From contig CALXYD010000002.1 in assembly GCA_944392865.1 (NCBI GenBank), forward strand, positions 4,896-68,895: a DNA stretch of 64,000 nt, written 5' to 3'. This document shows positions 1 through 64,000 of this stretch, piece by piece. The DNA comes from an uncultured Alphaproteobacteria bacterium. GTDB lineage: Bacteria > Pseudomonadota > Alphaproteobacteria > RF32 > CAG-239. The number at the start of each line of letters is the position of its first letter. The stretch's first letter is position 1. The notes beneath the pieces are model-generated. The model was not told where the DNA came from and did no database searches. It saw nothing but the letters and a program-made list of their open reading frames with translations. Position numbers and translations under genes: made by a program.

Positions 1-718
1 CGACAAAAACCCCGTCAACATCAAGTGTTTTTACTTTATCGTCCTCAATATTTCTGATTTTCAAACCGGTAACTTTACGCGGTTCATCTTCTCCCAAGAT
101 CTCCTCAACCACGCTATTCCATTCCGGAACAATTTTTTTATTGGCAAATAATTTATCTTGCAAAATTTTATCTGCCCGGAGTTGATGTCTCCGATGTACT
201 AAAATAACTTTATTTGCCAGCGTTGCCAAATACAGAGCCTCAGAAACGGCAGAATTGCCGCCGCCGATAACGGCAACCGTTTTACCGCGGTAAAAAAAGC
301 CGTCACACGTCGCACAGGCAGAAACGCCATACCCAAGATATTTCTTTTCCGAAGGAATATTAAGCCACTTCGCCGAAGACCCTGTTGCTACGATAACGGC
401 TTTTGCATTATATGAATGTCCGTTTTCCGAACTGCACTCAAACGGGCGACGGGCAAAATCAACTTCAACAATACTGTCATTAACAAATTGAACGCCCAAA
501 TTCAAAGCCTGCTGTTTCATCTTATCCATCAGCTCAAAACCGCTAATTTCGGCAAATCCCGGAAAATTCTCAATACTGGACGTCATTGTTAATTGTCCGC
601 CTTCCTGATTGCCGGAAACAATCATCGTTTTAACCCCGGCGCGCGCCGCATAAATGCCTGCCGTATATCCGGCCGGTCCGGAACCCAAAATTAACAAATC
701 AGTCGTATATAATGCCAT
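1..718 (-). CDS. trxB: thioredoxin-disulfide reductase (3-prime end runs off the window)
   Basis: Absent from the ORF track because it is open at the window edge. My translation from the ATG at 718 gives MALYTTDLLILGSGPAGYTAGIYAARAGVKT (FAD GxGxxG). The redox motif SACATCDG is encoded near 300-325 and a GGGNSA NADPH motif follows. Confidence 0.9.
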   Translation of the reverse strand, partial: MALYTTDLLILGSGPAGYTAGIYAARAGVKTMIVSGNQEGGQLTMTSSIENFPGFAEISGFELMDKMKQQALNLGVQFVNDSIVEVDFARRPFECSSENGHSYNAKAVIVATGSSAKWLNIPSEKKYLGYGVSACATCDGFFYRGKTVAVIGGGNSAVSEALYLATLANKVILVHRRHQLRADKILQDKLFANKKIVPEWNSVVEEILGEDEPRKVTGLKIRNIEDDKVKTLDVDGVFV

Positions 719-737
719 AACAGCCTCCTAAATTCGG

Positions 738-1418
738 TTAGTTCAATAATTTCAACGTATTTTCGCGCAATTTCTTCACACGCACAGCTTTATCTTTTTC
801 TCCCTGTATCTCATAAATCGCCGCCAGCTGACTACAAATATAAAGCGTATCTTGATATTTTTCATACACGCTTTCTTTCTGCGCCATAACTTCATCCAAT
901 GCTTTTTCCAAAAATTGCGCTTTTATATGCGAAACATCGGCATTTTGCGCCAACAACATATACGCGGCAAATTTATCCTCCTTACTATGACTATCTGCCC
1001 ACATATCTTCCACGCGAACATAAGCATCTTCATCATTCAAATAAAAATATAAATCTTTCAAAATCAATAAAACATAATTCTTTTCCGCCATATTCCCGGC
1101 ATACGTCAACGCCTGGTTAAAATACTCGGTTGCGAGAAAGTATTTACTATTATCTTGATTTTGTAAAGCTTCTTCATAATAAATATCGCCAAGTTTTGCA
1201 TAAACTTGATACAAGACCTCCGCAATTTCGGACGTATATTCTTCCCTGCCTTGCAAAAATTTGGTAAAATACCGCAAAACAGCGCTATATTGCATTATAC
1301 GGGCTTCATTATTCAAAAATTTTTCCCGTTCGGTCACAACTTTATATAATTGCAAAAAATTCTTTTCAGCCCTGCCGCTTTCAATTTCTGTCGGTTTCTG
1401 CATATTGCACCCCGCCAC
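738..1418 (-). CDS. hypothetical helical-repeat (TPR-like) protein
   Basis: 226-aa ORF packed between the DUF2769-like ORF (7-nt gap) and trxB (19-nt gap). The composition looks like helical repeats. I do not recognise the family with certainty. The true start may be the second Met (MQKPTEIE). Confidence 0.5.
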   Translation of the reverse strand: MAGCNMQKPTEIESGRAEKNFLQLYKVVTEREKFLNNEARIMQYSAVLRYFTKFLQGREEYTSEIAEVLYQVYAKLGDIYYEEALQNQDNSKYFLATEYFNQALTYAGNMAEKNYVLLILKDLYFYLNDEDAYVRVEDMWADSHSKEDKFAAYMLLAQNADVSHIKAQFLEKALDEVMAQKESVYEKYQDTLYICSQLAAIYEIQGEKDKAVRVKKLRENTLKLLN

Positions 1419-1425
1419 ATCAAAA

Positions 1426-1749
1426 TTAAAACACGCCGCCGGTATTCAAGCAATAATCTTCATTATTAAGAGCATATTTTTTATGCACCATACACTTTGC
1501 ACACAAACAACCCTGATTTTCATGTATGCAATTGCTTTTTTCAAAAGCACAAAACATCACTTCCAAATGTTGCAAATGCGAAACATCAAAAGGAATTTCC
1601 TGCCCGTTTTTCAATTTACAACGGGACGAATAAGACGGACACTTCAAACAAAGGCAAGACCTGACATTTTCAACTGTTTTATCCACGCGCATATTCTTTC
1701 TCCTGACATTACGGCTCAACAGCCTACAAATATGCACTGCATAACCCAA
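1426..1749 (-). CDS. small Cys-rich protein, DUF2769-like
   Basis: 107 aa with the paired motifs CLCLKCPSY and GCLCAKC plus further Cys. This resembles my recollection of DUF2769 proteins and needs an HMM check. Confidence 0.55.
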   Translation of the reverse strand: MGYAVHICRLLSRNVRRKNMRVDKTVENVRSCLCLKCPSYSSRCKLKNGQEIPFDVSHLQHLEVMFCAFEKSNCIHENQGCLCAKCMVHKKYALNNEDYCLNTGGVF

Positions 1750-1786
1750 AACAATTAACCTGCTTTGTAACTTTTAGGATATACCC

Positions 1787-2095
1787 TTAAATACGAATAA
1801 ATTTTCCCGGCTCAATTTGCGGCAAAAAATAATTTCGCACCCCTGGCAAAAAAGAAATTTTATCCACCCGGGCAAACATTGGGCCACGATAACAATATTT
1901 TATCATCTCATTGATATTATCTTCCTCGCCGCACATCAAAATCTCCACGCTTCCGTCATCTTCATTTCTGACCCAGCCCGAAATTCCGCCAATATCCTGT
2001 GCTTTTGCCACCGCCCAGCGCCGATAACCGATTCCTTGCACCCGTCCTTCAATTTTCAAATAAACTTCTTTCATTACAAACCTTTTCCAATTCAA
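1787..2095 (-). CDS. acyP: acylphosphatase
   Basis: Carries the family signatures VYLKIEGRVQGIGYRRW and GWVRNEDDGSVEI. An alternative start at 2074 (MKEVYLK) is plausible. Confidence 0.85.
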   Translation of the reverse strand: MNWKRFVMKEVYLKIEGRVQGIGYRRWAVAKAQDIGGISGWVRNEDDGSVEILMCGEEDNINEMIKYCYRGPMFARVDKISFLPGVRNYFLPQIEPGKFIRI

Positions 2096-2564
2096 TTATT
2101 TTCTGTTTTATAGCTTGTTGTCTTTTCTTTGTTTCCTTGTCCTTACCCCAACGCTCCTGCTGCGCCAATTCTTCCGCAAAAGCCAACCGAAAAACATCAT
2201 CTGCCGATAAAGCCCGATTCGCCAGCAACACACCGGCTAAAACTGAACGCAACTCAGTTGCAGTCAAATATACCACGGCAAACCTATAATCATCTGTTTT
2301 TTCCAAATACTGCCGAACAATCTCTTGTTGTTCAATATTCTGCCGGCAAACTTCCACCCCTAAAACCGGCACAAATTTTGTTCCCATAATTTCATTTGCC
2401 GATTTAATTGCGTCACCAACCTCCTTTTGCGTCTTCTCATTTGAAACATCGGATAAATACAATAACGTATCCGTTGCCGCAAAAGGAACAAGCAGCGAAA
2501 CAAGCTCCTGCTTCATTTTCGCTGCTTCTTGCACCTGCGTTAAAATTTGTTCTCCGACTGTCAT
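2049..2564 (-). CDS. ATP12-family (F1-ATPase assembly chaperone-like) protein, short form
   Basis: The C-terminal AFAEELAQQERWGKDKE and the preceding helical region resemble the ATP12 C-terminal domain. I trimmed the start to MTVGEQ at 2564, 1 nt after the asmA-like stop. The 207-aa track ORF would overlap the upstream gene by 107 nt. Confidence 0.5.
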   Translation of the reverse strand: MTVGEQILTQVQEAAKMKQELVSLLVPFAATDTLLYLSDVSNEKTQKEVGDAIKSANEIMGTKFVPVLGVEVCRQNIEQQEIVRQYLEKTDDYRFAVVYLTATELRSVLAGVLLANRALSADDVFRLAFAEELAQQERWGKDKETKKRQQAIKQKIIELEKVCNERSLFEN

Positions 2565-2565
2565 T

Positions 2566-4677
2566 CTACTTTCTTTTAAGATTTTTAACACTTCCGGACA
2601 GCATATCAAAAATATTCTTGGTCGCATCTTTAACCGTCCCGACGCTGTCGTTAAAAATCTGGCCGACATCATCGCTCGTCTGGCTCACAACATTATCAGG
2701 TTTGGGAAATCTGCTTTCATATCCCGTTCCTTCCAGAGCCGTATAGCAAGGAGAACCATCGTTTTCTAACAACATCTGCGACCCAAGATAGGCCGGCCCC
2801 GCTGTCGTCACCCCAACAATCGTTTTTATCGCATTTGCGCTGTCAACCCCGATTCGCGGATTTTGCAGCGTTCCCGTAAGTTTAACCAACGAAGACAACG
2901 CCTTGGCGATATTAGCGTCAGATAATTTTCCCGCAAACGGTTTTATGCTTAAACTGATAGCATCATCTTGCAAATTGATATTGCCGTCCGCAACCAGCGT
3001 AAATTTATCCGCATTAACAGCTATCCCGTTCGGAAAACTGGCTTTTCCATTCTTAACATCGGCGCGCACAACCGCACAACGCAAATTCAAATCGTCATTT
3101 TCTTTGACAATCTTAAGCGTATCCAAAAGCTGGCTGATAACATTTCCTTTCAATACGCCGATATTACCAAGATGTGCTTGCGATTCGTCAACAATCATAA
3201 CCACCCGTCCGTCAAGACTATCAACAATCTCCGTAGCTGTTTCGCCCAGCCCTTTAATATCGGCATAAAAGTCTGCCACGCCGCCGCTAAGCACCACAAA
3301 CGAATTACTATTGACATTCAAAATTTGTAATAATTGCGGGATACTTAACTTTTGCACTTTCGCATCCACCGCCGCTGATTTATCCGCAGCATTTGCCGTC
3401 AACGTAGCCTGCACGTTTCCACCGGCAATTTGTCCCTGCAAAACATTCAAACTCGCCACGCCATTATTGAGTTTTGCCGCAATTTTCAAATTTTGTGCCA
3501 AAACCGCCGTTCCCTGCGCCAACTGCGCAATATCTGCCGTAACATCAGCATTAACAATATAAAAAGCATCATACGGAATGACAATTGACGGAACTAAAGC
3601 TGTTGCCTGCGCTTCTTTAATCAAAGAAAACGGCAGCCCCGCCTGCTTCTTAACCGCAAATGACGCGACATCTATTCTGTCAGACTTCAACTTCGCCTGC
3701 ACGGACGGTATTTTCGCCGACAAATCAGCTTCGGCCGTTCCGGTTATTTTATTCCCGGCAATTTCAACACTGTTGATTTCCGCCGCAATTTTTTTCAAAT
3801 TCCCGTTAAGTGTTACATCTGCCGATTCGTTATATCCGCTGTTCGCACCCAAAAACTTTTTAGCCCGAACATTACCGGAAAAACGTAAATCGCTCATCAT
3901 ATCAAATAACGTAACATTTGCCATGACATCTATTCCGGCAACGCCAAATTCTCCGGAAACCGGATATCCGGCAGAACTTTCCAATTTATCAAACCCGCCA
4001 AGAACGCCTTTACCGTGATATAACCTATCATTGACATTAAACGAAAAATCCATATTGCCGTCGCTGTTTTCATCTAACCCCAGCTCTGCCACCGCATAAC
4101 TTTGCGTTTTACCTGTTTTATCCGTATAATTAACGGTAACATTATGGAGTAAAACCTGCTTGATTACCAACGACGATAAATTAAAACTGCTTTCAGCGGC
4201 AACAACATCCGCTGCATATGCACTCTTTATAAGCTGAAATCTGCCCGCCGGCATAATCTGCGCAACTTTTTGTTCCTCTTCCTTAACAAATTCCCAATTA
4301 AATTTTCCGTCCGCGCTTTCTTCCAAATTAACTTTGGCATTTTCAATAATAAATTCATTCACCTCTATTTTCTTTTGCAACAACGGCATAATGGCAAAAC
4401 CCAGTTGCACTGATTGAGCCGAAACCATTACCGGCTCTTTCGCCCATTCAGCATTTGAAAACGTAACGTCTTTTACTTCAATCAACGGATTAAGCGAGAT
4501 TTTTACCCCTATATCACCGATAGAGAGTTGCCTTCCGGTTTGCTCGTATGCTAATTTTACAATACTCTCCTTATACCGGTTAAAGTCAATCTGCGTCAAC
4601 AAAACATAAACAGCCGCCACCATAATCAAACATAAACAGATTACGGTTACAAGCAAGACCTTAAAAAATTTTCTCAT
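2566..4677 (-). CDS. AsmA-family outer-membrane assembly protein
   Basis: 703 aa with one N-terminal TM helix (VLLVTVICLCLIMVAAVYVLL). A long beta-rich periplasmic body typical of AsmA-like proteins follows. Confidence 0.75.
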   Translation of the reverse strand: MRKFFKVLLVTVICLCLIMVAAVYVLLTQIDFNRYKESIVKLAYEQTGRQLSIGDIGVKISLNPLIEVKDVTFSNAEWAKEPVMVSAQSVQLGFAIMPLLQKKIEVNEFIIENAKVNLEESADGKFNWEFVKEEEQKVAQIMPAGRFQLIKSAYAADVVAAESSFNLSSLVIKQVLLHNVTVNYTDKTGKTQSYAVAELGLDENSDGNMDFSFNVNDRLYHGKGVLGGFDKLESSAGYPVSGEFGVAGIDVMANVTLFDMMSDLRFSGNVRAKKFLGANSGYNESADVTLNGNLKKIAAEINSVEIAGNKITGTAEADLSAKIPSVQAKLKSDRIDVASFAVKKQAGLPFSLIKEAQATALVPSIVIPYDAFYIVNADVTADIAQLAQGTAVLAQNLKIAAKLNNGVASLNVLQGQIAGGNVQATLTANAADKSAAVDAKVQKLSIPQLLQILNVNSNSFVVLSGGVADFYADIKGLGETATEIVDSLDGRVVMIVDESQAHLGNIGVLKGNVISQLLDTLKIVKENDDLNLRCAVVRADVKNGKASFPNGIAVNADKFTLVADGNINLQDDAISLSIKPFAGKLSDANIAKALSSLVKLTGTLQNPRIGVDSANAIKTIVGVTTAGPAYLGSQMLLENDGSPCYTALEGTGYESRFPKPDNVVSQTSDDVGQIFNDSVGTVKDATKNIFDMLSGSVKNLKRK

Positions 4678-5611
4678 ACCTCTGCTCCTTAAAATCCATT
4701 CCGAGAGTTTTCAAACTTTCCTTAAAATAATCCGGCAATTTTGCTTTCACAACCATTTTTTTGCCATACACCGAAGATAAATCAATCTGATATGCGTGCA
4801 AATGCAGTTTATCCGCAAACATCTTGCTTCTATCTCTTTCTTTGCCGAAATATTTATCATCACCAATAATTGGCGCCCCGATATACTCAAGATGAGCACG
4901 AATTTGATGTGTCCGCCCCGTCAGAGGACTCGCGGCAATTAGCGCATATTTATCGCCAACATTGTCCAACACTTCAAAAAAAGTAACAGCTTGTTTTCCC
5001 TCTTCTGAAACATACACTTTTTCTCCGGCTTTTTCCAGCGGAGCCTTAATTTCTCCGCTCATTTTAGCCGGAACGCCTCTGACCAAAGTCAAATATGTCT
5101 TCTGCAACGTATGCTCTCTAAACGCCTTTGTCAAGCCATCCGCCATTTTTCTGTTTCGCGCTAAAACCAAAACACCGCTGGTGTCCTTATCAATTCTATG
5201 AACAAGCCTCGGCTTTTCCGGCAAATCAAATTTGAGAGCCTCTAACATTCCGTCTATATGGCGCAACGTATTTGTTCCGCCCTGCACAGCCAAACCGGAT
5301 GGTTTATTCAAAACAATCACATCATCGTCTTTATAAATAATCATATCTTTAATATATTGAGCATCTTTGGTGCTAATCACTGCCCCATCAGAAACTTTCT
5401 TTTCCTGTTCCAGCGGCGGCACCCGGATTTCTTGCCCTGTCAACAGCCTGCTTCCCGATTCGGCGCGTTTCCCGTCAATTTTAATCTGCTTAGTTCGCAA
5501 AAGCTTTTGCAATCTGCCAAGTCCCAGTCCCGGATAATATTTCAAAAACCAGCGATTCAGCCGCATCCCGTCATCTTCAGGCTTAACTTTTATAATCTCT
5601 ACGCCGCTCAT
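4661..5611 (-). CDS. rluC: RluA/RluC-family rRNA pseudouridine synthase
   Basis: S4-like N-terminus, catalytic HRIDKDTSG motif and GRTHQIR. The start overlaps the rarA stop by 4 nt. Confidence 0.88.
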   Translation of the reverse strand: MSGVEIIKVKPEDDGMRLNRWFLKYYPGLGLGRLQKLLRTKQIKIDGKRAESGSRLLTGQEIRVPPLEQEKKVSDGAVISTKDAQYIKDMIIYKDDDVIVLNKPSGLAVQGGTNTLRHIDGMLEALKFDLPEKPRLVHRIDKDTSGVLVLARNRKMADGLTKAFREHTLQKTYLTLVRGVPAKMSGEIKAPLEKAGEKVYVSEEGKQAVTFFEVLDNVGDKYALIAASPLTGRTHQIRAHLEYIGAPIIGDDKYFGKERDRSKMFADKLHLHAYQIDLSSVYGKKMVVKAKLPDYFKESLKTLGMDFKEQRYEKIF

Positions 5612-6930
5612 TTTACCTCATCTTTCTTCATTTTCTTTTGCTTTTCCACACGCAACTTATCAAAATAATCTATTCTTTTCCGAATCTCTCTCTCAAAACC
5701 TCTGTCAACCGGATTATAAAAACGCCGCCGCCCCATTTCTTCAGGAAAATAATTCTGCCCGGAAAAACCATCTTCCAAATCCTGATCATAAACATATCCG
5801 TCGTGATATCCCAATTCTTTCATAAGTTTGGTCGGCGCATTTAGAATATGCTTCGGCGGCATTAAAGAACCCGTTTGTTTCGCCGTATCAATGGCGCTGT
5901 GCATAGCTTTATAAACTGCAGCGGATTTCGGCGCCGTCGCCAAATAAGCCGTCAGCTGCATAACCGCCAAATCCCCTTCTGGCGACCCCAGACGCTCATA
6001 AACCTCTGCACAGGCTATAGCCTGCGTTACCGCGTTCGGATCCGCCAAAGACACATCTTCTACGGCAAAACGCACCAACCGTCGCAAAATATACCGCGGG
6101 TCTTCGCCGGAAACAATCATTCTCGCCACCCAATAAAGCGCCGCATCAACATCTGACCCACGCAACGATTTATGCACCGCCGAAATCAGATTATAATGTC
6201 CATCCCGTCCTTTATCATATACCGGCGCCCGGGAACGGATAATCTTCATCAGTTTATTCTTATCAAAAATCTCTCCTGATTTGGCATAATCCCAAATACT
6301 CTCTGCCAAATTAAGGATATACCGCCCATCGCCGTCGGCAATACTTTTCATAAATTCGCGCGCCTCATCATCAACCGGCAATTTTTTTCCTTCTTCTTTT
6401 TCCGCCCGTTGCAATAAAACTTCAAAATTTTCCGGCGTCAACCGATTTAAAACAAACACCTGGCAACGGGATAACAACGCCGCATTCAGTTCAAAAGACG
6501 GATTTTCCGTTGTTGCACCGACTAAAATAACCGTTCCGTCTTCAACGTATGGCAAAAAACCGTCTTGCTGAGATTTATTAAACCGATGAATTTCATCAAC
6601 AAACAACAACGTTCCTTTTCCCTGCGTCATTTTTCGGTCTTGCGCATATTGAAAAACTCTTTTCAAATCCGCCACACCGGAAAACACGGCAGAAATCTGT
6701 TCAAAATACAAATTTGTATATTCTGCAATCAACCGGGCAATCGTTGTCTTGCCGCATCCCGGCGGCCCCCACAAAATAAATGAAGAAATATGTCCGGTTC
6801 GAATCATCCGCCCCAACGGCGAATCATTGCCCACAACCTGCTCCTGCCCGACAACATCTTCCAATCTGTCCGGTCTTAATCTATCCGCCAGCGGCCTCTT
6901 TACCCTGCTGGAAAAAAGCGTTTCTTCCAT
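5608..6930 (-). CDS. rarA: replication-associated recombination protein A (AAA+ ATPase)
   Basis: Walker A GPPGCGKTT, Walker B LFVDEIHRFNK and a MgsA-type C-terminal domain. Confidence 0.92.
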   Translation of the reverse strand: MEETLFSSRVKRPLADRLRPDRLEDVVGQEQVVGNDSPLGRMIRTGHISSFILWGPPGCGKTTIARLIAEYTNLYFEQISAVFSGVADLKRVFQYAQDRKMTQGKGTLLFVDEIHRFNKSQQDGFLPYVEDGTVILVGATTENPSFELNAALLSRCQVFVLNRLTPENFEVLLQRAEKEEGKKLPVDDEAREFMKSIADGDGRYILNLAESIWDYAKSGEIFDKNKLMKIIRSRAPVYDKGRDGHYNLISAVHKSLRGSDVDAALYWVARMIVSGEDPRYILRRLVRFAVEDVSLADPNAVTQAIACAEVYERLGSPEGDLAVMQLTAYLATAPKSAAVYKAMHSAIDTAKQTGSLMPPKHILNAPTKLMKELGYHDGYVYDQDLEDGFSGQNYFPEEMGRRRFYNPVDRGFEREIRKRIDYFDKLRVEKQKKMKKDEVK

Positions 6931-7122
6931 TTTCTTTTACTAACTTAATTCATCATTCTTAAAACAATCTTCTCATAACACAAAAAATCTAAAAAAGCTA
7001 TTCTTTTTAAAATATTTCTTAACTTTCGCCTGTTTTTGACGTGAATTGAGATATAATTCTTGACTCTCGGCAAGAAAGTTATACTATCCTAGCGGTTAAT
7101 AATAATTACGCAGGAAGCTGTT

Positions 7123-7947
7123 ATGAGTTTTAAAGATTTAGGATTAAGCGATAAAACCATCCGGGCAATTGAAGATTTAGGCTATACGGAACCGACAACT
7201 GTTCAAAAAGATGTTATCCCGTCCGTCTTAGCCGGAAAAGATATTTTTACGATAGCCCCTGCCTCTTGCGGTAAAACCTGCTCATACATTTTTCCGCTCA
7301 TTGATATTATATCCCAAAAAAAAGGGCAAAATATCTTAATAATCACCGCAGATAACCGGGAAGCCGTCAAAATCTCTGATAAATTCTCAATTTTTAACAA
7401 ATACCATGAAGAAAACGACAATACAGAGGAAGCTGCCACTGATGATAATGAGTTGGAAGCGAATGTTATCATCGCCGCACCGGACTTACTCTTGGACAAT
7501 CTGGCAGAAAATCGCATAGATTTATCATCTACCCACATTTTAGTCGTTGACGATATAAATCTTATCAAGAAAAAAAGACAGCTTAAGAAACTGGATAAAA
7601 TTCTGGAGCTCTTACCCGTCAACAAGCAAAATATTGTATTCACGACCAGACGTTCAAAAGAAACTCAGGATACATTGGATAAAATACTCAAGACACCGGC
7701 AGAAATAAAAATAGATAAAGCTAAAGAAAGCGAAATAACCGCTCTTGGAGAAACCATTCCGGAACTGCCGGCTAAAAAAGAAACTAAAGAAAATAAAACA
7801 AATACATCTTCAAAATATAAAACAGATTTAAAGCCTCCTTTATTTGACAAACGTGCGCAGGATTTATCCCGGCGCTTCAAAGTCTTCGGCAAAAAAGTAC
7901 CGGCCTTTTTGCTGGCCAATTGCAAATTTGCCGACGAAGACGATTAA
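7123..7947 (+). CDS. DEAD-box helicase-like protein, RecA1 domain only, degenerate motifs
   Basis: The Q-motif region is intact (FKDLGLSDKTIRAIEDLGYTEPTTVQKDVIP). Motif I is APASCGKT instead of AQTGTGKT, motif II is VVDD instead of DEAD, and motif III is FTT instead of SAT. There is no RecA2 domain (no HRIGRTGR); a Lys-rich tail takes its place. Confidence 0.6.
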   Translation: MSFKDLGLSDKTIRAIEDLGYTEPTTVQKDVIPSVLAGKDIFTIAPASCGKTCSYIFPLIDIISQKKGQNILIITADNREAVKISDKFSIFNKYHEENDNTEEAATDDNELEANVIIAAPDLLLDNLAENRIDLSSTHILVVDDINLIKKKRQLKKLDKILELLPVNKQNIVFTTRRSKETQDTLDKILKTPAEIKIDKAKESEITALGETIPELPAKKETKENKTNTSSKYKTDLKPPLFDKRAQDLSRRFKVFGKKVPAFLLANCKFADEDD

Positions 7948-8026
7948 ATTTGAAAAATACTTGCACTATTTTTTCAAACGCTTATAAATACAATAACGAA
8001 ACTGATTAACTTTTATGGAGATCTAA

Positions 8027-8782
8027 ATGTCAGGACACTCCCAATTTAAAAACATTATGTACCGCAAAGGTGCACAAGATGCAAAAAAAGCCAGAGTATT
8101 TGCCAAACTCGCCCGTGAAATTACGGTTGCCGCCAAAAGCGGCTTGCCGGAACCGGACAAGAACCCGCGTTTGCGTTTAGCCATTCAGGCTGCCCGCGCC
8201 GAAAGTATGCCCAAAGATAACATTGAACGCGCAATCGCTAAAGCAACACAAGTCGCCGGCGGAGATGACTTTACCACAATGCGTTACGAAGGTTTCTCCC
8301 CCAACAAAGTCGCTGTTATCGTGGAAGCCTTAACCGATAACAAAAACCGTACCGCCAGCAATGTCCGCTCCATATTTGGCAAACGCGGCGGAACAATGGG
8401 CGAAACAGGCTCTGTTTCTTTCAATTTTGAACGCATCGGCTACATTGAATACCCCAAGAGCGTTGCCGACGCTGATAAAATGTTTGAAGAAGCGCTGGAA
8501 GCCGGCGCCAATGAAGTAATCTCCGAAGACGATATTCATTCCATTGAAACATTGCCGGATGACTTATCTGCCGTTACGGCTACTTTGGAAAAGAAATTCG
8601 GCACACCTTCCGCTTCCCGTCTGGACTGGAAACCAACAGTCAAAACCCCGATTACGGATGTTGAAACCGCTAAAAAGTTCCTGGAATTCATTGACGCTTT
8701 GGAAGAAGACGAAGACGTCCAGCACGTCTACCATAATGCGGAAATCTCCGATGACGTTATGGCTCAGCTGGAGGCTGAATAA
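8027..8782 (+). CDS. YebC/PmpR-family transcriptional regulator
   Basis: MSGHSQFKNIMYRKGAQDAKKA N-terminus and full-length YebC architecture. Its stop abuts the ruvC ATG. Confidence 0.92.
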   Translation: MSGHSQFKNIMYRKGAQDAKKARVFAKLAREITVAAKSGLPEPDKNPRLRLAIQAARAESMPKDNIERAIAKATQVAGGDDFTTMRYEGFSPNKVAVIVEALTDNKNRTASNVRSIFGKRGGTMGETGSVSFNFERIGYIEYPKSVADADKMFEEALEAGANEVISEDDIHSIETLPDDLSAVTATLEKKFGTPSASRLDWKPTVKTPITDVETAKKFLEFIDALEEDEDVQHVYHNAEISDDVMAQLEAE

Positions 8783-9271
8783 ATGCGTATCCTTGGCCTG
8801 GATCCGAGTATATCTTCCACCGGCTGGGGAATTATTGAAAAAAACGGAAACCGTCTGTCCTATGTGGCAGACGGTTTTATTCCGACTTCAGCTAAAGAAA
8901 CCCTGTCAAACCGCCTCCATACAATTTACAACGAATTAAAGAAAATCATTGAATTTTACAAACCCGATGAAGCTTCAATTGAAATTACATTTTTGAACAC
9001 TAATCCGGAAACTTCCTTAAAATTAAGTATGGCTCGCGGCGTCGTGTTTTTAATGCCGGCAATCTATAACATACCCTTGTTTGAATATGAACCAAACAAA
9101 ATCAAAAAAGCTTTGACCGGAGTCGGCAAGGCTGACAAAAATCAAGTGGAAACAATGGTTAAGATTCTCCTCCCCGGATGCCATCCTAAAAACAGCGACT
9201 CCTCTGATGCCCTCGCCATTGCCATTACCCATTGCAACCTACGCAACACATACGCCGACCATTGCGTTTAA
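8783..9271 (+). CDS. ruvC: crossover junction endodeoxyribonuclease RuvC
   Basis: MRILGLDPSISSTGWGII N-terminus with the catalytic Asp, and a C-terminal DSSDALAIAITH motif. Confidence 0.92.
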   Translation: MRILGLDPSISSTGWGIIEKNGNRLSYVADGFIPTSAKETLSNRLHTIYNELKKIIEFYKPDEASIEITFLNTNPETSLKLSMARGVVFLMPAIYNIPLFEYEPNKIKKALTGVGKADKNQVETMVKILLPGCHPKNSDSSDALAIAITHCNLRNTYADHCV

Positions 9272-9320
9272 ACGCAAAAAGCGCCCCATACAGAGCGCTC
9301 AAAACAAACAACAAATAAAC

Positions 9321-9929
9321 TTACAAATCCGCAATAACCTGAATACTGACAATTTCATCCGGCTGGCTAACCATTCCGTTATATCCATCGCCTTTCTTTA
9401 TCTTATCAACATATTCCATCCCGGAAATAACCTTACCCCAAACCGTATATTGCCCATTCAAATGCGGACAATCATCATAACAAATAAAGAACTGGCTATC
9501 CGCCGAATCGGGATGCATTGCACGCGCCATTGAAACAATTCCTCGCGTATGGGGTATAGTATTAAATTCAGCCTTTAATTTTTTTCCGCTTCCGCCGGTT
9601 CCCGTTCCGAGCGGACACCCTGTTTGTGCCATAAAACCTTCAATAACCCGATGAAATTTCAACCCGTTATAAAAACCCTGTCGCACCAATTCTTTTATTC
9701 TCGCCACATGATTTGGCGCCGCATCAGGATACATCTCTATAACCACTTCACCGTCTTTAAGTTTCATAACCAAAGCATTTTCAGGGTCATTTACATTATA
9801 AGAATGTTTCATTTTCTTTCCGCGCGTTTCGCTAACGCCAAGCTTCTTTTTCTCTTCCGTCGACAAAGTTTTCGTTGTGCTTTTATCCAGACTTTTCGTC
9901 TCACTTTTTCCTAAAATATTAGACATCAT
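9321..9929 (-). CDS. peptidylprolyl isomerase, cyclophilin type
   Basis: FYNGLKFHRVIEGFMAQTGCPLGTGTGGSG core. A ~40-aa Lys/Ser/Thr-rich N-terminal extension is present, so an internal start at MKHSYNV is possible. Confidence 0.88.
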   Translation of the reverse strand: MMSNILGKSETKSLDKSTTKTLSTEEKKKLGVSETRGKKMKHSYNVNDPENALVMKLKDGEVVIEMYPDAAPNHVARIKELVRQGFYNGLKFHRVIEGFMAQTGCPLGTGTGGSGKKLKAEFNTIPHTRGIVSMARAMHPDSADSQFFICYDDCPHLNGQYTVWGKVISGMEYVDKIKKGDGYNGMVSQPDEIVSIQVIADL

Positions 9930-9969
9930 AAACTCCTTTTAATAGCTGCCTGTTTTATTATTTAGGAGT

Positions 9970-10923
9970 TTATTTTCCTCTATTCAAGACAAAATCAACT
10001 CTTTCTTCAGCCGATAAGCCGGACGGATACGTTTCATCAATCTTCTGCAAAACAGTCTTTAGCCCCCGACCGTTAGCTATTTGAATAGCCAAACCGGGAC
10101 GGGCATTAACCTCAAGCATCATTGGACCGCGATTTTTATCCAATACGATATCTGCGCCCAAATAACCTAAACCCGTCATATCGTATGCCAAAGCACCGAT
10201 AATTAAATGCTCTTTCCAAAAAGGAACCCGTAAATCCATCAGATTTGCTTTTGTGTCCGGATGCTGTGCTATCGGTTTATTATGCATAACCGCCTTCAAA
10301 GGAACACCGGTGCTAACATCCAGCCCGACGCCAACCGCCCCTTGGTGCAAATTCGCTCTTCCGCCGGATTCTTTTGTTGCCAACCGCATCATAACCATTG
10401 CCGGATACCCTTTATAGACAATTACACGCACATCCGGCACCCCGTGGTAACTGAAATCCTTAAAAACATCACTAAAATTAACCGCTTCCTCTATCAGGGC
10501 AACATCATATTGCCCGCCTAAACTAAACAATCCGCTCAATGTATTGGAAACGTGCTGATAAATATCCTTAAAACTAAGCACATTGCCGGAAGCGCTGTAA
10601 AAATTCTGCCCATCGTGCTTTTTAATAACCAACACCCCTTTACCGCCGCTTCCGTGTGCCGGTTTTATAACAAATGTATCATACCCGCGCACCATATCCA
10701 ACAGATTCTTAACTTCATATTGATGTTCAATAATACCTATCATTTTCGGCGTATTGATATTGATACTGTTTGCCAGCTTTTTAGTCTTTACTTTATCATC
10801 AACCAACGTATATAGGGAACGCTTATTATACTGCGCGATGACCGAATAATTGCGGTCGTTCATTCCCAATACGCCGTTGTCGTGCAATTTTTTACCGTTT
10901 AACAGCCACTCAAACATTTTCAT
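9970..10923 (-). CDS. alpha-L-glutamate ligase-like ATP-grasp protein (RimK-related)
   Basis: GVLGMNDRNYSVIAQYNKRSLYTLVDDKVKTKKLA N-terminus and an ATP-grasp core (VIKPAHGSGGKGV, LEVNARPG). It overlaps the upstream 7TM gene by 14 nt. Confidence 0.8.
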   Translation of the reverse strand: MKMFEWLLNGKKLHDNGVLGMNDRNYSVIAQYNKRSLYTLVDDKVKTKKLANSININTPKMIGIIEHQYEVKNLLDMVRGYDTFVIKPAHGSGGKGVLVIKKHDGQNFYSASGNVLSFKDIYQHVSNTLSGLFSLGGQYDVALIEEAVNFSDVFKDFSYHGVPDVRVIVYKGYPAMVMMRLATKESGGRANLHQGAVGVGLDVSTGVPLKAVMHNKPIAQHPDTKANLMDLRVPFWKEHLIIGALAYDMTGLGYLGADIVLDKNRGPMMLEVNARPGLAIQIANGRGLKTVLQKIDETYPSGLSAEERVDFVLNRGK

Positions 10924-12478
10924 TATCCTTATATATCAACGGGGCAAATCTTTTTAATTCCGTCAAACGATAACCTGTATATGTTCCGAGTAACATAACA
11001 ATAAATAAAATCACCAAATTCAACTCATTAAATGCAAACATAATATGCCGCACGGATTCACTGCTAACCACAAAATATGTAACAACTGCCGTCAAAAACG
11101 TATATAAAATTTCCTTAAGCGTATTCATCGCACCATCCTCTTCCCAGGTAATTGACGCACGCTCAATAATCCACGCCGTAATAATTATCGGGAAAAAGAT
11201 TGCCGAACTGACAATAGTATAATTTAAGCGATACCCGACAACCGTCAGTGCCTGAATCAATAAAATAACAAAAATGACCACAAAAGAGATTCTCGGCACC
11301 AGCAACAGATTAAGTTTTGCCACAACGGCACGCATAACCAACCCCAAAGCAATCATAACCGAAAAACAGATAAGCCCCGGCCAAAATCCCGTTTTAACCA
11401 AAGCCATTGCCAACAACATCGGTGTAAAAGTTCCCATCGTAGACACGCCGATAACATTGCGCATAACCACCACGACCAAAATAGCCAGCGGGAAAATCAT
11501 CAGCCATTTCAGCGTATTTTGCTCCAAAATCGGCAACGTATAGATAGAATACTTGTAACTCATCAGTTTATCATTCGCTTGCGCCCGATGTTCCGCCATT
11601 TTCATCGGAGTCGCAACAGATTTCAAAACCGAAAAAACAACTTTGGAATTTTCACCGCCGCGCACATCAAGCAATGAAACACCGCCGCGCTGAATAATCA
11701 CCCAGTTTTTAGGCAACCCGATTTTAGCCGTATTTAAATCATATAACGCCCATTTTCCATCCAGATAAGCTTCCAACATAATATCCGGCTTATCTGTTTT
11801 TCTGTTCTCCTCAAGCCGGATTGTCCAGGCAATCCGCGCCGGAATACGTTTATAAGCCAAAATCTGAATAACTTTCTCGGCAAATTCTTTTGTTGTATAG
11901 TCCAAAGACAAAATCGGCGTCATCGTCGGTGTCGTTACTTCATGATTAACAGTCAGAATAACTTTCTGAACTTTATCTCCTTTCTGTAATTCGGACAGCT
12001 CCCATATTTTACGCATTTGCCCTTGTTCTTCTTCGGTCAGAATAGGACGCCGAACCTTATCTTTGGGAAGAAATACCCGGCTGGAATTTTGTGCTCCGTC
12101 ATAAATACTAAGACGATAATAAAGATTTTGCCGTCCTTCCTTGTCTTTCCCGCTCCAAACAACCCTGTTATTCTTCTTATCGCGCGTAACTTCATATCCT
12201 TTAGCGATAATATCCTCGCTTAATATCGTAAACCCGTCTCGGTCATTTGGAACCGCCAGAGAAACCTGCGTATCCTGCCCATTAGCATCAAAAGACACCT
12301 TAGCTTCAACTGTCCATATATCAGTCAATGTTTTAGGAGAAATTGTGAATCCCCAATATTTGACCTTATAATAAATACCATAGCCGGCATAGATTATTGA
12401 CAACACCAATAACAGAGCAAGCGTTTTTCTTACGGTAAAAAATCGACGCAAAGACAACATTATCAAACCAATCCTCAA
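10910..12478 (-). CDS. inactive transglutaminase-like domain fused to a 7-TM module
   Basis: 522 aa with an N-terminal TM helix and a periplasmic domain. The C-terminal multi-TM block contains NVIGVSTMGTFTPMLLAMAL and LLLVPRISFVV, which is typical of the 7TM partner of RimK-like ligases. Confidence 0.75.
   Translation of the reverse strand: MRIGLIMLSLRRFFTVRKTLALLLVLSIIYAGYGIYYKVKYWGFTISPKTLTDIWTVEAKVSFDANGQDTQVSLAVPNDRDGFTILSEDIIAKGYEVTRDKKNNRVVWSGKDKEGRQNLYYRLSIYDGAQNSSRVFLPKDKVRRPILTEEEQGQMRKIWELSELQKGDKVQKVILTVNHEVTTPTMTPILSLDYTTKEFAEKVIQILAYKRIPARIAWTIRLEENRKTDKPDIMLEAYLDGKWALYDLNTAKIGLPKNWVIIQRGGVSLLDVRGGENSKVVFSVLKSVATPMKMAEHRAQANDKLMSYKYSIYTLPILEQNTLKWLMIFPLAILVVVVMRNVIGVSTMGTFTPMLLAMALVKTGFWPGLICFSVMIALGLVMRAVVAKLNLLLVPRISFVVIFVILLIQALTVVGYRLNYTIVSSAIFFPIIITAWIIERASITWEEDGAMNTLKEILYTFLTAVVTYFVVSSESVRHIMFAFNELNLVILFIVMLLGTYTGYRLTELKRFAPLIYKDNENV
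11725..11738 (+). repeat. copy of the GTATTTAAA core (TAGCCGTATTTAAA)
   Basis: Exact 9-mer core, antisense inside the 7TM gene. Confidence 0.8.
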
Positions 12479-13005
12479 TCTAAAGTATACGATGTAGACG
12501 TATCAACCAAAAACCGCCCAGTTAAAATATTTCTGCCGATTAGCCCCTGATAATCAAAACCGGATCTGTCCGCAATGGAAAACACTGCCGTAAATACCTC
12601 ATCACCCATTTTAACATCCATCTTAACCGCCTTGCGTTGCTCATCTTTTCCAACGCGTTTAACTCTGAATGAACGTTCTATTTTCTTTTCAAATAAATGC
12701 TCTTCGCCGGTTTTTCTGTTTTTCAACAAAAAAGACACCCATTTTTCTCCATCTCTTTCAAAATATTCCACATCTTGACAATCAAGCGAAGATGTCGTCG
12801 CACCTGTATCAATTCTGGCAGCAAAAGGCGATTTCATCGGCAAAAAATAAATTGGCTCCACCTCACCGATAATCGGCAAATGAGCTTTCTCAACAACAAC
12901 TTCTTCCGTTGTGCTGACATTATGCACCACCGCGGGAACAATCACTTGTTTAGATTGGCACGCCGACAACGTTAATATTAAAACCAACAAATAAAACTTA
13001 TGCAT
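12475..13005 (-). CDS. retropepsin-like aspartic protease (annotated in databases as ATP-dependent zinc protease, DUF785)
   Basis: Lipoprotein-type signal (LTLSAC), the D-T-G-A motif in ARIDTGATTSSLD, and GLIGRNIL near the C-terminus. It overlaps the next gene by 4 nt. Confidence 0.7.
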   Translation of the reverse strand: MHKFYLLVLILTLSACQSKQVIVPAVVHNVSTTEEVVVEKAHLPIIGEVEPIYFLPMKSPFAARIDTGATTSSLDCQDVEYFERDGEKWVSFLLKNRKTGEEHLFEKKIERSFRVKRVGKDEQRKAVKMDVKMGDEVFTAVFSIADRSGFDYQGLIGRNILTGRFLVDTSTSYTLD

Positions 13006-13111
13006 TATCCTCTATACCTCATCATTCTAAAGAACATTTCAAGATTAACGTTTACATAGCCTTTTTTTAGAGAATTAACATCAACAAAATAACACTAATA
13101 CACAACGAAAA

Positions 13112-13151
13112 CGACAACAGGCGGATGATAAGCCAACCTGTTGCCGTTTTT
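13112..13151. terminator. hairpin terminator downstream of the porin gene
   Basis: Stem CGACAACAGG / CCTGTTGCCG (one mismatch) with a 15-nt loop. A TTTTT run follows on the + strand and a weaker U-tract on the - strand. Confidence 0.5.
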
Positions 13152-13160
13152 ATATGTTAT

Positions 13161-13174
13161 ACAGTGTATTTAAA
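13161..13174 (+). repeat. copy of the ACA-NN-GTATTTAAA word (ACAGTGTATTTAAA)
   Basis: Exact 14-mer, 8 nt beyond the porin stop codon. Confidence 0.9.
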
Positions 13175-13181
13175 TGCTGTA

Positions 13182-14318
13182 TCAGAAAAATACCGTAGCG
13201 CGCAAACTCGTAACCACCCCGACATCCGATTTTGCATTAAGTGCCGGATTTATATAAAATTGAACATCTGGTGTTATGGTCAACATATCGCCAATACCCC
13301 ATGCCCAATAGGCCTCAATAACTTGTTCCGCGTTATGTGCAAGCTTTTCGCCAACTGCTTTTTCATCAATTTTATTATAAGCGTATGCCACTCCGATTTG
13401 GTCTAATGGATTCCTGCCCAACGGATTGTTATACACGCCGCCGACAACCCAGGACTGCCTGATTTCCTCAACACTTCCGCTTACTTCGTTAAGCCGTGCA
13501 AAAATACTGAACTTATCTCCGATATTTTGAGACAAATTTAACGACCAACCGTTTGTTGTTTCGGGTTGTTCCTTAACACCAGGCTGATTATAAACCATCA
13601 ATGAAATCTCGCTCTCTCCCCACCCTTTAATCGTCGGTGTATAAGAAAAATACCCGAATGTCGTGTAATGCTCTTCCCCTAAATGGTTAAACCGGATACT
13701 CGGAGCATCAACATTCGTCGCATCTAAGCCGCCCAAAACAATATTCCACTCATCATTCGGTTCTATTTGCACATATCCGCCCAAACCGCCGGAAGAATAC
13801 GAAGCAGACGCATTCTGTGCCAAAGCATCATTCAAAAAATTGACTTGCTGATTAGAATCATAAGCCGTCCCGTCAAAATTATACAACGAATATTGCCCGA
13901 CGCCAACGGTTAGCCAATCAAATTTTCCGCCAAACTGATAGGTATAATATAACTCATTAAATTCCGTATCATTATCGGTATAATCGTTTATCCCGGTAAC
14001 ATAACCGGAATTACCGGCTATATCTGCCGCAGAATGCCCGCCGTAGCGCACAATGGAATAGGCAAAATTCAACACCCCCGTCCCATTGCTATTATCAACC
14101 ATTGTCCATGCAAACTCCGGATAAATATATGCCTGCACCGCATTGCTTTTTCCGTTCGGACTTGTTCGTTGTGCTAAAACAGAAACATCTATATTATAAT
14201 CAAAACCGTATTGCTTATTTAATCTGTTCTTAAAATCTTGATAAAATCCGTCCGCATTCGCTTCAGCCGCCAGCAAAAACAAACACCAGCTCATTAACCC
14301 AATCCTTTTATACTTCAT
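13182..14318 (-). CDS. outer-membrane beta-barrel porin (possibly OprB-like carbohydrate porin)
   Basis: Signal peptide (LFLLAAEANA), alternating beta-strand pattern and a C-terminal LRATVFF typical of OMP barrels. The family assignment is tentative. Confidence 0.6.
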   Translation of the reverse strand: MKYKRIGLMSWCLFLLAAEANADGFYQDFKNRLNKQYGFDYNIDVSVLAQRTSPNGKSNAVQAYIYPEFAWTMVDNSNGTGVLNFAYSIVRYGGHSAADIAGNSGYVTGINDYTDNDTEFNELYYTYQFGGKFDWLTVGVGQYSLYNFDGTAYDSNQQVNFLNDALAQNASASYSSGGLGGYVQIEPNDEWNIVLGGLDATNVDAPSIRFNHLGEEHYTTFGYFSYTPTIKGWGESEISLMVYNQPGVKEQPETTNGWSLNLSQNIGDKFSIFARLNEVSGSVEEIRQSWVVGGVYNNPLGRNPLDQIGVAYAYNKIDEKAVGEKLAHNAEQVIEAYWAWGIGDMLTITPDVQFYINPALNAKSDVGVVTSLRATVFF

Positions 14319-14452
14319 TTCCTCGCCTTTCGGTTACATTAAATACCCGATAGGATATAACCATTGAAAACACGAAAAAAAGGGGATTAGCAAAAAAACA
14401 CTTGAACAGAAAAGGGAAATGCAGTAGCCTGCTTTATAGCAAAGGATAAAAA

Positions 14453-15133
14453 ATGATAGCAAAATTAAAAGGCACCATAGATAATATCGGCGAAGATTGT
14501 TGCATTATAGACGTCAACGGCGTCGGCTATCTTGTCAATATGTCATCGCGCTCCCTTTCCAAACTACGGCAAGGCGAATATGCCGTATTGCTGATTGAAA
14601 CCGTAATCAAAGAAGACAGTATGACGCTGTTTGGCTTTCAAACCCCGTGGGAAAAAGAGTGGTTTAACACCCTAACCAAGATACAAGGCGTTGGCGGCAA
14701 AGTCTGCTTAAATATATTAAGCGCCCTATCACCTGCCCAACTATCGCAAGCAGTTGCCGCCCAAGATAAAAACTCTTTCTTGCGCGCCGCCGGTGTCGGT
14801 CCCAAACTGGCCGCCCGCTTGGTCACTGAATTAAAAGACAAAATCGTAACAATTCCGGCGGAATACCTGACCGGAACGGATTTAAACACTGTTTCAAATG
14901 ATGAATCATCTGAAAACAAAATAACTAAAACCCTGTCAAGTAAAACACCTGAACCACCGCAAGATACAGATAATACCTATGCTAAGACCGAAGATGTAAC
15001 TTCTGCCTTAACCAATTTAGGCTATCAAAAAATTGACGCATATCGTGTAGCTTCCGAAATTTGCTTAAAAAATCCCGAAGCAGAACTTGGAACACTGATT
15101 CGCTTGGCCTTAAAAGAATTTACCCAACAATAG
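14453..15133 (+). CDS. ruvA: Holliday junction branch migration complex subunit RuvA
   Basis: MIAKLKGTIDNIGEDCCIIDVNGVGYLV N-terminus, a GVGGKV/GVGPKLA HhH pair and a C-terminal domain III. Confidence 0.92.
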   Translation: MIAKLKGTIDNIGEDCCIIDVNGVGYLVNMSSRSLSKLRQGEYAVLLIETVIKEDSMTLFGFQTPWEKEWFNTLTKIQGVGGKVCLNILSALSPAQLSQAVAAQDKNSFLRAAGVGPKLAARLVTELKDKIVTIPAEYLTGTDLNTVSNDESSENKITKTLSSKTPEPPQDTDNTYAKTEDVTSALTNLGYQKIDAYRVASEICLKNPEAELGTLIRLALKEFTQQ

Positions 15134-15145
15134 GAGGCATACTAA

Positions 15146-16204
15146 ATGTCCGAAGAAAAAGAACGCATAGTCAGTGCCAAAAAAATTTCCGATGATGACG
15201 CCAATTCGCCTGCCGCTGTCAACCTCAGGCCATCAACCTTAGATGAATTTATCGGACAAGACAAAGTATGCCAGAATCTGAAAATATTTATTCAATCCGC
15301 TAAAAGCCGCGGCGAAGTTCTTGACCATGTTTTGCTTTACGGCCCCCCGGGACTGGGCAAAACCACACTGTCAAATATTATCTCCAAAGAACTCGGCGTC
15401 GGATTTAAGGCGACATCTGCCCCGATGATAACCAAATCGGGCGATTTAGCCGCCATTTTAACCAACTTGGAAGCTCGCGACGTCTTATTCATTGATGAAA
15501 TTCACCGGCTAAATCCGGCCATAGAAGAAGTTTTATATTCCGCCATGGAAGACTTCCAACTGGATATTATCATCGGCGAAGGTCCCTCGGCTCGCTCCGT
15601 AAAAATCGACTTGCAGCCTTTTACTCTGGTGGGGGCAACCACACGTTCCGGCTTGGTATCAACACCTTTGCGCGAACGTTTTGGGATTCCGCTGCGAATG
15701 GATTTTTACAACCATGAAGATTTACAAAAAATTGTTCTTCGTGGCGCTCGTTTGCTAAATATGCCCATATCTGACGATGGCGCTATGGAAATCGCCAAGC
15801 GCAGCCGCGGCACGCCGCGTATCGCCGGGCGTTTGTTAAAACGCGTCCGTGACTTTGGCGCGGTCGCCGGCAATGCTGAAATAAATTCAGAGCTTGCAGA
15901 TAAAGCTTTGCGCCAGCTGGACGTTGACGCTTACGGATTAGACGAGTTTGATCGCCGCTATTTAAATTGCATCGCCAAAAATTACGGCGGGGGGCCGGTT
16001 GGCGCCGACACGCTTGCCGCCGCCCTTTCTGAAGAAAGAGATACCATTGAAGAAGTCATTGAACCTTATTTGCTGAAACTCGGCTTTTTGCAAAGAACAC
16101 CACGCGGCAGAATTTTATCTGAACAAGGATGCAAATATTTAGGTATCAGCAAATTCAAAAACAACAACAACCAATTTAGTTTTATGGATGATTTGGGGAT
16201 TTAA
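15146..16204 (+). CDS. ruvB: Holliday junction branch migration DNA helicase RuvB
   Basis: [12 protein letters not shown], Walker [19 protein letters not shown] and [11 protein letters not shown]. Confidence 0.95.
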
Positions 16205-16207
16205 ACA

Positions 16208-16645
16208 ATGTCATACACAACAGATACAATTAAAGGCAAACTTTTTGAAGATAAAACTTTTTCTTTCCCGATTCGCATATATTATGAAGATACGGATGCC
16301 GGAGGAATTGTGTATTACGCCAATTACCTGAAATATGCCGAACGCGCCCGCACCGAATTTTTACGCCACCTTGGCATAAACCAACAAGAAATGCTGAAAA
16401 ATCAGGAATGCGGTTTTGTCGTTCGTAATTGCAATATCAGCTATAAATCCCCGGCCAGACTTGACGATGCCCTAAACATTACCTGCAAAGTAACCGAATT
16501 AAAAGGCGCTTCCTTAAAAATGGAGCAAAAACTCTATCGGGAAAATACTATTATCTGCGAAATAGAAATAACCCTGGTCTTTTTAAACCTTGCCACAATG
16601 CGCCCGTCCAAAATTCCTGCCGAGATTGGCTCTTTATTACAATAA
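16208..16645 (+). CDS. ybgC: YbgC/FadM-family acyl-CoA thioesterase
   Basis: IRIYYEDTDAGGIVYYANYLKYAERARTEFL hot-dog fold signature. It follows ruvB after a 3-nt gap, as in other proteobacteria. Confidence 0.82.
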   Translation: MSYTTDTIKGKLFEDKTFSFPIRIYYEDTDAGGIVYYANYLKYAERARTEFLRHLGINQQEMLKNQECGFVVRNCNISYKSPARLDDALNITCKVTELKGASLKMEQKLYRENTIICEIEITLVFLNLATMRPSKIPAEIGSLLQ

Positions 16646-16657
16646 AAAAGCTAAAAT

Positions 16658-17764
16658 CTATTCCTCTTTATGCAAATAAACGGATATACTCACCGACGCC
16701 ACAATAATCACCGGCACCCAAACGGCAAACCACGCCGGAATATATGAATTTATGCCAAAAGCAGAAACGACTTGCGATATAAAATAAACAGCAAACCCCG
16801 TGGCAATACCCGAAACAATCATCATCAACACCCCGCCCTGTCGCTGGTTTGGCTTTAAGGAAAAAATACCCGCCACTAAAACCATAGCCATCAAAAAGAA
16901 CGGCAATGCAATCAAACTGAGATAACGCATCTTGTAACGTTGCACCGAAAAACCGGAAGTTTCATAAAATTCAATCGTATCCGGCAAATTCCAAAAAGAA
17001 ATCGCCTCCGGATCCACAAAATTATCTTTAATCCTCTGTAAATTCATCTCTGTCGGATAACGTAAACTATTCAAAATCTCTGCCTGTTGCCCGGCTTTGT
17101 AAATCCGCACATCGCGCAAATTCATTTCTCCGTTTTCCAACGTCGCCACAAACGCCTCTATACGCCTCTCAACTTGCATTTTCTCATCAACCTCAATAAT
17201 ACTGATATCGCGCAACCATAAAACATCGTCTTGCAAGTTAAGATTTCCGGCATTGATTATGGCAACTGTTCCGTTACCTTTCCCTTCTCTTATCCATAAC
17301 CCTTTGTTAGAAAATAAAAAAGCGTTCGGATTATCCGTTGATAAACGATACGACATCGTTTCTCTTAGTTCATAAAGTTTTGCCCCGATAGGATTCAACA
17401 CGGCCACCCAGACAACACCAATCATAAAAACCGCCAGCAATACCGGCACCAGCACGCCCCAAATAGATACGCCGGCAGCCCGGATAATGACAAACTCATT
17501 CGTCTTGCTCAACCGCCAAAAAGCAATCATTGTGGAAACCATCACAATAAAAGGAACAACTTTATCCACCGTTTCGGGCAATTTTGCAATAACATACTCC
17601 ACAAGAAAGCCGATAGACACATCATATCGGCCGGAAGTGCGCCGTAAAATTTCTATCATATCAAACATCATAATAATGGCACACACCACCGCCAACACAA
17701 ACAAAAAATTCAATATTGTCTGTTTAACAAGATATGAGCCTAGAATTGAATTTGGTTTCATCAT
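16658..17764 (-). CDS. lptG: LPS export ABC transporter permease LptG
   Basis: 368 aa with YjgP/YjgQ permease topology: 3 TM helices, a periplasmic beta-jellyroll, then 3 TM helices. The N-terminus matches LptG-like proteins. Confidence 0.85.
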   Translation of the reverse strand: MMKPNSILGSYLVKQTILNFLFVLAVVCAIIMMFDMIEILRRTSGRYDVSIGFLVEYVIAKLPETVDKVVPFIVMVSTMIAFWRLSKTNEFVIIRAAGVSIWGVLVPVLLAVFMIGVVWVAVLNPIGAKLYELRETMSYRLSTDNPNAFLFSNKGLWIREGKGNGTVAIINAGNLNLQDDVLWLRDISIIEVDEKMQVERRIEAFVATLENGEMNLRDVRIYKAGQQAEILNSLRYPTEMNLQRIKDNFVDPEAISFWNLPDTIEFYETSGFSVQRYKMRYLSLIALPFFLMAMVLVAGIFSLKPNQRQGGVLMMIVSGIATGFAVYFISQVVSAFGINSYIPAWFAVWVPVIIVASVSISVYLHKEE

Positions 17765-17776
17765 TGCTAAAAATCC

Positions 17777-18700
17777 CTAAAAATAACCGGTAGATAAATA
17801 ACGCTCAACCCCGTCTGGCAAAACAACAACCAGCCGTTTATTAACAAATTCATCTCTTTCTGCCAGCTTCACCGCCGCCGTAACCGCCGCTCCGGCAGAT
17901 ATACCGATAGGCAATCCTTCCGTTTCCGCAACCGTTTTAACCATTTTAATTGCAACGTCATCATCTATTTTTACGACTTCATCAACCAACGATTTATCAT
18001 AAAACTTTGGCACAAAACCGGCACCGATTCCCTGTATCTTATGGCTACCGGCAGTCTCCCCGCTCAAAACCGCACTTCCGGCAGGCTCTACCGCCGCCAC
18101 AAACAAATCCTGATTATATGTTTTCAACACAGAAGCAATTCCCGTTAACGTTCCGGATGTTCCGACACAGGCCACGATTGCATCAAAATCTCCACCGGTA
18201 TCTTCCAAAATTTCCATAGCCGTCCCCAACCGGTGTGCATTCGGATTCGCCTCATTTTCAAACTGCCCCAGAATAATCACATTCGGATTACGTTCTTTAA
18301 GCATTTCCGCCTTATGAATAGCTCCGCTCATACCATCTTCAGCCTGCGTCAAAATAACTTCCGCGCCAAAATGGCGAATAAGTCTAATTCTCTCCGCCGA
18401 CATATTTTCCGGCATAACAATAATCAGCTTATACCTTTTTGCCGCACAAATCGCCGCCAGAGCAATGCCCGTATTCCCAGACGTTGCCTCCACAAAAACC
18501 GTTTCATCGGATATACCTTTTTTCTCCGCATCTTCCAACATAGAGAGCGCAACTCGGTCTTTAATTGAAAACAAAGGATTATACATCTCGCATTTCGCCA
18601 AAATCTCTGCTTTCAACTTAAACCTCGTCGCCAGATTGCCCAATCGCAGCAAGGGGGTATGTCCCACCATCTCCGTAATTGAATTATAGATTGCCGTCAT
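17777..18700 (-). CDS. cysK: cysteine synthase A
   Basis: NPLFSIKDRVA PLP-lysine motif, the TSGNTGIALA loop and the GTSGTLTG glycine-rich loop. Confidence 0.9.
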   Translation of the reverse strand: MTAIYNSITEMVGHTPLLRLGNLATRFKLKAEILAKCEMYNPLFSIKDRVALSMLEDAEKKGISDETVFVEATSGNTGIALAAICAAKRYKLIIVMPENMSAERIRLIRHFGAEVILTQAEDGMSGAIHKAEMLKERNPNVIILGQFENEANPNAHRLGTAMEILEDTGGDFDAIVACVGTSGTLTGIASVLKTYNQDLFVAAVEPAGSAVLSGETAGSHKIQGIGAGFVPKFYDKSLVDEVVKIDDDVAIKMVKTVAETEGLPIGISAGAAVTAAVKLAERDEFVNKRLVVVLPDGVERYLSTGYF

Positions 18701-19355
18701 TTTCTTTTTCCAAAATATTTAAAAATTCATTCAAACCGCTCATACCTTTCCTTTCCGCACGCGCGGCAACAATAATCGCCGTTGCCTCCTTTATAGCCTC
18801 ATTTAAATCATCATTTACGATGATATAATCATAAAACGCAGCCTCTTTTATCCTTTTAACTGCCATCTGCATCCGTCGCTCTATAACTTCAGATGTATCC
18901 GTACCCCGTTTTTCCAGGCGTTCGCGTAAAATTTTCAACGACGGCGGCAACAGCGCAATCGCTTTAACCCTGTCGCCGGCAAGCTTGCGCAATTGTTGCA
19001 CTCCGGGATAATCCAAATCCAAAATAACGTCTTTACCCTGTCTCAACAACTTATCTACCGGCTCTCTCGGTGTCCCGTATTTAGGCCCGAAATCCGAATC
19101 GACATATTCATACAAAGCTCTTTCTTTTACTAACGCCTTAAATTTATCCTCATCAATAAAATAATAATCTTTTCCTTCCGTTTCCCCTTCTCTCATTGGC
19201 CGCGTCGTAACCGAAACGGATAATTGGATATCATCAAGCTCCTGCAACAGCCTCTTTATAACCGAACTTTTACCGCCCCCGCTCGGTGCCGAAAAAATAA
19301 ACAACTGCCCTTCGCGCTGAATTTCCTTATTTTTATTCATCATAAATCCTCGCAA
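18684..19355 (-). CDS. gmk: guanylate kinase
   Basis: SAPSGGGKSS P-loop and VSVTTRPMREGE. The start may be one of the internal Mets (MMNKNK). Confidence 0.9.
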   Translation of the reverse strand: MRGFMMNKNKEIQREGQLFIFSAPSGGGKSSVIKRLLQELDDIQLSVSVTTRPMREGETEGKDYYFIDEDKFKALVKERALYEYVDSDFGPKYGTPREPVDKLLRQGKDVILDLDYPGVQQLRKLAGDRVKAIALLPPSLKILRERLEKRGTDTSEVIERRMQMAVKRIKEAAFYDYIIVNDDLNEAIKEATAIIVAARAERKGMSGLNEFLNILEKENDGNL

Positions 19356-19448
19356 TCCCCAAAGTTCATATTACACTTCACAAATATCCAAAACCATTAT
19401 ATATAGGATAAAATGCATAAATAAAGCTTTATTTTAAAGGATTACACT

Positions 19449-20210
19449 ATGATTATCAAAAATATTTTAATAACTGGGGCTTCTTCCGGAATTGGAGAGG
19501 CCTTGGCTTTACACTATGCCCAGCAGCCGGAAACCGAAAATCTTTTTATTTGCGGGCGCAACAAACAACGGCTGCAAGCCGTAAAAAAAGCCTGTGAAGA
19601 AGCCGGATCCGCAAAAATTCATGCCGACATTATTGATGTCACTGACCGAGCCGCCGTTGAAAAATGGATAAACTCGGCAGAGCAGCTGTCTCCTCTTAAT
19701 CTTGTCTTCGCCAATGCCGGCGTTGCCTCGCTGCAAGAAACGCCCGAAAACATTTTCAACACCTTTGATATCAATGTTTTCGGAGTCTTAAACACAATAA
19801 CTCCCGCCATAGAAAATTATAAAAAGCGCCCGGACAAAAACAAAATCATCGCCATAACAGCCTCAATTGCCGGATACCACGGTTTAGCTGCCTGCCCATC
19901 ATACAGCGCCACCAAAGCTTGCGTAAAAGCCTATGGCGAAGCATTGCGCCTGCATTTATTGCCTTATAACATTCAGGTCAACACCATTTGTCCCGGTTTC
20001 ATCCGTTCCCGCATAACCGATAAAAACACCTGTCCGATGCCTTTTTTCATGGAAGCGGCACCCGCTGCGGCACTCATTGCCGGCAGGATACAAAAAAATA
20101 TCGGTTTGATAGCCTTTCCTTGGCCGATGCGGCTCGCCGTCTGGCTTGGAAGCATTTTGCCCAATCGCCTCAGCGACTACATCTATAAAATACTCCCGTA
20201 CAAAGTTTAG
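19449..20210 (+). CDS. SDR-family oxidoreductase
   Basis: TGASSGIG cofactor motif, NAG, and the YSATK catalytic Tyr/Lys. Confidence 0.85.
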   Translation: MIIKNILITGASSGIGEALALHYAQQPETENLFICGRNKQRLQAVKKACEEAGSAKIHADIIDVTDRAAVEKWINSAEQLSPLNLVFANAGVASLQETPENIFNTFDINVFGVLNTITPAIENYKKRPDKNKIIAITASIAGYHGLAACPSYSATKACVKAYGEALRLHLLPYNIQVNTICPGFIRSRITDKNTCPMPFFMEAAPAAALIAGRIQKNIGLIAFPWPMRLAVWLGSILPNRLSDYIYKILPYKV

Positions 20211-20378
20211 CAAAATTTCGTCTCCATACCTTACCGGTTGAATTTTTTCTTGACTTTTCACATATTTAAAGCTAAAAAGCCGTCAGTTCTTCATACGGTG
20301 CAGTATGACGGAACATTTTTTAATATGCACAAGTCCGCCTCAAACCGAGGGTCTGGCATTTTTTGAAAATAAAATATA

Positions 20379-22064
20379 ATGGCAAATACTGCAGAAATTC
20401 AAATTCCTGAAATGACCGAAAATTTTGCTGACTTGTTAAACGAACAATTCGGCGACAAAGGCATTGTCGGCACGGTTATGAAAGGTACCGTCATCCGTTT
20501 GTCGGATGATTATGCCACCGTTGATGTCGGCTTGAAATCAGAAGGCCGCATTCCTCTTCGTGAGTTTGGCAAAAACAACGAATTAAAAGTCGGCGACACC
20601 GTTGAAGTCTTGGTTGACAGATATGAAGACAAAGACGGCAACATCGTCCTCTCGCGTGAAAAAGCCCGCCGTGAAGAAGTATGGCAGGATCTGGAAAAGA
20701 TGATGAACAACAATGAAAGAGTAAACGGCGTTATCTTCGGTCGCGTTAAAGGCGGCTTTACCGTTGACTTAAACGGTGCCATCGCTTTCTTGCCCGGTTC
20801 TCAGATTGATATTCGCCCGATTAAGGACATCACGCCGTTAATGGGCATTTCTCAACCGTTCCAGATTTTGAAGATGGACAAAGTCCGTGGCAACATCGTT
20901 GTTTCCCGCCGTGTCGTTCTGGAAGAAACCAGAGCCTCTGCCCGTGCGGAATTGATGGACAACATCAAAGAAGGTGCAATTCTTGAAGGTATCGTCAAGA
21001 ACTTGACGGATTACGGCGCATTCATTGACTTGGGCGGCGTAGACGGCCTGTTGCACGTTACCGACATTTCCTGGAAGAGAATCAACCACCCGGCGGAAGT
21101 TCTTACGCTCGGTCAGACGGTAAAAGTCCAGGTTATCAAGTTCAATGAAGACACGCAGCGCATCAGCCTCGGTATGAAACAGCTTGAGAATGACCCGTGG
21201 CAGTCTGTTGCTGACAAATACAAAGTCGGCGAAGTCTACAAAGGCAAAGTTACCAACATCACCGACTACGGCGCATTTATTGAACTGGAAGACGGTATTG
21301 AAGGTTTGGTACACGTTTCCGAAATGAGCTGGACGCGTAAAAACGTTCACCCCGGCAAGATTGTCTCCACTTCTCAGGAAGTTGAGGTTAAAGTTCTGGA
21401 AGTTGATCCGGAAAAACGCCGTATCAGCCTGGGCATCAAACAATGCACGCCGAATCCGTGGGCCGCTTATATTGAAGAACACCCACTGGATTCCATCATT
21501 GAAGGCAAAATTAAGAATATCACCGAATTCGGTCTGTTCATCGGCCTTTCTGATGAAATTGACGGTATGATTCACCTGTCTGATATTTCTTGGGAAAAAT
21601 CCGGCGAAGAAGCCGTTAAGGACTACACCAAAGGTCAAACCATTCAGGCAAAAATCATTGATGTTGATGTTGAAAAAGAGCGCATTAGCTTAGGTATTAA
21701 GCAAATGTCTGAAAACAACGTCGCAATGACTTTAGAATCCTTAAAGAAAGGCGATATTGTCAAAGCCATTGTTACCGGCGCTGATGAAAAAGGCGTTCAG
21801 GTAACGGTTCAGGGTATTGCCGCCACGATTAAAAAGGCAGACCTGTCCAAAGAAAACAATGACCCGTTAAGCTACAAAGAGGGCGATGTTTTGGAAGCAA
21901 AATTGACCTCTGTTGACCGTAAAAATGCTAAACTCGGCGTTTCGGTAAAAGCTTACGAGATTGAAGAAGAAAAGAAAGCGTTGGAAGAATATTCCGCCGC
22001 CAACTCTTCTGGTTCAACTTTGGGCGAAGCCCTGGGCGAAGCTCTGAAAAAGAAAGAAGAATAA
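20379..22064 (+). CDS. rpsA: 30S ribosomal protein S1
   Basis: Six S1 repeats (for example GxVxxxTDYGAFIDLGGVDGLLHVTDISW). Confidence 0.96.
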   Translation: MANTAEIQIPEMTENFADLLNEQFGDKGIVGTVMKGTVIRLSDDYATVDVGLKSEGRIPLREFGKNNELKVGDTVEVLVDRYEDKDGNIVLSREKARREEVWQDLEKMMNNNERVNGVIFGRVKGGFTVDLNGAIAFLPGSQIDIRPIKDITPLMGISQPFQILKMDKVRGNIVVSRRVVLEETRASARAELMDNIKEGAILEGIVKNLTDYGAFIDLGGVDGLLHVTDISWKRINHPAEVLTLGQTVKVQVIKFNEDTQRISLGMKQLENDPWQSVADKYKVGEVYKGKVTNITDYGAFIELEDGIEGLVHVSEMSWTRKNVHPGKIVSTSQEVEVKVLEVDPEKRRISLGIKQCTPNPWAAYIEEHPLDSIIEGKIKNITEFGLFIGLSDEIDGMIHLSDISWEKSGEEAVKDYTKGQTIQAKIIDVDVEKERISLGIKQMSENNVAMTLESLKKGDIVKAIVTGADEKGVQVTVQGIAATIKKADLSKENNDPLSYKEGDVLEAKLTSVDRKNAKLGVSVKAYEIEEEKKALEEYSAANSSGSTLGEALGEALKKKEE

Positions 22065-22084
22065 TCTCTTTCTTTTTGCTAACC

Positions 22085-22122
22085 AAAACACTCTGTATTC
22101 TTTGGAGTACAGAGTGTTTTTT
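22085..22122 (+). terminator. rho-independent terminator of rpsA
   Basis: Perfect 13-bp stem AAAACACTCTGTA / TACAGAGTGTTTT with a 10-nt loop, followed by a T-run. Confidence 0.85.
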
Positions 22123-22183
22123 ATTTCGTTAATTTCTCCCGCCCACCCGAATAGAGCATAAAAAAACACGCCGCTTATCTTTT

Positions 22184-22249
22184 TTTAAACGGCGTATTTA
22201 AACAATGTATTTAAACCTCAATCAATAGATTTAAACAGCGTATTTAAAT
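22184..22249 (+). repeat. tandem 13-bp array TTTAAAC-NNN-GTA (five TTTAAAC/T units, three full GTATTTAAA cores)
   Basis: The sequence reads TTTAAACGGCGTA TTTAAACAATGTA TTTAAACCTCAATCAATAGA TTTAAACAGCGTA TTTAAAT. Units start at 22184, 22197, 22210, 22230 and 22243, giving spacings of 13, 13, 20 and 13. The array ends at the stop codon of the small secreted ORF. Confidence 0.85.
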
Positions 22250-22567
22250 CTAGTCATCGCTTTCAGTTTCCTGCACCAACACATCTTCTTCCACCAAAAC
22301 CGGCTGCGCGGCAGAAGAATCAATCGGCGCCACTTCAACCCCGGGGTCGCCCGGCAAAGGCTGCATATCTGCCGAATCGGCATTGCCTGGCGCATTATTT
22401 CCCGCCGGTGTCGCCACCGCAGACGCACTATAAGTTTCAATAATCATCACACCGCCGTTATCCGCCGCATCTGCGGCATCAGCCGTTCCGCTCGCCCCGG
22501 CAATAGCCTGGCTGACAATCAACGCCAACGCCGATATAGCCAAAAGCCCCATAAACAATCTGTTCAT
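22250..22567 (-). CDS. small acidic secreted protein (Ala/Asp/Pro-rich)
   Basis: I trimmed the start to MNRLFMGLLAISALALIVSQAIA, a signal peptide preceded by GGAGG 8 nt upstream. G+C is visibly higher than in the flanks. I recognise no family. Confidence 0.5.
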   Translation of the reverse strand: MNRLFMGLLAISALALIVSQAIAGASGTADAADAADNGGVMIIETYSASAVATPAGNNAPGNADSADMQPLPGDPGVEVAPIDSSAAQPVLVEEDVLVQETESDD

Positions 22568-22658
22568 CTGTTTATCCTCCAAAATTAAAACGATACGCCG
22601 GAGATATAATCGCCGCCCGCCTTATTTCAAGCCCTCTCCCAATACCTCCCCATCTAAA

Positions 22659-22672
22659 ACGCCGTATTTAAA
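22659..22672 (+). repeat. copy of the GTATTTAAA core (ACGCCGTATTTAAA)
   Basis: Exact core that overlaps the U-tract side of the terminator of the 201-aa OMP gene. Confidence 0.8.
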
Positions 22673-22700
22673 ACGCAAAAACGGCAGGATAACCCGCCGT
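22671..22700 (-). terminator. terminator of the 201-aa OMP gene
   Basis: On the - strand: stem ACGGCGGG / CCTGCCGT (one mismatch), loop TTAT, then TTTTTGCGTTTT. Confidence 0.55.
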
Positions 22701-22720
22701 TTCGCCTATACTTTTCCGTG

Positions 22721-23326
22721 TCAGAAATAAATCCTGATACCTCCCGTGAAGATTCCTCCCCACTTCGTCTCGCCCACGCCATCTATCGGGATGGACTGAT
22801 AGCGCGCCTCGCCAAAGAGCGCAAATCTGGATGATAAATTAACCGAACCGCTAAGCCCGACACCCAAATAATACCGCCCATAATACGCGTGCCCGTGGTG
22901 GTCGTAATAATGTCCGCCGTGGAACCACTCCTCTTGGAGCGCATATCCCGTATGCGCCATTAACGACAGCCGCCCGATTTCCGACGCCAACAAATTCACG
23001 CCAAAATTAACGCCAAGCGTTACCGTAGACAGCGTATTTGTTTCCGTCGCGCCATAACCGTCGTCCCAAACCGAGTTAATAGAAAGGTAACTTCCCTCTA
23101 ACTCTCCGACAAACAGACCGGCTTCCATACCTATCCGGACATTAAATGTCGGAGAAGCCAAATCATTAACTAACCCGGCACCAGCACCAAACCCGGCGTA
23201 AAAATTCACCCCGTTTCCGAATAATCCATCGTCATACCGGCAGAAATACTGGGCTTGCGCACTCTGAATACCCATACTGCAGATGACAGCTATCGCCGCC
23301 ACTACCGCAAAAAATCTTTTTTTCAT
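22721..23326 (-). CDS. small outer-membrane beta-barrel protein (OmpX/OmpW-like size class)
   Basis: Signal peptide MKKRFFAVVAAIAVICSMGIQSAQA, Gly/aromatic-rich alternating strands and a terminal GGIRIYF. Confidence 0.7.
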   Translation of the reverse strand: MKKRFFAVVAAIAVICSMGIQSAQAQYFCRYDDGLFGNGVNFYAGFGAGAGLVNDLASPTFNVRIGMEAGLFVGELEGSYLSINSVWDDGYGATETNTLSTVTLGVNFGVNLLASEIGRLSLMAHTGYALQEEWFHGGHYYDHHGHAYYGRYYLGVGLSGSVNLSSRFALFGEARYQSIPIDGVGETKWGGIFTGGIRIYF

Positions 23327-23420
23327 ATATAAGTAATTTTAGTTCTGCCTATAAATATACCAGATTTTTCCCCTTTGTGCAACAAAAAAATACTTCCCCG
23401 ATTCCCCCCTAAAATACCAC

Positions 23421-23468
23421 AAAAAAAAGCAAGGGGAGCGAGAGCCGCTGCCCTCAATCTTCCCTTGC
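23421..23468 (-). terminator. terminator of OMP paralogue A
   Basis: On the - strand: GCAAGGGA ... TCCCCTTGC stem (one bulge) followed by TTTTTTTT. Confidence 0.6.
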
Positions 23469-23483
23469 TTTCTTCTGTGACCC

Positions 23484-24512
23484 TTACTTAGCGACGGTGC
23501 TGTTGCGCCACAACGAAAATGGAACGGCTATTGTCGCCCATACGTTGTGGTTCCAGTCCGCCATGGCGTTGCCGACGAGGCGGGTGTAAGAATACCCCAG
23601 CGACATCTCAAAATATGGCATACGCCATTTAATGAATGCGCCAGGCCCTACGCCCATCCCGTCATGGGTAACCCAGGATTCCTTATCGGAAACCGGGCGC
23701 TTGGTATCGGTTTGATACCACATAGCGTCCACCATGGCACCAACCCAAAGATTCTTGTCATCTTTTTGATTGTTCCACAGCTTCACGCCAAGCCCCATCT
23801 GGGCACCGCCGGTGAAGTAAGACTTGCCAGGGTTATTGGCGGTTTCGGGATAATAAGCCCATCCAATTTTGCCTTGGATGTATCCCCCAAAAAGCCTTCC
23901 CCAACGAGCCAATTCCAAGCCCAAATACGGAGTCCACTCTCCGGAGGACGAGTAGTTAATGCCCACCACCGGCGCAAGCTGCCAGTAGTAAGTATTTTTA
24001 GCCTCAAGAACAATGGGATTCTCTCTGTTCTCTTGGCCGTTCTCGTCCACCATATAAGCTACTCGCCCAGTGCGAGCCTCACCACCGGCGATGACATTTT
24101 CCGAAACCGTCGTCTTGTCTGACGAAGTTCGGATTTTGTCATCTAACGCCTCACGGCGGGCTATTTCCGCAGGCGACAGCTCAGAAGCCGTATAAACGAA
24201 CTTCTGTAGCTTGCGCGCCTCCTTGTCCTTCAGACCAATAAAGGTCATCTGAACAAAAAGGCTGTCGCCCTCAATCCATTGGTCTTCTGCCAAAAGGCAG
24301 ACAGTCTCAGAGGATTGTTTCTCTAGGAACTGACCAATAGCCTGCAGGCTATCTGTTCCCAGTTCAACAACTTCCACCTCGGCGGAACCGAACAACTCGG
24401 CCTTCACCTCAGTGGAAAGGTTAACTACTCGCTGCGCACTCGCTGTTGTTGCGCAGAAAACCAAAGCCACGCATGTCGCAATGACTCTGGCAAAAGCTTT
24501 CAAATTTGCCAT
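23484..24512 (-). CDS. secreted/outer-membrane protein, paralogue A (variable N-domain plus beta-rich C-domain)
   Basis: Signal peptide MANLKAFARVIATCVALVFCATTASAQ is almost identical to that of paralogue B. The C-terminal half is rich in Gly/Trp/Tyr. G+C is higher than in neighbouring genes. Confidence 0.65.
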   Translation of the reverse strand: MANLKAFARVIATCVALVFCATTASAQRVVNLSTEVKAELFGSAEVEVVELGTDSLQAIGQFLEKQSSETVCLLAEDQWIEGDSLFVQMTFIGLKDKEARKLQKFVYTASELSPAEIARREALDDKIRTSSDKTTVSENVIAGGEARTGRVAYMVDENGQENRENPIVLEAKNTYYWQLAPVVGINYSSSGEWTPYLGLELARWGRLFGGYIQGKIGWAYYPETANNPGKSYFTGGAQMGLGVKLWNNQKDDKNLWVGAMVDAMWYQTDTKRPVSDKESWVTHDGMGVGPGAFIKWRMPYFEMSLGYSYTRLVGNAMADWNHNVWATIAVPFSLWRNSTVAK

Positions 24513-24810
24513 TTTTGTATGAATTTAATTGTTTACGGCAATTTGAAAAACCTCAGAGTATTACCAGACGTGACCTCGCAAGTAAATCACATTCATAATA
24601 ACCTCTAAAATAATTCAAACCGCCAGAATAATTTTTTATCAACTTTACTATAACATCTTTTTCTTGTCTTTTCAATCATTTTTTTTGTGGATTCCGTCCA
24701 TATACCCCCGCTTTTGACTCATTTTTTTAAACAAATAGACTTTAAACCTGCCGATTCGCTCGCCTTTCCGCCCGATCCGCCCGCAAAATTCAATCCGTTC
24801 GCCTCTCATC
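24432..24810 (-). repeat. direct repeat copy A (~379 bp): upstream region, promoter, uORF and signal-peptide codons
   Basis: Aligns with 25733..26106 at a constant offset of 1301 at the ATG. I count 2 mismatches in the 81 nt of CDS and ~94% identity in the distal 210 nt. The uORF segment is more diverged. Confidence 0.85.
24647..24675 (-). promoter_or_regulatory. sigma70-type promoter of paralogue A (TTGAAA-N17-TATAGT)
   Basis: The - strand reads TTGAAA agacaagaaaaagatgt TATAGT. The same hexamers and spacing are conserved in copy B. Confidence 0.5.
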
Positions 24811-24860
24811 AATACTCATTTGCCACCAATACATCATACCCGACTCGCGACATAACTCCT

Positions 24861-24909
24861 CAAAAAAAGAAACAGCAAACTTTTGAGGGTTGCTCAAAGT
24901 TTGCTGTTT
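24861..24909 (-). terminator. rho-independent terminator of paralogue B
   Basis: Perfect 14-bp stem AAACAGCAAACTTT / AAAGTTTGCTGTTT with a 12-nt loop, followed on the - strand by CTTTTTTT. Confidence 0.8.
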
Positions 24910-24943
24910 TCAATTTGTGATCCCTTGCCACACCGCCAGAGGG

Positions 24944-25813
24944 CTAGAAAGTCTTCATGACCTTGAACATTGCACTTCCGCGCAAGTCCTTGATCAAATT
25001 TTGACCTGCATTGCCCTCATTGTAAGGCATGATTAAGCCGGCGGCGTTAAAGCCTAAGCGCCAGCCATTCCGACCAACACCCCACATACCCTCTATATAG
25101 AGACCTCCTCCGAAGCCCCATTTATGAGAGTATACAGTTGCCTTGTCCGAATCGCTCTGGCTGTATCCCAGCAACCCTTTCAGACCTACTGCAAAGTAGT
25201 CGTCAAAGTCCTGAGACTTCCACACCTTAAATCCGGCATTTGCCTGGAAGTAAGGCATAGAATAACGGTCATTGGCATACTCCGCTTTACTTGGATACCA
25301 TGCCTCCGTCCAGCCAATTCCGGCGCCAACCAGCCAATTCCGAGTTTCAAACCCGATATTAGCTTCAACCATCGGCGCGACGCCTTTTTCTCCAGCCGAT
25401 GCACCAGCGGCAACTGATACGGTCGTTTTCCGTATCTTATCGCCGTTAGCTTTTTGCCGGTCGGCGTTAAGCGCCTCCATGCGGCCTTCGCGGACAGCGC
25501 GGAACTCTTCCGGCGTCATGTCGCGAAGTCTTTTCACGGGCACCATAATGGTATCCCTGAAAAGACGCGGCTCTCCGTCAAAGAGCGCAATTCTCTTGCA
25601 TTCAATGACGTGATACTTGCCGTCTTTCTCCCCGAGTTTCCTCAGGTCGTAAAGGCAAGTATCTTGGGGGTTGCTTACTAAGTATTCCCTGATCTGGTCG
25701 TCAGACCAACGAATACTTTGTTTGATTACTCTCTGCGCACTCGCTGTTGTTGCGCAGAAAACCAAAGCCACGCATGTCGCAATGACTCTGGAAAAAGCTT
25801 TCAAATCTGCCAT
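24944..25813 (-). CDS. secreted/outer-membrane beta-barrel protein, paralogue B
   Basis: Signal peptide MADLKAFSRVIATCVALVFCATTASAQ, a beta-rich C-terminal half and a terminal MFKVMKTF. Confidence 0.65.
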   Translation of the reverse strand: MADLKAFSRVIATCVALVFCATTASAQRVIKQSIRWSDDQIREYLVSNPQDTCLYDLRKLGEKDGKYHVIECKRIALFDGEPRLFRDTIMVPVKRLRDMTPEEFRAVREGRMEALNADRQKANGDKIRKTTVSVAAGASAGEKGVAPMVEANIGFETRNWLVGAGIGWTEAWYPSKAEYANDRYSMPYFQANAGFKVWKSQDFDDYFAVGLKGLLGYSQSDSDKATVYSHKWGFGGGLYIEGMWGVGRNGWRLGFNAAGLIMPYNEGNAGQNLIKDLRGSAMFKVMKTF

Positions 25814-26106
25814 TTTTTTTATAAATTTAATTGTTACGGCAGCTTGAAAAACTTCAGAGTATCACCAGAACCAACCCCGCAAAAGGATCACATTCATAAT
25901 AACCTCTAAAATAATTCAAACTGCCAAAATAATTTTTTATCAATTTCACTATAACATCTTTTTCCTGTCTTTTCAATCATTTTTTTGTGGATTCCGTCCA
26001 CATACCCCGCTTTTGACTCATTTTTTTAAACAAATAGACTTTAAACCTGCCGATTCGCTTGCCTTTCCGCCCAATTCGCCCGCAAAATTCAATCCGCTCC
26101 CATCAC
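25733..26106 (-). repeat. direct repeat copy B (~374 bp)
   Basis: See copy A. It fills almost the whole divergent spacer between paralogue B and valS. Confidence 0.85.
25948..25976 (-). promoter_or_regulatory. sigma70-type promoter of paralogue B (TTGAAA-N17-TATAGT)
   Basis: The - strand reads TTGAAA agacaggaaaaagatgt TATAGT. Confidence 0.5.
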
Positions 26107-26117
26107 ATTTTAAACCC

Positions 26118-26146
26118 TTTACTTTTAAACCGGACTTTGCTAAAAT
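26118..26146 (+). promoter_or_regulatory. candidate valS promoter (TTTACT-N17-TAAAAT)
   Basis: The hexamers have a 17-nt spacer and lie ~40 nt upstream of the valS ATG. One TTTAAAC unit falls inside the spacer. Confidence 0.4.
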
Positions 26147-26183
26147 CCCGCATAGTGTGATTTTTTATGGAGTATAAACAATA

Positions 26184-28793
26184 ATGTCTTACAAACAGGA
26201 ACCGGGCTTGGATAAGCAATTCAACGCCGAAGAGATAGAAAAACGCTGCGATGCCTACTGGAACGCCAACGAAATTTATAAATACGACGCCACGCAAAGC
26301 CGTGATAACAGCTTTGTCATAGACACTCCGCCGCCAACCGTCTCCGGCTCATTGCACATCGGGCACATTTTCAGTTACACGCAAACCGACATTATTGCCA
26401 GATACCAGCGCATGCAGGGCAAATCCGTCTTTTATCCTATCGGTTGGGATGACAACGGATTACCGACCGAACGCCGCGTCCAAAATTATTATAATATCGC
26501 CTGCAACCCCAAAATTGCCTACGACCCGGCCTTTAAACCGCAACATATAGAAAATGACAAAGCCGACCGGCGCGAAGTTTCCCGTAAAAACTTTATTGAA
26601 GCCTGCGAAACATTAACCGCCGAAGACGAAAAAATCTTTGAAAACGTCTTCCGTCGCATTGGCCATTCGTATGACTGGAATTTAACCTATTCCACCATCA
26701 GCCCGTCATCCATAAAAATCTCTCAGGCCTCATTTCTTGATTTATACCAAAAAGGCAAAGTCGTCGCCGTTGAAGCGCCGATTATGTGGGATGTAACGTT
26801 CAAATCCGCCGTTTCTCAAGCCGAGGTTGAAGATAAGGAAATGGAGGGCTGGTTCCATGATATCCGTTTCAGCGTCAAAGACAGCGATGAAACATTTACC
26901 ATTGCCACCACCCGCCCCGAATTGCTGGCCTCGTGTCTGGCTATCGTCGCCCACCCGGACGATGAGCGCTACAAACACCTGTTCGGCAAAACCGCCATCG
27001 TCCCCCTGTTTGATATTCCGGTACCGATTGTGCCGTCCGAACACGCCGAAAAAGACAAAGGAACAGGTATTATGATGGTCTGCACCTTTGGCGACGCCGC
27101 TGACGTGGCATGGTGGAAAAAATCCGGTCTGCCGATTAAACAAATCATCGGACTGGACGGCAAAATTATGAACATCACATACGGCGAAGGCGTCTTCAAT
27201 ACCCTGAACAAAGAAGAAGCCCAAAAGAATTTCAACCAGATTATCGGCCTGCCGGCACATATCGCCAAGAAAAAAGTTGCTGAAATGTTGCAGGAACAGG
27301 GCTTTCTCATCGGCGAGCCGAAAAAAATCGTCCACCCGGTTAAGTTTTATGAAAAGGGCAACCTGCCGCTGGAATTTGTTTCTTCCCGCCAATGGTTTAT
27401 TAAACTGATGGATATGAAAGAAGAAATGCTTTCCGCCGGACGTAAAATTGAATGGCTGCCGGCGTATATGCAACACCGTTACGAAACCTGGACAGAAGGC
27501 TTAAACCAAGACTGGTGTATCAGCCGCCAACGTTACTTCGGCGTTCCTTTCCCTGTTTGGTATAAGGTTGACGCCAACGGCAATATTGACTATTCCGCAA
27601 TAATTTTGCCGGATAAAAGCCGCCTGCCGATTGACCCGATGGCAGATACGCCGGACGGCTACACCGAAGCCCAACGCAATCAACCCAACGGATTCGCCGG
27701 CGACCCGGATGTTATGGACACCTGGGCAACCTCATCTTTAACCCCGCAAATCGCTATGGCAATGGCCAAAGACGGCTCCAACCTTTCCATGCCGTTTGAT
27801 ATCCGCCCGCAAGCGCACGACATTATCCGCACTTGGGCTTTTTACACCATCGCCAAAAGCTTAATGCACGAAAACACGATTCCGTGGCACAAAACGCTCA
27901 TCAGCGGCTTTATTCTGGATCCGGATCGTAAAAAGATGAGCAAATCCAAAGGCAACGTCGTAACCCCCATGCATTTAATAGAAAGCCACTCCGCCGACGC
28001 CGTCCGTTATTGGGCTGCCAAAGCAAAACTTGGCGTAGACACGGCTTTTGATGAAAAAATGATGCAACAGGGACGCAAGCTCATTGTCAAAATTTTCAAC
28101 GCCAGCAAATTTGTCTTTATGATTGTCGGAAATTCAACTTCCGCCGATTATGCCAAAAATATTACAGCTGCGTCGGATAAATCCTGGCTCAAAAAACTTG
28201 CCGACACGGTAAAATCAGCCAAACAATGCTTTGAAAATTATGATTACGCGCTGGCTCTGGATTCCATAGAAACCCGTTTTTGGGATTTCTGCGACAACTA
28301 CGTTGAAATTGTCAAAAAACGCGCCTATTCCGAAGACAATGCCTCTGCCATCGCAACATTAAAACTTTCTCTGGATTCGTTTGCCATACTGCTGGCGCCT
28401 TTCTGCCCGTTTATCACCGAAGAAGTATATCAGGCGCGCCCGTGGAAACAACCGCAGGATATTTCCGTTCACAAAGAACAGTGGGCATCGCTTGACATCC
28501 TGAACACGGTTGCGGCAGATGATTCGCTGTTGTATGACACAATTTCCGCCGTTTCCTCAGAAATCCGCAAACAAAAAACATTGGAAAACAAATCGCAGAA
28601 AAATCCGGTCTTAAACTTGACGGTCAAAGCCGGTGAAAAAACAATTTCCTGCTTAAAAGCCAATGATGAGGACTTGCTGAACGTCGGCAATATCGTTGCA
28701 AACGGTATAGCATATCAAATCGCAACAGAATTAAGCGTTGAAAACATTTTACTTGACCAAAATTTTGTTCCCGAAAAAAAGAAAGTCGGTTAA
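26184..28793 (+). CDS. valS: valine--tRNA ligase (type-2, archaeal/actinobacterial-like form)
   Basis: PPPTVSGSLHIGH (HIGH motif), KMSKSKGN (KMSKS motif) and GWDDNGLPTE. It is 869 aa and I see no long C-terminal coiled coil. Confidence 0.93.
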   Translation: MSYKQEPGLDKQFNAEEIEKRCDAYWNANEIYKYDATQSRDNSFVIDTPPPTVSGSLHIGHIFSYTQTDIIARYQRMQGKSVFYPIGWDDNGLPTERRVQNYYNIACNPKIAYDPAFKPQHIENDKADRREVSRKNFIEACETLTAEDEKIFENVFRRIGHSYDWNLTYSTISPSSIKISQASFLDLYQKGKVVAVEAPIMWDVTFKSAVSQAEVEDKEMEGWFHDIRFSVKDSDETFTIATTRPELLASCLAIVAHPDDERYKHLFGKTAIVPLFDIPVPIVPSEHAEKDKGTGIMMVCTFGDAADVAWWKKSGLPIKQIIGLDGKIMNITYGEGVFNTLNKEEAQKNFNQIIGLPAHIAKKKVAEMLQEQGFLIGEPKKIVHPVKFYEKGNLPLEFVSSRQWFIKLMDMKEEMLSAGRKIEWLPAYMQHRYETWTEGLNQDWCISRQRYFGVPFPVWYKVDANGNIDYSAIILPDKSRLPIDPMADTPDGYTEAQRNQPNGFAGDPDVMDTWATSSLTPQIAMAMAKDGSNLSMPFDIRPQAHDIIRTWAFYTIAKSLMHENTIPWHKTLISGFILDPDRKKMSKSKGNVVTPMHLIESHSADAVRYWAAKAKLGVDTAFDEKMMQQGRKLIVKIFNASKFVFMIVGNSTSADYAKNITAASDKSWLKKLADTVKSAKQCFENYDYALALDSIETRFWDFCDNYVEIVKKRAYSEDNASAIATLKLSLDSFAILLAPFCPFITEEVYQARPWKQPQDISVHKEQWASLDILNTVAADDSLLYDTISAVSSEIRKQKTLENKSQKNPVLNLTVKAGEKTISCLKANDEDLLNVGNIVANGIAYQIATELSVENILLDQNFVPEKKKVG

Positions 28794-28815
28794 AACCCGA
28801 TTCGTTCTCATCTTA

Positions 28816-28850
28816 AAAGCCGGTGGATTATCCGCCGGCTTTCTTATTTA
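28816..28850. terminator. hairpin between convergent valS and smr-domain gene
   Basis: Stem AAAGCCGGTGG / CCGCCGGCTTT (one G-U pair), 5-nt loop and a T-rich tail. It overlaps the smr-domain gene's stop codon. Confidence 0.6.
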
Positions 28851-29356
28851 TCGCGCTTCCTCAACATAATATACAATGCGCCTGCCCCGCCTTTCGCCTC
28901 TGACGGATGTTTAAACGCCAAAATCAGCGGGCTTATTTCTGAATGGCTGAGCCACCCCGGAACAGACTTGCGCAACACTCCTTTTCCGCTAAATAACGTA
29001 TCGTCAATACCCTTGCCGGTAACAATCAAGACACACCGTTTTCGTGCCTCGTATGCTCCTTTTATAAAATCACATACCCGCCCGAAAGCATCTTTTTCCG
29101 TCGTCCCGTGCAAATCCAACACGGCCTCAATCTTAAACTCTTCCCGCTTAAATCGCTTGGCAAGCGTCCCATCCATTTGTGAAAAATCATCTATTCCAAC
29201 GCTTTTACCGCTTTTGAGCACCTCAAACGTAACTGTAACTTCCTTATTCTGGCGAAACTCAATTTCTTTCGGCGGTTCAATCTTCTCTACATGGAGATTC
29301 GTCTGAATACGCTTCACGCCTTTCACCGTTTCCGCCCAAACATCTTCATCAGTCAT
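28844..29356 (-). CDS. Smr-domain protein
   Basis: The C-terminal LDLHGTTEKDAF ... VTGKG ... GGAGALYI region matches the Smr/MutS2 C-terminal domain. Confidence 0.8.
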   Translation of the reverse strand: MTDEDVWAETVKGVKRIQTNLHVEKIEPPKEIEFRQNKEVTVTFEVLKSGKSVGIDDFSQMDGTLAKRFKREEFKIEAVLDLHGTTEKDAFGRVCDFIKGAYEARKRCVLIVTGKGIDDTLFSGKGVLRKSVPGWLSHSEISPLILAFKHPSEAKGGAGALYIMLRKRDK

Positions 29357-30521
29357 AAATTTCCGCCTTTACGCCTTTGGGCAACAAAACAAAATACTGT
29401 CCCTGCGAATTCATCCGCCCCGCCTCGGCGAAAGCCTCCTCTCCGTGTCCCCAAAAATAATCGCCGCGCACACCACCTTTTATGGCACTGCCGACATCTT
29501 CGGCCATAACCAGCTTATTCAAAGCCTCACCGTCCGGAGTCGTTGTTTCTAACCACATCATCACGCCCAACGGAATATAATTTTTATCAACCGCCAGGCT
29601 TCGTCCCGCCACTAACGGAACCCCCATAGCGCCGATTGGCCCGTCTGCTTTGACTATTTTATGAAAAATATAACGCTCATTAAGCAGCATATTCTTTTTC
29701 GCCGTTTCGCCGTTTTCTTGTAGCCACTCGCGGATTTTCGGCATAGACGCTTCGCCGGACTCAATCAACCCTTTTTCTAAAAGAATAGAGCCGATTCCCT
29801 TGAAACGATGCCCGTTGTTATCCGCATAACCAACGCGTATTTCTTTTCCATCAGGCAAAGTCGCCACAGCCGCCCCTTGAATCTGCATAATATAAATATC
29901 AACCGGATTATCACCCCACAAAATAACCGGCGCATCAATCTTTCCGGCATCAATCTCTTCCCGCGTATAATACTTAACCAGTTTGCCGTTCTTAACCCGT
30001 CCGACAATCCGGCGATTCGGCAGGCTCTTATCAAAATCCTTTAACTGAACTTCCACCAAATCTTTCGGCTTCCCGTAAATCGGATATTGATATTTGCCAC
30101 CCTGTTTAAAACTGGCGCGAATAGCCGCCTCATAATAAGACGTGAACTTTCCTTTTGAATGCCCGTCAACCACCACCAAATACGGCTCAAAATTATTCTC
30201 AATATATTTTTTCAGCTGCACCGCATCGCTAATATCAACCATCTCCTGGCATTTTTCCCGATATGGCGCAACAGGAATCTCCAAAACTTCACTCTTCAAA
30301 GACTTTTGCGATGTCTGCCCGATAACATTACAAACAGAAACCAACGCTTTCTGAAAAGAAGCTAAATTGTCCTCTGCCCAACCGTCTAAAGCGGCAAAAG
30401 AACTTTTTTGCAATGCAAAATGCTCAATCGGACGAATTTCTTTATCTTCGCCCGAACACGAAAACAAAAAAATACAAAAAACAAATATCAGTCCGCGTTT
30501 CAGCATTTCTTCGTCGAACAC
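29349..30521 (-). CDS. mltA: murein transglycosylase A (lipoprotein)
   Basis: Lipobox LFSC near the N-terminus, an MltA-specific region, and a C-terminal 3D domain (DVGSAIKGGVRGDYFWG). Confidence 0.85.
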   Translation of the reverse strand: MFDEEMLKRGLIFVFCIFLFSCSGEDKEIRPIEHFALQKSSFAALDGWAEDNLASFQKALVSVCNVIGQTSQKSLKSEVLEIPVAPYREKCQEMVDISDAVQLKKYIENNFEPYLVVVDGHSKGKFTSYYEAAIRASFKQGGKYQYPIYGKPKDLVEVQLKDFDKSLPNRRIVGRVKNGKLVKYYTREEIDAGKIDAPVILWGDNPVDIYIMQIQGAAVATLPDGKEIRVGYADNNGHRFKGIGSILLEKGLIESGEASMPKIREWLQENGETAKKNMLLNERYIFHKIVKADGPIGAMGVPLVAGRSLAVDKNYIPLGVMMWLETTTPDGEALNKLVMAEDVGSAIKGGVRGDYFWGHGEEAFAEAGRMNSQGQYFVLLPKGVKAEIYD

Positions 30522-31141
30522 AACAACCAGTTATTCACTCTTGGATTCAAAGGCTTTTCAAATGTCCAGACATCTGAAATCTTCTGAACATAATTTTCAT
30601 CGCCTTCAATAATTTCCCCTTGGGCATTTTTCAAAAGATTAACCTGTTCGCTGACAAACTTCACAACCAGATTGACTTTATCATCACTGACAAACTTGAC
30701 CGATTCGACTTCTGTCTCCAAAAAATCAATCAAATCCGTTTCCGCTACGATTCCCTGTTCTTTTCTATCGTTAATGACTTTCTCAAACTTTGCCAACAAA
30801 TCCTTATTAACCAATTTGGCCAACGTCCCGGCATCGCCTTTGCTGAAAGCCGATAAAATCATTTCAAAAGCTTTCTGCGCCCCTTTAATAAAAATATTCT
30901 TGTTAAAATTCGGAATTTTCGCCAAATCACGCTCCAGCGGAGATAAATTGCTCGTATCCACCGCCGCATTTTCATTACTGTGTGCCGTTTTTTTCAATTC
31001 ATTATAAACTTTTTCAAATTGCTCTTTGGGAATCATAATAACTTTTGCATCTTCTCCCCCTGTCCCGAGAACACTTTTAAGCTTACTAAAAATAATAACC
31101 ACCAAAACCAGCAAAAATATAATATCCAAATATCCTGACAT
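30500..31141 (-). CDS. Tim44-like domain protein
   Basis: I trimmed the start to MSGYLDIIFLLVLVVIIF (TM helix). The C-terminal DVWTFEKPLNPRVNNWLL is typical of bacterial Tim44 homologues. The 73 extra codons in the track ORF run into the secB start region. Confidence 0.7.
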   Translation of the reverse strand: MSGYLDIIFLLVLVVIIFSKLKSVLGTGGEDAKVIMIPKEQFEKVYNELKKTAHSNENAAVDTSNLSPLERDLAKIPNFNKNIFIKGAQKAFEMILSAFSKGDAGTLAKLVNKDLLAKFEKVINDRKEQGIVAETDLIDFLETEVESVKFVSDDKVNLVVKFVSEQVNLLKNAQGEIIEGDENYVQKISDVWTFEKPLNPRVNNWLLCSTKKC

Positions 31142-31278
31142 TTTGACACCTCTGTTAAATCTACCTCTAATATAACGATAAATATCTTTATTATCAACTA
31201 TTATGTTTGACGTATAAAATAAAAAGCTGTATGCAGGACTATATGCAAAAAAAACAAACTTGATGAAAGGACAAACCA

Positions 31279-31722
31279 ATGAGCAATACTCCGGAAAATC
31301 CAGAAGTTTCCTTAAATATGCAATATATTCGCGATATGTCGCTGGAAGTACCGCACGCACCGGAAATTTTCGCTAAACTGAGCACTCAGCCAAAAATAAA
31401 TGTTGATTTAAACATTGACGTCAACAAACTTAACGAAAAGAACTACGAAGTAACCTTAAATCTGCGTCTGAATGCTGATATTGACGACGAGTCGCTGTTT
31501 ATTTTTGAATTAGCCTACGCTGCCGCTTGCACCGTTAAACTGCCGGAAGAACAAATTGAACCTGTTTTGTTCATTGAGATTCCCAAGCTCATCTTCCCGT
31601 ATGCCCGCCAGATTATCTCCTCCAATCTGGCAAACGCAGGTTTACCGCCGCTTATGCTGACGCCGATTGATTTCGCCGCCGTATACAAAAAGAAAAAAGA
31701 ACAAATCGTAAAGCCGAACTAA
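31279..31722 (+). CDS. secB: protein-export chaperone SecB
   Basis: LNMQYIRDMSLEVPHAPEIF and LFPYARQIISSNLANAGLPPLML. Confidence 0.88.
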   Translation: MSNTPENPEVSLNMQYIRDMSLEVPHAPEIFAKLSTQPKINVDLNIDVNKLNEKNYEVTLNLRLNADIDDESLFIFELAYAAACTVKLPEEQIEPVLFIEIPKLIFPYARQIISSNLANAGLPPLMLTPIDFAAVYKKKKEQIVKPN

Positions 31723-31723
31723 A

Positions 31724-32197
31724 ATGCGCCTGGCACTGTTTCAACCGGATATCCCGCAAAACACCGGAACGCTTTTGCGTTTAGGCGCCTGTTTGGATTT
31801 GCCGATTGACATTATAGAACCCTGCGGCTTTATATTTAACGATAAAGCGATGAAACGCGCCGGTATGGACTATTTGAATATGGTAAACTGCCGGCGCCAT
31901 AATTCGTGGCAGGATTTTCTGAACTTTCGCCAACAACACCCCGACGAGTACGGACGCATTATCCTTTTAACCACACACGCCGAAAAACCTTATACGGATT
32001 TTAAATTCGCCCCCAACGACATAATTCTAATGGGCAGAGAAAGCGCCGGCGTCCCCGAAGCCGTCCACAAATTTGCCGATTCCCGCCTGCTTATTCCGAT
32101 GAATCCCAACGCCCGCTCGTTAAATGTCGCACTCGCCGCGGTTATGGTTATCGGTGAAGCCTTGCGCCAAACGGGTTTATTTCCGCACACCTCATAA
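31724..32197 (+). CDS. trmL: tRNA (cytidine/uridine-2-prime-O)-methyltransferase TrmL (SpoU family)
   Basis: LFQPDIPQNTGTLLRLGA, LMGRESAGVP and SLNVALAAVMVIGEALRQ (trefoil knot). Confidence 0.85.
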   Translation: MRLALFQPDIPQNTGTLLRLGACLDLPIDIIEPCGFIFNDKAMKRAGMDYLNMVNCRRHNSWQDFLNFRQQHPDEYGRIILLTTHAEKPYTDFKFAPNDIILMGRESAGVPEAVHKFADSRLLIPMNPNARSLNVALAAVMVIGEALRQTGLFPHTS

Positions 32198-32315
32198 AAA
32201 ACACCATTTTTGATTTTTTTTCATTTTAGGTATAGATTTATCCAAAAAAATGTGATATAGTCTACTCGTTTTCAGAATAATAACCCTTAACAATCTCAAG
32301 GAGGTCGATCCGATT

Positions 32316-32825
32316 ATGAAAAAAAACTCAACCGTTACTTTCAACTCCGGCGAGTATGTTGTATACCCCACTCAAGGCGTAGGAAAAGTTACCAACATCA
32401 CCAAACAGACCATCGCCGGACACGAATTGGAGCTGTTGGTTGTCAATTTTGATAAAGACAAAATGACGCTGAGAGTTCCCATGGCCAAACTGGATCAGGT
32501 AGGTATCCGTAAAATTTCCGATGAAACAACCATGAAAGAAGCACTTGCAACCTTAAAAGGAAAACCGCGTGTAAAGAAAATAATGTGGTCCAGACGTGCC
32601 CAGGAATATGAAAATAAAATCAATTCCGGCAATCCTGTTGCCGTTGCCGAGGTTATCCGCGATTTACATCGTAGCGAAAATCTGGCGGAACAATCATATA
32701 GTGAACGGCAAATTTATGAACACGCCCTGGAACGGCTAGCAAGCGAAGTCGCTATCTTTGACAATATTTCTTTGGAAGACGCCAACAAAAAACTGCTGGA
32801 TACTATCGCATCCCGTCAGTTTTGA
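32316..32825 (+). CDS. carD: CarD-family transcriptional regulator
   Basis: FNSGEYVVYPTQGVGKV Tudor-like N-terminus and a helical C-terminal domain. Confidence 0.88.
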   Translation: MKKNSTVTFNSGEYVVYPTQGVGKVTNITKQTIAGHELELLVVNFDKDKMTLRVPMAKLDQVGIRKISDETTMKEALATLKGKPRVKKIMWSRRAQEYENKINSGNPVAVAEVIRDLHRSENLAEQSYSERQIYEHALERLASEVAIFDNISLEDANKKLLDTIASRQF

Positions 32826-32847
32826 CTTTCTTTCAAATTCATTATAT

Positions 32848-32878
32848 AAAAAGCTGCACAGTAATTGTGCAGCTTTTT
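32848..32878. terminator. bidirectional terminator 1 between carD and the parvulin gene
   Basis: Perfect 13-bp stem AAAAAGCTGCACA / TGTGCAGCTTTTT with a 5-nt loop. Confidence 0.8.
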
Positions 32879-32907
32879 ATATTCTTTAACCCACCAAAAG
32901 CCTACAA

Positions 32908-32934
32908 AAAAACGGGAGCTAAACTCCCGTTTTT
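32908..32934. terminator. bidirectional terminator 2 between carD and the parvulin gene
   Basis: Perfect 11-bp stem AAAAACGGGAG / CTCCCGTTTTT with a 5-nt loop. Confidence 0.8.
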
Positions 32935-32940
32935 CTTCCC

Positions 32941-33801
32941 TTATTTACTTTCCGGAATAGGATTACCATCCAGTGTAAACTTCTCAATCTTTGCTTTTTG
33001 GTGCAAATCTTCAAAAGTCTTGGCAATTGCCTGCTGAGTAACCATATTTCTCAACTGCGGCTCAACATCTTTGAGTTCAAGCGGCTGAGAAGCGCGAATA
33101 TCTTCAACTAAGATAACATGCCATCCAAATTCCGTCTTAACCGGCTTCTTGGAAAATTCACCTTTATCCATATTGAACGCCGCTTTGGAAAATTCCGGCA
33201 CCATCATATCTTCGGTGAAATATCCCAGTTCAACCTGGTCTTTGGAATATTCATTTGCCAACTTAACAAAATCCTCACCCTTCTTCAGTTTTTTAATAAC
33301 TTCTTCGGCCTTATCTTCGGAATCAACCAGAATATGTTTTGCTCTTATCTCTTTTTTGCTCTCAAATGTTGACTTGTATTCATCATACAATTTTTGAACA
33401 GCCTCGTCATTAACCTGTTCATCAACCATCTTTTCAAGATAAAGCTTGCGAGCCAAATCTTCTTTCGCCGTTATCAACTGTCTTTGATATTCAGGCGTTT
33501 CTTCAATCTTAGCCGCCTGCGCTGCCTGATAAACCAGCTTGCTGTTTACAAAAACATCCAATGTCTTAGCATAAAATTCTTCAAACGGAACCTTATTTTG
33601 AATCTGCGGATGGTCAGCATAGCTCTGCTTCAAATCATTAACATAGATAATTTCGCCGTTAACTTTTGCCGCCACGCCTTTATCTGCACCGGCGTTGGCA
33701 TTATACACCTTGAAAGACACAAAAGAAGCAACGGCTACAACAACCACGGCAACCGCAGAAATTGTAAAGCCCAAGATTCTCTTTTTCATAAAAACCTCCA
33801 A
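32941..33801 (-). CDS. parvulin-type peptidylprolyl isomerase (SurA/PpiD-like, membrane-anchored)
   Basis: N-terminal TM helix and a PpiC domain (IRAKHILV ... GWHVILVED). The start is probably MKKRILGF at 33789. Confidence 0.8.
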   Translation of the reverse strand: MEVFMKKRILGFTISAVAVVVVAVASFVSFKVYNANAGADKGVAAKVNGEIIYVNDLKQSYADHPQIQNKVPFEEFYAKTLDVFVNSKLVYQAAQAAKIEETPEYQRQLITAKEDLARKLYLEKMVDEQVNDEAVQKLYDEYKSTFESKKEIRAKHILVDSEDKAEEVIKKLKKGEDFVKLANEYSKDQVELGYFTEDMMVPEFSKAAFNMDKGEFSKKPVKTEFGWHVILVEDIRASQPLELKDVEPQLRNMVTQQAIAKTFEDLHQKAKIEKFTLDGNPIPESK

Positions 33802-33965
33802 AATAAAAAGTTTATCTATACTCGTCTAATCATATAAACCGATTTATAAAATATTCCAAGTATTTTTTCTTTCGCGTTTATAACTTCTGTTGATAGTATT
33901 GACTTTATTCTATATAAACACTAAATCTAGCTAAACGAATATTGAAAATTTAAGGTATATGAAAT

Positions 33966-36656
33966 ATGTTAACAGACATCGCACGCAAAATTTTCGGCAC
34001 AGCCAATAACAGATTTATCAAAAAGCAATATAAAATCGTAGACCAGATTAACGCCATTGAAAGCAATTTTACCAATCTTTCCGACGAAGAACTGAAAAAC
34101 AAGACTCTTGAATTTCGCTCTCGCCTAAAAGAAGGCGAAACGCTGGACGATATATTGCCGGAAGCATTTGCAACCGTGCGCGAAGCAGCCAAAAGAACCT
34201 TAGGGCAGCGCCATTATGATGTCCAACTCATCGGCGGCATCGTCCTGCACAAAGGCATGATCGCCGAAATGAAAACCGGCGAAGGCAAAACATTGGTTGC
34301 AACTCTAGCCGCTTATCTTAACGCCATTGAACAAAAAGGTGTACATGTTGTTACCGTAAACGATTATCTTGCCAAACGTGACGCCGAATGGATGGGACAG
34401 ATTTATCGCTTTTTAGGTTTAACCGTTGACTATATTATCCACGAAAAAAACGATGAACAGCGCAAAGCAGCTTACAATGCCGATATTACCTACGCCACCA
34501 ACAATGAACTGGGTTTTGACTATCTGCGCGATAATATGAAATTTTCTTTGGATGAGCGGGTTCAACGCGATTTCAACTACGCCATTGTTGATGAAGTCGA
34601 TTCTATTTTAATTGATGAAGCAAGAACTCCTTTAATTATTTCCGGCGCTGCCGAAGATTCGTCTGAAAAATATATTCTCGTCAATAACATTATCAAAAAC
34701 CTGACTTCTTCCGACTACGAAAAAGACGAAAAAGCCAAAAACGTAACTTTAACCGAAGCCGGAATGGAACACGTTGAACAATTATTAAAAAAAGCCGGTT
34801 TAATTACCGAAGGCGGATTATATGATATAAAAAATGTTCAACTCGTTAATCATGTTAATCAGGCTCTCCGCGCCAATATAATGTTTACCAAAGACGTGGA
34901 TTATCTTGTTCGTGACGGCAAAGTTCTGATAATTGATGAATTCACCGGCCGTATTATGGAGGGGCGGCGCTATAGCGATGGTTTGCACCAGGCTTTGGAA
35001 GCTAAAGAGGGTGTTGATATTCAATCCGAAAATCAAACACTCGCCTCCATAACTTTCCAAAACTATTTCCGTTTATATCCCAAACTTGCGGGAATGACCG
35101 GTACGGCAATGACCGAAGAAACGGAATTCAGCGATATTTATAACTTAACCTGTGTTGAAATACCAACCAACCGTCCGGTTATCCGCAAAGATGAACACGA
35201 TTGCATTTATCGCACCGAAAAAGAAAAATATAAAGCGATTATTGATACTATAAAGGAATGCCACGCCAAAGGGCAACCCGTGTTAGTCGGTACTACATCG
35301 GTTGAAAAATCCGAAATTATCGCCAAAATGTTAAAAGACCAAACAGACATCAAATTTGAAGTCTTAAACGCCAAACACCACGAACGCGAAGCCGCCATTG
35401 TTGCTGAAGCCGGTGTCTATGGCGCTGTAACTATCGCAACCAATATGGCTGGGCGCGGAACGGATATTCAACTTGGTGGTAATCCGGACGTTGCCTTAAA
35501 AAAACGCTTAACCGGCAATGAAACCCCGGAAGAAATAGCCAAACTCAAAGAAGATATTAAGGCAGAAATAAACGAAAACAAAGAAAAAGTCCTTCAAGCC
35601 GGTGGTTTATACATCCTCGGCACGGAACGTCACGAAAGCCGCCGGATAGACAATCAGCTCCGCGGCCGTTCCGGACGACAGGGCGACCCAGGAACATCAA
35701 AATTCTTCCTCTCGCTTGAAGATGATTTAATGCGGATCTTCGGTTCCGAGCGTATGTCGGAAGTCCTGCGCCGCTTAGGCCTGCCTGAAGGCGAAGCGCT
35801 TGTCCACCCATTTATCAGCAAAGCTCTTGAAAAAGCGCAACAAAAAGTTGAAGAGCGAAACTTTGACATCCGTAAAAGTCTTCTCAAATATGACGATGTC
35901 ATGAACGAACAACGCAAAGTCATCTATGAACAACGAAAAGAACTGATGTCGGCAGATGATATTTCCGAAACCATTTTGGATATGCGCCACGATTACCTTT
36001 CTTCACTGATAAGCCTCTGTATCCCCGCCGGCACAAGCAAAGAAGACTGGGACTTGCCACGCCTTAAACAGGATTTGTTTAACACTACCGGCTTGAATTT
36101 ACCAGTAGAAGAAATGGCAGAACAAAGCAATATTGACAGCGTTGATATGACCGAACAACTCTTAAAAGAGATTGACAGCCAAATTGCCGCAAAAAATGCT
36201 TCTGTTCCGAGCAGTATTCTTCATTTAGTTGAAAAAAGCATTATGCTGCAAACATTGGATCAACTTTGGAAAGACCATATTGCTACACTGGATTTAATGC
36301 GTCATACTATCGGCTTACGTGCCTATGGGCAAAAAGACCCTTTAAACGAATACAAAAGAGAAGCTTTTAATATGTTCTCCGATATGCTTGACCTGTTAAA
36401 AGAAAAAGTAACCATTTTAATTTGCCGCACAATTATTCAGCAAAGCAGCGACCAGGATATCCGCGAGCAGGAGCAACGCCGCCAGAATCTGAAAATGAAT
36501 GCTTTTCACGAATCCCTGAATGGCGAGAATCCCAAAGAAACCAAAGATTCGTCAAACATCATCGAGCATCCCGAATGGCGAAACATTCCGCGCAACAGCC
36601 CCTGCCCTTGCGGAAGCGGAAAAAAATACAAACACTGCCACGGCAAAGTAGCATAG
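33966..36656 (+). CDS. secA: preprotein translocase ATPase SecA
   Basis: [11 protein letters not shown] Walker A, a [23 protein letters not shown]-like motif and a C-terminal zinc finger [14 protein letters not shown]. Confidence 0.97.
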
Positions 36657-36665
36657 GAATAAACA

Positions 36666-37424
36666 ATGTCAACGCCTCTTTTGGAAATAAAAGACCTACA
36701 CGCCCGTGTAAAAAATAAAGAAATTATCAAAGGGCTAAATCTGACCATAAACGCCGGTGAAGTACACGCCATAATGGGACCAAACGGCGCTGGAAAGTCC
36801 TCTTTATCTTATGTCTTGTGCGGAAAAGAAGGATATGAAGTAACCGGCGGAAGCGTTTATTTCAAAGGCAAAAATCTACTGGCTATGTCCACGGAAGAAC
36901 GCGCCAGATTTGGCCTATTTCTCTCCATGCAGGCGCCCGTTGAAATTCCCGGCGTTATCATGTCAAATTTCTTAAAACAATCTCTAAATTCCGTATTAAA
37001 ATACCAGGGAAAAGAAGAATTAGACACCCTCAGCTTTATGAAGCTACTAAAAAATGAAGCCGAATCTTTAGATATTAAACCGGAATTTTTCAAAAGATTT
37101 GTTAACGTTGGTTTCTCCGGCGGAGAAAAGAAACGTTTTGAAACATTGCAAATGTCTTTACTCAAACCTGATTTTTGTATTCTTGACGAGATAGATTCGG
37201 GTCTGGATATTGATGCCTTAAAAACGGTTGCCGAAGGCGTAAATAACCTTCGCACCCCAAAAAATGCTTTTTTAGTGATAACCCATTATCAACGTTTGCT
37301 AACTTATATCGTCCCAGATGTCGTTCACATATTTGCAGATGGACATATTATCAAAACCGGTAACGCATCTTTAGCGGAACAATTGGAAAAAAACGGCTAC
37401 GCAGATTTTATAACCGGAGAATAA
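36666..37424 (+). CDS. sufC: Fe-S cluster assembly ATPase SufC
   Basis: GPNGAGKSSL Walker A, FSGGEKKRFE signature, ILDEIDSGLD Walker B and ITHY. Confidence 0.93.
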   Translation: MSTPLLEIKDLHARVKNKEIIKGLNLTINAGEVHAIMGPNGAGKSSLSYVLCGKEGYEVTGGSVYFKGKNLLAMSTEERARFGLFLSMQAPVEIPGVIMSNFLKQSLNSVLKYQGKEELDTLSFMKLLKNEAESLDIKPEFFKRFVNVGFSGGEKKRFETLQMSLLKPDFCILDEIDSGLDIDALKTVAEGVNNLRTPKNAFLVITHYQRLLTYIVPDVVHIFADGHIIKTGNASLAEQLEKNGYADFITGE

Positions 37425-37427
37425 AAA

Positions 37428-38672
37428 ATGCCCGCGCTGCCTTTAGTTCAAAATGTTGACCTGTTCTTAAACGATAAACCGTCCGTATATGCCCTTCGCC
37501 AAAAAGCCCTGCAAAGCCTGCAGAAGACAGGCTTTCCTGCAAAAAAAAACGAAGCATGGAAATATACAGACGTTGCTCTGATTTTAAACGGAGAATTTAC
37601 CTTAAACACTAATGATGAACCTTGCGGCAATCATCGTTGTTGCTCGTCGGCAAACAACCAAACCGAAACAATAAACATTACTTTTTGCAACGGAAGACTT
37701 CATCTTGAAGAATTTGCAACCCCGGAGGGGCTAACTATTACGCCTCTTCCTCTGGCACTCTATAACGGTGATTATAAACCATATCTCTGCCATGCTTACA
37801 ACATGGAAAAACACCCTTTCGCCGCCTTAAATCAGTTTTATCTGGAACAGGGCGTATGTATTTATGTTGAAAAAGAAAAAAAAATCTCTCATCCCATTGT
37901 TATCAACTATAAAAATCACGCAAAACAGTCTCTTTTGCAAAACATTCACAACCTAATCATTCTTGAACAAGGCGCTCAAGCTGAAATTTTAGAAAACTAC
38001 ATATCTGAAACCGATTCCCCTTATTTTATAAATACGGTCAACGAGATATATATCAAAAACAACGCAGGCCTGAACCATTACAAAGTTCAAAAAGCCCCCA
38101 TTTCCGCCAACCATATTACCCTAAATACTGTTAAAGTGCAGGAAAGCGGGAAATACAATCAATATTATAAATCGTCCGGCGCCAAAATCTCCCGTCAGGA
38201 AAACTTAATTTCCCTCAACGGGTCAAATGCCACCGCAGAAGTATATGCTGCTTACACCGCAAAAAAAGGCTGCTTAACAGACATAACTTCTAACATAAAC
38301 CACTTATTGCCTCAAACACAATCCAACCAATTCATAAAAGGTGTTTTAGAAAGCGATTCGTCTGCCGTTTTTCAAGGAAAAATCCATATTTCCCCTTATG
38401 CCGTAAAAACCTCAGGCCAACAATTACACAAAGCCCTGTATCTGGCGGACAATGCCATATTAAACTGCAAACCGGAACTGGAGATTTTTGCCGACGATGT
38501 CAAATGCTCACATGGCGCCAGTTGCGGCGAAATAGATAAAGAGCAATTATTTTATCTGACTTCACGCGGAATAAGCAAAGACGATGCTATAAAAATACTT
38601 ACCAAAGCACATTTAGATGAGATTACAGCGCTTATCCCAAATAAAATGCTGCAAGAACTCTATTTTGCCTGA
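37428..38672 (+). CDS. sufD: Fe-S cluster assembly protein SufD
   Basis: 414 aa with a C-terminal beta-helix region containing LEIFADDVKCSHGASCGEIDKEQLFYLTSRGI. Confidence 0.82.
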   Translation: MPALPLVQNVDLFLNDKPSVYALRQKALQSLQKTGFPAKKNEAWKYTDVALILNGEFTLNTNDEPCGNHRCCSSANNQTETINITFCNGRLHLEEFATPEGLTITPLPLALYNGDYKPYLCHAYNMEKHPFAALNQFYLEQGVCIYVEKEKKISHPIVINYKNHAKQSLLQNIHNLIILEQGAQAEILENYISETDSPYFINTVNEIYIKNNAGLNHYKVQKAPISANHITLNTVKVQESGKYNQYYKSSGAKISRQENLISLNGSNATAEVYAAYTAKKGCLTDITSNINHLLPQTQSNQFIKGVLESDSSAVFQGKIHISPYAVKTSGQQLHKALYLADNAILNCKPELEIFADDVKCSHGASCGEIDKEQLFYLTSRGISKDDAIKILTKAHLDEITALIPNKMLQELYFA

Positions 38673-39463
38673 TTATCTTCTTTTAACACATATCTTGCCT
38701 GATAAGCCAGAGAAGACATAAAAACAGCCACGCCCGTATAAACAACAAAATAAAAACAAAACTCGCCCAATAAACCGCTTAATAAAACCGGCAAAGTTTC
38801 ATCTTTAAGAAAAAACACAACCGTATTGCGGAAAATATAAGCTAAAATCAAAAAATAAAACAAAAACCAAACAAACAACTTATGCAAATTGTCAAACATC
38901 GGCCAAAATGTTTTGTTCAGCAACCACCACTTTTTTCCCTCTAAAAAAGAAACAAGCAACACACTATTTGTTATCAACGTCAAAGCAACCAATATTCCTG
39001 TCGTTTCCATAACAAATAAAAACAGCTCAAAACGCCAATCTGGCGTAACCTGACGTATATCTAAAGCATATATACGCCAAAAGACATATCCCCAGCAAAA
39101 CAAATAAAACAAAACAAAGACCAGAGGCTTCAAATCAGCTTTTTTAAATTTAAAACAAAGCGGCTCCTGCTTTTCACTAACTGTAAACCACTTGCTAATA
39201 TAAAAAGAAATTCCTCCAAATAAGCCGATTATTGAAACAATAAATAACCAACCGCTTGTTGAGCAGTATATCCCCTCTCCAATACCGCACATTAAAGTGC
39301 GTCCGCATAAAAAAGAAAGTGCAACATTTATCAAAGCTAATACACAAGTAAGCAAAGCAAAAGATTTAAAATACAACATTATCCTCCGTAGCGGATACAA
39401 AAAACCATCCACAAACGGAATAACTACTTCCCCTTCTGTATCCTTATCATCTTTTTTAAACAT
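38660..39463 (-). CDS. hypothetical polytopic membrane protein
   Basis: 267 aa with about 7 hydrophobic segments. It lies 11 nt downstream of dnaE on the same strand. I recognise no family. Confidence 0.5.
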   Translation of the reverse strand: MFKKDDKDTEGEVVIPFVDGFLYPLRRIMLYFKSFALLTCVLALINVALSFLCGRTLMCGIGEGIYCSTSGWLFIVSIIGLFGGISFYISKWFTVSEKQEPLCFKFKKADLKPLVFVLFYLFCWGYVFWRIYALDIRQVTPDWRFELFLFVMETTGILVALTLITNSVLLVSFLEGKKWWLLNKTFWPMFDNLHKLFVWFLFYFLILAYIFRNTVVFFLKDETLPVLLSGLLGEFCFYFVVYTGVAVFMSSLAYQARYVLKEDNQAK

Positions 39464-39474
39464 CGCCGTCTCCT

Positions 39475-42400
39475 CTATATCTCTTTAACCGATACAACAC
39501 CGGGAATATTTTTCAACTTGGAAAGCATCATATTATCCGAAAAAGCGTAACCGCCGCTTAACTCAATACGCACATCCCAATCCTGCAATTCCGGTTCTAA
39601 ATATACTTTATTAACGCCACGCATATCCGAACATAAAACTTTTCTTATCTCAGAAACAGCCGCCACATTATCAAGCGAAATAACCACGCCCTTTGCCTGT
39701 TCGGCTATAGCCTCATCTAAAGTTTTAACACTGTTTATCATGATTCGCGGCGTTTCATCTTCCGATTGCTTATTTACCGTAACCTTAACTAACAACGGCA
39801 CCCCGGAAATAACAACCTCGCCATATTTTTCCAATCCGTCAGAAAACAGCATACCTTCAAAATTTCCTGTCGTATCGGACAAACCGACGTATGCGTATTT
39901 ATTGCCGTTTTTGCTTGTCCGCCGTTGAAAATTTTCCACACATCCGGCAATATTGGCTTTAATGCTGTCCCCCACTCTGATGTTTGCCATAACCTCCTGA
40001 CAGGTCTTAACTCCGAGTTTCTTCATACTTTCCGCATACACGTCCAGCGGATGCGCAGAAAGATAAAAACCGATAGCTGCCGCTTCCAACCGCAATTTTT
40101 CCAAATCCGGCCAATCCGGTGCGTCAAAAAGTTTCACATTGGAAGAATATTCTTCCACCCCAAAAAGAGAAGACTGTGCACTGACTTTCATCTCCGTTGC
40201 CGATGAAATGTTTTTCAAAATCGTATCAATATTCGCAAAAAGCTTTCCTCTCTTTTTTTCCAAACAATCAAATGCTCCGGCTTTAATAAGTTGCTCTAAT
40301 TGCTTTCTGTTTAATTGTTTGGCATCTACCCGATTTATAAAATCTGTCAGACTCTTAAACTTTCCGCCTTTTTCACGAGCCTCAACAATAGCATTCATAT
40401 TCGATTCGCCAACGCCTTTAATAGCCCCCAAAGCATAACGGAGCTTTCCGTCTTGTACACTGAATTTCGCTAAAGACTCATTGATATCCGGCTTCAAAAC
40501 TTCAATACCCATAGCTTTGCATTCAGCCTTAAACCCGGCCAATTTATCTGTATTTGTTATATCCAAATCCATAACTGCACACATAAATTCCACCGGATAA
40601 TGAGCCTTCAGATAAGCTGTTTGATACGAAACAAGAGAATACGCCGCCGCATGCGATTTATTAAACCCGTATGATGCAAACTTCTCCATCTGGTCAAAAA
40701 TACTTTTAGCCACATCTTCATCAATTCCGTTTTTAATCGCACCTTCCGTAAACATCTTGCGCTGCTTCGGAATTTCGTCGCGCATTTTTTTACCCATAAC
40801 TTTTCTGAGTTTATCCGCACCGCCCATCGTATAACCGCCTAATTCCCGGGCAATCATCATAACCTGCTCTTGATAAACCATAATACCGTATGTTTCTTTT
40901 AGAATCGGCTCAAGTTTCGGATGCAAATATTGAATTTCTTCTTCGCCATGCTTTCTTTTAATAAAAGTCGGAATATTATCCATCGGTCCCGGACGATACA
41001 GCGACACAATCGCGATTAAATCCTCAAACCGGTCTGGCTTTATTTGCTTATGCACATCTTTCATTCCCGCCGATTCAAATTGAAACACGGCAGTCGTCCG
41101 CCCGTCTTGCAAAAGTTTATATGTATCAACATCATCAAGCGGCACCGCTTCCATATCCAAATCAATCCCTCTGGACTTTTTTATCCAGTCCACCGCCCGC
41201 TGAATTACCGTAAGCGTTTTCAACCCCAAAAAGTCAAACTTAATTAACCCGGTTTCTTCCACAAACTTCATGTCATACATTGTAACCGGCATATCCGCGC
41301 GCGGATCTTTATAAAGCGGCACCAACTCCTCAAGCGGCCTATCCCCGATAACTACACCCGCCGCATGCATACCTGAATTCCGATATAAACCTTCAAGCTT
41401 AATAGCTATTTCAAAAAGCTTATTAACCTGAGGATCATTCTTGCGCATTTCCTCTAATTCCGGTACCTGTTCCAAAGCCTCCGGCAATGTCGGATTCTTC
41501 CCTTGTGCACCGGCAGGTATCATTTTTGATATTCTGTCCGCCTGAGAATATGGCATCTGCAAAACTCTTGCCACATCTCGAATAACCGCTTTTGATTGCA
41601 GCTTACCGTATGTAATAATCTGCGCCACATGGTCAAATCCATATTTATTTTGCACATATTCAATCGTTTTGTAACGATTCTCCTGGCAAAAATCAACGTC
41701 AAAGTCCGGCATATTGACACGTTCGGGATTCAAAAAACGTTCAAACAGCAAATCCAGTTTTAAAGGGTCAAGCTCCGTAACTTTTAGCGACCACGCCACA
41801 ATTGACCCCGCACCGGAACCACGTCCGGGACCCACGGGAACACCGTGTCCTTTTGACCATTTAATAAAATCCGAAACGATAAGAAAATACCCCGGAAACC
41901 CCATTTTTTTGATAACGCTCAGTTCATATTCCAAACGGGCATAATACCGCTCATCAATTTCAGCCTTTTGCTCTGCCGTCATTCCCTCAAAATAAACCGC
42001 TTTTCTCAAACGTTCATCAAGCCCTTTATAGGCCTCCTCGGTAATAAACTCATCTTGCGATTTTCCTTCCGGGCATTCAAAAATCGGCAACAAAGGATTA
42101 ACTTTTTTAGATAAAAAATTACATAATTTCGCAATTCTGACCGTATTATTCACCGCTTCGGGCAAATCCGCAAAAAGCGCCACCATTTCATCTTCCGAAC
42201 GGAGTCGGTTATTTACGGAAAATCTCCGCCGATTCTCATCGGCAACGTATGCACCTTCGGCAATACAAACCAAAGCGTCATGCGCTTCATACATATCTTC
42301 ATCCATAAAAAACACTTCATTCGTTGCCACCAACGGAATATTATGCTTATAGGCTATATCAATAAAATCATCTTCTGTCTGTTGTTCTTTTTCTAGCCCG

Positions 42401-42951
42401 ATTCTTGATATTTCCATATACAGCCTGTCGCCGAAAATATCTTTCAATTTAAGCGCAAAGTCTTCCGCCTCTTTTTTTCGGTTTTCTAAAAGCAACCGGC
42501 CGATTGTTCCCTCAATTCCGCCTGTCAAAGCAATCAACCCGGCATTAAAATCTTCAAGATTTTGTATAGTTAACTGCGGAACCCAACCTTTCTCTGTATT
42601 ATCCAGATAAAACCGCTTCATCAGTTTCATAATATTATGATAGCCTTCTTCATTCATAACCAGCAAAACAATCTTATCGGGGTCAAGTTCTCTCCCTTTG
42701 GAGCGCATTAAATCATCAGAATCCGCATTACGCAGCAAAAATTGACACCCTAATATCGGCTTGATTCCCTCATCAGAAGCATATTTGGAAAAAGCTTTTC
42801 CGCCAAACATATTGGACGTATCTGTCACGGCCACCGCCGGCACACCCATATCATGCAATTTATGGATTAAATCAGGCAGTTTTATAGCTCCTTCCGCTAG
42901 GGAATACGCCGTATGAACACGCAAATGCACAAATTTAGGGTCTTTCATCAT
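39475..42951 (-). CDS. dnaE: DNA polymerase III subunit alpha
   Basis: PHP domain (FVHLRVHTAYSLAEGA), palm/fingers (GPGRGSGAGS, DFDVDF) and an OB fold. Length is 1158 aa. Confidence 0.97.
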   Translation of the reverse strand: MMKDPKFVHLRVHTAYSLAEGAIKLPDLIHKLHDMGVPAVAVTDTSNMFGGKAFSKYASDEGIKPILGCQFLLRNADSDDLMRSKGRELDPDKIVLLVMNEEGYHNIMKLMKRFYLDNTEKGWVPQLTIQNLEDFNAGLIALTGGIEGTIGRLLLENRKKEAEDFALKLKDIFGDRLYMEISRIGLEKEQQTEDDFIDIAYKHNIPLVATNEVFFMDEDMYEAHDALVCIAEGAYVADENRRRFSVNNRLRSEDEMVALFADLPEAVNNTVRIAKLCNFLSKKVNPLLPIFECPEGKSQDEFITEEAYKGLDERLRKAVYFEGMTAEQKAEIDERYYARLEYELSVIKKMGFPGYFLIVSDFIKWSKGHGVPVGPGRGSGAGSIVAWSLKVTELDPLKLDLLFERFLNPERVNMPDFDVDFCQENRYKTIEYVQNKYGFDHVAQIITYGKLQSKAVIRDVARVLQMPYSQADRISKMIPAGAQGKNPTLPEALEQVPELEEMRKNDPQVNKLFEIAIKLEGLYRNSGMHAAGVVIGDRPLEELVPLYKDPRADMPVTMYDMKFVEETGLIKFDFLGLKTLTVIQRAVDWIKKSRGIDLDMEAVPLDDVDTYKLLQDGRTTAVFQFESAGMKDVHKQIKPDRFEDLIAIVSLYRPGPMDNIPTFIKRKHGEEEIQYLHPKLEPILKETYGIMVYQEQVMMIARELGGYTMGGADKLRKVMGKKMRDEIPKQRKMFTEGAIKNGIDEDVAKSIFDQMEKFASYGFNKSHAAAYSLVSYQTAYLKAHYPVEFMCAVMDLDITNTDKLAGFKAECKAMGIEVLKPDINESLAKFSVQDGKLRYALGAIKGVGESNMNAIVEAREKGGKFKSLTDFINRVDAKQLNRKQLEQLIKAGAFDCLEKKRGKLFANIDTILKNISSATEMKVSAQSSLFGVEEYSSNVKLFDAPDWPDLEKLRLEAAAIGFYLSAHPLDVYAESMKKLGVKTCQEVMANIRVGDSIKANIAGCVENFQRRTSKNGNKYAYVGLSDTTGNFEGMLFSDGLEKYGEVVISGVPLLVKVTVNKQSEDETPRIMINSVKTLDEAIAEQAKGVVISLDNVAAVSEIRKVLCSDMRGVNKVYLEPELQDWDVRIELSGGYAFSDNMMLSKLKNIPGVVSVKEI

Positions 42952-43040
42952 TTACTCCGCAGAAAACAACAGCAAAATTGTAACGGCACTTTTGTAATAT
43001 CTCAACAACTTTATAAAACAAAATAACTTTTTTCTTCCTT

Positions 43041-43087
43041 ATAAAAAAATAAAAGGGAAGCCGGTCAAATAACCAAACTCCCCTTTT
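43041..43087 (-). terminator. terminator after the eno / small-protein operon
   Basis: On the - strand: AAAAGGGGAG ... CTTCCCTTTT (one mismatch) followed by ATTTTTTTAT. Confidence 0.6.
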
Positions 43088-43104
43088 GCTAAGCAACCAA
43101 AGTA

Positions 43105-43359
43105 CTACTCGTATTTTGCCTCTGCTCCATGCTGATAAACTTCCTGAGCATCTTCAAAATTATCACGCAATACTTTTCCGAGTTTTGATGCAGAATCAGC
43201 CGTATTGGACGCAGCCTCCCCACCGGAACTTTGCGAAAGCATAGCTTTAACATACTCAAGCTGTTCCATAGGCTCAGGACCGCCGGACATCCACCAAATT
43301 CCGGAACCGATTCCCACCAAAACAACAATTGCAATTATAAAAGATATGAGCCCTTTCAT
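43105..43359 (-). CDS. small membrane-anchored hypothetical protein
   Basis: 84 aa with an N-terminal TM helix (LISFIIAIVVLVGIGSGIWW). It lies 19 nt downstream of eno. It does not resemble FtsB, which often occupies this position. Confidence 0.4.
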   Translation of the reverse strand: MKGLISFIIAIVVLVGIGSGIWWMSGGPEPMEQLEYVKAMLSQSSGGEAASNTADSASKLGKVLRDNFEDAQEVYQHGAEAKYE

Positions 43360-43378
43360 GGTTCAATCTCCTTTAATT

Positions 43379-44659
<1,281 letters not shown>

Positions 44660-44824
44660 TTACTCCTATGTGTTAAATTAAAGTGCCTTCAATATAGCTT
44701 TTAGCATAATAAAGTCAAGATTCATCTACATTATTTATGCAGATTCTCTCAAACAAAATCCTTGTCTAATAACAAAAAAAGTATAAACTGGATTCCGACG
44801 TAATAAAATAAAGGAGCAGATAAT

Positions 44825-45289
44825 ATGTTTACAATGAAATGGCACTATCGCTTTATGGAACTTGCAAAACTAATATCTACTTGGTCAAAAGACACTTCTA
44901 CCAAAACCGGTGCGGTAATCGTCGGACCGGATAAGGAAATTCGCGCAACCGGATACAACGGCTTTGTCCGCGGCGTTGATGACGAAGTTTTTGAACGTTT
45001 TGAACGCCCGACAAAATACGATTTCTTTGAACACGCCGAAAGAAACGCCGTCTATAACGCCTGCCTTTGCGGTACTCAGGTAAAGGGCTGTGTTTTATAC
45101 GCCACACATTTCCCCTGCACTGACTGCACTCGGGCAATTATCCAATCCGGCATAAAACTTGTTGTAACCAACCCACTTACGATTGATAAAAACACACCGC
45201 AAAATACTTGGCGCGACCGTATATCGTATTCAGAACAAATGCTCCAGGAAGCCGGCGTAGAATTGCTTATTCTTCCGCCTAAAGAATAA
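44825..45289 (+). CDS. dCMP deaminase / ComEB-family deoxycytidylate deaminase
   Basis: HAERNAV (zinc His/Glu) and PCTDCTRAI (CxxC). The start may be MKWHY at 44834. Confidence 0.8.
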   Translation: MFTMKWHYRFMELAKLISTWSKDTSTKTGAVIVGPDKEIRATGYNGFVRGVDDEVFERFERPTKYDFFEHAERNAVYNACLCGTQVKGCVLYATHFPCTDCTRAIIQSGIKLVVTNPLTIDKNTPQNTWRDRISYSEQMLQEAGVELLILPPKE

Positions 45290-45375
45290 AAACTAGAAAC
45301 ATATCTTTAAAATCGCCAATCCGTACATATATTGCAACTACATTTAGGCAATACCTTAATTTTGAGGAGATATAA

Positions 45376-46008
45376 ATGAAAGTTTTAATTGCGGACGAGC
45401 AGTCTTTATTCAGAGACGGGTTGACCTTAAGGCTGAAAGAAATAAACCAAAACATAGACATTCTGCAATCATCTTCATTAACAGAAATGTTGCAAATATT
45501 GTCCGCGGAACCAAATACAGATATACTGATTTTGGATATAGACCTTGCCGGATTCTCTGCTGAAGAAACCATAAAAAATATTCAAAATATTTCCCCTTCT
45601 GCCAAAATCATCGCCATATCTTCCTCCGAAGACGTCCATAACATAAAAAATATATTATCTTTAGGCGCAAAAGGTTACATTCCAAAACGCTCCGACAGCA
45701 ATATTTTGAGCGGCGCCCTGAAATTGATACTAGACGGCGGAACATATATCCCTCCGATTATGCTGAAAACCGATTCTATCTCTAAATCAACTTCCCCCAC
45801 CCTTCCTCCGCTAAAAAAGAATCTGACTAACAGGCAATCTCAAGTACTTGATTTAATTGCACAAGGTAAATCAAATAAACAAATTGCGTATGATATGGGG
45901 GTATCAGAAGCAACGGTAAAACTGCATATCAACGCCCTGCTCCGTTCACTAAAAGTAAACAATCGCACCCAGGCTGTTATTACTGCGCAAAAAATGGGTC
46001 TCATTTAG
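45376..46008 (+). CDS. NarL/LuxR-family response regulator
   Basis: The receiver domain has the acidic pocket (ADEQ), a phospho-acceptor Asp in ILILDIDL and a conserved Lys (YIPK). A C-terminal LuxR HTH is present (LTNRQSQVLDLIAQGKSNKQIAYDMGVSEATVKLH). No kinase gene is adjacent. Confidence 0.88.
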   Translation: MKVLIADEQSLFRDGLTLRLKEINQNIDILQSSSLTEMLQILSAEPNTDILILDIDLAGFSAEETIKNIQNISPSAKIIAISSSEDVHNIKNILSLGAKGYIPKRSDSNILSGALKLILDGGTYIPPIMLKTDSISKSTSPTLPPLKKNLTNRQSQVLDLIAQGKSNKQIAYDMGVSEATVKLHINALLRSLKVNNRTQAVITAQKMGLI

Positions 46009-46085
46009 CAAAAAGCAGGTTCGGCTTAAAATAAAATTTACAATTACCGGCATAAACTAAAGCACAACCATAATGGAGAAGAAAA

Positions 46086-46787
46086 ATGCTTTATATTTTT
46101 ATCGGTTTTGCTTTCGGTTTTGCCATACCTTATCTAGCGCGCAGATTCGCTAAATTTATGCCGGCTACTTTTGCCTATGCCATATATCGGATTCTCAAAC
46201 CCAACAAAAACGTATCCAAACAAAAAAGAAAACAAAATCTTACATATAAAAAACTCTGTCTTCGCTATTTTATGCGTTCTTTGGGATGGGGAATCGTTAC
46301 CTCCTCCGTTATTTTCCTTCTCTCATTAACGGCTGCCGCCTCAGAAACGCCATGGCTCATTTTCCTTATTATCACACTGTTTATTTTAATGGAAATTGAT
46401 AAAAGGATGTTTCTTTTACCGGATATATTAACCGTTCCTCTTTTAATTGTCGGCTTTCTCTATGCTGCCTTTTCCGGTTACATTTTAGGCTTTGACGCCG
46501 CTTCATCAACTCTCAACAGCGCACTAGGAGCTTTTGCCGGATATTTTATTCCTGTCCTGGCTTCTTTATTTCTGATAAAAAAATACCCCGACGCATTTGG
46601 AGGAGGCGATATAAAACTTTTAGCCGCCGTCGGCGCTTGGCTCGGCTTAACCAATATACCCTATATTATACTGCTGTCTTGTCTGATTTTTGCCGTAACT
46701 TGCTTTATAAACAAACAAAAAATAGGCGCATTCGGCCCCTCAATCGTCATTGCCACATTGATAATTTTGTTTCTAAACATCTATTAA
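46086..46787 (+). CDS. A24-family prepilin peptidase (no methyltransferase domain)
   Basis: Polytopic protein with both catalytic-Asp contexts: EIDKRMFLLPD and GGGDIKLLAAVGAWLG. Confidence 0.7.
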   Translation: MLYIFIGFAFGFAIPYLARRFAKFMPATFAYAIYRILKPNKNVSKQKRKQNLTYKKLCLRYFMRSLGWGIVTSSVIFLLSLTAAASETPWLIFLIITLFILMEIDKRMFLLPDILTVPLLIVGFLYAAFSGYILGFDAASSTLNSALGAFAGYFIPVLASLFLIKKYPDAFGGGDIKLLAAVGAWLGLTNIPYIILLSCLIFAVTCFINKQKIGAFGPSIVIATLIILFLNIY

Positions 46788-46790
46788 CGG

Positions 46791-46818
46791 AAAAAGCAGG
46801 GTAAAAACCCTGCTTTTT
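46791..46818. terminator. bidirectional terminator between the prepilin peptidase and DUF805 genes
   Basis: Perfect 11-bp stem AAAAAGCAGGG / CCCTGCTTTTT with a 6-nt loop. Confidence 0.8.
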
Positions 46819-46842
46819 ATCAAATATAACATTCTCCGATAA

Positions 46843-47313
46843 TTATTTCACCTTAGCGTCAAATCTATTACTCTGCGCATCGCCTGGCAGACAAAACAGC
46901 AAAATCAACGCCAATCCGCCAATGCACGGAATCAAACAAATCAAAAAGAACCACCCCGACAAATCAATATCGTGCAACCGGCGAACAGCCAACCCGACAC
47001 TCGGAACCAAAAGAGCCAACATATAAAGCATTGATAAAAAGCTCAAAAACGGCAAAATAGCCACAACGAGTCCCAGCACAAAACCTATCAGCGATGAAAA
47101 CAAGGCAAACATCCAATATTGTCTACGTGAAACACGCCCGTCAAATCTCAAATACTCCTTTTTCAAATAATCTACAAAATATGTTTCAAATGCAGATTTC
47201 GCCGTTTCTTTATTTACCGATTTAATTTTCTTCGCCTCCGCAATAAAGTCTTCACATATTCCCTTACCCGTCTTTTTCAAAGTATCGGTATTTTTTAACG
47301 TGTTAAAATCCAT
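46843..47313 (-). CDS. DUF805-family inner-membrane protein
   Basis: RVSRRQYWMF motif followed by TM helices. I trimmed the start to MDFNTLKN, which has GGAGG 7 nt upstream. The longer track ORF would begin inside the ppdK terminator region. Confidence 0.7.
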   Translation of the reverse strand: MDFNTLKNTDTLKKTGKGICEDFIAEAKKIKSVNKETAKSAFETYFVDYLKKEYLRFDGRVSRRQYWMFALFSSLIGFVLGLVVAILPFLSFLSMLYMLALLVPSVGLAVRRLHDIDLSGWFFLICLIPCIGGLALILLFCLPGDAQSNRFDAKVK

Positions 47314-47401
47314 AACCAAACCTCCAAACAACAATAAACTTAACTGGCAATTATTTTGCTGATTATATTTAGGCAATTCAAACAAAAATAAAAGATATAT
47401 A

Positions 47402-47434
47402 CAAAAAACCCTGCCAAATCACTCCAGCAGGGTT
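47402..47434 (-). terminator. rho-independent terminator of ppdK
   Basis: On the - strand: AACCCTGC ... GCAGGGTT 8-bp stem followed by TTTTTT. Confidence 0.7.
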
Positions 47435-47456
47435 CTTTGCGCTATATCAAGCTAAA

Positions 47457-50150
47457 TTAGCAAGCCTTTTTGCAGCAGCATTCAGCAGAATCAACTGCTT
47501 TCGGCTGCCCCTTTTGCTTAACCGCAGCTTGTGCAGCAGCCAGACGAGCTACCGGCACACGGAACGGTGAGCAGGATACATAATCCAATCCGCAAGAATT
47601 GAAAAATTCAATAGATGCAGGATCACCACCATGTTCACCGCAAACACCCAGATGTAAATCCGGATTCGTCATACGGCCTTTAACACAAGCGCGTCTAACC
47701 AGTTTACCTACGCCTTCAACATCAATGGAAGCAAAAGGATCTGCAACATAAATGCCTTTGGCTCTGTAACAATCAAGGATAGCACCGGTATCGTCACGGC
47801 TCATACCCAGAGTTGTTTGTGTCAGGTCATTCGTACCAAAACCGAAGAAACCAGCGGATTCGGCAATATTTTCAGCCTGCAGGGCAGCTCTCGGCAGTTC
47901 AATCATCGTTCCGACCAGATAATCAATTTTCTTGCCTTTTTCAGCAAAAATCTTCTGAGCAGTTGTATCAATGATGTTCTTGCAGATATCCAATTCTTTC
48001 TTGGCGCCGACCAACGGAACTTCAATTTCAGGAATTACCTTGATTCCCTTGGATTCGCATTCCAAAGCAGCTTCCAGGATAGCGCGCGTCTGCATCTCGC
48101 AAATTTCCGGATAGGTAACGGCCAAACGGCAACCACGATGTCCGAGCATCGGATTCAATTCGTGCAATTTTTCAGCACGATTCTTAACCTGCTCAAGCGT
48201 CATACCCATCTTATCAGCCAATTCTTTCATTTCGGCATCTGTATGCGGCAAAAATTCATGCAACGGCGGATCCAACAAACGAATCGTAACCGGCAGACCA
48301 TCCATAATCGTAAACAGGTCAATAAAGTCCTGTTTCTGATACGGCAACAAACGAGCCAAAGCTGTTCTGCGGCCTTCTTCGTTATCGGAAAGAATCATGG
48401 CACGCATATCGGCAATACGATTTGCATCAAAGAACATGTGTTCCGTACGAGCCAAACCGATACCTTCGGCACCAAAATCACGCGCTTGCTTAGCATCTTT
48501 CGGCGTTTCGGCGTTCGCACGGACTTTCATTGTTTTGATTTCATCAACCCAGGTCATCAATTTGCCGAAATTACCGGTCATTTCAACCTGAACGGTCGGG
48601 ACTTGGCCTTCAATAATCTGTCCTTTGCCGCCATCCAAAGAAAGCCAATCGCCTTCTTTAATAACAACGCCGGATTTTGTGGTCATCGTTTTAGCTTTAT
48701 AGTCAATTACAATATCCGTTGAACCGGAAACGCAAGGCGTCCCCATACCACGGGCAACAACCGCCGCATGGGAGGTCATACCGCCGCGAGCAGTAATAAC
48801 ACCTTGAGAAGCGTGCATACCGCCAATATCTTCAGGGCTGGTTTCGTTGCGAATAAGGATAACCTTTTCGCCTTTTTCTGCCCAAGCTTCAGCATCTTCG
48901 GCATTAAAGACCGCACGCCCAACCGCAGCACCAGGAGAAGCCGGAAGACCCGTAGCAATAACATTTTTCTTTGCCTTCGGATCCAACATCGGGTGCAATA
49001 ACTGATCCAACTGGTCGGCCCCAACGCGCATAATGGCCTCTTCTTTAGTCAGCATACCTTCTTCATACATTTCAACAGCCATTCTTACCGCTGCAGCTGC
49101 TGTTCTCTTGCCGTTACGGCATTGCAACATCCAAAGCTTGCCATGTTCAATGGTAAATTCCATATCCTGCATATCTTTGTAGTGTGCTTCCAGCTTATTG
49201 CGGACATCAACCAATTCCTGATACAAATGCGGCCATTTTTCTTCCAACGAAGTACCATCGCCTTTAGAAGCCATCGGCTGCGGGGTACGAATACCGGCAA
49301 CAACATCTTCACCTTGTGCATTAACCAAATATTCGCCGTAATAAACATTTTCGCCGGTTGCCGGGTCACGAGAGAAACATACGCCGGTAGCGCTGTCATC
49401 ACCCGCATTTCCGAACACCATTGTTTGAACATTAACCGCTGTTCCCCAGTCGCCCGGAATATTATTCAGCTTACGATAAGTAATAGCACGGTCAACCATC
49501 CAGGAACCGAACACAGCACCGATACCGGCCCACAACTGTTCCCATGGATCCTGCGGAACAACTTTACCTATTTTTTTACCGATTTCTTTATATTCGTTAA
49601 CCAGTTCCTTCAAATCATCCGTAGTCAAATCCGTATCAGATTTATACCCCTTGGACTTTTTCATATTATCCAGAGCTTCTTCATAAAGATCCAAATCAGC
49701 GCCTAAAACCACATCGGAGAACATTTGCAGAAAACGGCGGTAAGAATCGTATGCAAATCTCTCATTACCGGAAGATTTAGCCAAAGCCTTAACCGTTTCA
49801 TCATTCAAACCGAGGTTCAAAACCGTATCCATCATACCCGGCATCGAAACTCTTGCACCGGAACGAACAGAAAACAACAGCGGATTATTTGCATCAGCAA
49901 ACTTTTTGCCCATAATTCCTTCAACATAAGAAACAGCGCTGCGAACCTGCTCTTTTAAGTCATCAGGATAAGAATGATTGTTATTATAAAAATATGTACA
50001 AACCTCAGTTGTAACCGTAAATCCCGGAGGAACAGGCAACCCGACCTTATTCATTTCAGCCAGGTTAGCACCTTTACCGCCAAGGAGATTTCTCATTGAG
50101 GCATCGCCTTCGGCTTTGCCGTTACCAAATGTATATACCCATTTACTCAT
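47457..50150 (-). CDS. ppdK: pyruvate, phosphate dikinase
   Basis: ATP-grasp N-terminus (GGKGANLAEM), phospho-His domain (GGMTSHAAVVARGMG) and a PEP/pyruvate TIM barrel (GICGE-type LGVCGEHGGDP). An unusual Cys-rich C-terminal tail is also present. Confidence 0.96.
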   Translation of the reverse strand: MSKWVYTFGNGKAEGDASMRNLLGGKGANLAEMNKVGLPVPPGFTVTTEVCTYFYNNNHSYPDDLKEQVRSAVSYVEGIMGKKFADANNPLLFSVRSGARVSMPGMMDTVLNLGLNDETVKALAKSSGNERFAYDSYRRFLQMFSDVVLGADLDLYEEALDNMKKSKGYKSDTDLTTDDLKELVNEYKEIGKKIGKVVPQDPWEQLWAGIGAVFGSWMVDRAITYRKLNNIPGDWGTAVNVQTMVFGNAGDDSATGVCFSRDPATGENVYYGEYLVNAQGEDVVAGIRTPQPMASKGDGTSLEEKWPHLYQELVDVRNKLEAHYKDMQDMEFTIEHGKLWMLQCRNGKRTAAAAVRMAVEMYEEGMLTKEEAIMRVGADQLDQLLHPMLDPKAKKNVIATGLPASPGAAVGRAVFNAEDAEAWAEKGEKVILIRNETSPEDIGGMHASQGVITARGGMTSHAAVVARGMGTPCVSGSTDIVIDYKAKTMTTKSGVVIKEGDWLSLDGGKGQIIEGQVPTVQVEMTGNFGKLMTWVDEIKTMKVRANAETPKDAKQARDFGAEGIGLARTEHMFFDANRIADMRAMILSDNEEGRRTALARLLPYQKQDFIDLFTIMDGLPVTIRLLDPPLHEFLPHTDAEMKELADKMGMTLEQVKNRAEKLHELNPMLGHRGCRLAVTYPEICEMQTRAILEAALECESKGIKVIPEIEVPLVGAKKELDICKNIIDTTAQKIFAEKGKKIDYLVGTMIELPRAALQAENIAESAGFFGFGTNDLTQTTLGMSRDDTGAILDCYRAKGIYVADPFASIDVEGVGKLVRRACVKGRMTNPDLHLGVCGEHGGDPASIEFFNSCGLDYVSCSPFRVPVARLAAAQAAVKQKGQPKAVDSAECCCKKAC

Positions 50151-50319
50151 GGTTATTCAGCTCCTATTAGCTTAGTTTGTTAAAAACGACCGCCGGCATA
50201 TTTGTTAATCTGTCGGCAGCAGAACGATTAATTCTGACGAGAATTTATAACAGTAAAACGGAATATTCAAGCAAAAACTTGCTCTTTTATAACTTTCAAA
50301 ATCAATCCGGCAAATCTTT

Positions 50320-51027
50320 TTATACTTTTAAAACAGCACTATGTCTATCTCCGGTATGGCTATGCCTGTAAGAATAGAATAAATCTTTTCCTTCGCCGCA
50401 AGCCGTACAATACGGACACACGTCTATCTGTTCAACACCCGAATTTTTCAATTGCTGATAGTTGATTTCTTTCAAGTCAACAAAATACTTGTCATCTGCT
50501 TTATAAAATCCGGCGCTTTTATCTCTGACGGTTTGTTGCAAAGTTTCAAAAACATCTTCCCCAACTTCATAACACTCACAACAAATAGCCGACCCTATCA
50601 CCACTTTAACATCACACGGCATAATTCCATAATCAGCCTTTAATCTGTCCAGAGCCTTTACTGCAATTTTTAAGGCAGTCCCCCGCCAACCACCATGGAC
50701 AATCATTCCGACATGATTATAATAATAAATCATCGGCACACAATCGCCAAAATTCATAAAAGCCGCTTTTCCTTCATCTAAAAGCAAAGCATCTGTTTCT
50801 TCATAAAAAAATTTATCCGAAACGATTTTTTCAATATGAGAACCATGCACAGGCTGATTCGTTACCATTCTCTGTCCCAAGTATTTTTCTATAAAAAATC
50901 TGTTTTCCGACATATCCTTATCTTTAGAAAACAGACAACAATCTCTTGTCGTAAAAAAATGTTCAACACCGGTCAATAGATCTGACTTCAAAACTTTTTT
51001 ACCGTCAACATTGCTAAAATAAAACAC
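50320..51027 (-). CDS. pgeF: peptidoglycan editing factor PgeF / YfiH-family (laccase-domain) protein
   Basis: DALLLDEGKAAFMNFGDCVP, HGGWRG and a CTACG..FYSYR C-terminus. Confidence 0.85.
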   Translation of the reverse strand: MFYFSNVDGKKVLKSDLLTGVEHFFTTRDCCLFSKDKDMSENRFFIEKYLGQRMVTNQPVHGSHIEKIVSDKFFYEETDALLLDEGKAAFMNFGDCVPMIYYYNHVGMIVHGGWRGTALKIAVKALDRLKADYGIMPCDVKVVIGSAICCECYEVGEDVFETLQQTVRDKSAGFYKADDKYFVDLKEINYQQLKNSGVEQIDVCPYCTACGEGKDLFYSYRHSHTGDRHSAVLKV

Positions 51028-51750
51028 TTAACCTGCCGCCTCTTCTTTTACCTCATCTGCCAACCACAACGATTCTTTTATATTTTTTTTCAAAAAATCC
51101 TTATGCGCTTCAACTTGTTCCTCGCTTAAACTAAAAATCCGCGGCTCTCTGTATACTCTGTTTACCTTCTCCACGCCACCGGATATTGCCTGTTTTTTTT
51201 CAGAAACGGCAAAATTCATTGATGGTTCGGCTCCGCCAAGCAATTCCAGATAAACTTCAGCCAGTAACTGCGCATCCAACAACGCTCCGTGAAATGTTCT
51301 GGCTGAATTATCTATTCCGAAACGTTTACAAAGAACATCAAGATTATTTCTTTGCCCTGGGAATTTACTGCGCGCAATTTCCAGTGTATCAACCACCCTG
51401 TCCCAGCTGTATTCCGCATATCCTAACTTTTGCAGTTCATAATTGATAAACTTTATATCAAACGTCGCATTATGCGCAACCAATATCCCGTCATCACCGA
51501 CAAAATCCACAAATTCTTTAGCCACTTTTGCAAAGACGGGAAAACCTTTCAAATACTCTGTTGTCAATCCGTGAACTTTGACAACCTCCTCCGGCACTTC
51601 CCTCTCCGGGTTGATGTATTGATGATACGTCCGCCCGGTCGGCACATGATTAACCAGTTCAAGCGCACCGATTTCAACCAACCTGTCCCCTTTTTCCGGG
51701 TAAAAGCCTGTCGTTTCCGTATCAAACACAATTTCCCTAATACTCGCCAT
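51028..51750 (-). CDS. dnaQ: DNA polymerase III subunit epsilon
   Basis: Exo I IVFDTETTG, Exo II LVAHNATFD and Exo III HGALLDAQLLAEVY. Confidence 0.92.
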   Translation of the reverse strand: MASIREIVFDTETTGFYPEKGDRLVEIGALELVNHVPTGRTYHQYINPEREVPEEVVKVHGLTTEYLKGFPVFAKVAKEFVDFVGDDGILVAHNATFDIKFINYELQKLGYAEYSWDRVVDTLEIARSKFPGQRNNLDVLCKRFGIDNSARTFHGALLDAQLLAEVYLELLGGAEPSMNFAVSEKKQAISGGVEKVNRVYREPRIFSLSEEQVEAHKDFLKKNIKESLWLADEVKEEAAG

Positions 51751-52324
51751 CTTCCAAAACTTTCACCAATTCAACAACATTTCTGCGCAATTTGTTTTTA
51801 CCGACACCTGTATCAATAATAATATCAGCTTTCATTTTCTTAACTTCCCGCGGCATCTGCTGCTTGTTTATTTTATCAAAATCATCCGCCGATATATTAT
51901 CACGACGCATAACCCTCTGTTTCTGCGTTTCATAATCGGTATCCGCTAAAACAACGCTATAACAAAATTTATCCCATTTTAATTCAAAAAGCAACGCAAC
52001 ATCAACAAAAACTATACCTTTATTAACTCTTTTACGAATAATACGCCGCATTTTTTGCGTCAAAAACGGATGTATTAAAGCCTCAAGCTCTCTTAATTTG
52101 GCCGGATTATCAAAGACCAACTCTCTTAATTTCTTTTTATCAAAAACATTTCCAACAAAAACTTCCGGAAATTTTTTTCGGATAACTGCTAAAAAATCAG
52201 CTCTGTAATATAGATACCTTACCCATTTATCTATATCGTAAACCAAATACCCCAAAGAACGCAAAATATCGGAAATAGTCGTTTTCCCGCAACCGATAGA
52301 CCCTGTAATTGCAACCAACTTCAT
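51737..52324 (-). CDS. coaE: dephospho-CoA kinase
   Basis: I trimmed the start to MKLVAITGSIGCGKTT (P-loop), with GAGG ~8 nt upstream. It overlaps the dnaQ start by 14 nt. Confidence 0.88.
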   Translation of the reverse strand: MKLVAITGSIGCGKTTISDILRSLGYLVYDIDKWVRYLYYRADFLAVIRKKFPEVFVGNVFDKKKLRELVFDNPAKLRELEALIHPFLTQKMRRIIRKRVNKGIVFVDVALLFELKWDKFCYSVVLADTDYETQKQRVMRRDNISADDFDKINKQQMPREVKKMKADIIIDTGVGKNKLRRNVVELVKVLEDGEY

Positions 52325-52477
52325 AACCCGCCTCAAAAATCTCTTATACACATCTTGAAACAACCCTGTGCATAATTATATCATTTAAAAACAACACCTT
52401 CATTTTATCACCACTGCCCCAAAACAGAGCAACCACTTATAAACAAGTTCATAAAATATTCCCCCGCCCTTGCCTTT

Positions 52478-52631
52478 TGTGAATAACTCATCATATCCAC
52501 AAAAAATAAACTTTCATCAATAAATTGATTTTAAAACAACTTTTTGGAGTCGTGCACAACCTTTTAAACACCTCCCCTGAAATCTGGATAAAAACGGTAT
52601 AAAATTTAATCCACATAATCTGTCAGGATAA
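52478..52631. promoter_or_regulatory. cluster of DnaA-box-like 9-mers (candidate oriC or DnaA-regulated rho leader)
   Basis: TGTGAATAA (52478), ATATCCACA (52493), TCTGGATAA (52583) and TAATCCACA (52607) are each one mismatch from TTATCCACA/TGTGGATAA. TCAGGATAA (52623) has two mismatches. A very AT-rich stretch (52620-52800) follows. Confidence 0.45.
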
Positions 52632-52813
52632 ACAAATAACCATAAAAAATTTCTTTTAAATAAATTTGGAAAAAACAGATGTTCATAACTTTTTCCAAAC
52701 TGACAGACATCTCGTTTTCAAAAAATCACATTTAAATTGACATCTTTGAAAAACACTTTATAACATCTAACAAATAAATCTTAATTTTTTCTTACCAACG
52801 TTAGGTTAAATCC

Positions 52814-54067
52814 ATGCATTTAAAAGAATTAAAAGACAAAACTCCTAAACAGTTGCTTACTCAAGCTGAAGAATTAGGTGTTGAAGACGCTTCCTCTATG
52901 CGTGTTCAGGACTTGGTTTTTGCCATAATGAAAAAAGTTGCCGAAGACGACAATATTTTGTATGGCGATGGTGTTATTGAAGTAATGCCTGATGGATTTG
53001 GCTTCTTGCGTTCTGCGCGCTCCAATTATCTGGCCTCTGCAGATGATATCTATGTTTCTCCGCAACAAGTAAAAAAATACGGCTTGCGCACAGGGGATAC
53101 CGTTGAGGGCGAAATCAGAGCTCCGCGTGAAAATGAAAGATATTTTGCTTTAACCAAAATAAATACAATCAATTACGACGATCCGGAAAAGTCCAAATTA
53201 CGCGTCAATTTTGATAATCTAACCCCTTTATATCCGACTGAAAAGTTAAATTTTGATATAATTTGCGGTGAAAAAGATTATACAACCCGCGTGATAGATT
53301 TAATATCACCGCAAGGCAAAGGGCAAAGAGGGTTGATTGTTGCCCCGCCGCGCACGGGTAAAACGGTTATGCTGCAAAACATTGCTCACGCCATCGCCTG
53401 TAATCACCCGGAAGTTTATCTGATTGTATTGCTAATCGATGAGCGCCCCGAAGAGGTAACAGATATGACCAGATCTGTTAAAGGTGAAGTTATATCCTCC
53501 ACTTTTGATGAACCGGCGGCGCGCCATGTTCAAGTTGCGGAAATGGTAATTGAAAAAGCCAAACGTTTGGTTGAAACAAAAAAAGACGTTGTCATCTTAT
53601 TGGATTCCATAACCAGATTAGGGCGAGCCTATAATACCGTTCTTCCTTCATCTGGTAAGGTTTTAACCGGTGGTGTTGATGCTAATGCGCTTCAGCGTCC
53701 GAAAAGATTGCTGGGCGCAGCGCGCAATGTTGAAGAAGGCGGTTCTTTAACGATTATTGCTACAGCTTTAATTGATACCGGTTCTCGTATGGATGAAGTT
53801 ATATTTGAAGAGTTTAAGGGAACAGGTAATTCTGAAATTATTTTGGATAGAAAATTGACTGATAAACGGTTATTCCCGACAATAGATATTACGCGCTCCG
53901 GCACCAGAAAAGAAGAGTTATTGGTTGATAGAGTTACTTTAAGTAAAATGTGGGTTCTGCGCCGTGTTCTGATGCAAATGGGAATGACGGATGGAATGGA
54001 GTTTTTGTTGGATAAGCTGAAGCAATCCAAAGATAATAAAGACTTTTTCAATAATATGAATAGTTAA
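52814..54067 (+). CDS. rho: transcription termination factor Rho
   Basis: N-terminal [13 protein letters not shown], a CSD-like RNA-binding domain (GFGFLR), Walker A PPRTGKT and the RecA-type core. Confidence 0.97.
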
Positions 54068-55068
54068 ACTTTTAGTGCAAAAATTCTTTTCATTAGGGGC
54101 GATTTTGAAACCAAATACGCTATAGTGATAGGTAATATAAATTTGAACATTGTAATCAATAGCTTAACATAAATTACAGTTGCGTCGGTATTAGCTGTTT
54201 TATAATAGTCATTCCATGGTAAAATAAGCACGTCAACACTATGCACACAAAGCATGACAATCGTATATCGCCCCAAAAAAGCCATTATTTTTGAAGTTTT
54301 AGTATTTTGTTCCAACCAGCGACAATATAATAAAACCAAATAGCTTGCAGCAAGTGCTACAATAATATCTGTTATAAGGTGCTCCGAATAATTATGAGCA
54401 ATTAAAAATTGACTCCGAATGTTAATTCCGACCGAAAAAATGCAAAGCAAAGGAAGAACAGCACCTAAAGACGGATGATAATCCATAATCCGATATTGCT
54501 TCCCTTTATAGCCGATATAGATAAATAATACGGCTGTCATGGCAGATTGAATGCTAAACGGAAACCAAATATAATTTGTAGAAAAATATCCTATGCAAAA
54601 AATAATACACAGAGCCGTTTTCTGATATTTATACTGTAACAGCATATTCAAAATTATAAATCCGAAAAACAGCGCCAGGCAAAACCAAACCGGTCCTATA
54701 TCGGTAATTTTATATCCAAAAACGTGATTGATATAACCGCTACCGTATAAAAAACCGATAAAATAATTCCATACCCCTAAAAGAATATCGGAAAACGATA
54801 TCCCCGCCAAAAGGTTCTTTAGTATATAAATAAAGATGACAACACCTCCCACCAGTAAATAAGGAATAATAAGTTGTCTGAATTTTACCTTAACTAGGTC
54901 TATCGTGCTGGAATAAGGCTTAAAAAAGTATCCGCTGAGAAGAAAAAATAAAGGTATGTGGAACGTATAAACAAAACGGTTAATATCCGGCACCCCGAAA
55001 TGTCCCAGAATAACCATCATCATCGCTATAAACTTAGCTATGTCAAAATAAGCGATTCTCATTATCAC
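54064..55068 (-). CDS. acyltransferase-3 family membrane protein
   Basis: 334 aa and polytopic. The N-terminus ([17 protein letters not shown]) is typical of OatA/WecH-type acyltransferases. The gene is very AT-rich, and its 3-prime end overlaps the rho stop by 4 nt in convergent orientation. Confidence 0.75.
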
Positions 55069-55180
55069 ACCTCTTTTCTTACGATAATTCTTTTTGAGTT
55101 AATTTTTTTATAAGAGATATAAATTTCTGTTGCGATTCTTTAATTTTTGCGTTTAGCTATAAAAAAAGAAGGATGGTAAA

Positions 55181-56512
55181 ATGTCAGACTCTACAATTTA
55201 TGCTCTATCAACTGTTTTTGGAAAATCAGGCGTTGCTGTAATTCGTATTTCAGGCAATGAGGTTTTGCATATTTTATCAAAAATGACGGATATAAATATT
55301 GCAACGATAAAGCCGCGTCGCGCCTATTTCTGCACAATAACCAGAAAAGAAAGCTCAGAACCGTTGGATAAAGCAATCGTTTTATATTTTAAATCGCCGC
55401 ACTCTTATACAGGGGAAGATATTGCTGAAATTCAATGTCACGGTTCAAAGGCTGTTTTAAACAGTGTATTTAAAGAACTTGGCATGTTTGAGAATGTTCG
55501 TTTGGCTGAACCGGGAGAGTTTTCTAAGCGTTCTTTTTATAATCACAAAATGGATTTAACCGAAGCCGATGGATTGGCTGATTTAATTGATGCAGAAACC
55601 TCCGAACAACAAAAATATGCTTTAAGGCAAATGGGTGGAAATTTAAAAAATCTATACTCCTCTTGGCGAAACGATTTAGTTAAGATTTTATCCTATCTTG
55701 AGGCTTATATTGATTTTCCAGAGGAAAATATACCGGAAAATCTGTATGCAGATATTTTAAACACTGTATTTAAAGTGAAATGTGATATAGAAGAACATCT
55801 AAAAGGAAATAACGTTAACGAACGTCTGAGAAATGGTTTCCGCATTGTTATTGCCGGCAAAACAAACGCTGGAAAATCAAGTTTGGTAAATGCCCTGATA
55901 AAAAGAAACGCTGTTATTGTTTCAGATATAGAGGGAACAACCAGAGATTCCATAGACATTAGTTTGGATATAGGCGGATACCCTGTTGTAATAACCGATA
56001 CGGCCGGAATTCGTATAACGAATAATCCGATTGAGCAACAGGGAATAGATATTGCTCTGCAAAAAATAGAAGAAGCTGATATCGTCATAGCTTTATATGA
56101 TGCTTCTAACGAAAACACCGATTTCTCTTATGTAAAAAATAACAATATCCTGTATGTTGCAAATAAAATTGATAAGCTTACGGATGAACAAAAGGAAAAA
56201 TTAGAGAAAAAAAAGCATATTCTAATATCTGCCAAATTTAATAAAGGTATTGACAGGTTGATAAACGATATTTTGGATATAATCAAAGACTGTTTTGCTA
56301 CATCTTCAAACTGCCTGATTACGCGTACTCGATATAGAAGAGCTCTTGAAGCCTGTTTGGAAAATCTTTCAGTATTTTCCTTAGATAAAGAAATAGAACT
56401 AGCCGCCGAGGATATAAGATTAGCCTGCCGGCAAATTGGTAAAATTACGGGCACGGTTGAAGTTGCCGAAGTTTTAGATAATATCTTTGGCAATTTTTGT
56501 ATCGGAAAATAA
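55181..56512 (+). CDS. mnmE: tRNA modification GTPase MnmE
   Basis: TIYALSTVFGKSGVAVIRISG N-terminus, G-domain GKTNAGKSSL / DTAGIR, and the C-terminal CIGK motif. Confidence 0.95.
   Translation: MSDSTIYALSTVFGKSGVAVIRISGNEVLHILSKMTDINIATIKPRRAYFCTITRKESSEPLDKAIVLYFKSPHSYTGEDIAEIQCHGSKAVLNSVFKELGMFENVRLAEPGEFSKRSFYNHKMDLTEADGLADLIDAETSEQQKYALRQMGGNLKNLYSSWRNDLVKILSYLEAYIDFPEENIPENLYADILNTVFKVKCDIEEHLKGNNVNERLRNGFRIVIAGKTNAGKSSLVNALIKRNAVIVSDIEGTTRDSIDISLDIGGYPVVITDTAGIRITNNPIEQQGIDIALQKIEEADIVIALYDASNENTDFSYVKNNNILYVANKIDKLTDEQKEKLEKKKHILISAKFNKGIDRLINDILDIIKDCFATSSNCLITRTRYRRALEACLENLSVFSLDKEIELAAEDIRLACRQIGKITGTVEVAEVLDNIFGNFCIGK
55455..55475 (+). repeat. two-unit copy TTTTAAACAGTGTATTTAAAG inside mnmE
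   Basis: Contains the exact 14-mer. It encodes V-L-N-S-V-F-K. Confidence 0.9.
55755..55775 (+). repeat. two-unit copy TTTTAAACACTGTATTTAAAG inside mnmE
   Basis: Identical to the 55455 copy at 20 of 21 positions, exactly 300 nt downstream and in the same frame (I-L-N-T-V-F-K). Confidence 0.9.
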
Positions 56513-56530
56513 TATTATTACATTATAAAT

Positions 56531-56544
56531 ACAATGTATTTAAA
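56531..56544 (+). repeat. copy ACAATGTATTTAAA in the mnmE/orphan-gene spacer
   Basis: Part of the palindrome TAAATACA-A-TGTATTTA (56526-56542). It abuts the orphan gene's stop codon. Confidence 0.9.
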
Positions 56545-57873
56545 TTATATGTCTTTGTATTTGCATAAGATAAAGTGCTTTTCTATTTGTTCAATAAATG
56601 AGCTGCCTTCACCTATATATGCGGCAATGTTTGGTATATACAAATCAGGATTCTCTACTAAAATATAATCAAGAATATCACAGTATTTGTAAAAATTATT
56701 ATAGTTTAGATTTGTATTATTTAAGCATAAACGCTTAAGAATTATAATTATATAATTTAAAATATTTGTTCGGTCAAAACAGAAAAAAGAATCTGTATGA
56801 AATAATCTTATTAAGAATTGTATTTCTTTTCCACACACTTCAATATCATCAGTAGGCTCTATAAACGAAAAAATATCGTCAATAAAATATTTCCGAATGA
56901 AGCGATGATTAAATATTTGCCTATCCTTATTAGTGTGAAGCAAATAATTGCAAAGTGTGAGGCAAAATAATTTATGTTCAGGAGCGCTTTGTGCAGTAAT
57001 TGTAATTAAATCGAAAAGATAATAATAATCTTCTTTCAAACAATTTGGTTTTGAAAGTGTATTCAGTACTAAATTTTGTAATTCATCAGGAGTGATGTTT
57101 ACATGCATATATTTTGTATTTATTATTTTTTCTATTTCGTTTTTGTAAGTGCGTAGGACAATATTAGCGCTAAACTCTTTTTGTAACAACAAATACGCTA
57201 CAGTATTTAATATTTTCCAATATAAATATATTGTGTGATTGGTAAGATTTAATATACGGTTTAATATCAGAACAAATTTATCTATGGATATTTCTCTGTT
57301 CATTAAAGCAGACAAGACAGAATCAATCCAACATAAATAAGTATTTTCGTTATCGTGAGTTTCTTTGTTGTATTCAAACAGGCATATTTTTCTAAATAAA
57401 TTTTTTATAAGCATATTATAATTATTTTTATATATAAGGTTTTTTATAATGAAATTTTGGTAAATGCGGACAATAAGGAAATCCTGACTTATATATGTTG
57501 TTTCACGTGAAACTTTATCAAGATAATCACCTATTTTTTCGCAATCATATCTAGTTAGGTATCTCTTTAATTTACTTTGTGGTAATGTTGATAATTTTAC
57601 AAGTTCGAAAAGATTTCGCTTTTTCAGAATCGTATTATCCTCAACAGAATTATAAAAGTTTTCAATTATCTTCTCAATATCTTTTTTGCTTAAATCTGAA
57701 ACATTAACGCGTAAAATATTTTCGGTTAATGTCAGTTCATACGCATTATCAAAATATTTTTTTATAAGCAAATTATTCATGGTTTGATAAAATTTTTTAT
57801 TATCAGCATCGCTCATTATCTTACTTATAAGTTTATGACGTTTTTCTAAGATAGTGTTTAAATCGTAATCCAT
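56545..57873 (-). CDS. orphan hypothetical protein, very AT-rich, all-helical composition
   Basis: 442-aa uninterrupted ORF rich in Asn/Ile/Lys/Tyr/Leu. I recognise no motif. It is inserted between mnmE and mnmG and contains a parS-like site. Confidence 0.5.
   Translation of the reverse strand: MDYDLNTILEKRHKLISKIMSDADNKKFYQTMNNLLIKKYFDNAYELTLTENILRVNVSDLSKKDIEKIIENFYNSVEDNTILKKRNLFELVKLSTLPQSKLKRYLTRYDCEKIGDYLDKVSRETTYISQDFLIVRIYQNFIIKNLIYKNNYNMLIKNLFRKICLFEYNKETHDNENTYLCWIDSVLSALMNREISIDKFVLILNRILNLTNHTIYLYWKILNTVAYLLLQKEFSANIVLRTYKNEIEKIINTKYMHVNITPDELQNLVLNTLSKPNCLKEDYYYLFDLITITAQSAPEHKLFCLTLCNYLLHTNKDRQIFNHRFIRKYFIDDIFSFIEPTDDIEVCGKEIQFLIRLFHTDSFFCFDRTNILNYIIIILKRLCLNNTNLNYNNFYKYCDILDYILVENPDLYIPNIAAYIGEGSSFIEQIEKHFILCKYKDI
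57499..57514. promoter_or_regulatory. parS site (TGTTTCACGTGAAACT, 15/16 match)
   Basis: Matches the canonical parS palindrome TGTTNCACGTGAAACA except at the last base. It lies inside the orphan gene and encodes VSRET. Confidence 0.8.
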
Positions 57874-57970
57874 TTTTATTACCTCACAAATTAAGAGAAT
57901 ATAATATAGAATACAATTAAAAATATGTTTGTCAACAGAAGATTCATACGAATTGAATAAAAGATAAATC

Positions 57971-57998
57971 TTGCAAATTATTTTGACCGGACTAATAT
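57971..57998 (+). promoter_or_regulatory. candidate mnmG promoter (TTGCAA-N16-TAATAT)
   Basis: The hexamers lie ~35 nt upstream of the mnmG ATG. Confidence 0.35.
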
Positions 57999-58030
57999 CA
58001 CTAAGTTCTTAATTTAAAAGGATTAAGCAG

Positions 58031-59875
58031 ATGGAGTATGATGTTATAGTTGTTGGTGGTGGACACGCCGGATGTGAAGCTTGTGCTGCAGCTGCACGAA
58101 TGGGAGTGCGGACAGCTCTTATTACGCATAATATAAAAACAATAGGTGAGATGTCATGTAATCCGGCCATCGGAGGTTTAGGCAAAGGGCATCTTGTTAG
58201 AGAGATAGACGCCTTGGATGGGGTTATGGGAAAAGTCATCGATAGAGCGGGTATACAATTCCGTATGCTTAATGCATCCAAAGGACCGGCTGTTAGAGGT
58301 CCCCGCGCTCAAGCTGATAGAGAACTCTATAAGAAATATATGTTGGAAGCGCTAAACGAATATAAAAATTTGGATATTATCGAAGGTGCTGTTGAACACT
58401 TGATAATTAAAAATCAAAAAATTGAAGGAATCCGCTTATCAAATGGTGTTGAATATTATGCAGCTTCAGTTGTGCTGACAACGGGAACTTTCTTAAATGG
58501 TGTTATGTTCGTAGGACATGAACAAACAGTAGGTGGGCGTATCAACGACGTTACTTGTACAGGGATAACAGCGTATTTAAAAAATGCAGGATTGAAAGTC
58601 GGACGGCTTAAAACAGGAACACCGGCAAGATTAGATGGAAAGACAATAAATTGGGATTGTTTAGAAGAACAATCCGGAGATATCCATCCTCAACCTTTCT
58701 CATTTTTATCCGGTAAAATTAAACAGCCGCAGATAAAATGCCATATAACATACACAAACGAATCGACACATAAAATCATTCGGGATAACTTTTCCAAATG
58801 TGCTTTGTTTTCTGGGTTAATTACAGGCGTTGGACCTCGTTATTGCCCGAGTATAGAAGATAAACTGGTTAAATTCGCTGACCGGACGAGTCATCAAATA
58901 TTTTTGGAACCGGAAGGGTATAATACAAATGTTGTTTATCCGAATGGAATATCCACATCTCTACCGGCGGATGTGCAGGAGCAATTTATCCATACAATAA
59001 AAGGGCTGGAAAACGTAAAAATTCTCCGTTACGCATATGCGATTGAATATGATTATGTTGACCCGATGGAGTTGAATCATTGCTTGAAAACAAAAAAAGT
59101 GGATGGTTTATATTTGGCCGGTCAAATCAATGGAACGACCGGTTATGAGGAAGCTGCAGCTCAAGGACTTGTAGCCGGTGCTAATGCGGCATTATCTGCA
59201 CAAAAGAGCAGTAAAGAATTTTTTATTGATAGGAGTGAAGGTTACATTGGCGTTATGATTGATGATTTGATAACAAAAGGAATCGATGAACCTTATCGTA
59301 TGTTTACTTCCCGCTCTGAATATCGATTATACCTTCGTGCTGATAATGCGGATTTACGGCTAACAGAAAAAGGATATGAAATTGGTTGTGTATCGCAGTA
59401 TAGATACAGTGTATTTAAAATGAAAAAAGAACAATTGGATACTTGCCGGCAAATATCTAAAAATACATATATTTTAGCAAAAGAAATTGATGACTTCAGT
59501 TTGCCGTTGAAAAAAGAAAACAATAAAAAAACTGTTTTTGAATTGCTTGGATATAACGATGTTTCACGTGAAACAATTAACAACTTGTGCCCGGCTTTAG
59601 CGGAGGTAACAGATGAAGTCTATGAACAACTTTGCATAGAATCTAAATATGCCGGTTATATGAAAAGGCAAAATAACGATATCGAAACATTTAAAAAAGA
59701 TGAAAATATAAAAATTAAATCTAATCTTGATTATACAAAAATTGGCGGCTTATCAAGAGAAGTTGTTGCTAAATTGGAAAAGGTAAGACCCTCAACGATC
59801 GGTGAGGCTTCACGCATTCCGGGGATAACGCCGGCCGCAATTATCGCTGTTTTGAGCTATATGAAAAACAATTAA
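58031..59875 (+). CDS. mnmG: tRNA uridine-5-carboxymethylaminomethyl synthesis enzyme MnmG
   Basis: [18 protein letters not shown] motif, [23 protein letters not shown], and full length of 614 aa. Confidence 0.97.
58568..58581 (+). repeat. copy ACAGCGTATTTAAA inside mnmG
   Basis: Identical to the 14-mer at 22235. Confidence 0.9.
59406..59419 (+). repeat. copy ACAGTGTATTTAAA inside mnmG
   Basis: Exact 14-mer, encoding Y-S-V-F-K. Confidence 0.9.
59560..59575. promoter_or_regulatory. parS site (TGTTTCACGTGAAACA, perfect)
   Basis: Perfect 16-bp canonical parS palindrome within the 3-prime part of mnmG. Confidence 0.9.
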
Positions 59876-59941
59876 AAAATCTATGTTTATAACTGACTTT
59901 TTTTGATACAAAAAACACACGGATAAAATAATATCCAAAAT

Positions 59942-60559
59942 ATGATGAATGTTATCGAAAAATGTAAGGTTTCACGTGAAACAGTTGATGGGTTAAAAAC
60001 TTACCAACAACTGGTTTTAGAATGGAATCATCGGTTCAATTTAATTAGCAAACAATCAGAAGCGGTAATTTGGGAAAGGCATATTCTCGATTCGTTGCAA
60101 TTATGCGAATATATAAAAGCTCAAGATGAAATTTTGCTTGATTTAGGTGCTGGTGCCGGTTTCCCTGGGATTGTAATAGCAATAGCCGCTAAGCAGCTTT
60201 TTCCAAAATTAACTATACACCTGGTTGAAAGTATAGCTAAAAAAGTTTCGTTTCTTAATATGGTTAAGGATACGCTTGAATTGAAGGTGATAGTTCACCA
60301 TGATAGAATCGAAAATATAAAGCTAAAAAATGTTGATATCATTACTTCACGAGCACTCGCATCACTTCCAAAATTATTGGAATATTCAATTCCTTTTTGC
60401 AACAAAAATACAAAAATGTTATTCTTAAAAGGGGAAAAATGGGAAAGTGAAGTAAGGGAGGCTCTTCAACTTAGAAATTTTGAATTTACAGCCATATCCA
60501 GCCAAACAGATGAAAAGGGAAAAATACTATATATAAATAAATTGGGAGATGAAATTTAA
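59942..60559 (+). CDS. rsmG: 16S rRNA (guanine527-N7)-methyltransferase RsmG
   Basis: VSRETVDGLKTYQQLVLEWNHRFNLIS N-terminus, SAM motif DLGAGAGFPG, and TSRA. Confidence 0.9.
   Translation: MMNVIEKCKVSRETVDGLKTYQQLVLEWNHRFNLISKQSEAVIWERHILDSLQLCEYIKAQDEILLDLGAGAGFPGIVIAIAAKQLFPKLTIHLVESIAKKVSFLNMVKDTLELKVIVHHDRIENIKLKNVDIITSRALASLPKLLEYSIPFCNKNTKMLFLKGEKWESEVREALQLRNFEFTAISSQTDEKGKILYINKLGDEI
59968..59983. promoter_or_regulatory. parS site (GGTTTCACGTGAAACA, 15/16 match)
   Basis: One mismatch at the first base. It lies in the first codons of rsmG. Confidence 0.8.
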
Positions 60560-61329
60560 TGGTTAAAATTATATCAATTGCAAACCGCAAAGGGGGAGTC
60601 GGTAAAACAACGACAGCCGTAAACATTGCAACCGCAATGGCGGCTGTTGGTAAGCGTGTTTTAATATTGGATATGGATCCGCAGGGAAATGCGACAACAT
60701 CATTAGGCATCAACAAAAATAAATGCTTATTTTCAACTTATGATGTAATGATAAATAATTGCAAAGTAGAAGAAGCAATTATAAAAACTGATATCAAAAA
60801 ATTTGATATATTACCATCCGCGCCGGCATTGGCTGCCGCCGAAATAGAGTTAATTGATGTCAATAAAAGGGAATATGTCTTAAAAAATGCTTTAACTGCC
60901 TTAAATGGAAAATATGACTATATTCTAATTGATTGTCCGCCATCGTTAAATCTAATCACTATAAACGCATTAGTATCATCAGATTCGGTTATCGTTCCTC
61001 TGCAAAGCGAATTTTTAGCATTAGAGGGTCTGACAGACTTAATAAAAAATATTAACATAATAAAGAAAAATTTTAACTCAAAATTAGACCTGCAAGGTAT
61101 TGTGCTGACAATGTTTGATAAAAGGAATAATTTAAGCCAGATGGTAGAAACGGACGTCCGAAAATATTTTGGGCAAAAAGTTTATAAAACGGTTATTCCG
61201 AGAAGTGTCAGAATTTCTGAAGCACCTTCACACGGCCAGCCTGTCTTGATTTATGATTTTAAAAGCACTGGTGCAAAAGCATATTTAAATCTGGCAAAAG
61301 AAGTCTTAAAGAGAGAAAAGGAGTTATAA
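60559..61329 (+). CDS. parA: chromosome partitioning ATPase ParA
   Basis: Deviant Walker A NRKGGVGKTTT, DMDPQGN, IDCPPSL. The start overlaps the rsmG stop. Confidence 0.93.
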   Translation: MVKIISIANRKGGVGKTTTAVNIATAMAAVGKRVLILDMDPQGNATTSLGINKNKCLFSTYDVMINNCKVEEAIIKTDIKKFDILPSAPALAAAEIELIDVNKREYVLKNALTALNGKYDYILIDCPPSLNLITINALVSSDSVIVPLQSEFLALEGLTDLIKNINIIKKNFNSKLDLQGIVLTMFDKRNNLSQMVETDVRKYFGQKVYKTVIPRSVRISEAPSHGQPVLIYDFKSTGAKAYLNLAKEVLKREKEL

Positions 61330-61330
61330 A

Positions 61331-62233
61331 ATGTCGGTAAATAAAAAACATGGTTTAGGTAGAGGTTTGGAAGCGCTACTTGGAGATGACGACCTGAATT
61401 TTAATTTAGATAACATTAGTGCCGGCGAATCTCTCTCTGATGGTATAAAAAAAATAAGTGTTAATGATTTGGAACCAAGCCAATACCAACCACGTAAAGA
61501 TTTTAACCCGGAAGCTTTAGATGCTTTGGTTAAATCAATTAAAGAAAAGGGTGTGTTACAGCCGCTTATAGTCCGCCCGAGAGATAGTGGAAAATACGAA
61601 ATAATAGCAGGCGAAAGACGGTGGAGAGCTTCAAAACTTGCAGGAATAGCCGAAGTTCCAGTCATTGAAAAAGATTTGAACAATCAAGAAATTTTAGAAG
61701 TAGCTCTTGTTGAAAACTTACTTCGTGAAAATTTATCAGCCATAGAAGAAGCTGAAGGCTTTAATCGGTTAATTACCGAATTCTCGCATACACATGAAGC
61801 CGTTTCTGAAATAGTCGGAAAATCGAGAAGTTATATAACTAATGCCTTGAGATTATTAAGCCTTCCCGCGAGTATTCAAGAAATGATAAAAAATAACACT
61901 CTTAGCGCCGGACACGCCCGTGCGCTAGTCGGTTTGGATAATTCCGAAGAGATTGCTCAAAAAATTATTGCGCGGGGGTTAAACGTTAGGCAAACCGAAG
62001 AACTGGTTAATAATATAAAAAATCAGGCAATAAATCAGATAAGAAAAAACATGAAAAAAGATCCCAGCCTTAAAGAATTGGAAAAAGGACTTACAAAAAG
62101 TATTGGTTTAAAAGTAAAAATAAATAGCGGAGATGAAAATAAAGGCAAGGTTACTATAGAATATAAAAGTCCGGCCGAATTGGAACAAATCTTATCTTTG
62201 CTTGAAAAAAATAAGCAAGAAACTCTTTCATAG
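61331..62233 (+). CDS. parB: chromosome partitioning protein ParB
   Basis: GLGRGLEALLG, QPRKDF, the GERRWRA arginine patch, and an HTH. Confidence 0.93.
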   Translation: MSVNKKHGLGRGLEALLGDDDLNFNLDNISAGESLSDGIKKISVNDLEPSQYQPRKDFNPEALDALVKSIKEKGVLQPLIVRPRDSGKYEIIAGERRWRASKLAGIAEVPVIEKDLNNQEILEVALVENLLRENLSAIEEAEGFNRLITEFSHTHEAVSEIVGKSRSYITNALRLLSLPASIQEMIKNNTLSAGHARALVGLDNSEEIAQKIIARGLNVRQTEELVNNIKNQAINQIRKNMKKDPSLKELEKGLTKSIGLKVKINSGDENKGKVTIEYKSPAELEQILSLLEKNKQETLS

Positions 62234-62282
62234 AGCGCAGTAAATAAAATTCTTTAATAAGCAAGATAAAGACGATAATTTA

Positions 62283-62320
62283 ACCGTAGAGCGATATTTA
62301 TCGTTCTGCGGTATATTTAT
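62283..62320 (+). terminator. candidate terminator of parB
   Basis: 14-bp stem ACCGTAGAGCGATA / TATCGTTCTGCGGT (two G-U pairs) followed by an AT-rich, T-containing tail. Confidence 0.5.
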
Positions 62321-62408
62321 ATAAAATTAGAAAAAATAACCACCAGAAAGGCTAAAAAACGGCGAGATGTTCAAACTATTGATTTTACAAGAATATTTTC
62401 TGCTTTAA

Positions 62409-62422
62409 CAATGTATTTAAAA
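62409..62422 (+). repeat. copy ACAATGTATTTAAA overlapping the cca stop codon
   Basis: Exact 14-mer variant. Coordinates may be off by 1 nt because my count disagrees with the ORF track here. Confidence 0.85.
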
Positions 62423-63610
62423 GAATTCTTTATATTTGTTTATGAGTTCTTGCTCAGATAAGCAACAACCTTGCTCATACCAATACTTTTTTAATATATC
62501 CATATAAAAACCAATCATTTTGGGTTCTGCTCCCAAAGAAATAAGTTTTTTCCCATTAAGCGGAAATTCTGGAATGTTAATCTTATACAGTGTATTTAAA
62601 ACATTCTTTATAGAAACAATATCAGGATTATCCAAATTTAAGCTTAACCATTTATCACAGCAGACATCCTTGCCATAGCGAAATAAAGATTTATTTATAG
62701 AAACGCTGTCTTTAAAATTGTGTAAGGATAAACGAGCTCTTGTTAATTCAAGCAACGTATTTTTTTCTTGCTTATTTAACTTAAAAATATCCGCAAGTCT
62801 GCCGGCTCTTTTACTATCGGGAGCAAAAAGAACATAAATTCTGCGAATGATACTTTTCTGAATGTTGAGTTTTTGAACAAGTTTAATTAACTTATCAAGA
62901 TTATTTAATGATGAAGGAGCGGCAACCAAAAAATCTAAAATTCCGTTGTCAAAAATCAATTTAAGCGTATCAACGGCGTAAGGTGCCATAATTATTTTAA
63001 ACAGCTCGTCTTTAATTTTTTCAGTTGAAACATGTCTAAGCAACTCTTTGTTGTCAATGCAGGCTTTTAATGACTTTTTATCTATTTGTCGGCCGAAAAT
63101 GGCACAAAAACGGAAAAAACGCATAATACGGATATAATCACGTTCAATGGTTTCTTGGGGAAGCCCTATAAATTTAATAACGCCTTTTTCCAAATCTTTT
63201 ATGCCGTTAAAATAATCAAACACGTTACCTTTTTCATCTGCGTAAACTGCATTGATAGTTAAATCTCGTTTAGCGGCATCGCTTTTCCACTCGTCCTTGC
63301 CGGTATCTTCTTCGGAACACAAAGAAGTAACCTTAAAAAAGCTGTTATTTATTAAAACGCCGGTGGTAAAAAATTGAATTCCGATTGGAACACAACGGAT
63401 TCCCTCATCCATGCACATATCCGAAAATTCAGCTGGCGACATATCGGTTACCAGATCAATATCTTGGCGATTAAATCCGGCAATGGCATCTCTGACGGCG
63501 CCGCCGACAAAACGCAAAACACCGCCATGTTTTTCAACCATTTGGAACAACTGTAATATATCATTATTAGTTATAAGTTTTTGCGGAGCAATATATTCAG
63601 GATGAAACAT
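62417..63610 (-). CDS. cca: CCA-adding enzyme / poly(A) polymerase-family tRNA nucleotidyltransferase
   Basis: RFVGGAVRDAIAG and DIDLVT class-II nucleotidyltransferase motifs, plus RDLTINA. Confidence 0.85.
   Translation of the reverse strand: MFHPEYIAPQKLITNNDILQLFQMVEKHGGVLRFVGGAVRDAIAGFNRQDIDLVTDMSPAEFSDMCMDEGIRCVPIGIQFFTTGVLINNSFFKVTSLCSEEDTGKDEWKSDAAKRDLTINAVYADEKGNVFDYFNGIKDLEKGVIKFIGLPQETIERDYIRIMRFFRFCAIFGRQIDKKSLKACIDNKELLRHVSTEKIKDELFKIIMAPYAVDTLKLIFDNGILDFLVAAPSSLNNLDKLIKLVQKLNIQKSIIRRIYVLFAPDSKRAGRLADIFKLNKQEKNTLLELTRARLSLHNFKDSVSINKSLFRYGKDVCCDKWLSLNLDNPDIVSIKNVLNTLYKINIPEFPLNGKKLISLGAEPKMIGFYMDILKKYWYEQGCCLSEQELINKYKEFF
62587..62600 (+). repeat. copy ACAGTGTATTTAAA, antisense inside cca
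   Basis: Exact 14-mer. Confidence 0.9.
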
Positions 63611-63710
63611 CGGATATCCTTTTTAAAAGATTTACAGAAAACGTTAATCGTTTATTATAAATATGTTAATTATAGTATAACAAAAGCTAATTTTGATAGG
63701 AAATAATCTC

Positions 63711-64000
63711 ATGAAAAAGTATGTAATTTTATGCGCAATGGTACTAGCTTCTTTTCAAGTAAAAGCAAACAGTTTGCCGACGGAGCTGGGTGTATACGGC
63801 GATTGGACGGCATATTCCTATAAAGAGGGGAAAAATACGGTTTGTTATATGGCTTCAACTCCCAAAAAAGATGAAGGGAATTATAAAAAGCGTGGGGACA
63901 TATATGCGGTTGTAACCCATCGTCCGGCAGATAAAACTTATAATGTTGTAAATTTTGTTGCCGGATATGATTACAAAAAAAACTCAAATGTGACGGTAAA
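63711..64000 (+). CDS. secreted hypothetical protein (5-prime part only; possibly IalB-like)
   Basis: My translation gives MKKYVILCAMVLASFQVKANSLPTELGVYGDWTAYSYKEGKNTVCYMASTPKKDEG..., with a signal peptide and AGGAAA upstream. The ORF is open to the window edge. I prefer it over the antisense 92-aa track ORF. Confidence 0.45.
   Translation, partial: MKKYVILCAMVLASFQVKANSLPTELGVYGDWTAYSYKEGKNTVCYMASTPKKDEGNYKKRGDIYAVVTHRPADKTYNVVNFVAGYDYKKNSNVTV

Follow-up and report, generated by a model that had tools for sequence, protein, structure and literature searches.

A long, exact and strand-exclusive DNA word with one orientation on both sides of a candidate replication origin in uncultured gut Alphaproteobacteria

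Why should a stretch of bacterial chromosome carry a word of nine bases 13 times on one strand and never on the other? The question was raised by a window of 64,000 nucleotides (the whole stretch of DNA analyzed) from an uncultured Alphaproteobacteria bacterium, for which an earlier note had listed the copies and proposed that they are a selected recognition sequence, rather than a MITE. The word was examined here in ∼82 kb of this genome and at two loci in relatives.

Frequency and form of the word

The + strand of the 64-kb window contains 13 exact copies of GTATTTAAA, the − strand none. The recount thus agreed with the earlier note, whose start positions were also right apart from one slip (62413, not 62414). 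Its guess of roughly one chance copy per strand was borne out by Markov models of orders 1–5, which predict 0.8–1.5 copies on the + strand and 1.0–1.3 of the reverse complement; in dinucleotide shuffles, the two strands together yielded a mean of 2.0 and a maximum of 8. Ten copies in the window extend to ACANNGTATTTAAA (0.01 expected), with the prefixes ACAGTG (four), ACAATG (three), ACAGCG (two), and ACACTG (one), and here, too, the number and sub-counts given in the note were correct. A better description is AC-R-N-Y-GTATTTAAA, which fits 12 of the 13 copies, is absent from the − strand, and would be expected 0.024 times. The word is 14–17 bases long and carries ∼26 bits of information. The full site of ∼17 bp, W-W-A-C-R-N-Y-G-T-A-T-T-T-A-A-A-R, is asymmetric: the core ACRNYGT, which the note did not mention, is dyad-symmetric (R pairs with Y around the center), and the extension ATTTAAA is present on one side only. 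Copies of the extended word with one mismatch are nearly absent (1+1 vs 12 exact); the word behaves in an all-or-none manner, like parS or DUS. Beyond ∼17 nt the flanks share no similarity, as the note had observed.

As six copies sit where the + strand is C-rich, a composition that would favor the reverse complement, the strand bias of the word is not compositional. Its density is ∼0.15 per kb over the 82 kb, and clustering is significant: one stretch of 33 kb is devoid of copies (P about 0.007), and the 18 kb of flanking DNA added to the window contained none. All intergenic copies are located in convergent or tandem 3′-end spacers, and divergent promoter spacers have none; for most of these copies, a − strand stop codon lies 0–50 nt away. 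Genes harbor half of the extended copies (6/12). Those in mnmE and mnmG are in sense orientation, those in cca and the 7TM-transglutaminase gene in antisense, and the remainder are in 3′-end spacers; this placement had been described accurately before. The bare 9-mer is probably the single chance copy expected, as it lacks the AC-RNY arm and has no counterpart in the relatives L240 or L242.

Table 1. Copies of the word and neighboring features in the window
Feature	Coordinates	Strand	Remarks
Bare 9-mer	11730..11738	+	In 7TM-transglutaminase gene
Site ACAGTGTATTTAAA	13161..13174	+	8 nt past stop of OprB porin gene (− strand)
Site ACGGCGTATTTAAA	22189..22202	+	First of three in convergent spacer of rpsA and small secreted ORF
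Site ACAATGTATTTAAA	22202..22215	+	13 bp beyond the 22189 copy, same spacer
Site ACAGCGTATTTAAA	22235..22248	+	1 nt off stop codon of small secreted ORF
Small secreted ORF	22250-22582	−	Neighbor of site 22235..22248
Site ACGCCGTATTTAAA	22659..22672	+	Terminator T-tail of gene for a 201-aa OMP-like protein (p201)
Candidate oriC	52344..52615		Six DnaA-box-like 9-mers; coaE/rho spacer; GC-skew sign change
mnmE site	55461..55474	+	Sense; codons AAC AGT GTA TTT AAA
mnmE site	55761..55774	+	Sense; 21 nt ATTTTAAACACTGTATTTAAA invariant in 7/8 species
mnmE/orph442 spacer site	56531..56544	+	Occupies the greater part of a 32-bp spacer between convergent stops
orph442	56545..57873	−	Clade-restricted, all-alpha solenoid protein
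Three parS sites	57499, 59560, 59968 (span 57499..59983)		Bracketed by the seven origin-side copies
mnmG site	58568..58581	+	Sense, codon phase 2; kept in 8/9 species
mnmG site	59406..59419	+	Sense; parS 149 bp downstream
parB/cca convergent spacer site	62408..62421	+	cca stop codon (TAA, − strand) within word
cca site	62587..62600	+	Antisense, 175 nt ahead of cca stop; kept in relatives

Conservation in relatives and selection on the DNA

The search of relatives that the note had proposed recovered 78 copies of the extended word in ∼13 related species (330 kb), all of them on the same strand and none on the opposite one; 1.35 Mb of non-clade DNA contained no copy. The clade hosting the word is one of uncultured gut Alphaproteobacteria. 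Orthologous placement is kept in mnmE, in the mnmE/orph442 spacer, at both sites in mnmG, in the parB/cca spacer, and in cca, despite an identity of only 74–82% for MnmG and 33–54% for orph442. In the mnmE/orph442 and parB/cca spacers, the word is the sole block conserved across species; in the window, the former site is a perfect 17-bp palindrome (TAAATACAATGTATTTA). At least eight copies are new and lineage-specific, every one of them co-oriented. In one relative (L248), two rearrangement breakpoints fall within spacers that bear the word in the window species, and the word is not present at the new junctions.

Around the in-gene copies, about 90% of the synonymous sites vary, and the word itself is invariant. 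Among degenerate codons for invariant amino acids, only 9.8% in mnmG and 13% in mnmE are also invariant as codons; those of the motif are. Tyrosine within the motif is encoded by the rare codon TAC every time. At mnmG site 59406, AGA TAC xxT GTA TTT is invariant in nine species, and the enclosed codon swaps its amino acid (S/T/G/A) yet retains R-N-T, that is, the R-N-Y of the word. One mnmE site, that at 55461, was created by a change from V-L-N to V-F-K; it is confined to L159, L246, and the window species, and has been gained or lost via an amino acid change, as the other species encode V-L-N there. An invariant word amid varying synonymous sites, together with enclosed residues that change while R-N-Y is kept, indicates at the level of codons that selection acts on the DNA and not on the protein. 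Selection keeps the word even at the expense of amino acid changes in housekeeping genes, and it is shown to preserve both where the sites lie and which way they point. The note's claim of a selected recognition word that is not a MITE is thus strongly supported by the orthologous positions in ∼13 species, the codon evidence, and the absence of the word outside the clade.

Position relative to oriC and parS, and what might read the word

DnaA boxes and a skew switch place a candidate oriC, conserved in eight species, at ∼52.5 kb; the candidate region itself contains no copy of the motif. Seven sites lie 2.9–10.1 kb to its right and flank all three parS. A second, less stable set lies 30–40 kb to its left, in 3′-end spacers of envelope-protein genes, and turns over between species. 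There, the OprB-side site (13161) is duplicated in tandem in six other strains as well as in L240 and L242, the repeat unit being 13 bp; a copy at the position of site 22235..22248 is kept in the same two relatives; site 22189..22202 overlaps the terminator stem of the small secreted ORF; and site 22659..22672 was found in the window species only. The earlier note missed the position of oriC, in between the two groups. Orientation is identical on either side of oriC and of parS, with no switch at oriC, and it is because oriC separates the two groups that the polarity of the word is odd. To either side of the left group, GC skew has strongly negative values, and it continues across the group without a break, which shows that forks pass there.

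The reading that we favor, tentatively, is that the word is an asymmetric high-affinity site of a putative protein, laid out in co-oriented arrays around parS and oriC and serving an architectural role as a directional anchor or boundary. The word would be the strong half of the ∼17-bp site and a putative docking site for a clade-specific, sequence-specific dsDNA-binding protein; recognition of duplex DNA is suggested by the ∼26 bits and the palindromic core. The binder would probably be a dimer with extra contacts on one side, and each bound complex would have a direction, because the site is asymmetric. Most likely, it would act as a directional anchor or boundary of the origin/partition region beside the ParB–parS complex. 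Of the four candidates offered by the note, the site of a nucleoid or segregation protein is the most compatible. The left set suits an origin/partition role poorly, as it adjoins envelope genes at a distance of 30–40 kb from oriC and is subject to turnover, and we know of no segregation or organization mechanism that explains a common orientation across oriC and parS. The sites might be genome-wide instead of origin-proximal, and a transcription-related role would likewise account for the location of every intergenic copy in a 3′-end spacer. If the sites organize the origin/partition region, they would provide a handle on chromosomal direction encoded independently of replication, and the 17-mer would serve as a ready bait with which to fish for the binding protein of this uncultured gut lineage. 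Should they prove to be genome-wide instead, they would be the first signal for uptake or recombination to be strand-exclusive.

The presence of orph442 tracks that of the motif, the gene being confined to motif-bearing genomes, and one may speculate that its product is the binding protein. It is unlikely that orph442, whose gene lies in mid-array, reads the co-oriented sites as directional landmarks of a new kind, with each bound complex serving ParB/SMC-type machinery, or transcription, as an anchor or as a one-way boundary; in such a case, bacteria would possess their own counterpart of orientation-dependent insulator sites, whose polarity pays no heed to the direction of replication. It is also rather unlikely, though somewhat less so, that the word works as a factor-dependent terminator or as a polar roadblock to transcription, at which a bound protein would halt RNA polymerase arriving from one direction, like mitochondrial mTERF and possibly through the alpha-solenoid orph442; the target would be leftward transcription of the − strand genes (OprB, small ORF, p201, orph442, and cca), along with its read-through into convergent + strand genes. 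The confinement of intergenic copies to 3′-end spacers, mostly within 0–50 nt of − strand stops, is consistent with a roadblock, as are the cca stop codon inside the word, the lack of a hairpin terminator in the 32-bp mnmE/orph442 spacer, the antisense orientation of the mnmE and mnmG copies with respect to leftward read-through, and the restriction of orph442, a helical-repeat protein, to motif-bearing genomes. However, the 330 kb contain no oppositely oriented copy downstream of a + strand gene, although + strand genes need terminators too; the conserved copy within cca would halt the cca transcript itself; and hairpin terminators already exist at rpsA, parB, the small ORF, and p201. Furthermore, the fold of orph442 gave only generic, non-significant solenoid matches, with no mTERF among the best 50 PDB matches listed.

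A receptor preferring the word, with biased uptake and gene conversion spreading exact copies as for DUS or USS, would be in keeping with an exact, all-or-none word, with copies in coding frames and 3′-end spacers, with a tandem duplication polymorphic among strains, with lineage-specific gains, and with the adjoining fast-evolving envelope genes. Such a drive is nevertheless improbable. DUS and USS are about equally frequent on both strands, at ∼1 per kb and fairly evenly spread; strand parity was absent here (12:0 in the window, 78:0 in the 330 kb of clade DNA), density in the 82 kb is ∼0.15 per kb, and both the empty 33 kb and the copy-free added flanks speak against it, which weakens the uptake idea of the note. 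The sequence is unlike DUS or USS (GCCGTCTGAA, AAGTGCGGT, and ACAAGCGGT give 0–1 matches in the window, attributable to chance and outside the word), and comEC, dprA, pilQ, and a DUS-binding pilin are absent from the 64-kb window, a weak point that applies to the window only. An all-or-none, clustered word without an orientation flip at oriC argues against DUS/USS and excludes KOPS, Chi, and Ter-type signals. A replication-oriented polar signal is therefore scarcely tenable, despite an asymmetric, strand-exclusive word in coding and non-coding DNA: the copies on either side of oriC are all +, without the switch at the origin that KOPS, Chi, or AIMS would show, and, as the sites flank the origin, a Ter/Tus-type barrier blocking in either direction would set one group against normal forks. 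The note's KOPS/Chi candidate is thereby refuted, oriC falling within the very interval that it had described, and its methylation or restriction candidate has little plausibility, given that the word carries 26 bits, is conserved, and occurs in excess of expectation.

An enzyme acting on inverted pairs only (Type III restriction, or Rci on sfx) would force genomic copies to be co-oriented whatever the direction of replication, as is established for the EcoP15I sites of phage T7. The sfx site has one conserved and one loose arm, which the arms of the word recall, and the two breakpoints in L248 lie in spacers bearing the word in the window species. This reading is very improbable, as it accounts for the orientation but not for the existence, conservation, and fixed places of the copies; a 3-bp center is too short for strand exchange by a tyrosine recombinase, the new junctions in L248 lack the word, and the window contains no recombinase or restriction gene. 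An RNA-level element on + strand transcripts, either a processing or a protein-binding signal, would explain the strand specificity and the several copies in or just after the + strand genes mnmE, mnmG, rpsA, and parB. It can hardly be considered, however: no + strand gene is available to carry the copies at 13166, 22664, and 62592, the dyad-symmetric core suits recognition of duplex DNA, and neither an Rfam match nor a stable fold was found, the latter because the arms leave a loop of only 1–3 nt.

Comparison with known systems

The word fits no known class of signal, and the note's statement to this effect holds for the DnaA box, CtrA, parS, dif, DUS, and USS, each of which was compared. The reverse complement of the word fits the DnaA box (TTATCCACA) at only 6/9 positions by eye, and oriC lacks the word. 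Its TTAA elements are 9 nt apart, not N7 as in the CtrA site, and TTAA-N7-TTAAC has 0 matches in the window. The dif site comprises 28 bp (two 11-bp arms and a 6-bp center) in a single copy at the terminus; the word has a 3-bp center and many origin-near copies, and the window contains no dif core or XerD arm. A MITE or REP element is rejected by the unrelated flanks past ∼17 nt, by the 6/12 extended copies inside genes, and by a hairpin that cannot fold; a known structured RNA is rejected by 0 Rfam matches in the window at gathering thresholds.

With DUS and USS, the word shares an exact 9–12-nt word with a weaker extended consensus, as well as 3′-end spacers and coding regions as locations and orthologous positions kept among related species; it differs in being one-stranded, dissimilar in sequence and, over the 82 kb covered, sparse and clustered. 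Ter (Tus) and other polar barriers, including mTERF sites, are likewise asymmetric (15–23 bp), form co-oriented arrays in genes and spacers, and are bound by a protein acting directionally. Ter sites, however, form two opposed groups around the terminus, whereas the single orientation of this word spans oriC and fork blocking by it is incompatible with the skew; no homologues of Tus, RTP, or mTERF were found. Like parS, the word is high in information, all-or-none, present in few copies near oriC, and conserved at the DNA level inside housekeeping genes, as parS is here. It shares no half-site with the 16-bp parS palindrome (TGTTTCACGTGAAACA), and parS has no direction because it is a full palindrome, whereas this word is asymmetric, strictly co-oriented, and has its second group 30–40 kb away beside envelope genes. 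The matS site of MatP (GTGACRNYGTCAC) has the central ACRNYGT dyad in common and is a dispersed site marking one chromosomal region; this inner dyad is all that is shared, the flanks differ, matS is symmetric and lies around the terminus (the enterobacterial Ter macrodomain), and it has 0 matches in the window. MatP is confined to some Gammaproteobacteria.

The EcoP15I sites of T7 are all on one strand, and Type III restriction needs head-to-head sites. There, too, an asymmetric word has every copy on one strand irrespective of the direction of replication, but in T7 it is a short neutral word that avoids one of its orientations, whereas the present word is long, conserved, and positively maintained. 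To our knowledge, bacterial chromosome words are either symmetric (parS, matS, and the Noc and SlmA sites) or replication-polar (KOPS, Chi, and Ter). Long, exact, and pointing in the same direction on either side of oriC and parS, the word described here does not fit either group.

Abundance, orientation and conservation of the word

The 9-mer GTATTTAAA has 13 copies on the + strand of the window and none on the − strand, the same numbers that the earlier note had obtained by hand. Its 14-mer counts agreed with exact counting as well, and its start positions were right except for one, the copy placed at 62414 beginning at 62413. Shuffled sequences gave an expectation of 2.0 copies for both strands together, and Markov models of order 1–5 gave 0.8–1.5 for the + strand and 1.0–1.3 for the reverse complement, close to the one per strand estimated before. 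The extended word AC-R-N-Y-GTATTTAAA (degenerate form ACRNYGTATTTAAA) was matched by 12 of the 13 copies, with 0.024 expected, and was absent from the − strand. The copy at 11730 lacks the arm (the AC-RNY part left of the 9-mer) and is not conserved in relatives; it is therefore probably the single chance copy expected. One-mismatch variants of the extended word were found only once per strand, that on the − strand being simply the opposite half of the palindrome at 56536. As copies with one mismatch are nearly absent, the word is all-or-none.

Strand bias by itself is weak evidence in this genome. DnaA-box-like words resembling TTATCCACA (≤1 mismatch) in the left replichore (1679–49666) lie on the + strand in 24 of 24 cases, which is due entirely to the very strong skew in G/C and A/T. 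Because skew alone can place 24 of 24 words on one strand, a composition control is needed for GTATTTAAA. Here, a compositional artefact was ruled out, as the Markov and shuffle expectations are about one per strand and local skew favors the opposite strand.

Both the position and the strand of the copies are kept in species with an MnmG 74–82% identical to that of the window, and also in more distant species found through orph442 (33–39% identity), the gene for a clade-restricted 442-aa protein. The conserved places are mnmE, the mnmE/orph442 spacer, mnmG (two positions), the parB/cca spacer, and cca. Relatives with RpsA 91–93% identical also have the left group (copies at ~13.2 and 22.2–22.7 kb), as two tandem copies downstream of the OprB stop and one copy 1–4 nt from the stop of a small secreted ORF (22250–22582, −). 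Extra, lineage-specific copies are present in adh_short, in the 7TM-transglutaminase gene, and between orphan envelope genes. Loci just outside the group carry no copies (L136, with MnmG 58% identical; L241 and L249, with RpsA 85–86% identical). The search for the word in relatives, which the earlier note had proposed, yielded 78 extended copies in the orientation of the window and none in the opposite one within 330 kb of clade DNA, and none in either orientation among other loci totalling 1.35 Mb; the − strand 9-mers in clade loci number seven, all without the arm. Lineage-specific gains, of which there are at least eight, all have the common orientation. That the copies point the same way on either side of oriC and parS is therefore a real constraint, not a matter of inheritance or chance. 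A scan of JGI metagenomes with RuvB found almost no close relatives with usable flanks, and a search with the orphan envelope proteins gave no obvious paralogues, all matches being 43–100% identical to the query.

Genomic setting of the copies

Cumulative GC skew turns at ~52.5–53 kb, and the region combining this switch with a cluster of DnaA boxes is the candidate oriC; the same switch was observed at the same point of the gene order in eight related species. G+C content steps sharply at ~52.4 kb, from 40–48% left of oriC to 25–38% right of it (to ~73.6 kb in L001/L244), and replication skew is much weaker on the right than on the left. A chimeric assembly at this step was ruled out, as both sides are found together on the same long contigs in many samples, and is also countered by synteny in at least eight species. 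The proteins of the window have exact matches in gut metagenome assemblies, and related MAGs bear the NCBI labels "uncultured Alphaproteobacteria bacterium," "Acetobacter sp. 46_36," and "uncultured Rickettsiales bacterium UMGS1453," which we take to be members of the order RF32 in GTDB. Near oriC, the coaE gene contains a 33-bp tandem repeat (52067–52132; 1.9 copies, 84% match).

Features of the origin region and of the tandem site
Feature	Position	Strand	Setting
oriC (candidate)	52344–52615		coaE-dnaQ/rho spacer; six DnaA-box-like 9-mers (≤1 mismatch), at GC-skew sign change
orph442	56545–57873	−	wedged between mnmE and mnmG; 442 aa; 25% G+C; holds one parS
parS	57499–57514		inside orph442
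parS	59560–59575		inside mnmG
parS	59968–59983		inside rsmG
Two-unit form of TGTATTTAAACAA	~2765–2791 (L003–L008)		six other strains of the species

Within the window plus 7.4 kb to its left and ~10 kb to its right, extended copies are confined to ~13.2, 22.2–22.7, and 55.4–62.6 kb, that is, to −39, −30, and +2.9 to +10.1 kb from oriC. This covers ~82 kb of the genome of the species; for the clade, the analysis covered two loci. The 33-kb stretch devoid of extended copies has a P of about 0.007 by chance. Every copy outside genes falls in a 3′-end spacer, convergent or tandem. The neighbors of the left group are envelope genes with signal peptides, encoding OprB, the small secreted ORF, an OMP-like protein, and two paralogous orphans.

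Several other features of the window were observed. The segment 22250–25813 (−) contains consecutive orphan genes that evolve fast and encode secreted or outer-membrane proteins, namely the small ORF, a 201-aa OMP-like protein ending in F, and paralogues of 342 and 289 aa (29% identity); L240 and L242, two loci from relatives, have different proteins in its place. In the relative L248 (RpsA 91% identical), the OprB-RuvA-RuvB-thioesterase block is inverted, and rpsA is now followed by the TyrRS-to-cation-efflux block, whose place in the window species is to the right of oriC. The new junctions (2613–2722, 6185–6255, and 11683–11755 of L248) lack the word, and the breakpoints correspond to word-bearing spacers in the window species. 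A 274-aa ORF (7123–7947, +) consists of the DEAD domain of a DEAD-box helicase without the C-terminal helicase domain and may be a truncated gene; the same call was made in another strain (L243).

Anatomy of the site and selection on DNA

Across 61 copies from the window and eight relatives, the consensus is W-W-A-C-R-N-Y-GTATTTAAA-R, outside which nothing is conserved. The inner part, ACRNYGT, is identical to its reverse complement. The right arm, GTATTTAAA, shows no variation, and the left arm mirrors it loosely, as TTTAAAC, ATAAC, GATAC, or TATAC. The site thus consists of a dyad core extended on one side, has a direction, and carries ~26 bits. Tandem copies are spaced by 13 bp. After the porin gene, the 13-bp unit TGTATTTAAACAA is present once in the window (13161–13174) and twice in six other strains, so that the copy number of the site is polymorphic among strains. 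Viral contigs searched for the 14-mer and the tandem-pair pattern yielded nothing beyond chance matches here and there, a giant AT-rich ORF without relation to the site, and an unrelated array of 13-bp units. Such an array, four tandem 13-bp units GTATTTAAATGCC on the unrelated viral IMG/VR contig 3300011114_000224 (L266, 4432–4479; ~50% G+C), is probably a coincidence because the search pattern itself imposed a 13-bp period.

Where the amino acid is invariant and its codon degenerate, the codon is kept in all species at only 9.8% of columns in mnmG and 13% in mnmE. The motif codons are invariant (mnmE, ATT TTA AAC ACT GTA TTT AAA; mnmG, AGA TAC xxT GTA TTT), with tyrosine in mnmG encoded by TAC throughout, despite the A+T-rich genomes. 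The enclosed mnmG codon varies in its amino acid (S/T/G/A) and retains R-N-T, and one mnmE site is present only where V-L-N has become V-F-K. In two convergent spacers (mnmE/orph442 and parB/cca) the word is the sole conserved block, with the stop codons of mnmE, orph442, and cca overlapping it or directly adjoining it. The codon test ruled out that protein-level conservation explains the in-gene copies; selection acts on DNA.

Candidate reader and possible roles

The gene orph442 is present in every motif-bearing relative and absent from L136. Its product evolves fast (33–54% identity where MnmG is 74–82% identical) and has no match in Pfam, NCBIfam, or PDB sequences. The AlphaFold model, a confident one (pLDDT 86, pTM 0.70), is an all-alpha solenoid of ~20 helices, for which PDB and BFVD returned only generic, non-significant ARM/HEAT/importin-like matches; the pI is 7.5 (8.8–9.2 in homologues). 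Helical-repeat proteins such as TALE and mTERF are able to read asymmetric DNA. As the identity searches gave neither a family nor a significant fold match, orph442 is linked to the word only through co-occurrence and adjacency and is a candidate reader.

Comparison with consensus sequences agreed with the earlier note in that the word matches no DnaA box, CtrA site, parS, dif, DUS, or USS: standard DnaA boxes sit at oriC, the TTAA spacing is 9 versus 7 in CtrA sites (no full CtrA site is present in the window), and the matS, IHF, KOPS, and Chi consensus sequences do not fit either. No Rfam family was matched, and the literature held the word only as incidental sequence strings, a search by lineage giving nothing useful. 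A MITE or REP was ruled out by unrelated flanks and many in-gene copies, and the earlier note had already argued against a MITE. Among the candidates of that note, KOPS and Chi were ruled out, together with AIMS, because the strand is the same in both groups although oriC lies between them, and a DNA-uptake signal is disfavored by strand exclusivity, low density, and clustering. A fork barrier was likewise ruled out, since normal forks would run into one of the two groups, and across the left group the skew continues without a break.

We consider it probable that the word is a protein-binding cis element. A sequence-specific duplex-DNA-binding protein would read the dyad core and its one-sided extension, and selection keeps the sites at fixed positions around parS, next to oriC. 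More tentatively, the sites may serve the origin region as directional elements, either architectural or accessory to partition. The main alternative, a polar transcription roadblock at gene ends, accounts for the 3′-end placement and the overlap with stop codons, but it appears unlikely and explains neither why + strand genes are never followed by an oppositely oriented copy nor the conserved copy inside cca. In phage T7, inverted pairs of Type III restriction sites are harmful; were inverted pairs harmful here too, which is a formal possibility, the orientation would be accounted for, but not the existence of the sites. A parallel to the fixed positions of the sites is provided by parS, which selection also maintains inside mnmG; CACGTGAAAC of that copy is the longest invariant run of the nine-species mnmG alignment.

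Follow-up and report, generated by a model that had tools for sequence, protein, structure and literature searches.

Probable two-way gene conversion of an expression module shared by two predicted outer-membrane barrel genes of uncultured gut Alphaproteobacteria

Two neighboring genes of an uncultured alphaproteobacterium begin almost identically and continue as different proteins. How such a common beginning is kept alike is the question raised by this locus, an islet between rpsA and valS in a stretch of 64,000 nucleotides (the whole of the DNA analyzed, hereafter the window). The gap between rpsA and valS holds four minus-strand open reading frames (ORFs), each with an N-terminal signal peptide; the two of interest are termed genes A and B.

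20379-22064, plus strand: rpsA, flanking the islet
22250-22567, minus strand: 105-aa signal-peptide protein, Ala/Asp-rich, outside the repeat
22721-23326, minus strand: 201-aa signal-peptide protein with C-terminus ...GGIRIYF, outside the repeat
23418-23479, minus strand: terminator hairpin and T-run 3' of gene A (inverted repeat; fold of -39 kcal/mol)
23484-24512, minus strand: gene A, 342 aa (signal peptide, N-terminal alpha/beta domain, linker, beta-barrel)
24862-24910, minus strand: terminator hairpin and T-run 3' of gene B, just upstream of cassette copy A (from folding)
24944-25813, minus strand: gene B, 289 aa (signal peptide, N-terminal domain, 8-stranded barrel)
26184-28793, plus strand: valS, flanking the islet on the other side

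A hairpin with a T-run follows each of the four islet genes; a scan called two of them, and fold energies across the four range from -21 to -39 kcal/mol. ORFs and folds agree with the original prediction, which had described four minus-strand signal-peptide genes, each with a terminator. The 201-aa gene has its own promoter and its own terminator, and the 105-aa gene occurs in most clade members whose contig reaches that side of the slot.

The beginnings of genes A and B form a direct repeat on the minus strand, 24426-24809 versus 25727-26108, with 90.9% identity over 385 columns (blastn, E = 1e-150) and sharp bounds. No other significant self-match of this cassette was found by blastn in the 64-kb window. 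The blastn bounds and segment identities define the following features.

24426-24809, minus strand: cassette copy A, running from an upstream segment through promoter and leader into the signal-peptide codons of the 342-aa gene
25727-26108, minus strand: cassette copy B, the matching module ahead of the 289-aa gene
24432-24512, minus strand: signal-peptide codons 1-27 of gene A, MANLKAFARVIATCVALVFCATTASAQ, cleavage site between ASA and Q, SPase I type by eye
25733-25813, minus strand: signal-peptide codons 1-27 of gene B, MADLKAFSRVIATCVALVFCATTASAQ (also from the ORF list)

Between the copies, 79 of 81 nt are identical in the signal-peptide codons, confirming the two mismatches counted originally, as are 28 of 29 in the promoter from -35 to -10. 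Identity is 92.5% in the 134 nt upstream of the -35 element and 84.7% in the leader, the least similar part of the cassette in the window genome; the earlier figure of about 94% suits the upstream part and the promoter but not the leader. Within 90-100 nt beyond either end of the repeat, the A and B sequences are unrelated (46-48% identity). Identity upstream of the genes is higher than that of the bodies (90.9% in the repeat, about 46% in the flanks), and the view of a modular promoter/leader/signal-peptide unit placed before two different protein bodies is supported.

The module contains the following predicted elements.

24687-24698, minus strand: upstream box of copy A, GACGGAATCCAC, followed by an A8 tract (24679-24686) adjoining the -35 element
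25987-25998, minus strand: upstream box of copy B, GACGGAATCCAC, followed by an A7 tract (25980-25986)
24647-24675, minus strand: predicted sigma-70-type promoter of copy A, TTGAAA-N17-(TG)TATAGT (10/12, extended -10)
25948-25976, minus strand: predicted sigma-70-type promoter of copy B (promoter scan)
24519-24645, minus strand: structured 5' leader of copy A ("type 1"; covariance model 103.1 bits, RNAalifold helices P1 and P2, MFE z = -4.1)
~24536-24625, minus strand: predicted rod-like hairpin in the leader of copy A
25820-25946, minus strand: structured 5' leader of copy B ("type 2"; covariance model 105.9 bits, MFE z = -5.5)
~25837-25926, minus strand: predicted hairpin in the leader of copy B

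In both copies, the region's top promoter-like match (10/12) is TTGAAA-N17-TATAGT, which has a TG extended -10, and a promoter of this TTGAAA/TATAGT type is present in those relatives whose sequence shows the promoter region. The upstream box, recognized by reading the sequence and by cross-species comparison, is kept across the clade as GAC(G/A)GAATC(C/T/A)AC, with L022, L027 and L018 as exceptions. From the -10 hexamer to the ATG there are 134 nt, giving a leader of about 128 nt if transcription starts at the predicted site, about 7 nt past the -10. This leader is predicted to fold into a rod hairpin of about 90 nt supported by covariation: double compensatory changes occur at 9 pairs (equalled by 1 of 500 shuffles), 94% of cells are paired compared with 35-57% when the structure is slid, and MFE z values range from -3.5 to -5.5. 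The hairpin has no match in Rfam. With promoter, box and hairpin all conserved across the clade, the suggestion of a strongly constrained shared regulatory region holds. Across 608 kb, the leader covariance model matched exactly twice in each genome and nowhere else. Likewise the cassette, described as duplicated, was found in exactly two copies in searches that covered the one 64-kb window and about 10 kb of flanks in relatives.

The mRNA of OmpA, an abundant outer membrane protein (OMP) of Escherichia coli, also has a long structured 5' UTR. The islet leader resembles it as a predicted stable structured leader of about 130 nt ahead of a small-barrel OMP gene, with an A/U-rich start region and a weak or absent Shine-Dalgarno sequence. 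It differs in being a single rod of about 90 nt whose start lies some 15-20 nt downstream of the predicted 5' end, and the two have no sequence or Rfam relationship. The rod may act in stability, RNase III processing, attenuation or factor binding.

The AF2 models of proteins A and B, of only moderate confidence (pLDDT 60-67), each show an N-terminal domain followed by an outer-membrane barrel of eight strands. Protein A would comprise an N-terminal alpha/beta domain (residues ~30-127), a linker and a C-terminal beta-barrel (~140-334), ending in ...NSTVAK (pLDDT 66.7; Foldseek matches NspA/OmpA-TM/OmpX). In protein B, a domain precedes an 8-stranded barrel at ~129-288, and the sequence ends in ...MKTF (pLDDT 59.7; Foldseek TM 0.73 to NspA and 0.68 to OmpA-TM). 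The best structural matches of the two modelled C-terminal halves are NspA, the OmpA transmembrane domain, OmpX and Ail. Like these small barrels, both proteins start with a signal peptide, and the last residue of B is Phe; unlike them, they belong to no sequence family (no Pfam or NCBIfam match), protein A has no terminal aromatic residue, and the domain of about 100 residues stands before the barrel, in an order opposite to that of OmpA. Without the signal peptide, A and B are colinear with 25% protein identity (E = 4e-4). The mature parts, described earlier as dissimilar, are so at the DNA level but are weak colinear paralogs at the protein level. Identity is only about 25%, and the duplication is therefore old. 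A and B are anciently diverged paralogs, and their family is confined to one clade of uncultured Alphaproteobacteria from the gut (28 and 15 of 5.8e9 clusters; 38 of 1.84e9).

All genomes compared were metagenome assemblies. The rpsA-valS islet occupies the same slot in 19 of 19 related genomes examined (ValS identity 87-100%), and every one has the 5' repeat, 284-709 nt long and 85-100% identical within the genome. In a neighbor-joining tree of the 38 cassette copies, pairing was by genome or species and never by position; in L018 and L022 the cassettes are 100% identical within the genome and less than 47% identical to those of any other genome. Both copies also co-inherit poorly constrained positions, among them the variable 3' leader and the stretch upstream of the box. 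The bodies behave differently: across species A type matches A and B matches B, within-genome A-B identity is about 25%, and the body classes follow the ValS tree. Since cassettes cluster by genome and bodies by type, the cassette copies appear to evolve in concert and the bodies do not. The repeat boundary at the cleavage site is typical, not fixed, as the repeat reaches 238-400 nt into the coding region in L018, L022 and L027. In L027 the gene order is swapped, with the A type first and the B type second.

Strain-level comparisons point to the same process. The window and the near-clonal L001 differ at 47 of 15,033 positions, and 27 of the 47 differences fall within one segment.

24491-24709, minus strand: minimal gene-conversion tract from diagnostic sites, window (A state) versus L001 (B state); maximal extent 24432-24760

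Within the tract, L001 has the B state at 32 of 32 A/B-diagnostic sites, with 47 flanking diagnostic sites unconverted and no other changes. The difference between the two genomes would then be mainly one clean B-to-A conversion tract; the opposite direction was seen in other strains. The leader configurations of 12 strain-level loci from independent assemblies were B2/A1, B2/A2 or B1/A1. These loci have at least three signal-peptide alleles, nearly always matched within a genome; the exception is L165-L167, where the B-copy allele differs partly from the A copy. For the signal peptide, dS is 0 between A and B of the window genome and about 1.0 between strains. The whole A-B block has a dS between strains of 0.37-0.57, versus 0.03-0.05 in the flanks, and a dN/dS of 0.11-0.19. 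It is a haplotype of high divergence among strains that are otherwise nearly identical, which points to homologous recombination between strains or to a long-lived polymorphism of this cell-envelope locus.

Gene conversion on the cassette, proposed from the repeat, is borne out by the clustering of copies by genome and by the discrete tract separating two near-clonal genomes. We consider it very likely that these are twin barrel paralogs whose shared expression module is kept alike by two-way gene conversion. Each gene would have its own module, consisting of the box and A-tract, a strong sigma-70-type promoter, a hairpin leader of about 130 nt and an SPase I-type signal peptide. Intrachromosomal homologous recombination between the direct repeats, presumably RecA-dependent, would act as non-reciprocal conversion in both directions. 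One copy would be repeatedly overwritten by the other, leaving the copies 85-100% alike within a genome and free to diverge between genomes. For lack of further homology, conversion would in most species end a few codons past the cleavage site on one side and about 190-300 nt upstream of the ATG on the other, and the end near the signal peptide would let the bodies remain distinct. Co-regulation may be the selective benefit.

Several other explanations were weighed. The direct repeats might act chiefly to delete or amplify the B body reversibly, with conversion a by-product of copy-number switching. Direct repeats about 1.3 kb apart can delete or duplicate the gene between them, and the slot varies in gene content between species (p201 is lost or truncated; clade II has an extra gene). 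Yet every fully covered slot has exactly two cassette-bearing genes, with no one-gene or three-gene cassette state in the 19 genomes, and we regard this explanation as unlikely.

Cassette-swapping antigenic variation, suggested originally, would make the 5' module an expression site or recombinase target moved between bodies in programmed antigenic or phase variation, as happens in the vsp, vpma and vsa families of Mycoplasma or with the expression sites of pathogens. The closest parallel is vpma of Mycoplasma agalactiae and vsp of M. bovis, in which the 5' UTR and signal-peptide region are conserved and the mature parts differ (PMC2268961); the islet has the same combination of common front end and different bodies, the swapped order in L027 and a very diverse A-B block. 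But vpma and vsp encode lipoproteins switched by a neighboring tyrosine recombinase at 5' UTR sites, whereas the islet has only two genes, in the same orientation, with direct rather than inverted repeats, a complete promoter at both copies and signal peptides read as SPase I type. Further against switching, no recombinase was found among called genes within +/-7 kb at five loci, nor any silent cassette in the 64 kb or the flanks. The bodies are stable positional orthologs in most species, dN/dS is 0.1-0.2, and strain variation is not enriched in predicted barrel loops. The exchanged DNA (promoter, UTR and cleaved signal peptide) encodes no displayed part. We judge antigenic variation very unlikely.

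Horizontal acquisition had been suggested from composition: a recently acquired foreign islet, its repeat a relic of recent duplication in the donor. The islet genes do have the top G+C of the window (0.50-0.52 versus a gene mean of 0.414, sd 0.052), a contrast that is real, as first noted, though modest; they have no Pfam or NCBIfam matches, and the A-B block diverges far more between strains than its flanks. But GC3 (0.545-0.583) is similar to that of valS (0.548) and rpsA (0.509), with GC2 accounting for much of the excess. Slot and gene order are alike in the 19 genomes, body classes track the ValS tree, the family is confined to the clade and the A-B duplication is old. No tRNA gene was found at the islet and no integrase or transposase among its neighbors. 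A foreign origin is very improbable, and the islet is syntenic and vertically inherited.

A collapsed or chimeric short-read assembly could in principle have made the repeat or the apparent tracts. Every sequence comes from metagenome assembly, tract ends necessarily lie within stretches common to both copies, and the cassette is a place where many contigs end (L003, L004, L160-162, L168), which shows that assemblers struggle there; a wrong de Bruijn path taken through a 91%-identical repeat could look like one conversion tract, such as that between the window and L001. This worry is lessened because configurations recur in independent samples (L006 = L007, L165 = L166) and because the copies of most genomes, though alike at only 85-98%, share species-specific substitutions, which collapse cannot yield. 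More than 25 independent assemblies, produced by different projects, contain the repeat, and the B2/A2 configuration occurs in both L001 and L164, whose signal-peptide alleles differ. We consider an artefact extremely improbable. We give next to no credence to an ancient duplicated regulatory region held alike by purifying selection alone, which, despite the clade-wide conservation of promoter hexamers, box and leader helices, predicts clustering by position and, unless the assemblies are wrong, is rejected by the cassette tree, the contiguous 219-nt tract that flips state between near-clones, the signal-peptide synonymous sites (identical within a genome, saturated between strains) and the co-inherited, poorly constrained positions.

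Conversion of paralogs has precedents. In Helicobacter pylori, babA/babB, homA/homB and sabA/sabB/hopQ show segmental concerted evolution of paralogous OMP genes: intragenomic (RecA-type) gene conversion makes one segment more similar within than between strains, and other segments define allelic types (PMC3960876). Here too, one segment of same-genome OMP paralogs would be homogenized by conversion. But the segment is the 3' coding part in H. pylori and the promoter, 5' UTR and signal peptide in the islet; the H. pylori loci are dispersed, the islet genes tandem; and H. pylori OMP expression is also phase-variable, with conversion yielding functional chimeras that alter adhesion, whereas the mature islet proteins would normally be untouched. 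The lpl genes of Staphylococcus aureus (Tsuru & Kobayashi 2008) are likewise tandem envelope-protein paralogs with a conserved stretch as homologous recombination site, and their evolutionary unit differs from the ORF, comprising the intergenic stretch together with the following gene's 5' part (PMC2568036). In lpl the conserved region is central in the ORF and variable halves are shuffled; in the islet it is a regulatory, leader and signal-peptide module that is homogenized.

The locus adds a clean new case of an already known process, involving neither antigen switching nor foreign DNA. Its likely consequence is that both proteins would be under identical transcriptional, post-transcriptional and export control.

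ORF calling between rpsA and valS bears out four minus-strand genes for signal-peptide proteins of 105, 201, 342 and 289 aa (p105, p201, A and B, respectively). A hairpin and a T-run are found at the 3' end of all four, as expected if each gene has its own terminator. A and B and the genes flanking the islet are located as follows.

20379-22064, rpsA, flank of the islet
23484-24512, minus strand, A, signal-peptide ORF of 342 aa
24944-25813, minus strand, B, signal-peptide ORF of 289 aa
26184-28793, valS, flank of the islet

The direct repeat ahead of A and B (the cassette) spans 24426-24809 and 25727-26108 and is 90.9% identical over 385 columns; directly beyond it, on either side, identity is 46-48%. 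Codons 1-27 of the signal peptides agree at 79 of 81 nt, i.e., with the two mismatches originally reported. The ~94% identity originally stated holds for the promoter (28 of 29 nt) and the 134 nt above the -35 (92.5%) but is somewhat too high for the 134-nt leader (84.7%). TTGAAA-N17-TATAGT, with an extended -10 TG, is the best sigma-70-like match of the region at both copies, and these predicted promoters have the full -35 and -10 in each. Upstream of the -35, a box, GAC(G/A)GAATC(C/T/A)AC, is followed by an A-tract, which we take to resemble the proximal subsite of an UP element; the box is kept in most of the clade, but not in the relatives L022, L027 and L018. The tract between the box and the -35 is A8 in copy A (24679-24686) and A7 in copy B (25980-25986), and A/T runs ahead of the start codon differ between the copies of two relatives, L002 and L009; such length differences between cassette copies are possibly slippage-prone. 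No other significant self-match of either copy was found by blastn in the 64-kb window, and no extra copies by the leader covariance model over 608 kb.

None of the four islet proteins had a Pfam or NCBIfam match above threshold. Without the signal peptide, A and B are weak colinear paralogs with 25% identity. AlphaFold models of moderate confidence (pLDDT 66.7 for A and 59.7 for B) give both the same layout: the signal peptide comes first, then an N-terminal domain of ~80-100 residues, which a low-confidence linker joins to an all-beta C-terminal region. When the barrels of these models (pLDDT 60-67) were compared with the PDB by Foldseek, both matched NspA, the OmpA transmembrane domain, OmpX and Ail with probability 1.0. 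Target-normalised TM scores, likewise from moderate-confidence models, were 0.73 (NspA) and 0.68 (OmpA-TM) for B and ~0.5 for A, and the modelled barrels are similar to the 8-stranded fold of the solved OmpA-TM/OmpX/NspA members. The C-terminus of B (...FKVMKTF) carries the terminal aromatic residue of a typical barrel end; that of A (...WRNSTVAK) is without this beta-signal. The A/B family is tiny, with 28 clusters for A and 15 for B among 5.8 billion proteins and only 38 representatives in an exhaustive profile search of 1.84 billion proteins.

Relatives were collected by a ValS-anchored scan of species-representative genomes, which gave about 25 MAGs with ValS 87-92% identical, with titles such as 'uncultured Alphaproteobacteria', 'uncultured Rickettsiales UMGS1453' and 'Acetobacter sp. 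46_36', many of them from gut samples. A scan of genome contigs with protein A as the sole query gave no match; strain-level contigs were retrieved by exact-protein look-ups. In addition, a metagenome scan with the short pattern GACRGAATCYACAAAAAR returned at least 120 matches, mostly due to chance, and five genuine loci among the matches listed, all of them in the rpsA-valS slot.

In all 19 genomes where the slot is readable, it holds two cassette-bearing genes, and presence is never patchy. At their 5' ends, these two genes, the closest to valS, have a direct repeat in common that is 284-709 nt long and 85-100% identical, and the number of paralogous segment copies is two in the window and in each of the 19 genomes. 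A neighbor-joining (NJ) tree was built from 38 cassette copies, each represented by 260 nt upstream and 26 codons. The copies paired by genome or species and never formed an A clade and a B clade. In L018 and L022 they are 100% identical within the genome and below 47% identical to any other genome. Both genes of a genome also carry the same signal peptide, e.g., MKQLKKVAKTIAICVVLVFCA... in L002, MKTNFFFKAVLVIVFALVAIAASAQ in L008 and MKATSFFKSIIAMMVAFAAGSANAQ in L022, and the dS of these codons is 0 between A and B of the window genome versus ~1.0 between the window and the conspecific strain L005. The bodies go by type across species, B-type with B-type and A-type with A-type. Such a pattern can arise by repeated homogenisation, and cannot arise by purifying selection alone.

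The repeat usually ends 85-98 nt past the ATG, 2-6 codons beyond the AxA/Q site. We infer that this boundary is a homology cliff, because conversion cannot resolve where the partners stop aligning. In L018, L027 and L022, the repeat reaches 238-400 nt into the sequence coding for the N-terminal domain, which is partly or wholly homogenised there. Many contigs of relatives break within the cassette, as expected of a true repeat. A short repeat downstream of both genes is common to L020 and L027.

Individual tracts could be seen directly between strains, within the limits of a comparison made throughout on metagenome assemblies. The genome L001 is a near-clone of the window: over 15,033 nt they differ at 47 positions, 27 of them within 24491-24709 of cassette A and 18 in a separate patch upstream of rpsA. 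Within 24491-24709, all 32 sites diagnostic for A or B are in the B state in the A copy of L001, while all 47 flanking diagnostic sites are still in the A state, with zero further changes. Judged from these sites, L001 carries one B-to-A tract of 219-329 nt. The reverse is found in L005, whose B copy bears an A-type leader.

Leader configurations were read from 12 strain-level loci in independent assemblies; the inner leader comes in two types, 1 and 2, and each locus is described by the types on its B and A copies. The window's own locus, L006 and L007 are B2/A1, L001 and L164 are B2/A2 (an A2 copy is also found in L168), and L005, L165 and L166 are B1/A1. At least three signal-peptide alleles occur among the strain loci, and in nearly every genome both copies have the same allele; the exception is L165-L167, where the signal peptide of the B copy is partly unlike that of the A copy. 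In the hairpin region, the B-copy leader of L167 has a gap that covers ~29 variable columns of the alignment, and the ORF called there is lengthened to 319 aa; this may reflect either a genuine deletion or a fault of the assembly. At the rpsA promoter/5' UTR (20260-20322, in the SDR-rpsA gap), the window differs at 18 positions from L001, L005 and L006, which agree with one another, and the ~15 kb around it are nearly the same in the window and L001. This resembles either a small patch of recombination or an alternative allele of a hairpin.

The original prediction that gene conversion acts on the cassette is thus upheld by three observations: copies group by genome, bodies group by type, and a tract is seen in L001. 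The best account of the locus is concerted evolution, by gene conversion, of a complete expression module that is common to two tandem paralogs encoding small-barrel outer membrane proteins (OMPs).

A strongly constrained shared regulatory region had been offered as an alternative, and it proved to be right as well: the promoter module has a covarying leader in addition to the conserved upstream box. The differences between type 1 and type 2 leaders are compensatory (GGCGGUUUG/CAAAUUGCC versus GGCAGUUUG/CAAGCUGCC). In 19 leaders, RNAalifold predicted two nested helices, P1 (9 bp) and P2 (8 bp), with double changes in 9 of the 17 pairs. As a control, 94.1% of cells were paired in the true register and 35-57% when the partner was slid by 1-3 columns; in shuffled alignments, the count of covarying pairs was reached in 1 of 500 cases and the other measures in 0 of 500. 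The structure also holds on the 42-copy alignment of the covariance model, which finds exactly two copies per genome (59-116 bits) and has no match in relatives with ValS at most 67% identical. Its matches in the window are listed here.

24519-24645, leader covariance-model match
25820-25946, leader covariance-model match

Single-sequence folds from eight species each give one imperfect rod of ~90 nt, running from P1 through P2 to an apical stem (z = -3.5 to -5.5), and after it an A/U-rich stretch with the start codon and no clear Shine-Dalgarno sequence. The alignments did not yield a consensus for an inner hairpin, P3, as its register and length differ between clades; it is seen in single-sequence folds only. 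We also considered an 11-codon upstream ORF present behind AGAGG in both leader types of the window (MNVIYLRGHVW and MNVILLRGWFW, each followed by a stop). It is unconserved: L017, L022 and L027 have lost the ATG, L005 has a frameshift through a 1-nt deletion, and the leaders of clade II vary in both length and frame of the ORF. With the upstream ORF rejected, conservation of the leader lies at the RNA level. A search of both leaders against Rfam 15 at E <= 1 gave no match. Judged by its covariation, the leader is a new, lineage-specific structured RNA within the module. In clade II (leaders of L008, L010-L012, L015, L016, L021 and L025), a run of U6-8 lies directly 3' of the rod, which looks like an intrinsic terminator or attenuator, whereas the rod of the window's clade is without a U-run.

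The rod leader and the upstream box might together be an undescribed, clade-specific cis-regulatory RNA/DNA element, with conversion selected to keep the two barrels in strict register; we consider this rather improbable. Under this reading, the leader of clade II could act as an attenuator, by its U-run after the hairpin, or the leader could alternatively be an RNase III or protein-binding switch, and the barrel proteins might be, e.g., partners in one envelope complex. If true, recombination would enforce co-regulation at this locus, as a natural case of its kind.

The A-B block diverges strongly from strain to strain. In the comparison of the window with L005, dS is 0.033 for rpsA, 0.045 for valS and 0.115 for p201, versus 0.37 for the A body, 0.57 for the B body and ~1.0 for the signal-peptide codons, and dN/dS of the bodies is only 0.11-0.19. 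The low dN/dS together with the contrast in dS indicates that the block is a haplotype, either old or imported, within a young background rather than a target of simple positive selection. In protein A, 44-58% of sites vary in the signal peptide, N-terminal domain and linker, versus 27% in the barrel; hypervariable loops were not found in this barrel, as predicted loops (30% variable) show no excess over strands (25%).

Horizontal acquisition of the islet had been suggested by its composition. Its genes do top the window in G+C (0.50-0.52, or +2 sd, versus a mean of 0.414), but this contrast is weaker evidence than it looked: GC3 is 0.55-0.58, about that of valS (0.55) and near that of rpsA (0.51), with most of the excess in GC2. 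The order SecB-Tim44-MltA-Smr-ValS-B-A-p201-p105-RpsA-SDR-Gmk is conserved, the ValS tree groups the genomes as do the deep classes of OMP bodies (bootstrap 77/100 for clade I), and there are no tRNA genes in 15000-33000 and no mobility genes among the called neighbours of the slot. With a slot shared by all 19 genomes, body classes that match the ValS tree and no tRNA or mobility gene nearby, the data argue for vertical inheritance with fast divergence rather than for acquisition.

Across the 19 genomes, p201 and p105 vary or fall off some contigs; in L002 and L009, truncation has left p201 as a C-terminal remnant of 45 aa, and L011 and L022 lack it altogether. Envelope genes come and go in this slot. 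In L027, the order is reversed relative to the window, with the A-type body valS-proximal and the B-type body distal. Between the p105 homologue and rpsA, four clade II genomes (L008, L012, L016 and L021) have an extra signal-peptide protein of 276-281 aa with the C-terminus ...FYYRIRF(I/V)P(Y).

Two other features of the window were observed. The 19-nt motif TTTAAATACNNNGTTTAAA has 10 occurrences with at most 2 mismatches, versus 0.31 expected, nearly all on the minus strand (22184-22248, 22654-22672, 13156, 55456, 55756, 62403 and 62582); three follow one another immediately downstream of the 105-aa gene, another comes after the 201-aa gene, and the mnmE ORF contains two. A 442-aa ORF on the minus strand (56545-57873), with no Pfam match, has the lowest G+C of the window (0.255) and lies between mnmE (55181-56512) and mnmG/gidA (58031-59875), with gidB at 59942-60559; the part of the window from 50 to 64 kb is lower in G+C than the remainder.

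Known systems place the process more closely. In the babA/babB and homA/homB pairs of H. pylori, a 3' coding segment is homogenised and chimeras change function (PMC3960876). The process here is of the same kind, segmental concerted evolution, but the homogenised unit is the promoter, 5' UTR and signal peptide rather than the 3' coding part. In the lpl genes of S. aureus, the evolutionary unit in tandem paralogs of envelope proteins can span an intergenic region and the 5' end of the next gene; unlike here, the genes recombine within a conserved central region, so that their variable parts are shuffled (PMC2568036). The vpma/vsp families of Mycoplasma share a 5' UTR and signal peptide family-wide ahead of different bodies, which is also the arrangement of A and B (PMC2268961). 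Unlike vpma/vsp, however, each copy here has a complete predicted promoter, both genes are on the minus strand with direct repeats, and the called neighbours (SecB, Tim44, MltA, Smr, ValS, RpsA, SDR, Gmk, PALP, LptF/G, thioesterase and RuvB) include no integrase or invertase. Nor is the signal peptide that of the vpma/vsp lipoproteins: by inspection, it ends in ...TASA/QR, of AxA type, and its sole Cys, in ...LVFC-ATT, has no G/A/S at -1. The antigenic cassette swapping of the original prediction is not supported, as the locus shows none of the defining features of those systems: no recombinase among the called neighbours, no single promoter serving silent genes, no inverted genes and no lipoprotein signals.

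No new mechanism of variation emerges from the locus. As a natural example of segmental concerted evolution, it is unusually clean, with sharp homology cliffs, tracts in both directions and an event between near-clones, and the homogenised unit is a whole expression module rather than a protein-coding segment. It also carries a warning for annotation and binning, as contigs of this lineage routinely break in the cassette. Very little is known about gene regulation in uncultured gut Alphaproteobacteria, and the covariation-supported leader adds to it. Finally, the rpsA-valS slot is a fast-evolving envelope-protein locus, with an allele block ~10-fold more different than its flanks between conspecific strains, and can help to type strains of the lineage and to find its surface components exposed to phage or host.

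Follow-up and report, generated by a model that had tools for sequence, protein, structure and literature searches.

The 489-bp spacer between the divergent coaE and rho genes is, in all likelihood, the chromosomal replication origin (oriC) of this alphaproteobacterium. It is very probably an ordinary DnaA-type element of a known class. The original prediction had read the spacer as a possible oriC from the letters of the DNA, and that reading is supported, the conditions that could have refuted it having turned out otherwise: a step in GC skew falls at the spacer, there is no denser cluster of DnaA boxes in this genome or in the relative G016, dnaA has no boxes upstream in the DNA available, and hemE is absent from the genome. 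The skew is strong on only one side of the spacer, which is discussed separately below because it has a bearing on how the origin might work.

The window is the whole 64,000-nucleotide stretch that was analyzed (G000:C2:4896-68895). G000 is a metagenome-assembled genome of 1.58 Mb in 87 contigs, 97.9% complete. It comes from an uncultured gut or rumen alphaproteobacterium, and its named relatives are metagenome-assembled genomes from rumen and gut. The coordinates of the features are given in Table 1. The description of a 489-bp spacer between divergent coaE and rho was accurate, both genes being identified by TIGR profiles and coordinates. Leftward from the spacer, all on the minus strand, are coaE, dnaQ (TIGR01406, 3.8e-83), pgeF and ppdK, with coaE as the first gene of a coaE-dnaQ-pgeF run. 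Rightward are rho, an acyltransferase gene (minus strand), mnmE, an A+T-rich orphan gene (minus strand), mnmG, rsmG, parA and parB; rho is thus the first gene of a rho-mnmE-mnmG-rsmG-parA-parB block. The only three parS-like sites in the G000 genome lie 4.7–7.2 kb to the right of the spacer. The near-complete relative G016 (1.885 Mb) likewise has three parS sites, 4.7–7.8 kb from its own coaE-rho spacer.

Table 1. Features of the candidate origin and its surroundings, in window coordinates. Spacer counts refer to the 17 aligned coaE-rho spacers.
Feature	Position	Strand	Details
coaE (dephospho-CoA kinase)	51737..52324	-	ATG 52324; TIGR00152, 4.7e-37
coaE-rho spacer, candidate oriC	52325..52813	none	489 bp
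DnaA box A	52344..52352	+	TTATACACA; one mismatch; at most one mismatch at the same alignment column in 12/17 spacers
DnaA box B	52367..52375	-	TTATGCACA; one mismatch; at most one mismatch in 17/17 spacers, including the same-order genome
Probable coaE -10 hexamer	52375..52380	-	TATAAT, read from sequence; abuts box B
DnaA box C	52437..52445	+	TTATAAACA; two mismatches to E. coli consensus; fits genus pattern
DnaA box D	52478..52486	-	TTATTCACA (plus strand reads TGTGAATAA); at most one mismatch in 12/17 spacers
DnaA box E	52493..52501	+	ATATCCACA; at most one mismatch in 11/17 spacers
IHF-like site	52515..52527	+	CATCAATAAATTG; 12/13 matches to WATCAANNNNTTR; by eye, weak
Most conserved block	52527..52570	none	smoothed column identity 0.86-0.94
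DnaA box G	52583..52591	-	TTATCCAGA (plus strand reads TCTGGATAA)
DnaA box H	52607..52615	+	TAATCCACA; at most one mismatch in 16/17 spacers; perfect TTATCCACA in two
Two-mismatch site of the original prediction	52623..52631	-	TTATCCTGA; overlaps conserved GATAAACAAATAAC block
Candidate DNA-unwinding element	52628..52667	none	least stable 40-mer of the spacer, 90% A+T
DnaA box I	52680..52688	-	TTATGAACA; at most two mismatches in 16/17 spacers, at most one in 6
Predicted rho promoter	52737..52764	+	TTGACA 52737-52742, 16-nt spacer, TATAAC 52759-52764
rho	52814..54067	+	ATG 52814; TIGR00767, 8.9e-205
parS site	57499..57514	none	15/16 matches
parS site	59560..59575	none	16/16 matches
parS site	59968..59983	none	15/16 matches

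The spacer holds eight sites fitting the pattern TTAT-N-[C/A]-ACA, spread over 345 bp. Four of these, with one mismatch each, had been listed in the original prediction and are present exactly at 52478, 52493, 52583 and 52607. Another four had been overlooked, two with one mismatch (52344 and 52367) and two fitting the pattern established for the genus (52437 and 52680). The two-mismatch site listed at 52623 is also real (TCAGGATAA), but the corresponding sequence has three mismatches in most relatives, so it is probably not a DnaA box. Box A has the sequence of the R2 box of E. coli. It faces box B, with 14 bp between the two, and C stands alone; D and E are divergent and 6 bp apart, as are G and H at a distance of 15 bp. 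Box H points into the A+T-rich tract, and box I points back from the opposite side.

The density of these sites is far above background. Six boxes with at most one mismatch fall within 272 bp, whereas 20,000 first-order Markov resamplings of the spacer's own composition averaged 0.23 such boxes and never exceeded 3. Across the whole G000 assembly, such boxes occur at 0.41 per kb. The coaE-rho spacer is the densest DnaA-box cluster of that assembly, and the same is true of the spacer in G016. In a scan with the pattern TTATNNACA, the spacer came out on top in both genomes, with five sites in G000 and seven in G016, the next best location having three in each case.

The boxes are also conserved beyond neutral expectation. 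We detected rho in 28 of the 30 relatives searched, and the divergent coaE-spacer-rho arrangement is found in all 15 same-genus genomes having enough flanking sequence and in one genome of the same order, with spacers of 445–543 bp. These 16 spacers and that of G000 were aligned with MAFFT. DnaA-box-like 9-mers hold the same columns and the same orientation across the alignment. Box C is represented by TTATAAACA or TTATTAACA in 15 of the 17 spacers, and both C and I are retained as TTAT(A/T)AACA-type sites. Box G is kept less well, with at most one mismatch in four spacers and at most two in nine. Mean pairwise identity is 83.5% in the box columns, 70% in the spacer core, 66% in the core outside the boxes and 54% at the third codon positions of rho. 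Since the boxes exceed the rho third positions, the box sites are under purifying selection. When the eight sites are pooled over 14 members of the genus, TTAT at positions 1–4 and ACA at positions 7–9 are 90–96% conserved. Position 5 is unconstrained and position 6 takes either C or A, which gives TTAT-N-[C/A]-ACA as the box of the genus.

The DnaA protein of G000 retains the box-contacting domain-IV segments VARPRQ, LPEIG and RDHTTV. The second-best cluster in that genome, four boxes at C17:6643-6771, lies in a 177-bp spacer upstream of dnaB. It contains TTATCCACA twice and ATATCCACA, and a tandem TTATCCACATATCCACA is also found upstream of dnaB in G016. The perfect TTATCCACA boxes at this location show that the classic box is the cognate site of the organism. 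As an origin, the dnaB cluster was rejected, having neither an A+T-rich tract nor a skew change; it is most likely a DnaA-regulated dnaB promoter. Boxes at C1:80881 were rejected as well, as they are inside a gene within an A+T-rich island. The dnaA gene is together with dnaN and recF on contig C73. No DnaA box was found upstream of dnaA in the 383 bp available in G000 or in 1500 bp in G016, and an origin at dnaA was rejected on that account. A denser box cluster near dnaA or elsewhere would have counted against the coaE-rho spacer, and there is none in G000 or G016. The other gene named in that check, hemE, is absent from the whole G000 genome.

The position of the spacer makes sense in comparison to distant alphaproteobacteria. 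In all seven such genomes, coaE is 3–9 kb upstream of rho on the opposite strand; in six of them dnaQ is beside coaE, and the seventh has coaE only. Pfam analysis of two of these loci gave rho, ferrochelatase and hemE, then a gap, then DUF299 (Kinase-PPPase) and/or maf; one of the two has, in addition, UPF0093 adjoining rho, with aroE and coaE on the far side of maf. The order rho-hemH-hemE, gap, DUF299-maf is the layout of Cori, where the Caulobacter origin has been mapped, and the origins of Rickettsia, Wolbachia and Ehrlichia have been predicted in the same hemE-linked layout (PMC1914354, PMC6393856). In G000, hemH, hemJ, DUF299, maf and aroE are missing from the coaE-rho locus, so that neither hemE nor DUF299 flanks the spacer; the flanks are coaE and rho. 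The maf gene is elsewhere, with rng, yacG and dksA. Judged from the matching wider synteny, the absence of hemE and the displacement of maf, the coaE-rho spacer is orthologous to Cori by position, genes having been lost from either flank. The origin would have descended by position from a Caulobacter-type origin between hemE and DUF299/maf, and coaE and rho would adjoin it because hemE has been lost and hemH, hemJ, DUF299, maf and aroE are gone from the locus.

GC skew along the G000 contig is about -0.2 to the left of the spacer, on the coaE side, and about 0 to the right, on the rho side. Because gene orientation also switches at the spacer, we used the skew at third codon positions (GC3 skew) to separate coding-strand from mutational effects. 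On the coaE side, plus-strand GC3 skew ranges from -0.16 to -0.59 for genes on either strand, and since it is shared by genes of both strands it is a mutational skew and not a coding-strand effect. For the coaE-side replichore the GC3 skew amounts to -0.3 to -0.4. On the rho side it is +0.04 to +0.09, with G000 scattering around +0.04. The 359-kb contig of G016, which has the spacer at 249.4 kb, goes from about -0.27 on the left to about +0.09 on the right, and two further species, G005 and G009, have the same pattern. The least-squares change point is at +48, -12, +41 and +48 bp from the rho ATG in G000, G016, G005 and G009, respectively. Locating the skew minimum had been suggested as a check on the origin; the change point is at the spacer, at most 50 bp from the rho start codon, in all four species. 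The switch has the polarity of an origin, from minus to zero or plus, but its magnitude is asymmetric. The sign of the skew on the coaE side implies forks moving away from the spacer into that side, and a gene-strand bias of 52–61% is consistent with the G-rich strand being the leading strand. With the rho side nearly unskewed, a rightward fork is not documented by composition. An apparent rival origin on contig C22, where GC3 skew seemed to flip from -0.36 to +0.25 beside maf, proved to be an artefact that arose from wrongly called ORFs in DNA rich in G+C; the genes there are rng, maf, dksA and yacG, and the raw skew of the contig is positive along its whole length. Using tRNA orientation as a marker of fork direction gave contradictory outcomes, and no 16S gene was found in the G016 contigs fetched.

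A different use of the boxes might be proposed, in which the spacer is a DnaA-controlled divergent promoter for coaE-dnaQ and rho, or a titrating locus of the datA/DARS type, and the origin is elsewhere. The boxes nearest coaE invite this explanation. The probable coaE -10 hexamer abuts box B, and a conserved CTATAT block adjoins that box in the alignment. With A and B directly downstream of this minus-strand TATAAT, they would sit in the coaE leader, and by overlapping the promoter and leader they may serve gene regulation rather than initiation. DnaA control of an operon that includes dnaQ, a replication gene, is plausible, and the tandem perfect boxes at dnaB, conserved in G016, provide a precedent within the genome. 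The rho side, having no replication skew, would also be accommodated. However, eight boxes over 345 bp far exceed the two to four at the dnaB promoter, in four species the skew changes at the spacer, the locus corresponds in position to Cori, a parS cluster is 5–7 kb away, and neither G000 nor G016 offers another candidate cluster or boxes upstream of dnaA. We therefore consider a purely regulatory or titrating locus improbable.

A vestigial origin, that is, a remnant of Cori kept for gene regulation after initiation had moved into the weakly skewed half, would also explain the missing skew on the rho side, and it would fit with the location of dnaA, which in G000 and in G016 alike is on a contig of weak skew. 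This conflicts with the rate of sequence change. Synonymous sites are near saturation between species (54% identity at rho third positions), so the skew pattern is being maintained now and is not an inherited history; a step this sharp needs present-day replication to maintain it. Since no alternative box cluster was found either, we regard a vestigial origin as very improbable.

Returning to a working origin at the spacer, we asked how the skew is distributed over the whole replicon, as pictured from the 12 contigs of G016 (1.885 Mb). The strongly skewed half comprises about 946 kb of about 1885 kb, with a magnitude of 0.15–0.25 and 43–58% G+C; the nearly unskewed half comprises about 930 kb, mostly at 41–51% G+C. 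There are only two large boundaries, a sharp ascending one at the spacer and a gradual descending one on the 606-kb contig C10 at about 130–160 kb. A dif-like site, TTGTCGCATAATATATCTTATGTATACT, is at the descending boundary, near the far end of the strongly skewed half; in G000 the ortholog of this site is at the end of a contig. With one boundary ascending and the other descending, the pattern is a single block of one sign, so that one replichore is skewed and the other is not, and a strongly skewed block centered on the origin or on the terminus was rejected for the same reason. Frequent inversions were rejected as the source of the weak skew on the rho side, as collinearity between G016 and G005 is perfect along 107 kb to each side. 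Loss of DciA makes initiation one-sided in Vibrio (PMC11551766), but DciA was found in 17 of the 19 genus genomes searched, including G000, so this explanation of the weak skew was rejected also. SkewDB lists about 250 chromosomes with an asymmetry in skew of at least threefold, some with one strand skewless, and gives no explanation for them (PMC8941118). The case here is like those in that the replichores differ at least threefold in skew, and differs from them in being kept in four species of one genus, with a base-precise boundary at oriC and collinear arms.

It is conceivable, though we hold it to be unlikely, that the origin works asymmetrically, with a fork always going toward coaE and the rho-side half copied in either direction about equally often. 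The argument is one of symmetry: a lack of skew specific to one replichore would point to mixed fork direction on that half, a step that we likewise take only tentatively and with small expectation. As an example, the second helicase might be loaded, or the rightward fork might survive, in only about 55–65% of cycles, and in the remaining cycles the leftward fork would run round the circle. If true, this would account for the half-skewed genome of G016 (about 946 of 1885 kb), for the sharp step at oriC as against the gradual one near the dif-like site, and for the pattern being held in four species with collinear arms. It would also provide a testable mechanism for the roughly 250 unexplained SkewDB chromosomes.

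The original prediction of about 180 bp of very A+T-rich DNA following the boxes holds for 52632-52813, which is 76.4% A+T and within the top 0.2% of the 180-bp windows of the genome by A+T content. The candidate unwinding element is flanked by boxes H and I. In a nearest-neighbor stability scan, the window of lowest stability starts at alignment column 329–331 in 12 of the 17 spacers, so that an A+T-rich unwinding element beside the boxes is indicated in silico. The predicted rho promoter is located further on in the same tract. Its -35 region reads AAATTGACA in 16 of the 17 spacers, the -10 region TATAA is found in most, and a promoter scan picks the same -35 hexamer. Given this promoter about 50 nt from the ATG, the rho leader would be about 45 nt long. 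Nowhere in the spacer is conservation poorer, or are indels more frequent, than in the segment just upstream of the promoter.

Rho is autoregulated through its leader in enterobacteria. That precedent, and the A+T-rich, C-over-G-rich and rut-like character of the 180 bp before rho, would be what recommends the spacer as only a long regulatory rho leader or a small RNA with incidental boxes, as the original prediction had allowed; we give this almost no credence, being contradicted by the nearness of the conserved TTGACA-16 nt-TATAAC to the ATG, the poor conservation upstream of it, the lack of any Rfam match to the spacer at E <= 1, an RNAalifold consensus energy of -0.06 kcal/mol with no covarying pair and hence no conserved fold, and the concentration of conservation in 9-mers of both orientations, which is the signature of DNA sites.

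Besides the boxes, the candidate origin contains several other elements. The IHF-like site was scored against the consensus as used in PMC1914354; three relatives have a perfect AATCAAAAAATTG there, although the consensus is a loose one in A+T-rich DNA. The most conserved block of the spacer includes its sole GANTC, GAGTC at 52547-52551, which occupies the same column in 15 of the 17 spacers and is a candidate site for CcrM methylation. G000 encodes a full-length CcrM ortholog (PDB 6pbd, E = 6.5e-147). It also encodes a CtrA ortholog. No convincing CtrA boxes had been noted originally, and in agreement with that the exact TTAA-N7-TTAA is absent from the G000 spacer; a canonical copy occurs at one fixed column (74) in 6 of the 17 aligned spacers. 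In the basal unwinding system as described (PMC8287927), three or more NAN trios come within 16 bp after a DnaA box and lead into A+T-rich DNA. Read by hand, the sequence that begins 8 bp beyond box H is CAG GAT AAA CAA, of which GAT AAA CAA is conserved in relatives, but this is a pattern trivially matched in A+T-rich DNA.

Taken together, these elements suggest how the origin would be used. DnaA would bind about eight boxes of the type TTAT-N-[C/A]-ACA, arranged as the facing pair A/B, the single C and the divergent pairs D/E and G/H. The duplex would open within the 40 bp of the candidate unwinding element, between H and I, and DnaB would be loaded there. The single conserved GANTC would be methylated by the CcrM ortholog. 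Forks going toward coaE would give the strong replication skew, and the rho-side half would remain nearly unskewed.

The word GTATTTAAA was said to keep one orientation on both sides of the spacer, which would argue against a replichore-polar role for it if the spacer is the origin. The word is indeed in plus orientation on both sides, and genome-wide it has 23 plus and 20 minus copies, so it is not polar. Thirteen of the 43 genome copies are on this contig.

With this result, an entire genus of uncultured Alphaproteobacteria from gut and rumen gains an origin that is well supported. This can serve as an anchor for metagenomic growth-rate estimates (peak-to-trough ratio), for the orientation of contigs in metagenome-assembled genomes and for annotation. 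It also indicates that the hemE-linked alphaproteobacterial origin persists after the loss of the boundary genes used to find it; this origin would escape any search that relies on hemE or DUF299 as its criterion. The more interesting by-product is the one-sided skew, a conserved and base-precise case of an anomaly that is listed in databases without explanation.

The candidate origin has much in common with Caulobacter Cori and the other hemE-linked origins. It holds the chromosomal position of Cori, which is that between the maf-aroE-coaE-dnaQ run and the hemE-hemH-rho-mnmE-mnmG-rsmG-parAB run. It shares with the class an intergenic location of about 400–500 bp, five to eight mostly imperfect DnaA boxes, an A+T-rich tract of about 40 bp, GANTC with a CcrM ortholog, a CtrA ortholog, parS a few kb away and predicted outward promoters at the edges. 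It differs from Cori in that both boundary genes are gone, hemE from the genome and DUF299 from the locus. Cori has five TTAA-N7-TTAA sites, whereas the G000 spacer has none, and Cori has five GANTC sites compared to one here. In place of the Caulobacter G and W boxes, the boxes here are of the TTAT-N-[C/A]-ACA type, close to the E. coli consensus. The strongly one-sided skew leaving the coaE-rho origin is a further difference.

The E. coli oriC has graded 9-mer DnaA boxes including R2, an IHF site, an A+T-rich tract to one side, gidA and gidB, GATC sites with SeqA, and 13-mers. The coaE-rho spacer resembles it in having multiple 9-mers graded in their match to TTATCCACA, including the R2-type TTATACACA, an IHF-like site between boxes, an A+T-rich unwinding tract at one side, and gidA (mnmG) and gidB (rsmG) nearby. 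The flanking genes are otherwise different, recognizable 13-mer repeats are lacking, and in place of GATC/SeqA sites the spacer has the single CcrM-type GANTC.

The candidate origin is the 489-bp spacer between coaE and rho. Among 17 aligned spacers, from this genome (G000) and 16 relatives, a canonical CtrA box, TTAA-N7-TTAAC, occurs in six (L004-L008 and L014), always at alignment column 74. The equivalent site is degenerate in G000 and its closest relative, which suggests that the genus is in the course of losing CtrA control of its origin. Tandem perfect DnaA boxes lie elsewhere, 90-140 bp 5' of dnaB, where a galE-like gene is divergent. The pair is kept in G016, a near-complete relative of the same genus, and DnaA probably controls the replicative helicase gene through it.

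Features located in the window and in the source (G000) and related (G016) assemblies, with C denoting contigs
Feature	Window	G000 outside window	G016	Strand	Detail
CtrA box, column 74	~52385-52400 (equivalent)				between DnaA boxes B and C of the spacer
Genes interrupting rho-mnmE-mnmG	54064-55068 and 56545-57873			minus	
Skew contrast	1-52813 vs 52814-64000				
Tandem DnaA boxes		C17:6643-6771	C10 ~355.4 kb		TTATCCACA then TTATCCACATATCCACA
dif-like XerCD site		C18:28271-28298	C10:128835-128862		TTGTCGCATAATATAT(A/C)TTATGTATACT

The otherwise conserved rho-mnmE-mnmG block is broken by two genes, one encoding an Acyl_transf_3 protein and the other a 442-aa orphan of 25% G+C that has no family match and holds one of the three parS sites. 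In G000, maf has relocated to contig C22, where it adjoins rng, yacG and dksA; ferrochelatase and UPF0093 are missing near rho, and hemE is not present in the genome. These absences and the move of maf would fit a gut anaerobe that has lost haem synthesis.

The word GTATTTAAA, whose orientation had been considered as possible evidence on a replichore-polar role, is a local feature of the origin region and not a replichore-polar motif. All 13 copies on the contig containing the window (window positions 11730-62592) are on the plus strand and they fall on both sides of the origin. The genome as a whole has only 23 plus and 20 minus copies, versus about 10 expected per strand.

Replication skew is strong (GC3 magnitude 0.3-0.4) on about half of the chromosome and almost absent from the other half, as seen in the whole G000 genome and in contigs C10-C13 of G016. 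At the origin the two halves meet in a base-precise step; their other boundary is gradual and falls near the dif-like site, which is kept between the two species and in G016 lies ~30 kb before the strongly skewed block ends. Base composition also seems to vary along the G016 chromosome. On the skewed replichore, with its contigs placed in an inferred order from the origin, G+C, ~42% at the origin, seemingly climbs to 54-58% far out and then declines; in the weakly skewed half it is lower by ~5-10 points. The terminus is the A+T-richer region in most bacteria.

The half-skewed pattern is common to four species (G000, G016, G005 and G009), in which the chromosome arms on either side of the spacer are collinear. 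It matches the chromosomes with "asymmetric skew" in SkewDB, an unexplained class.
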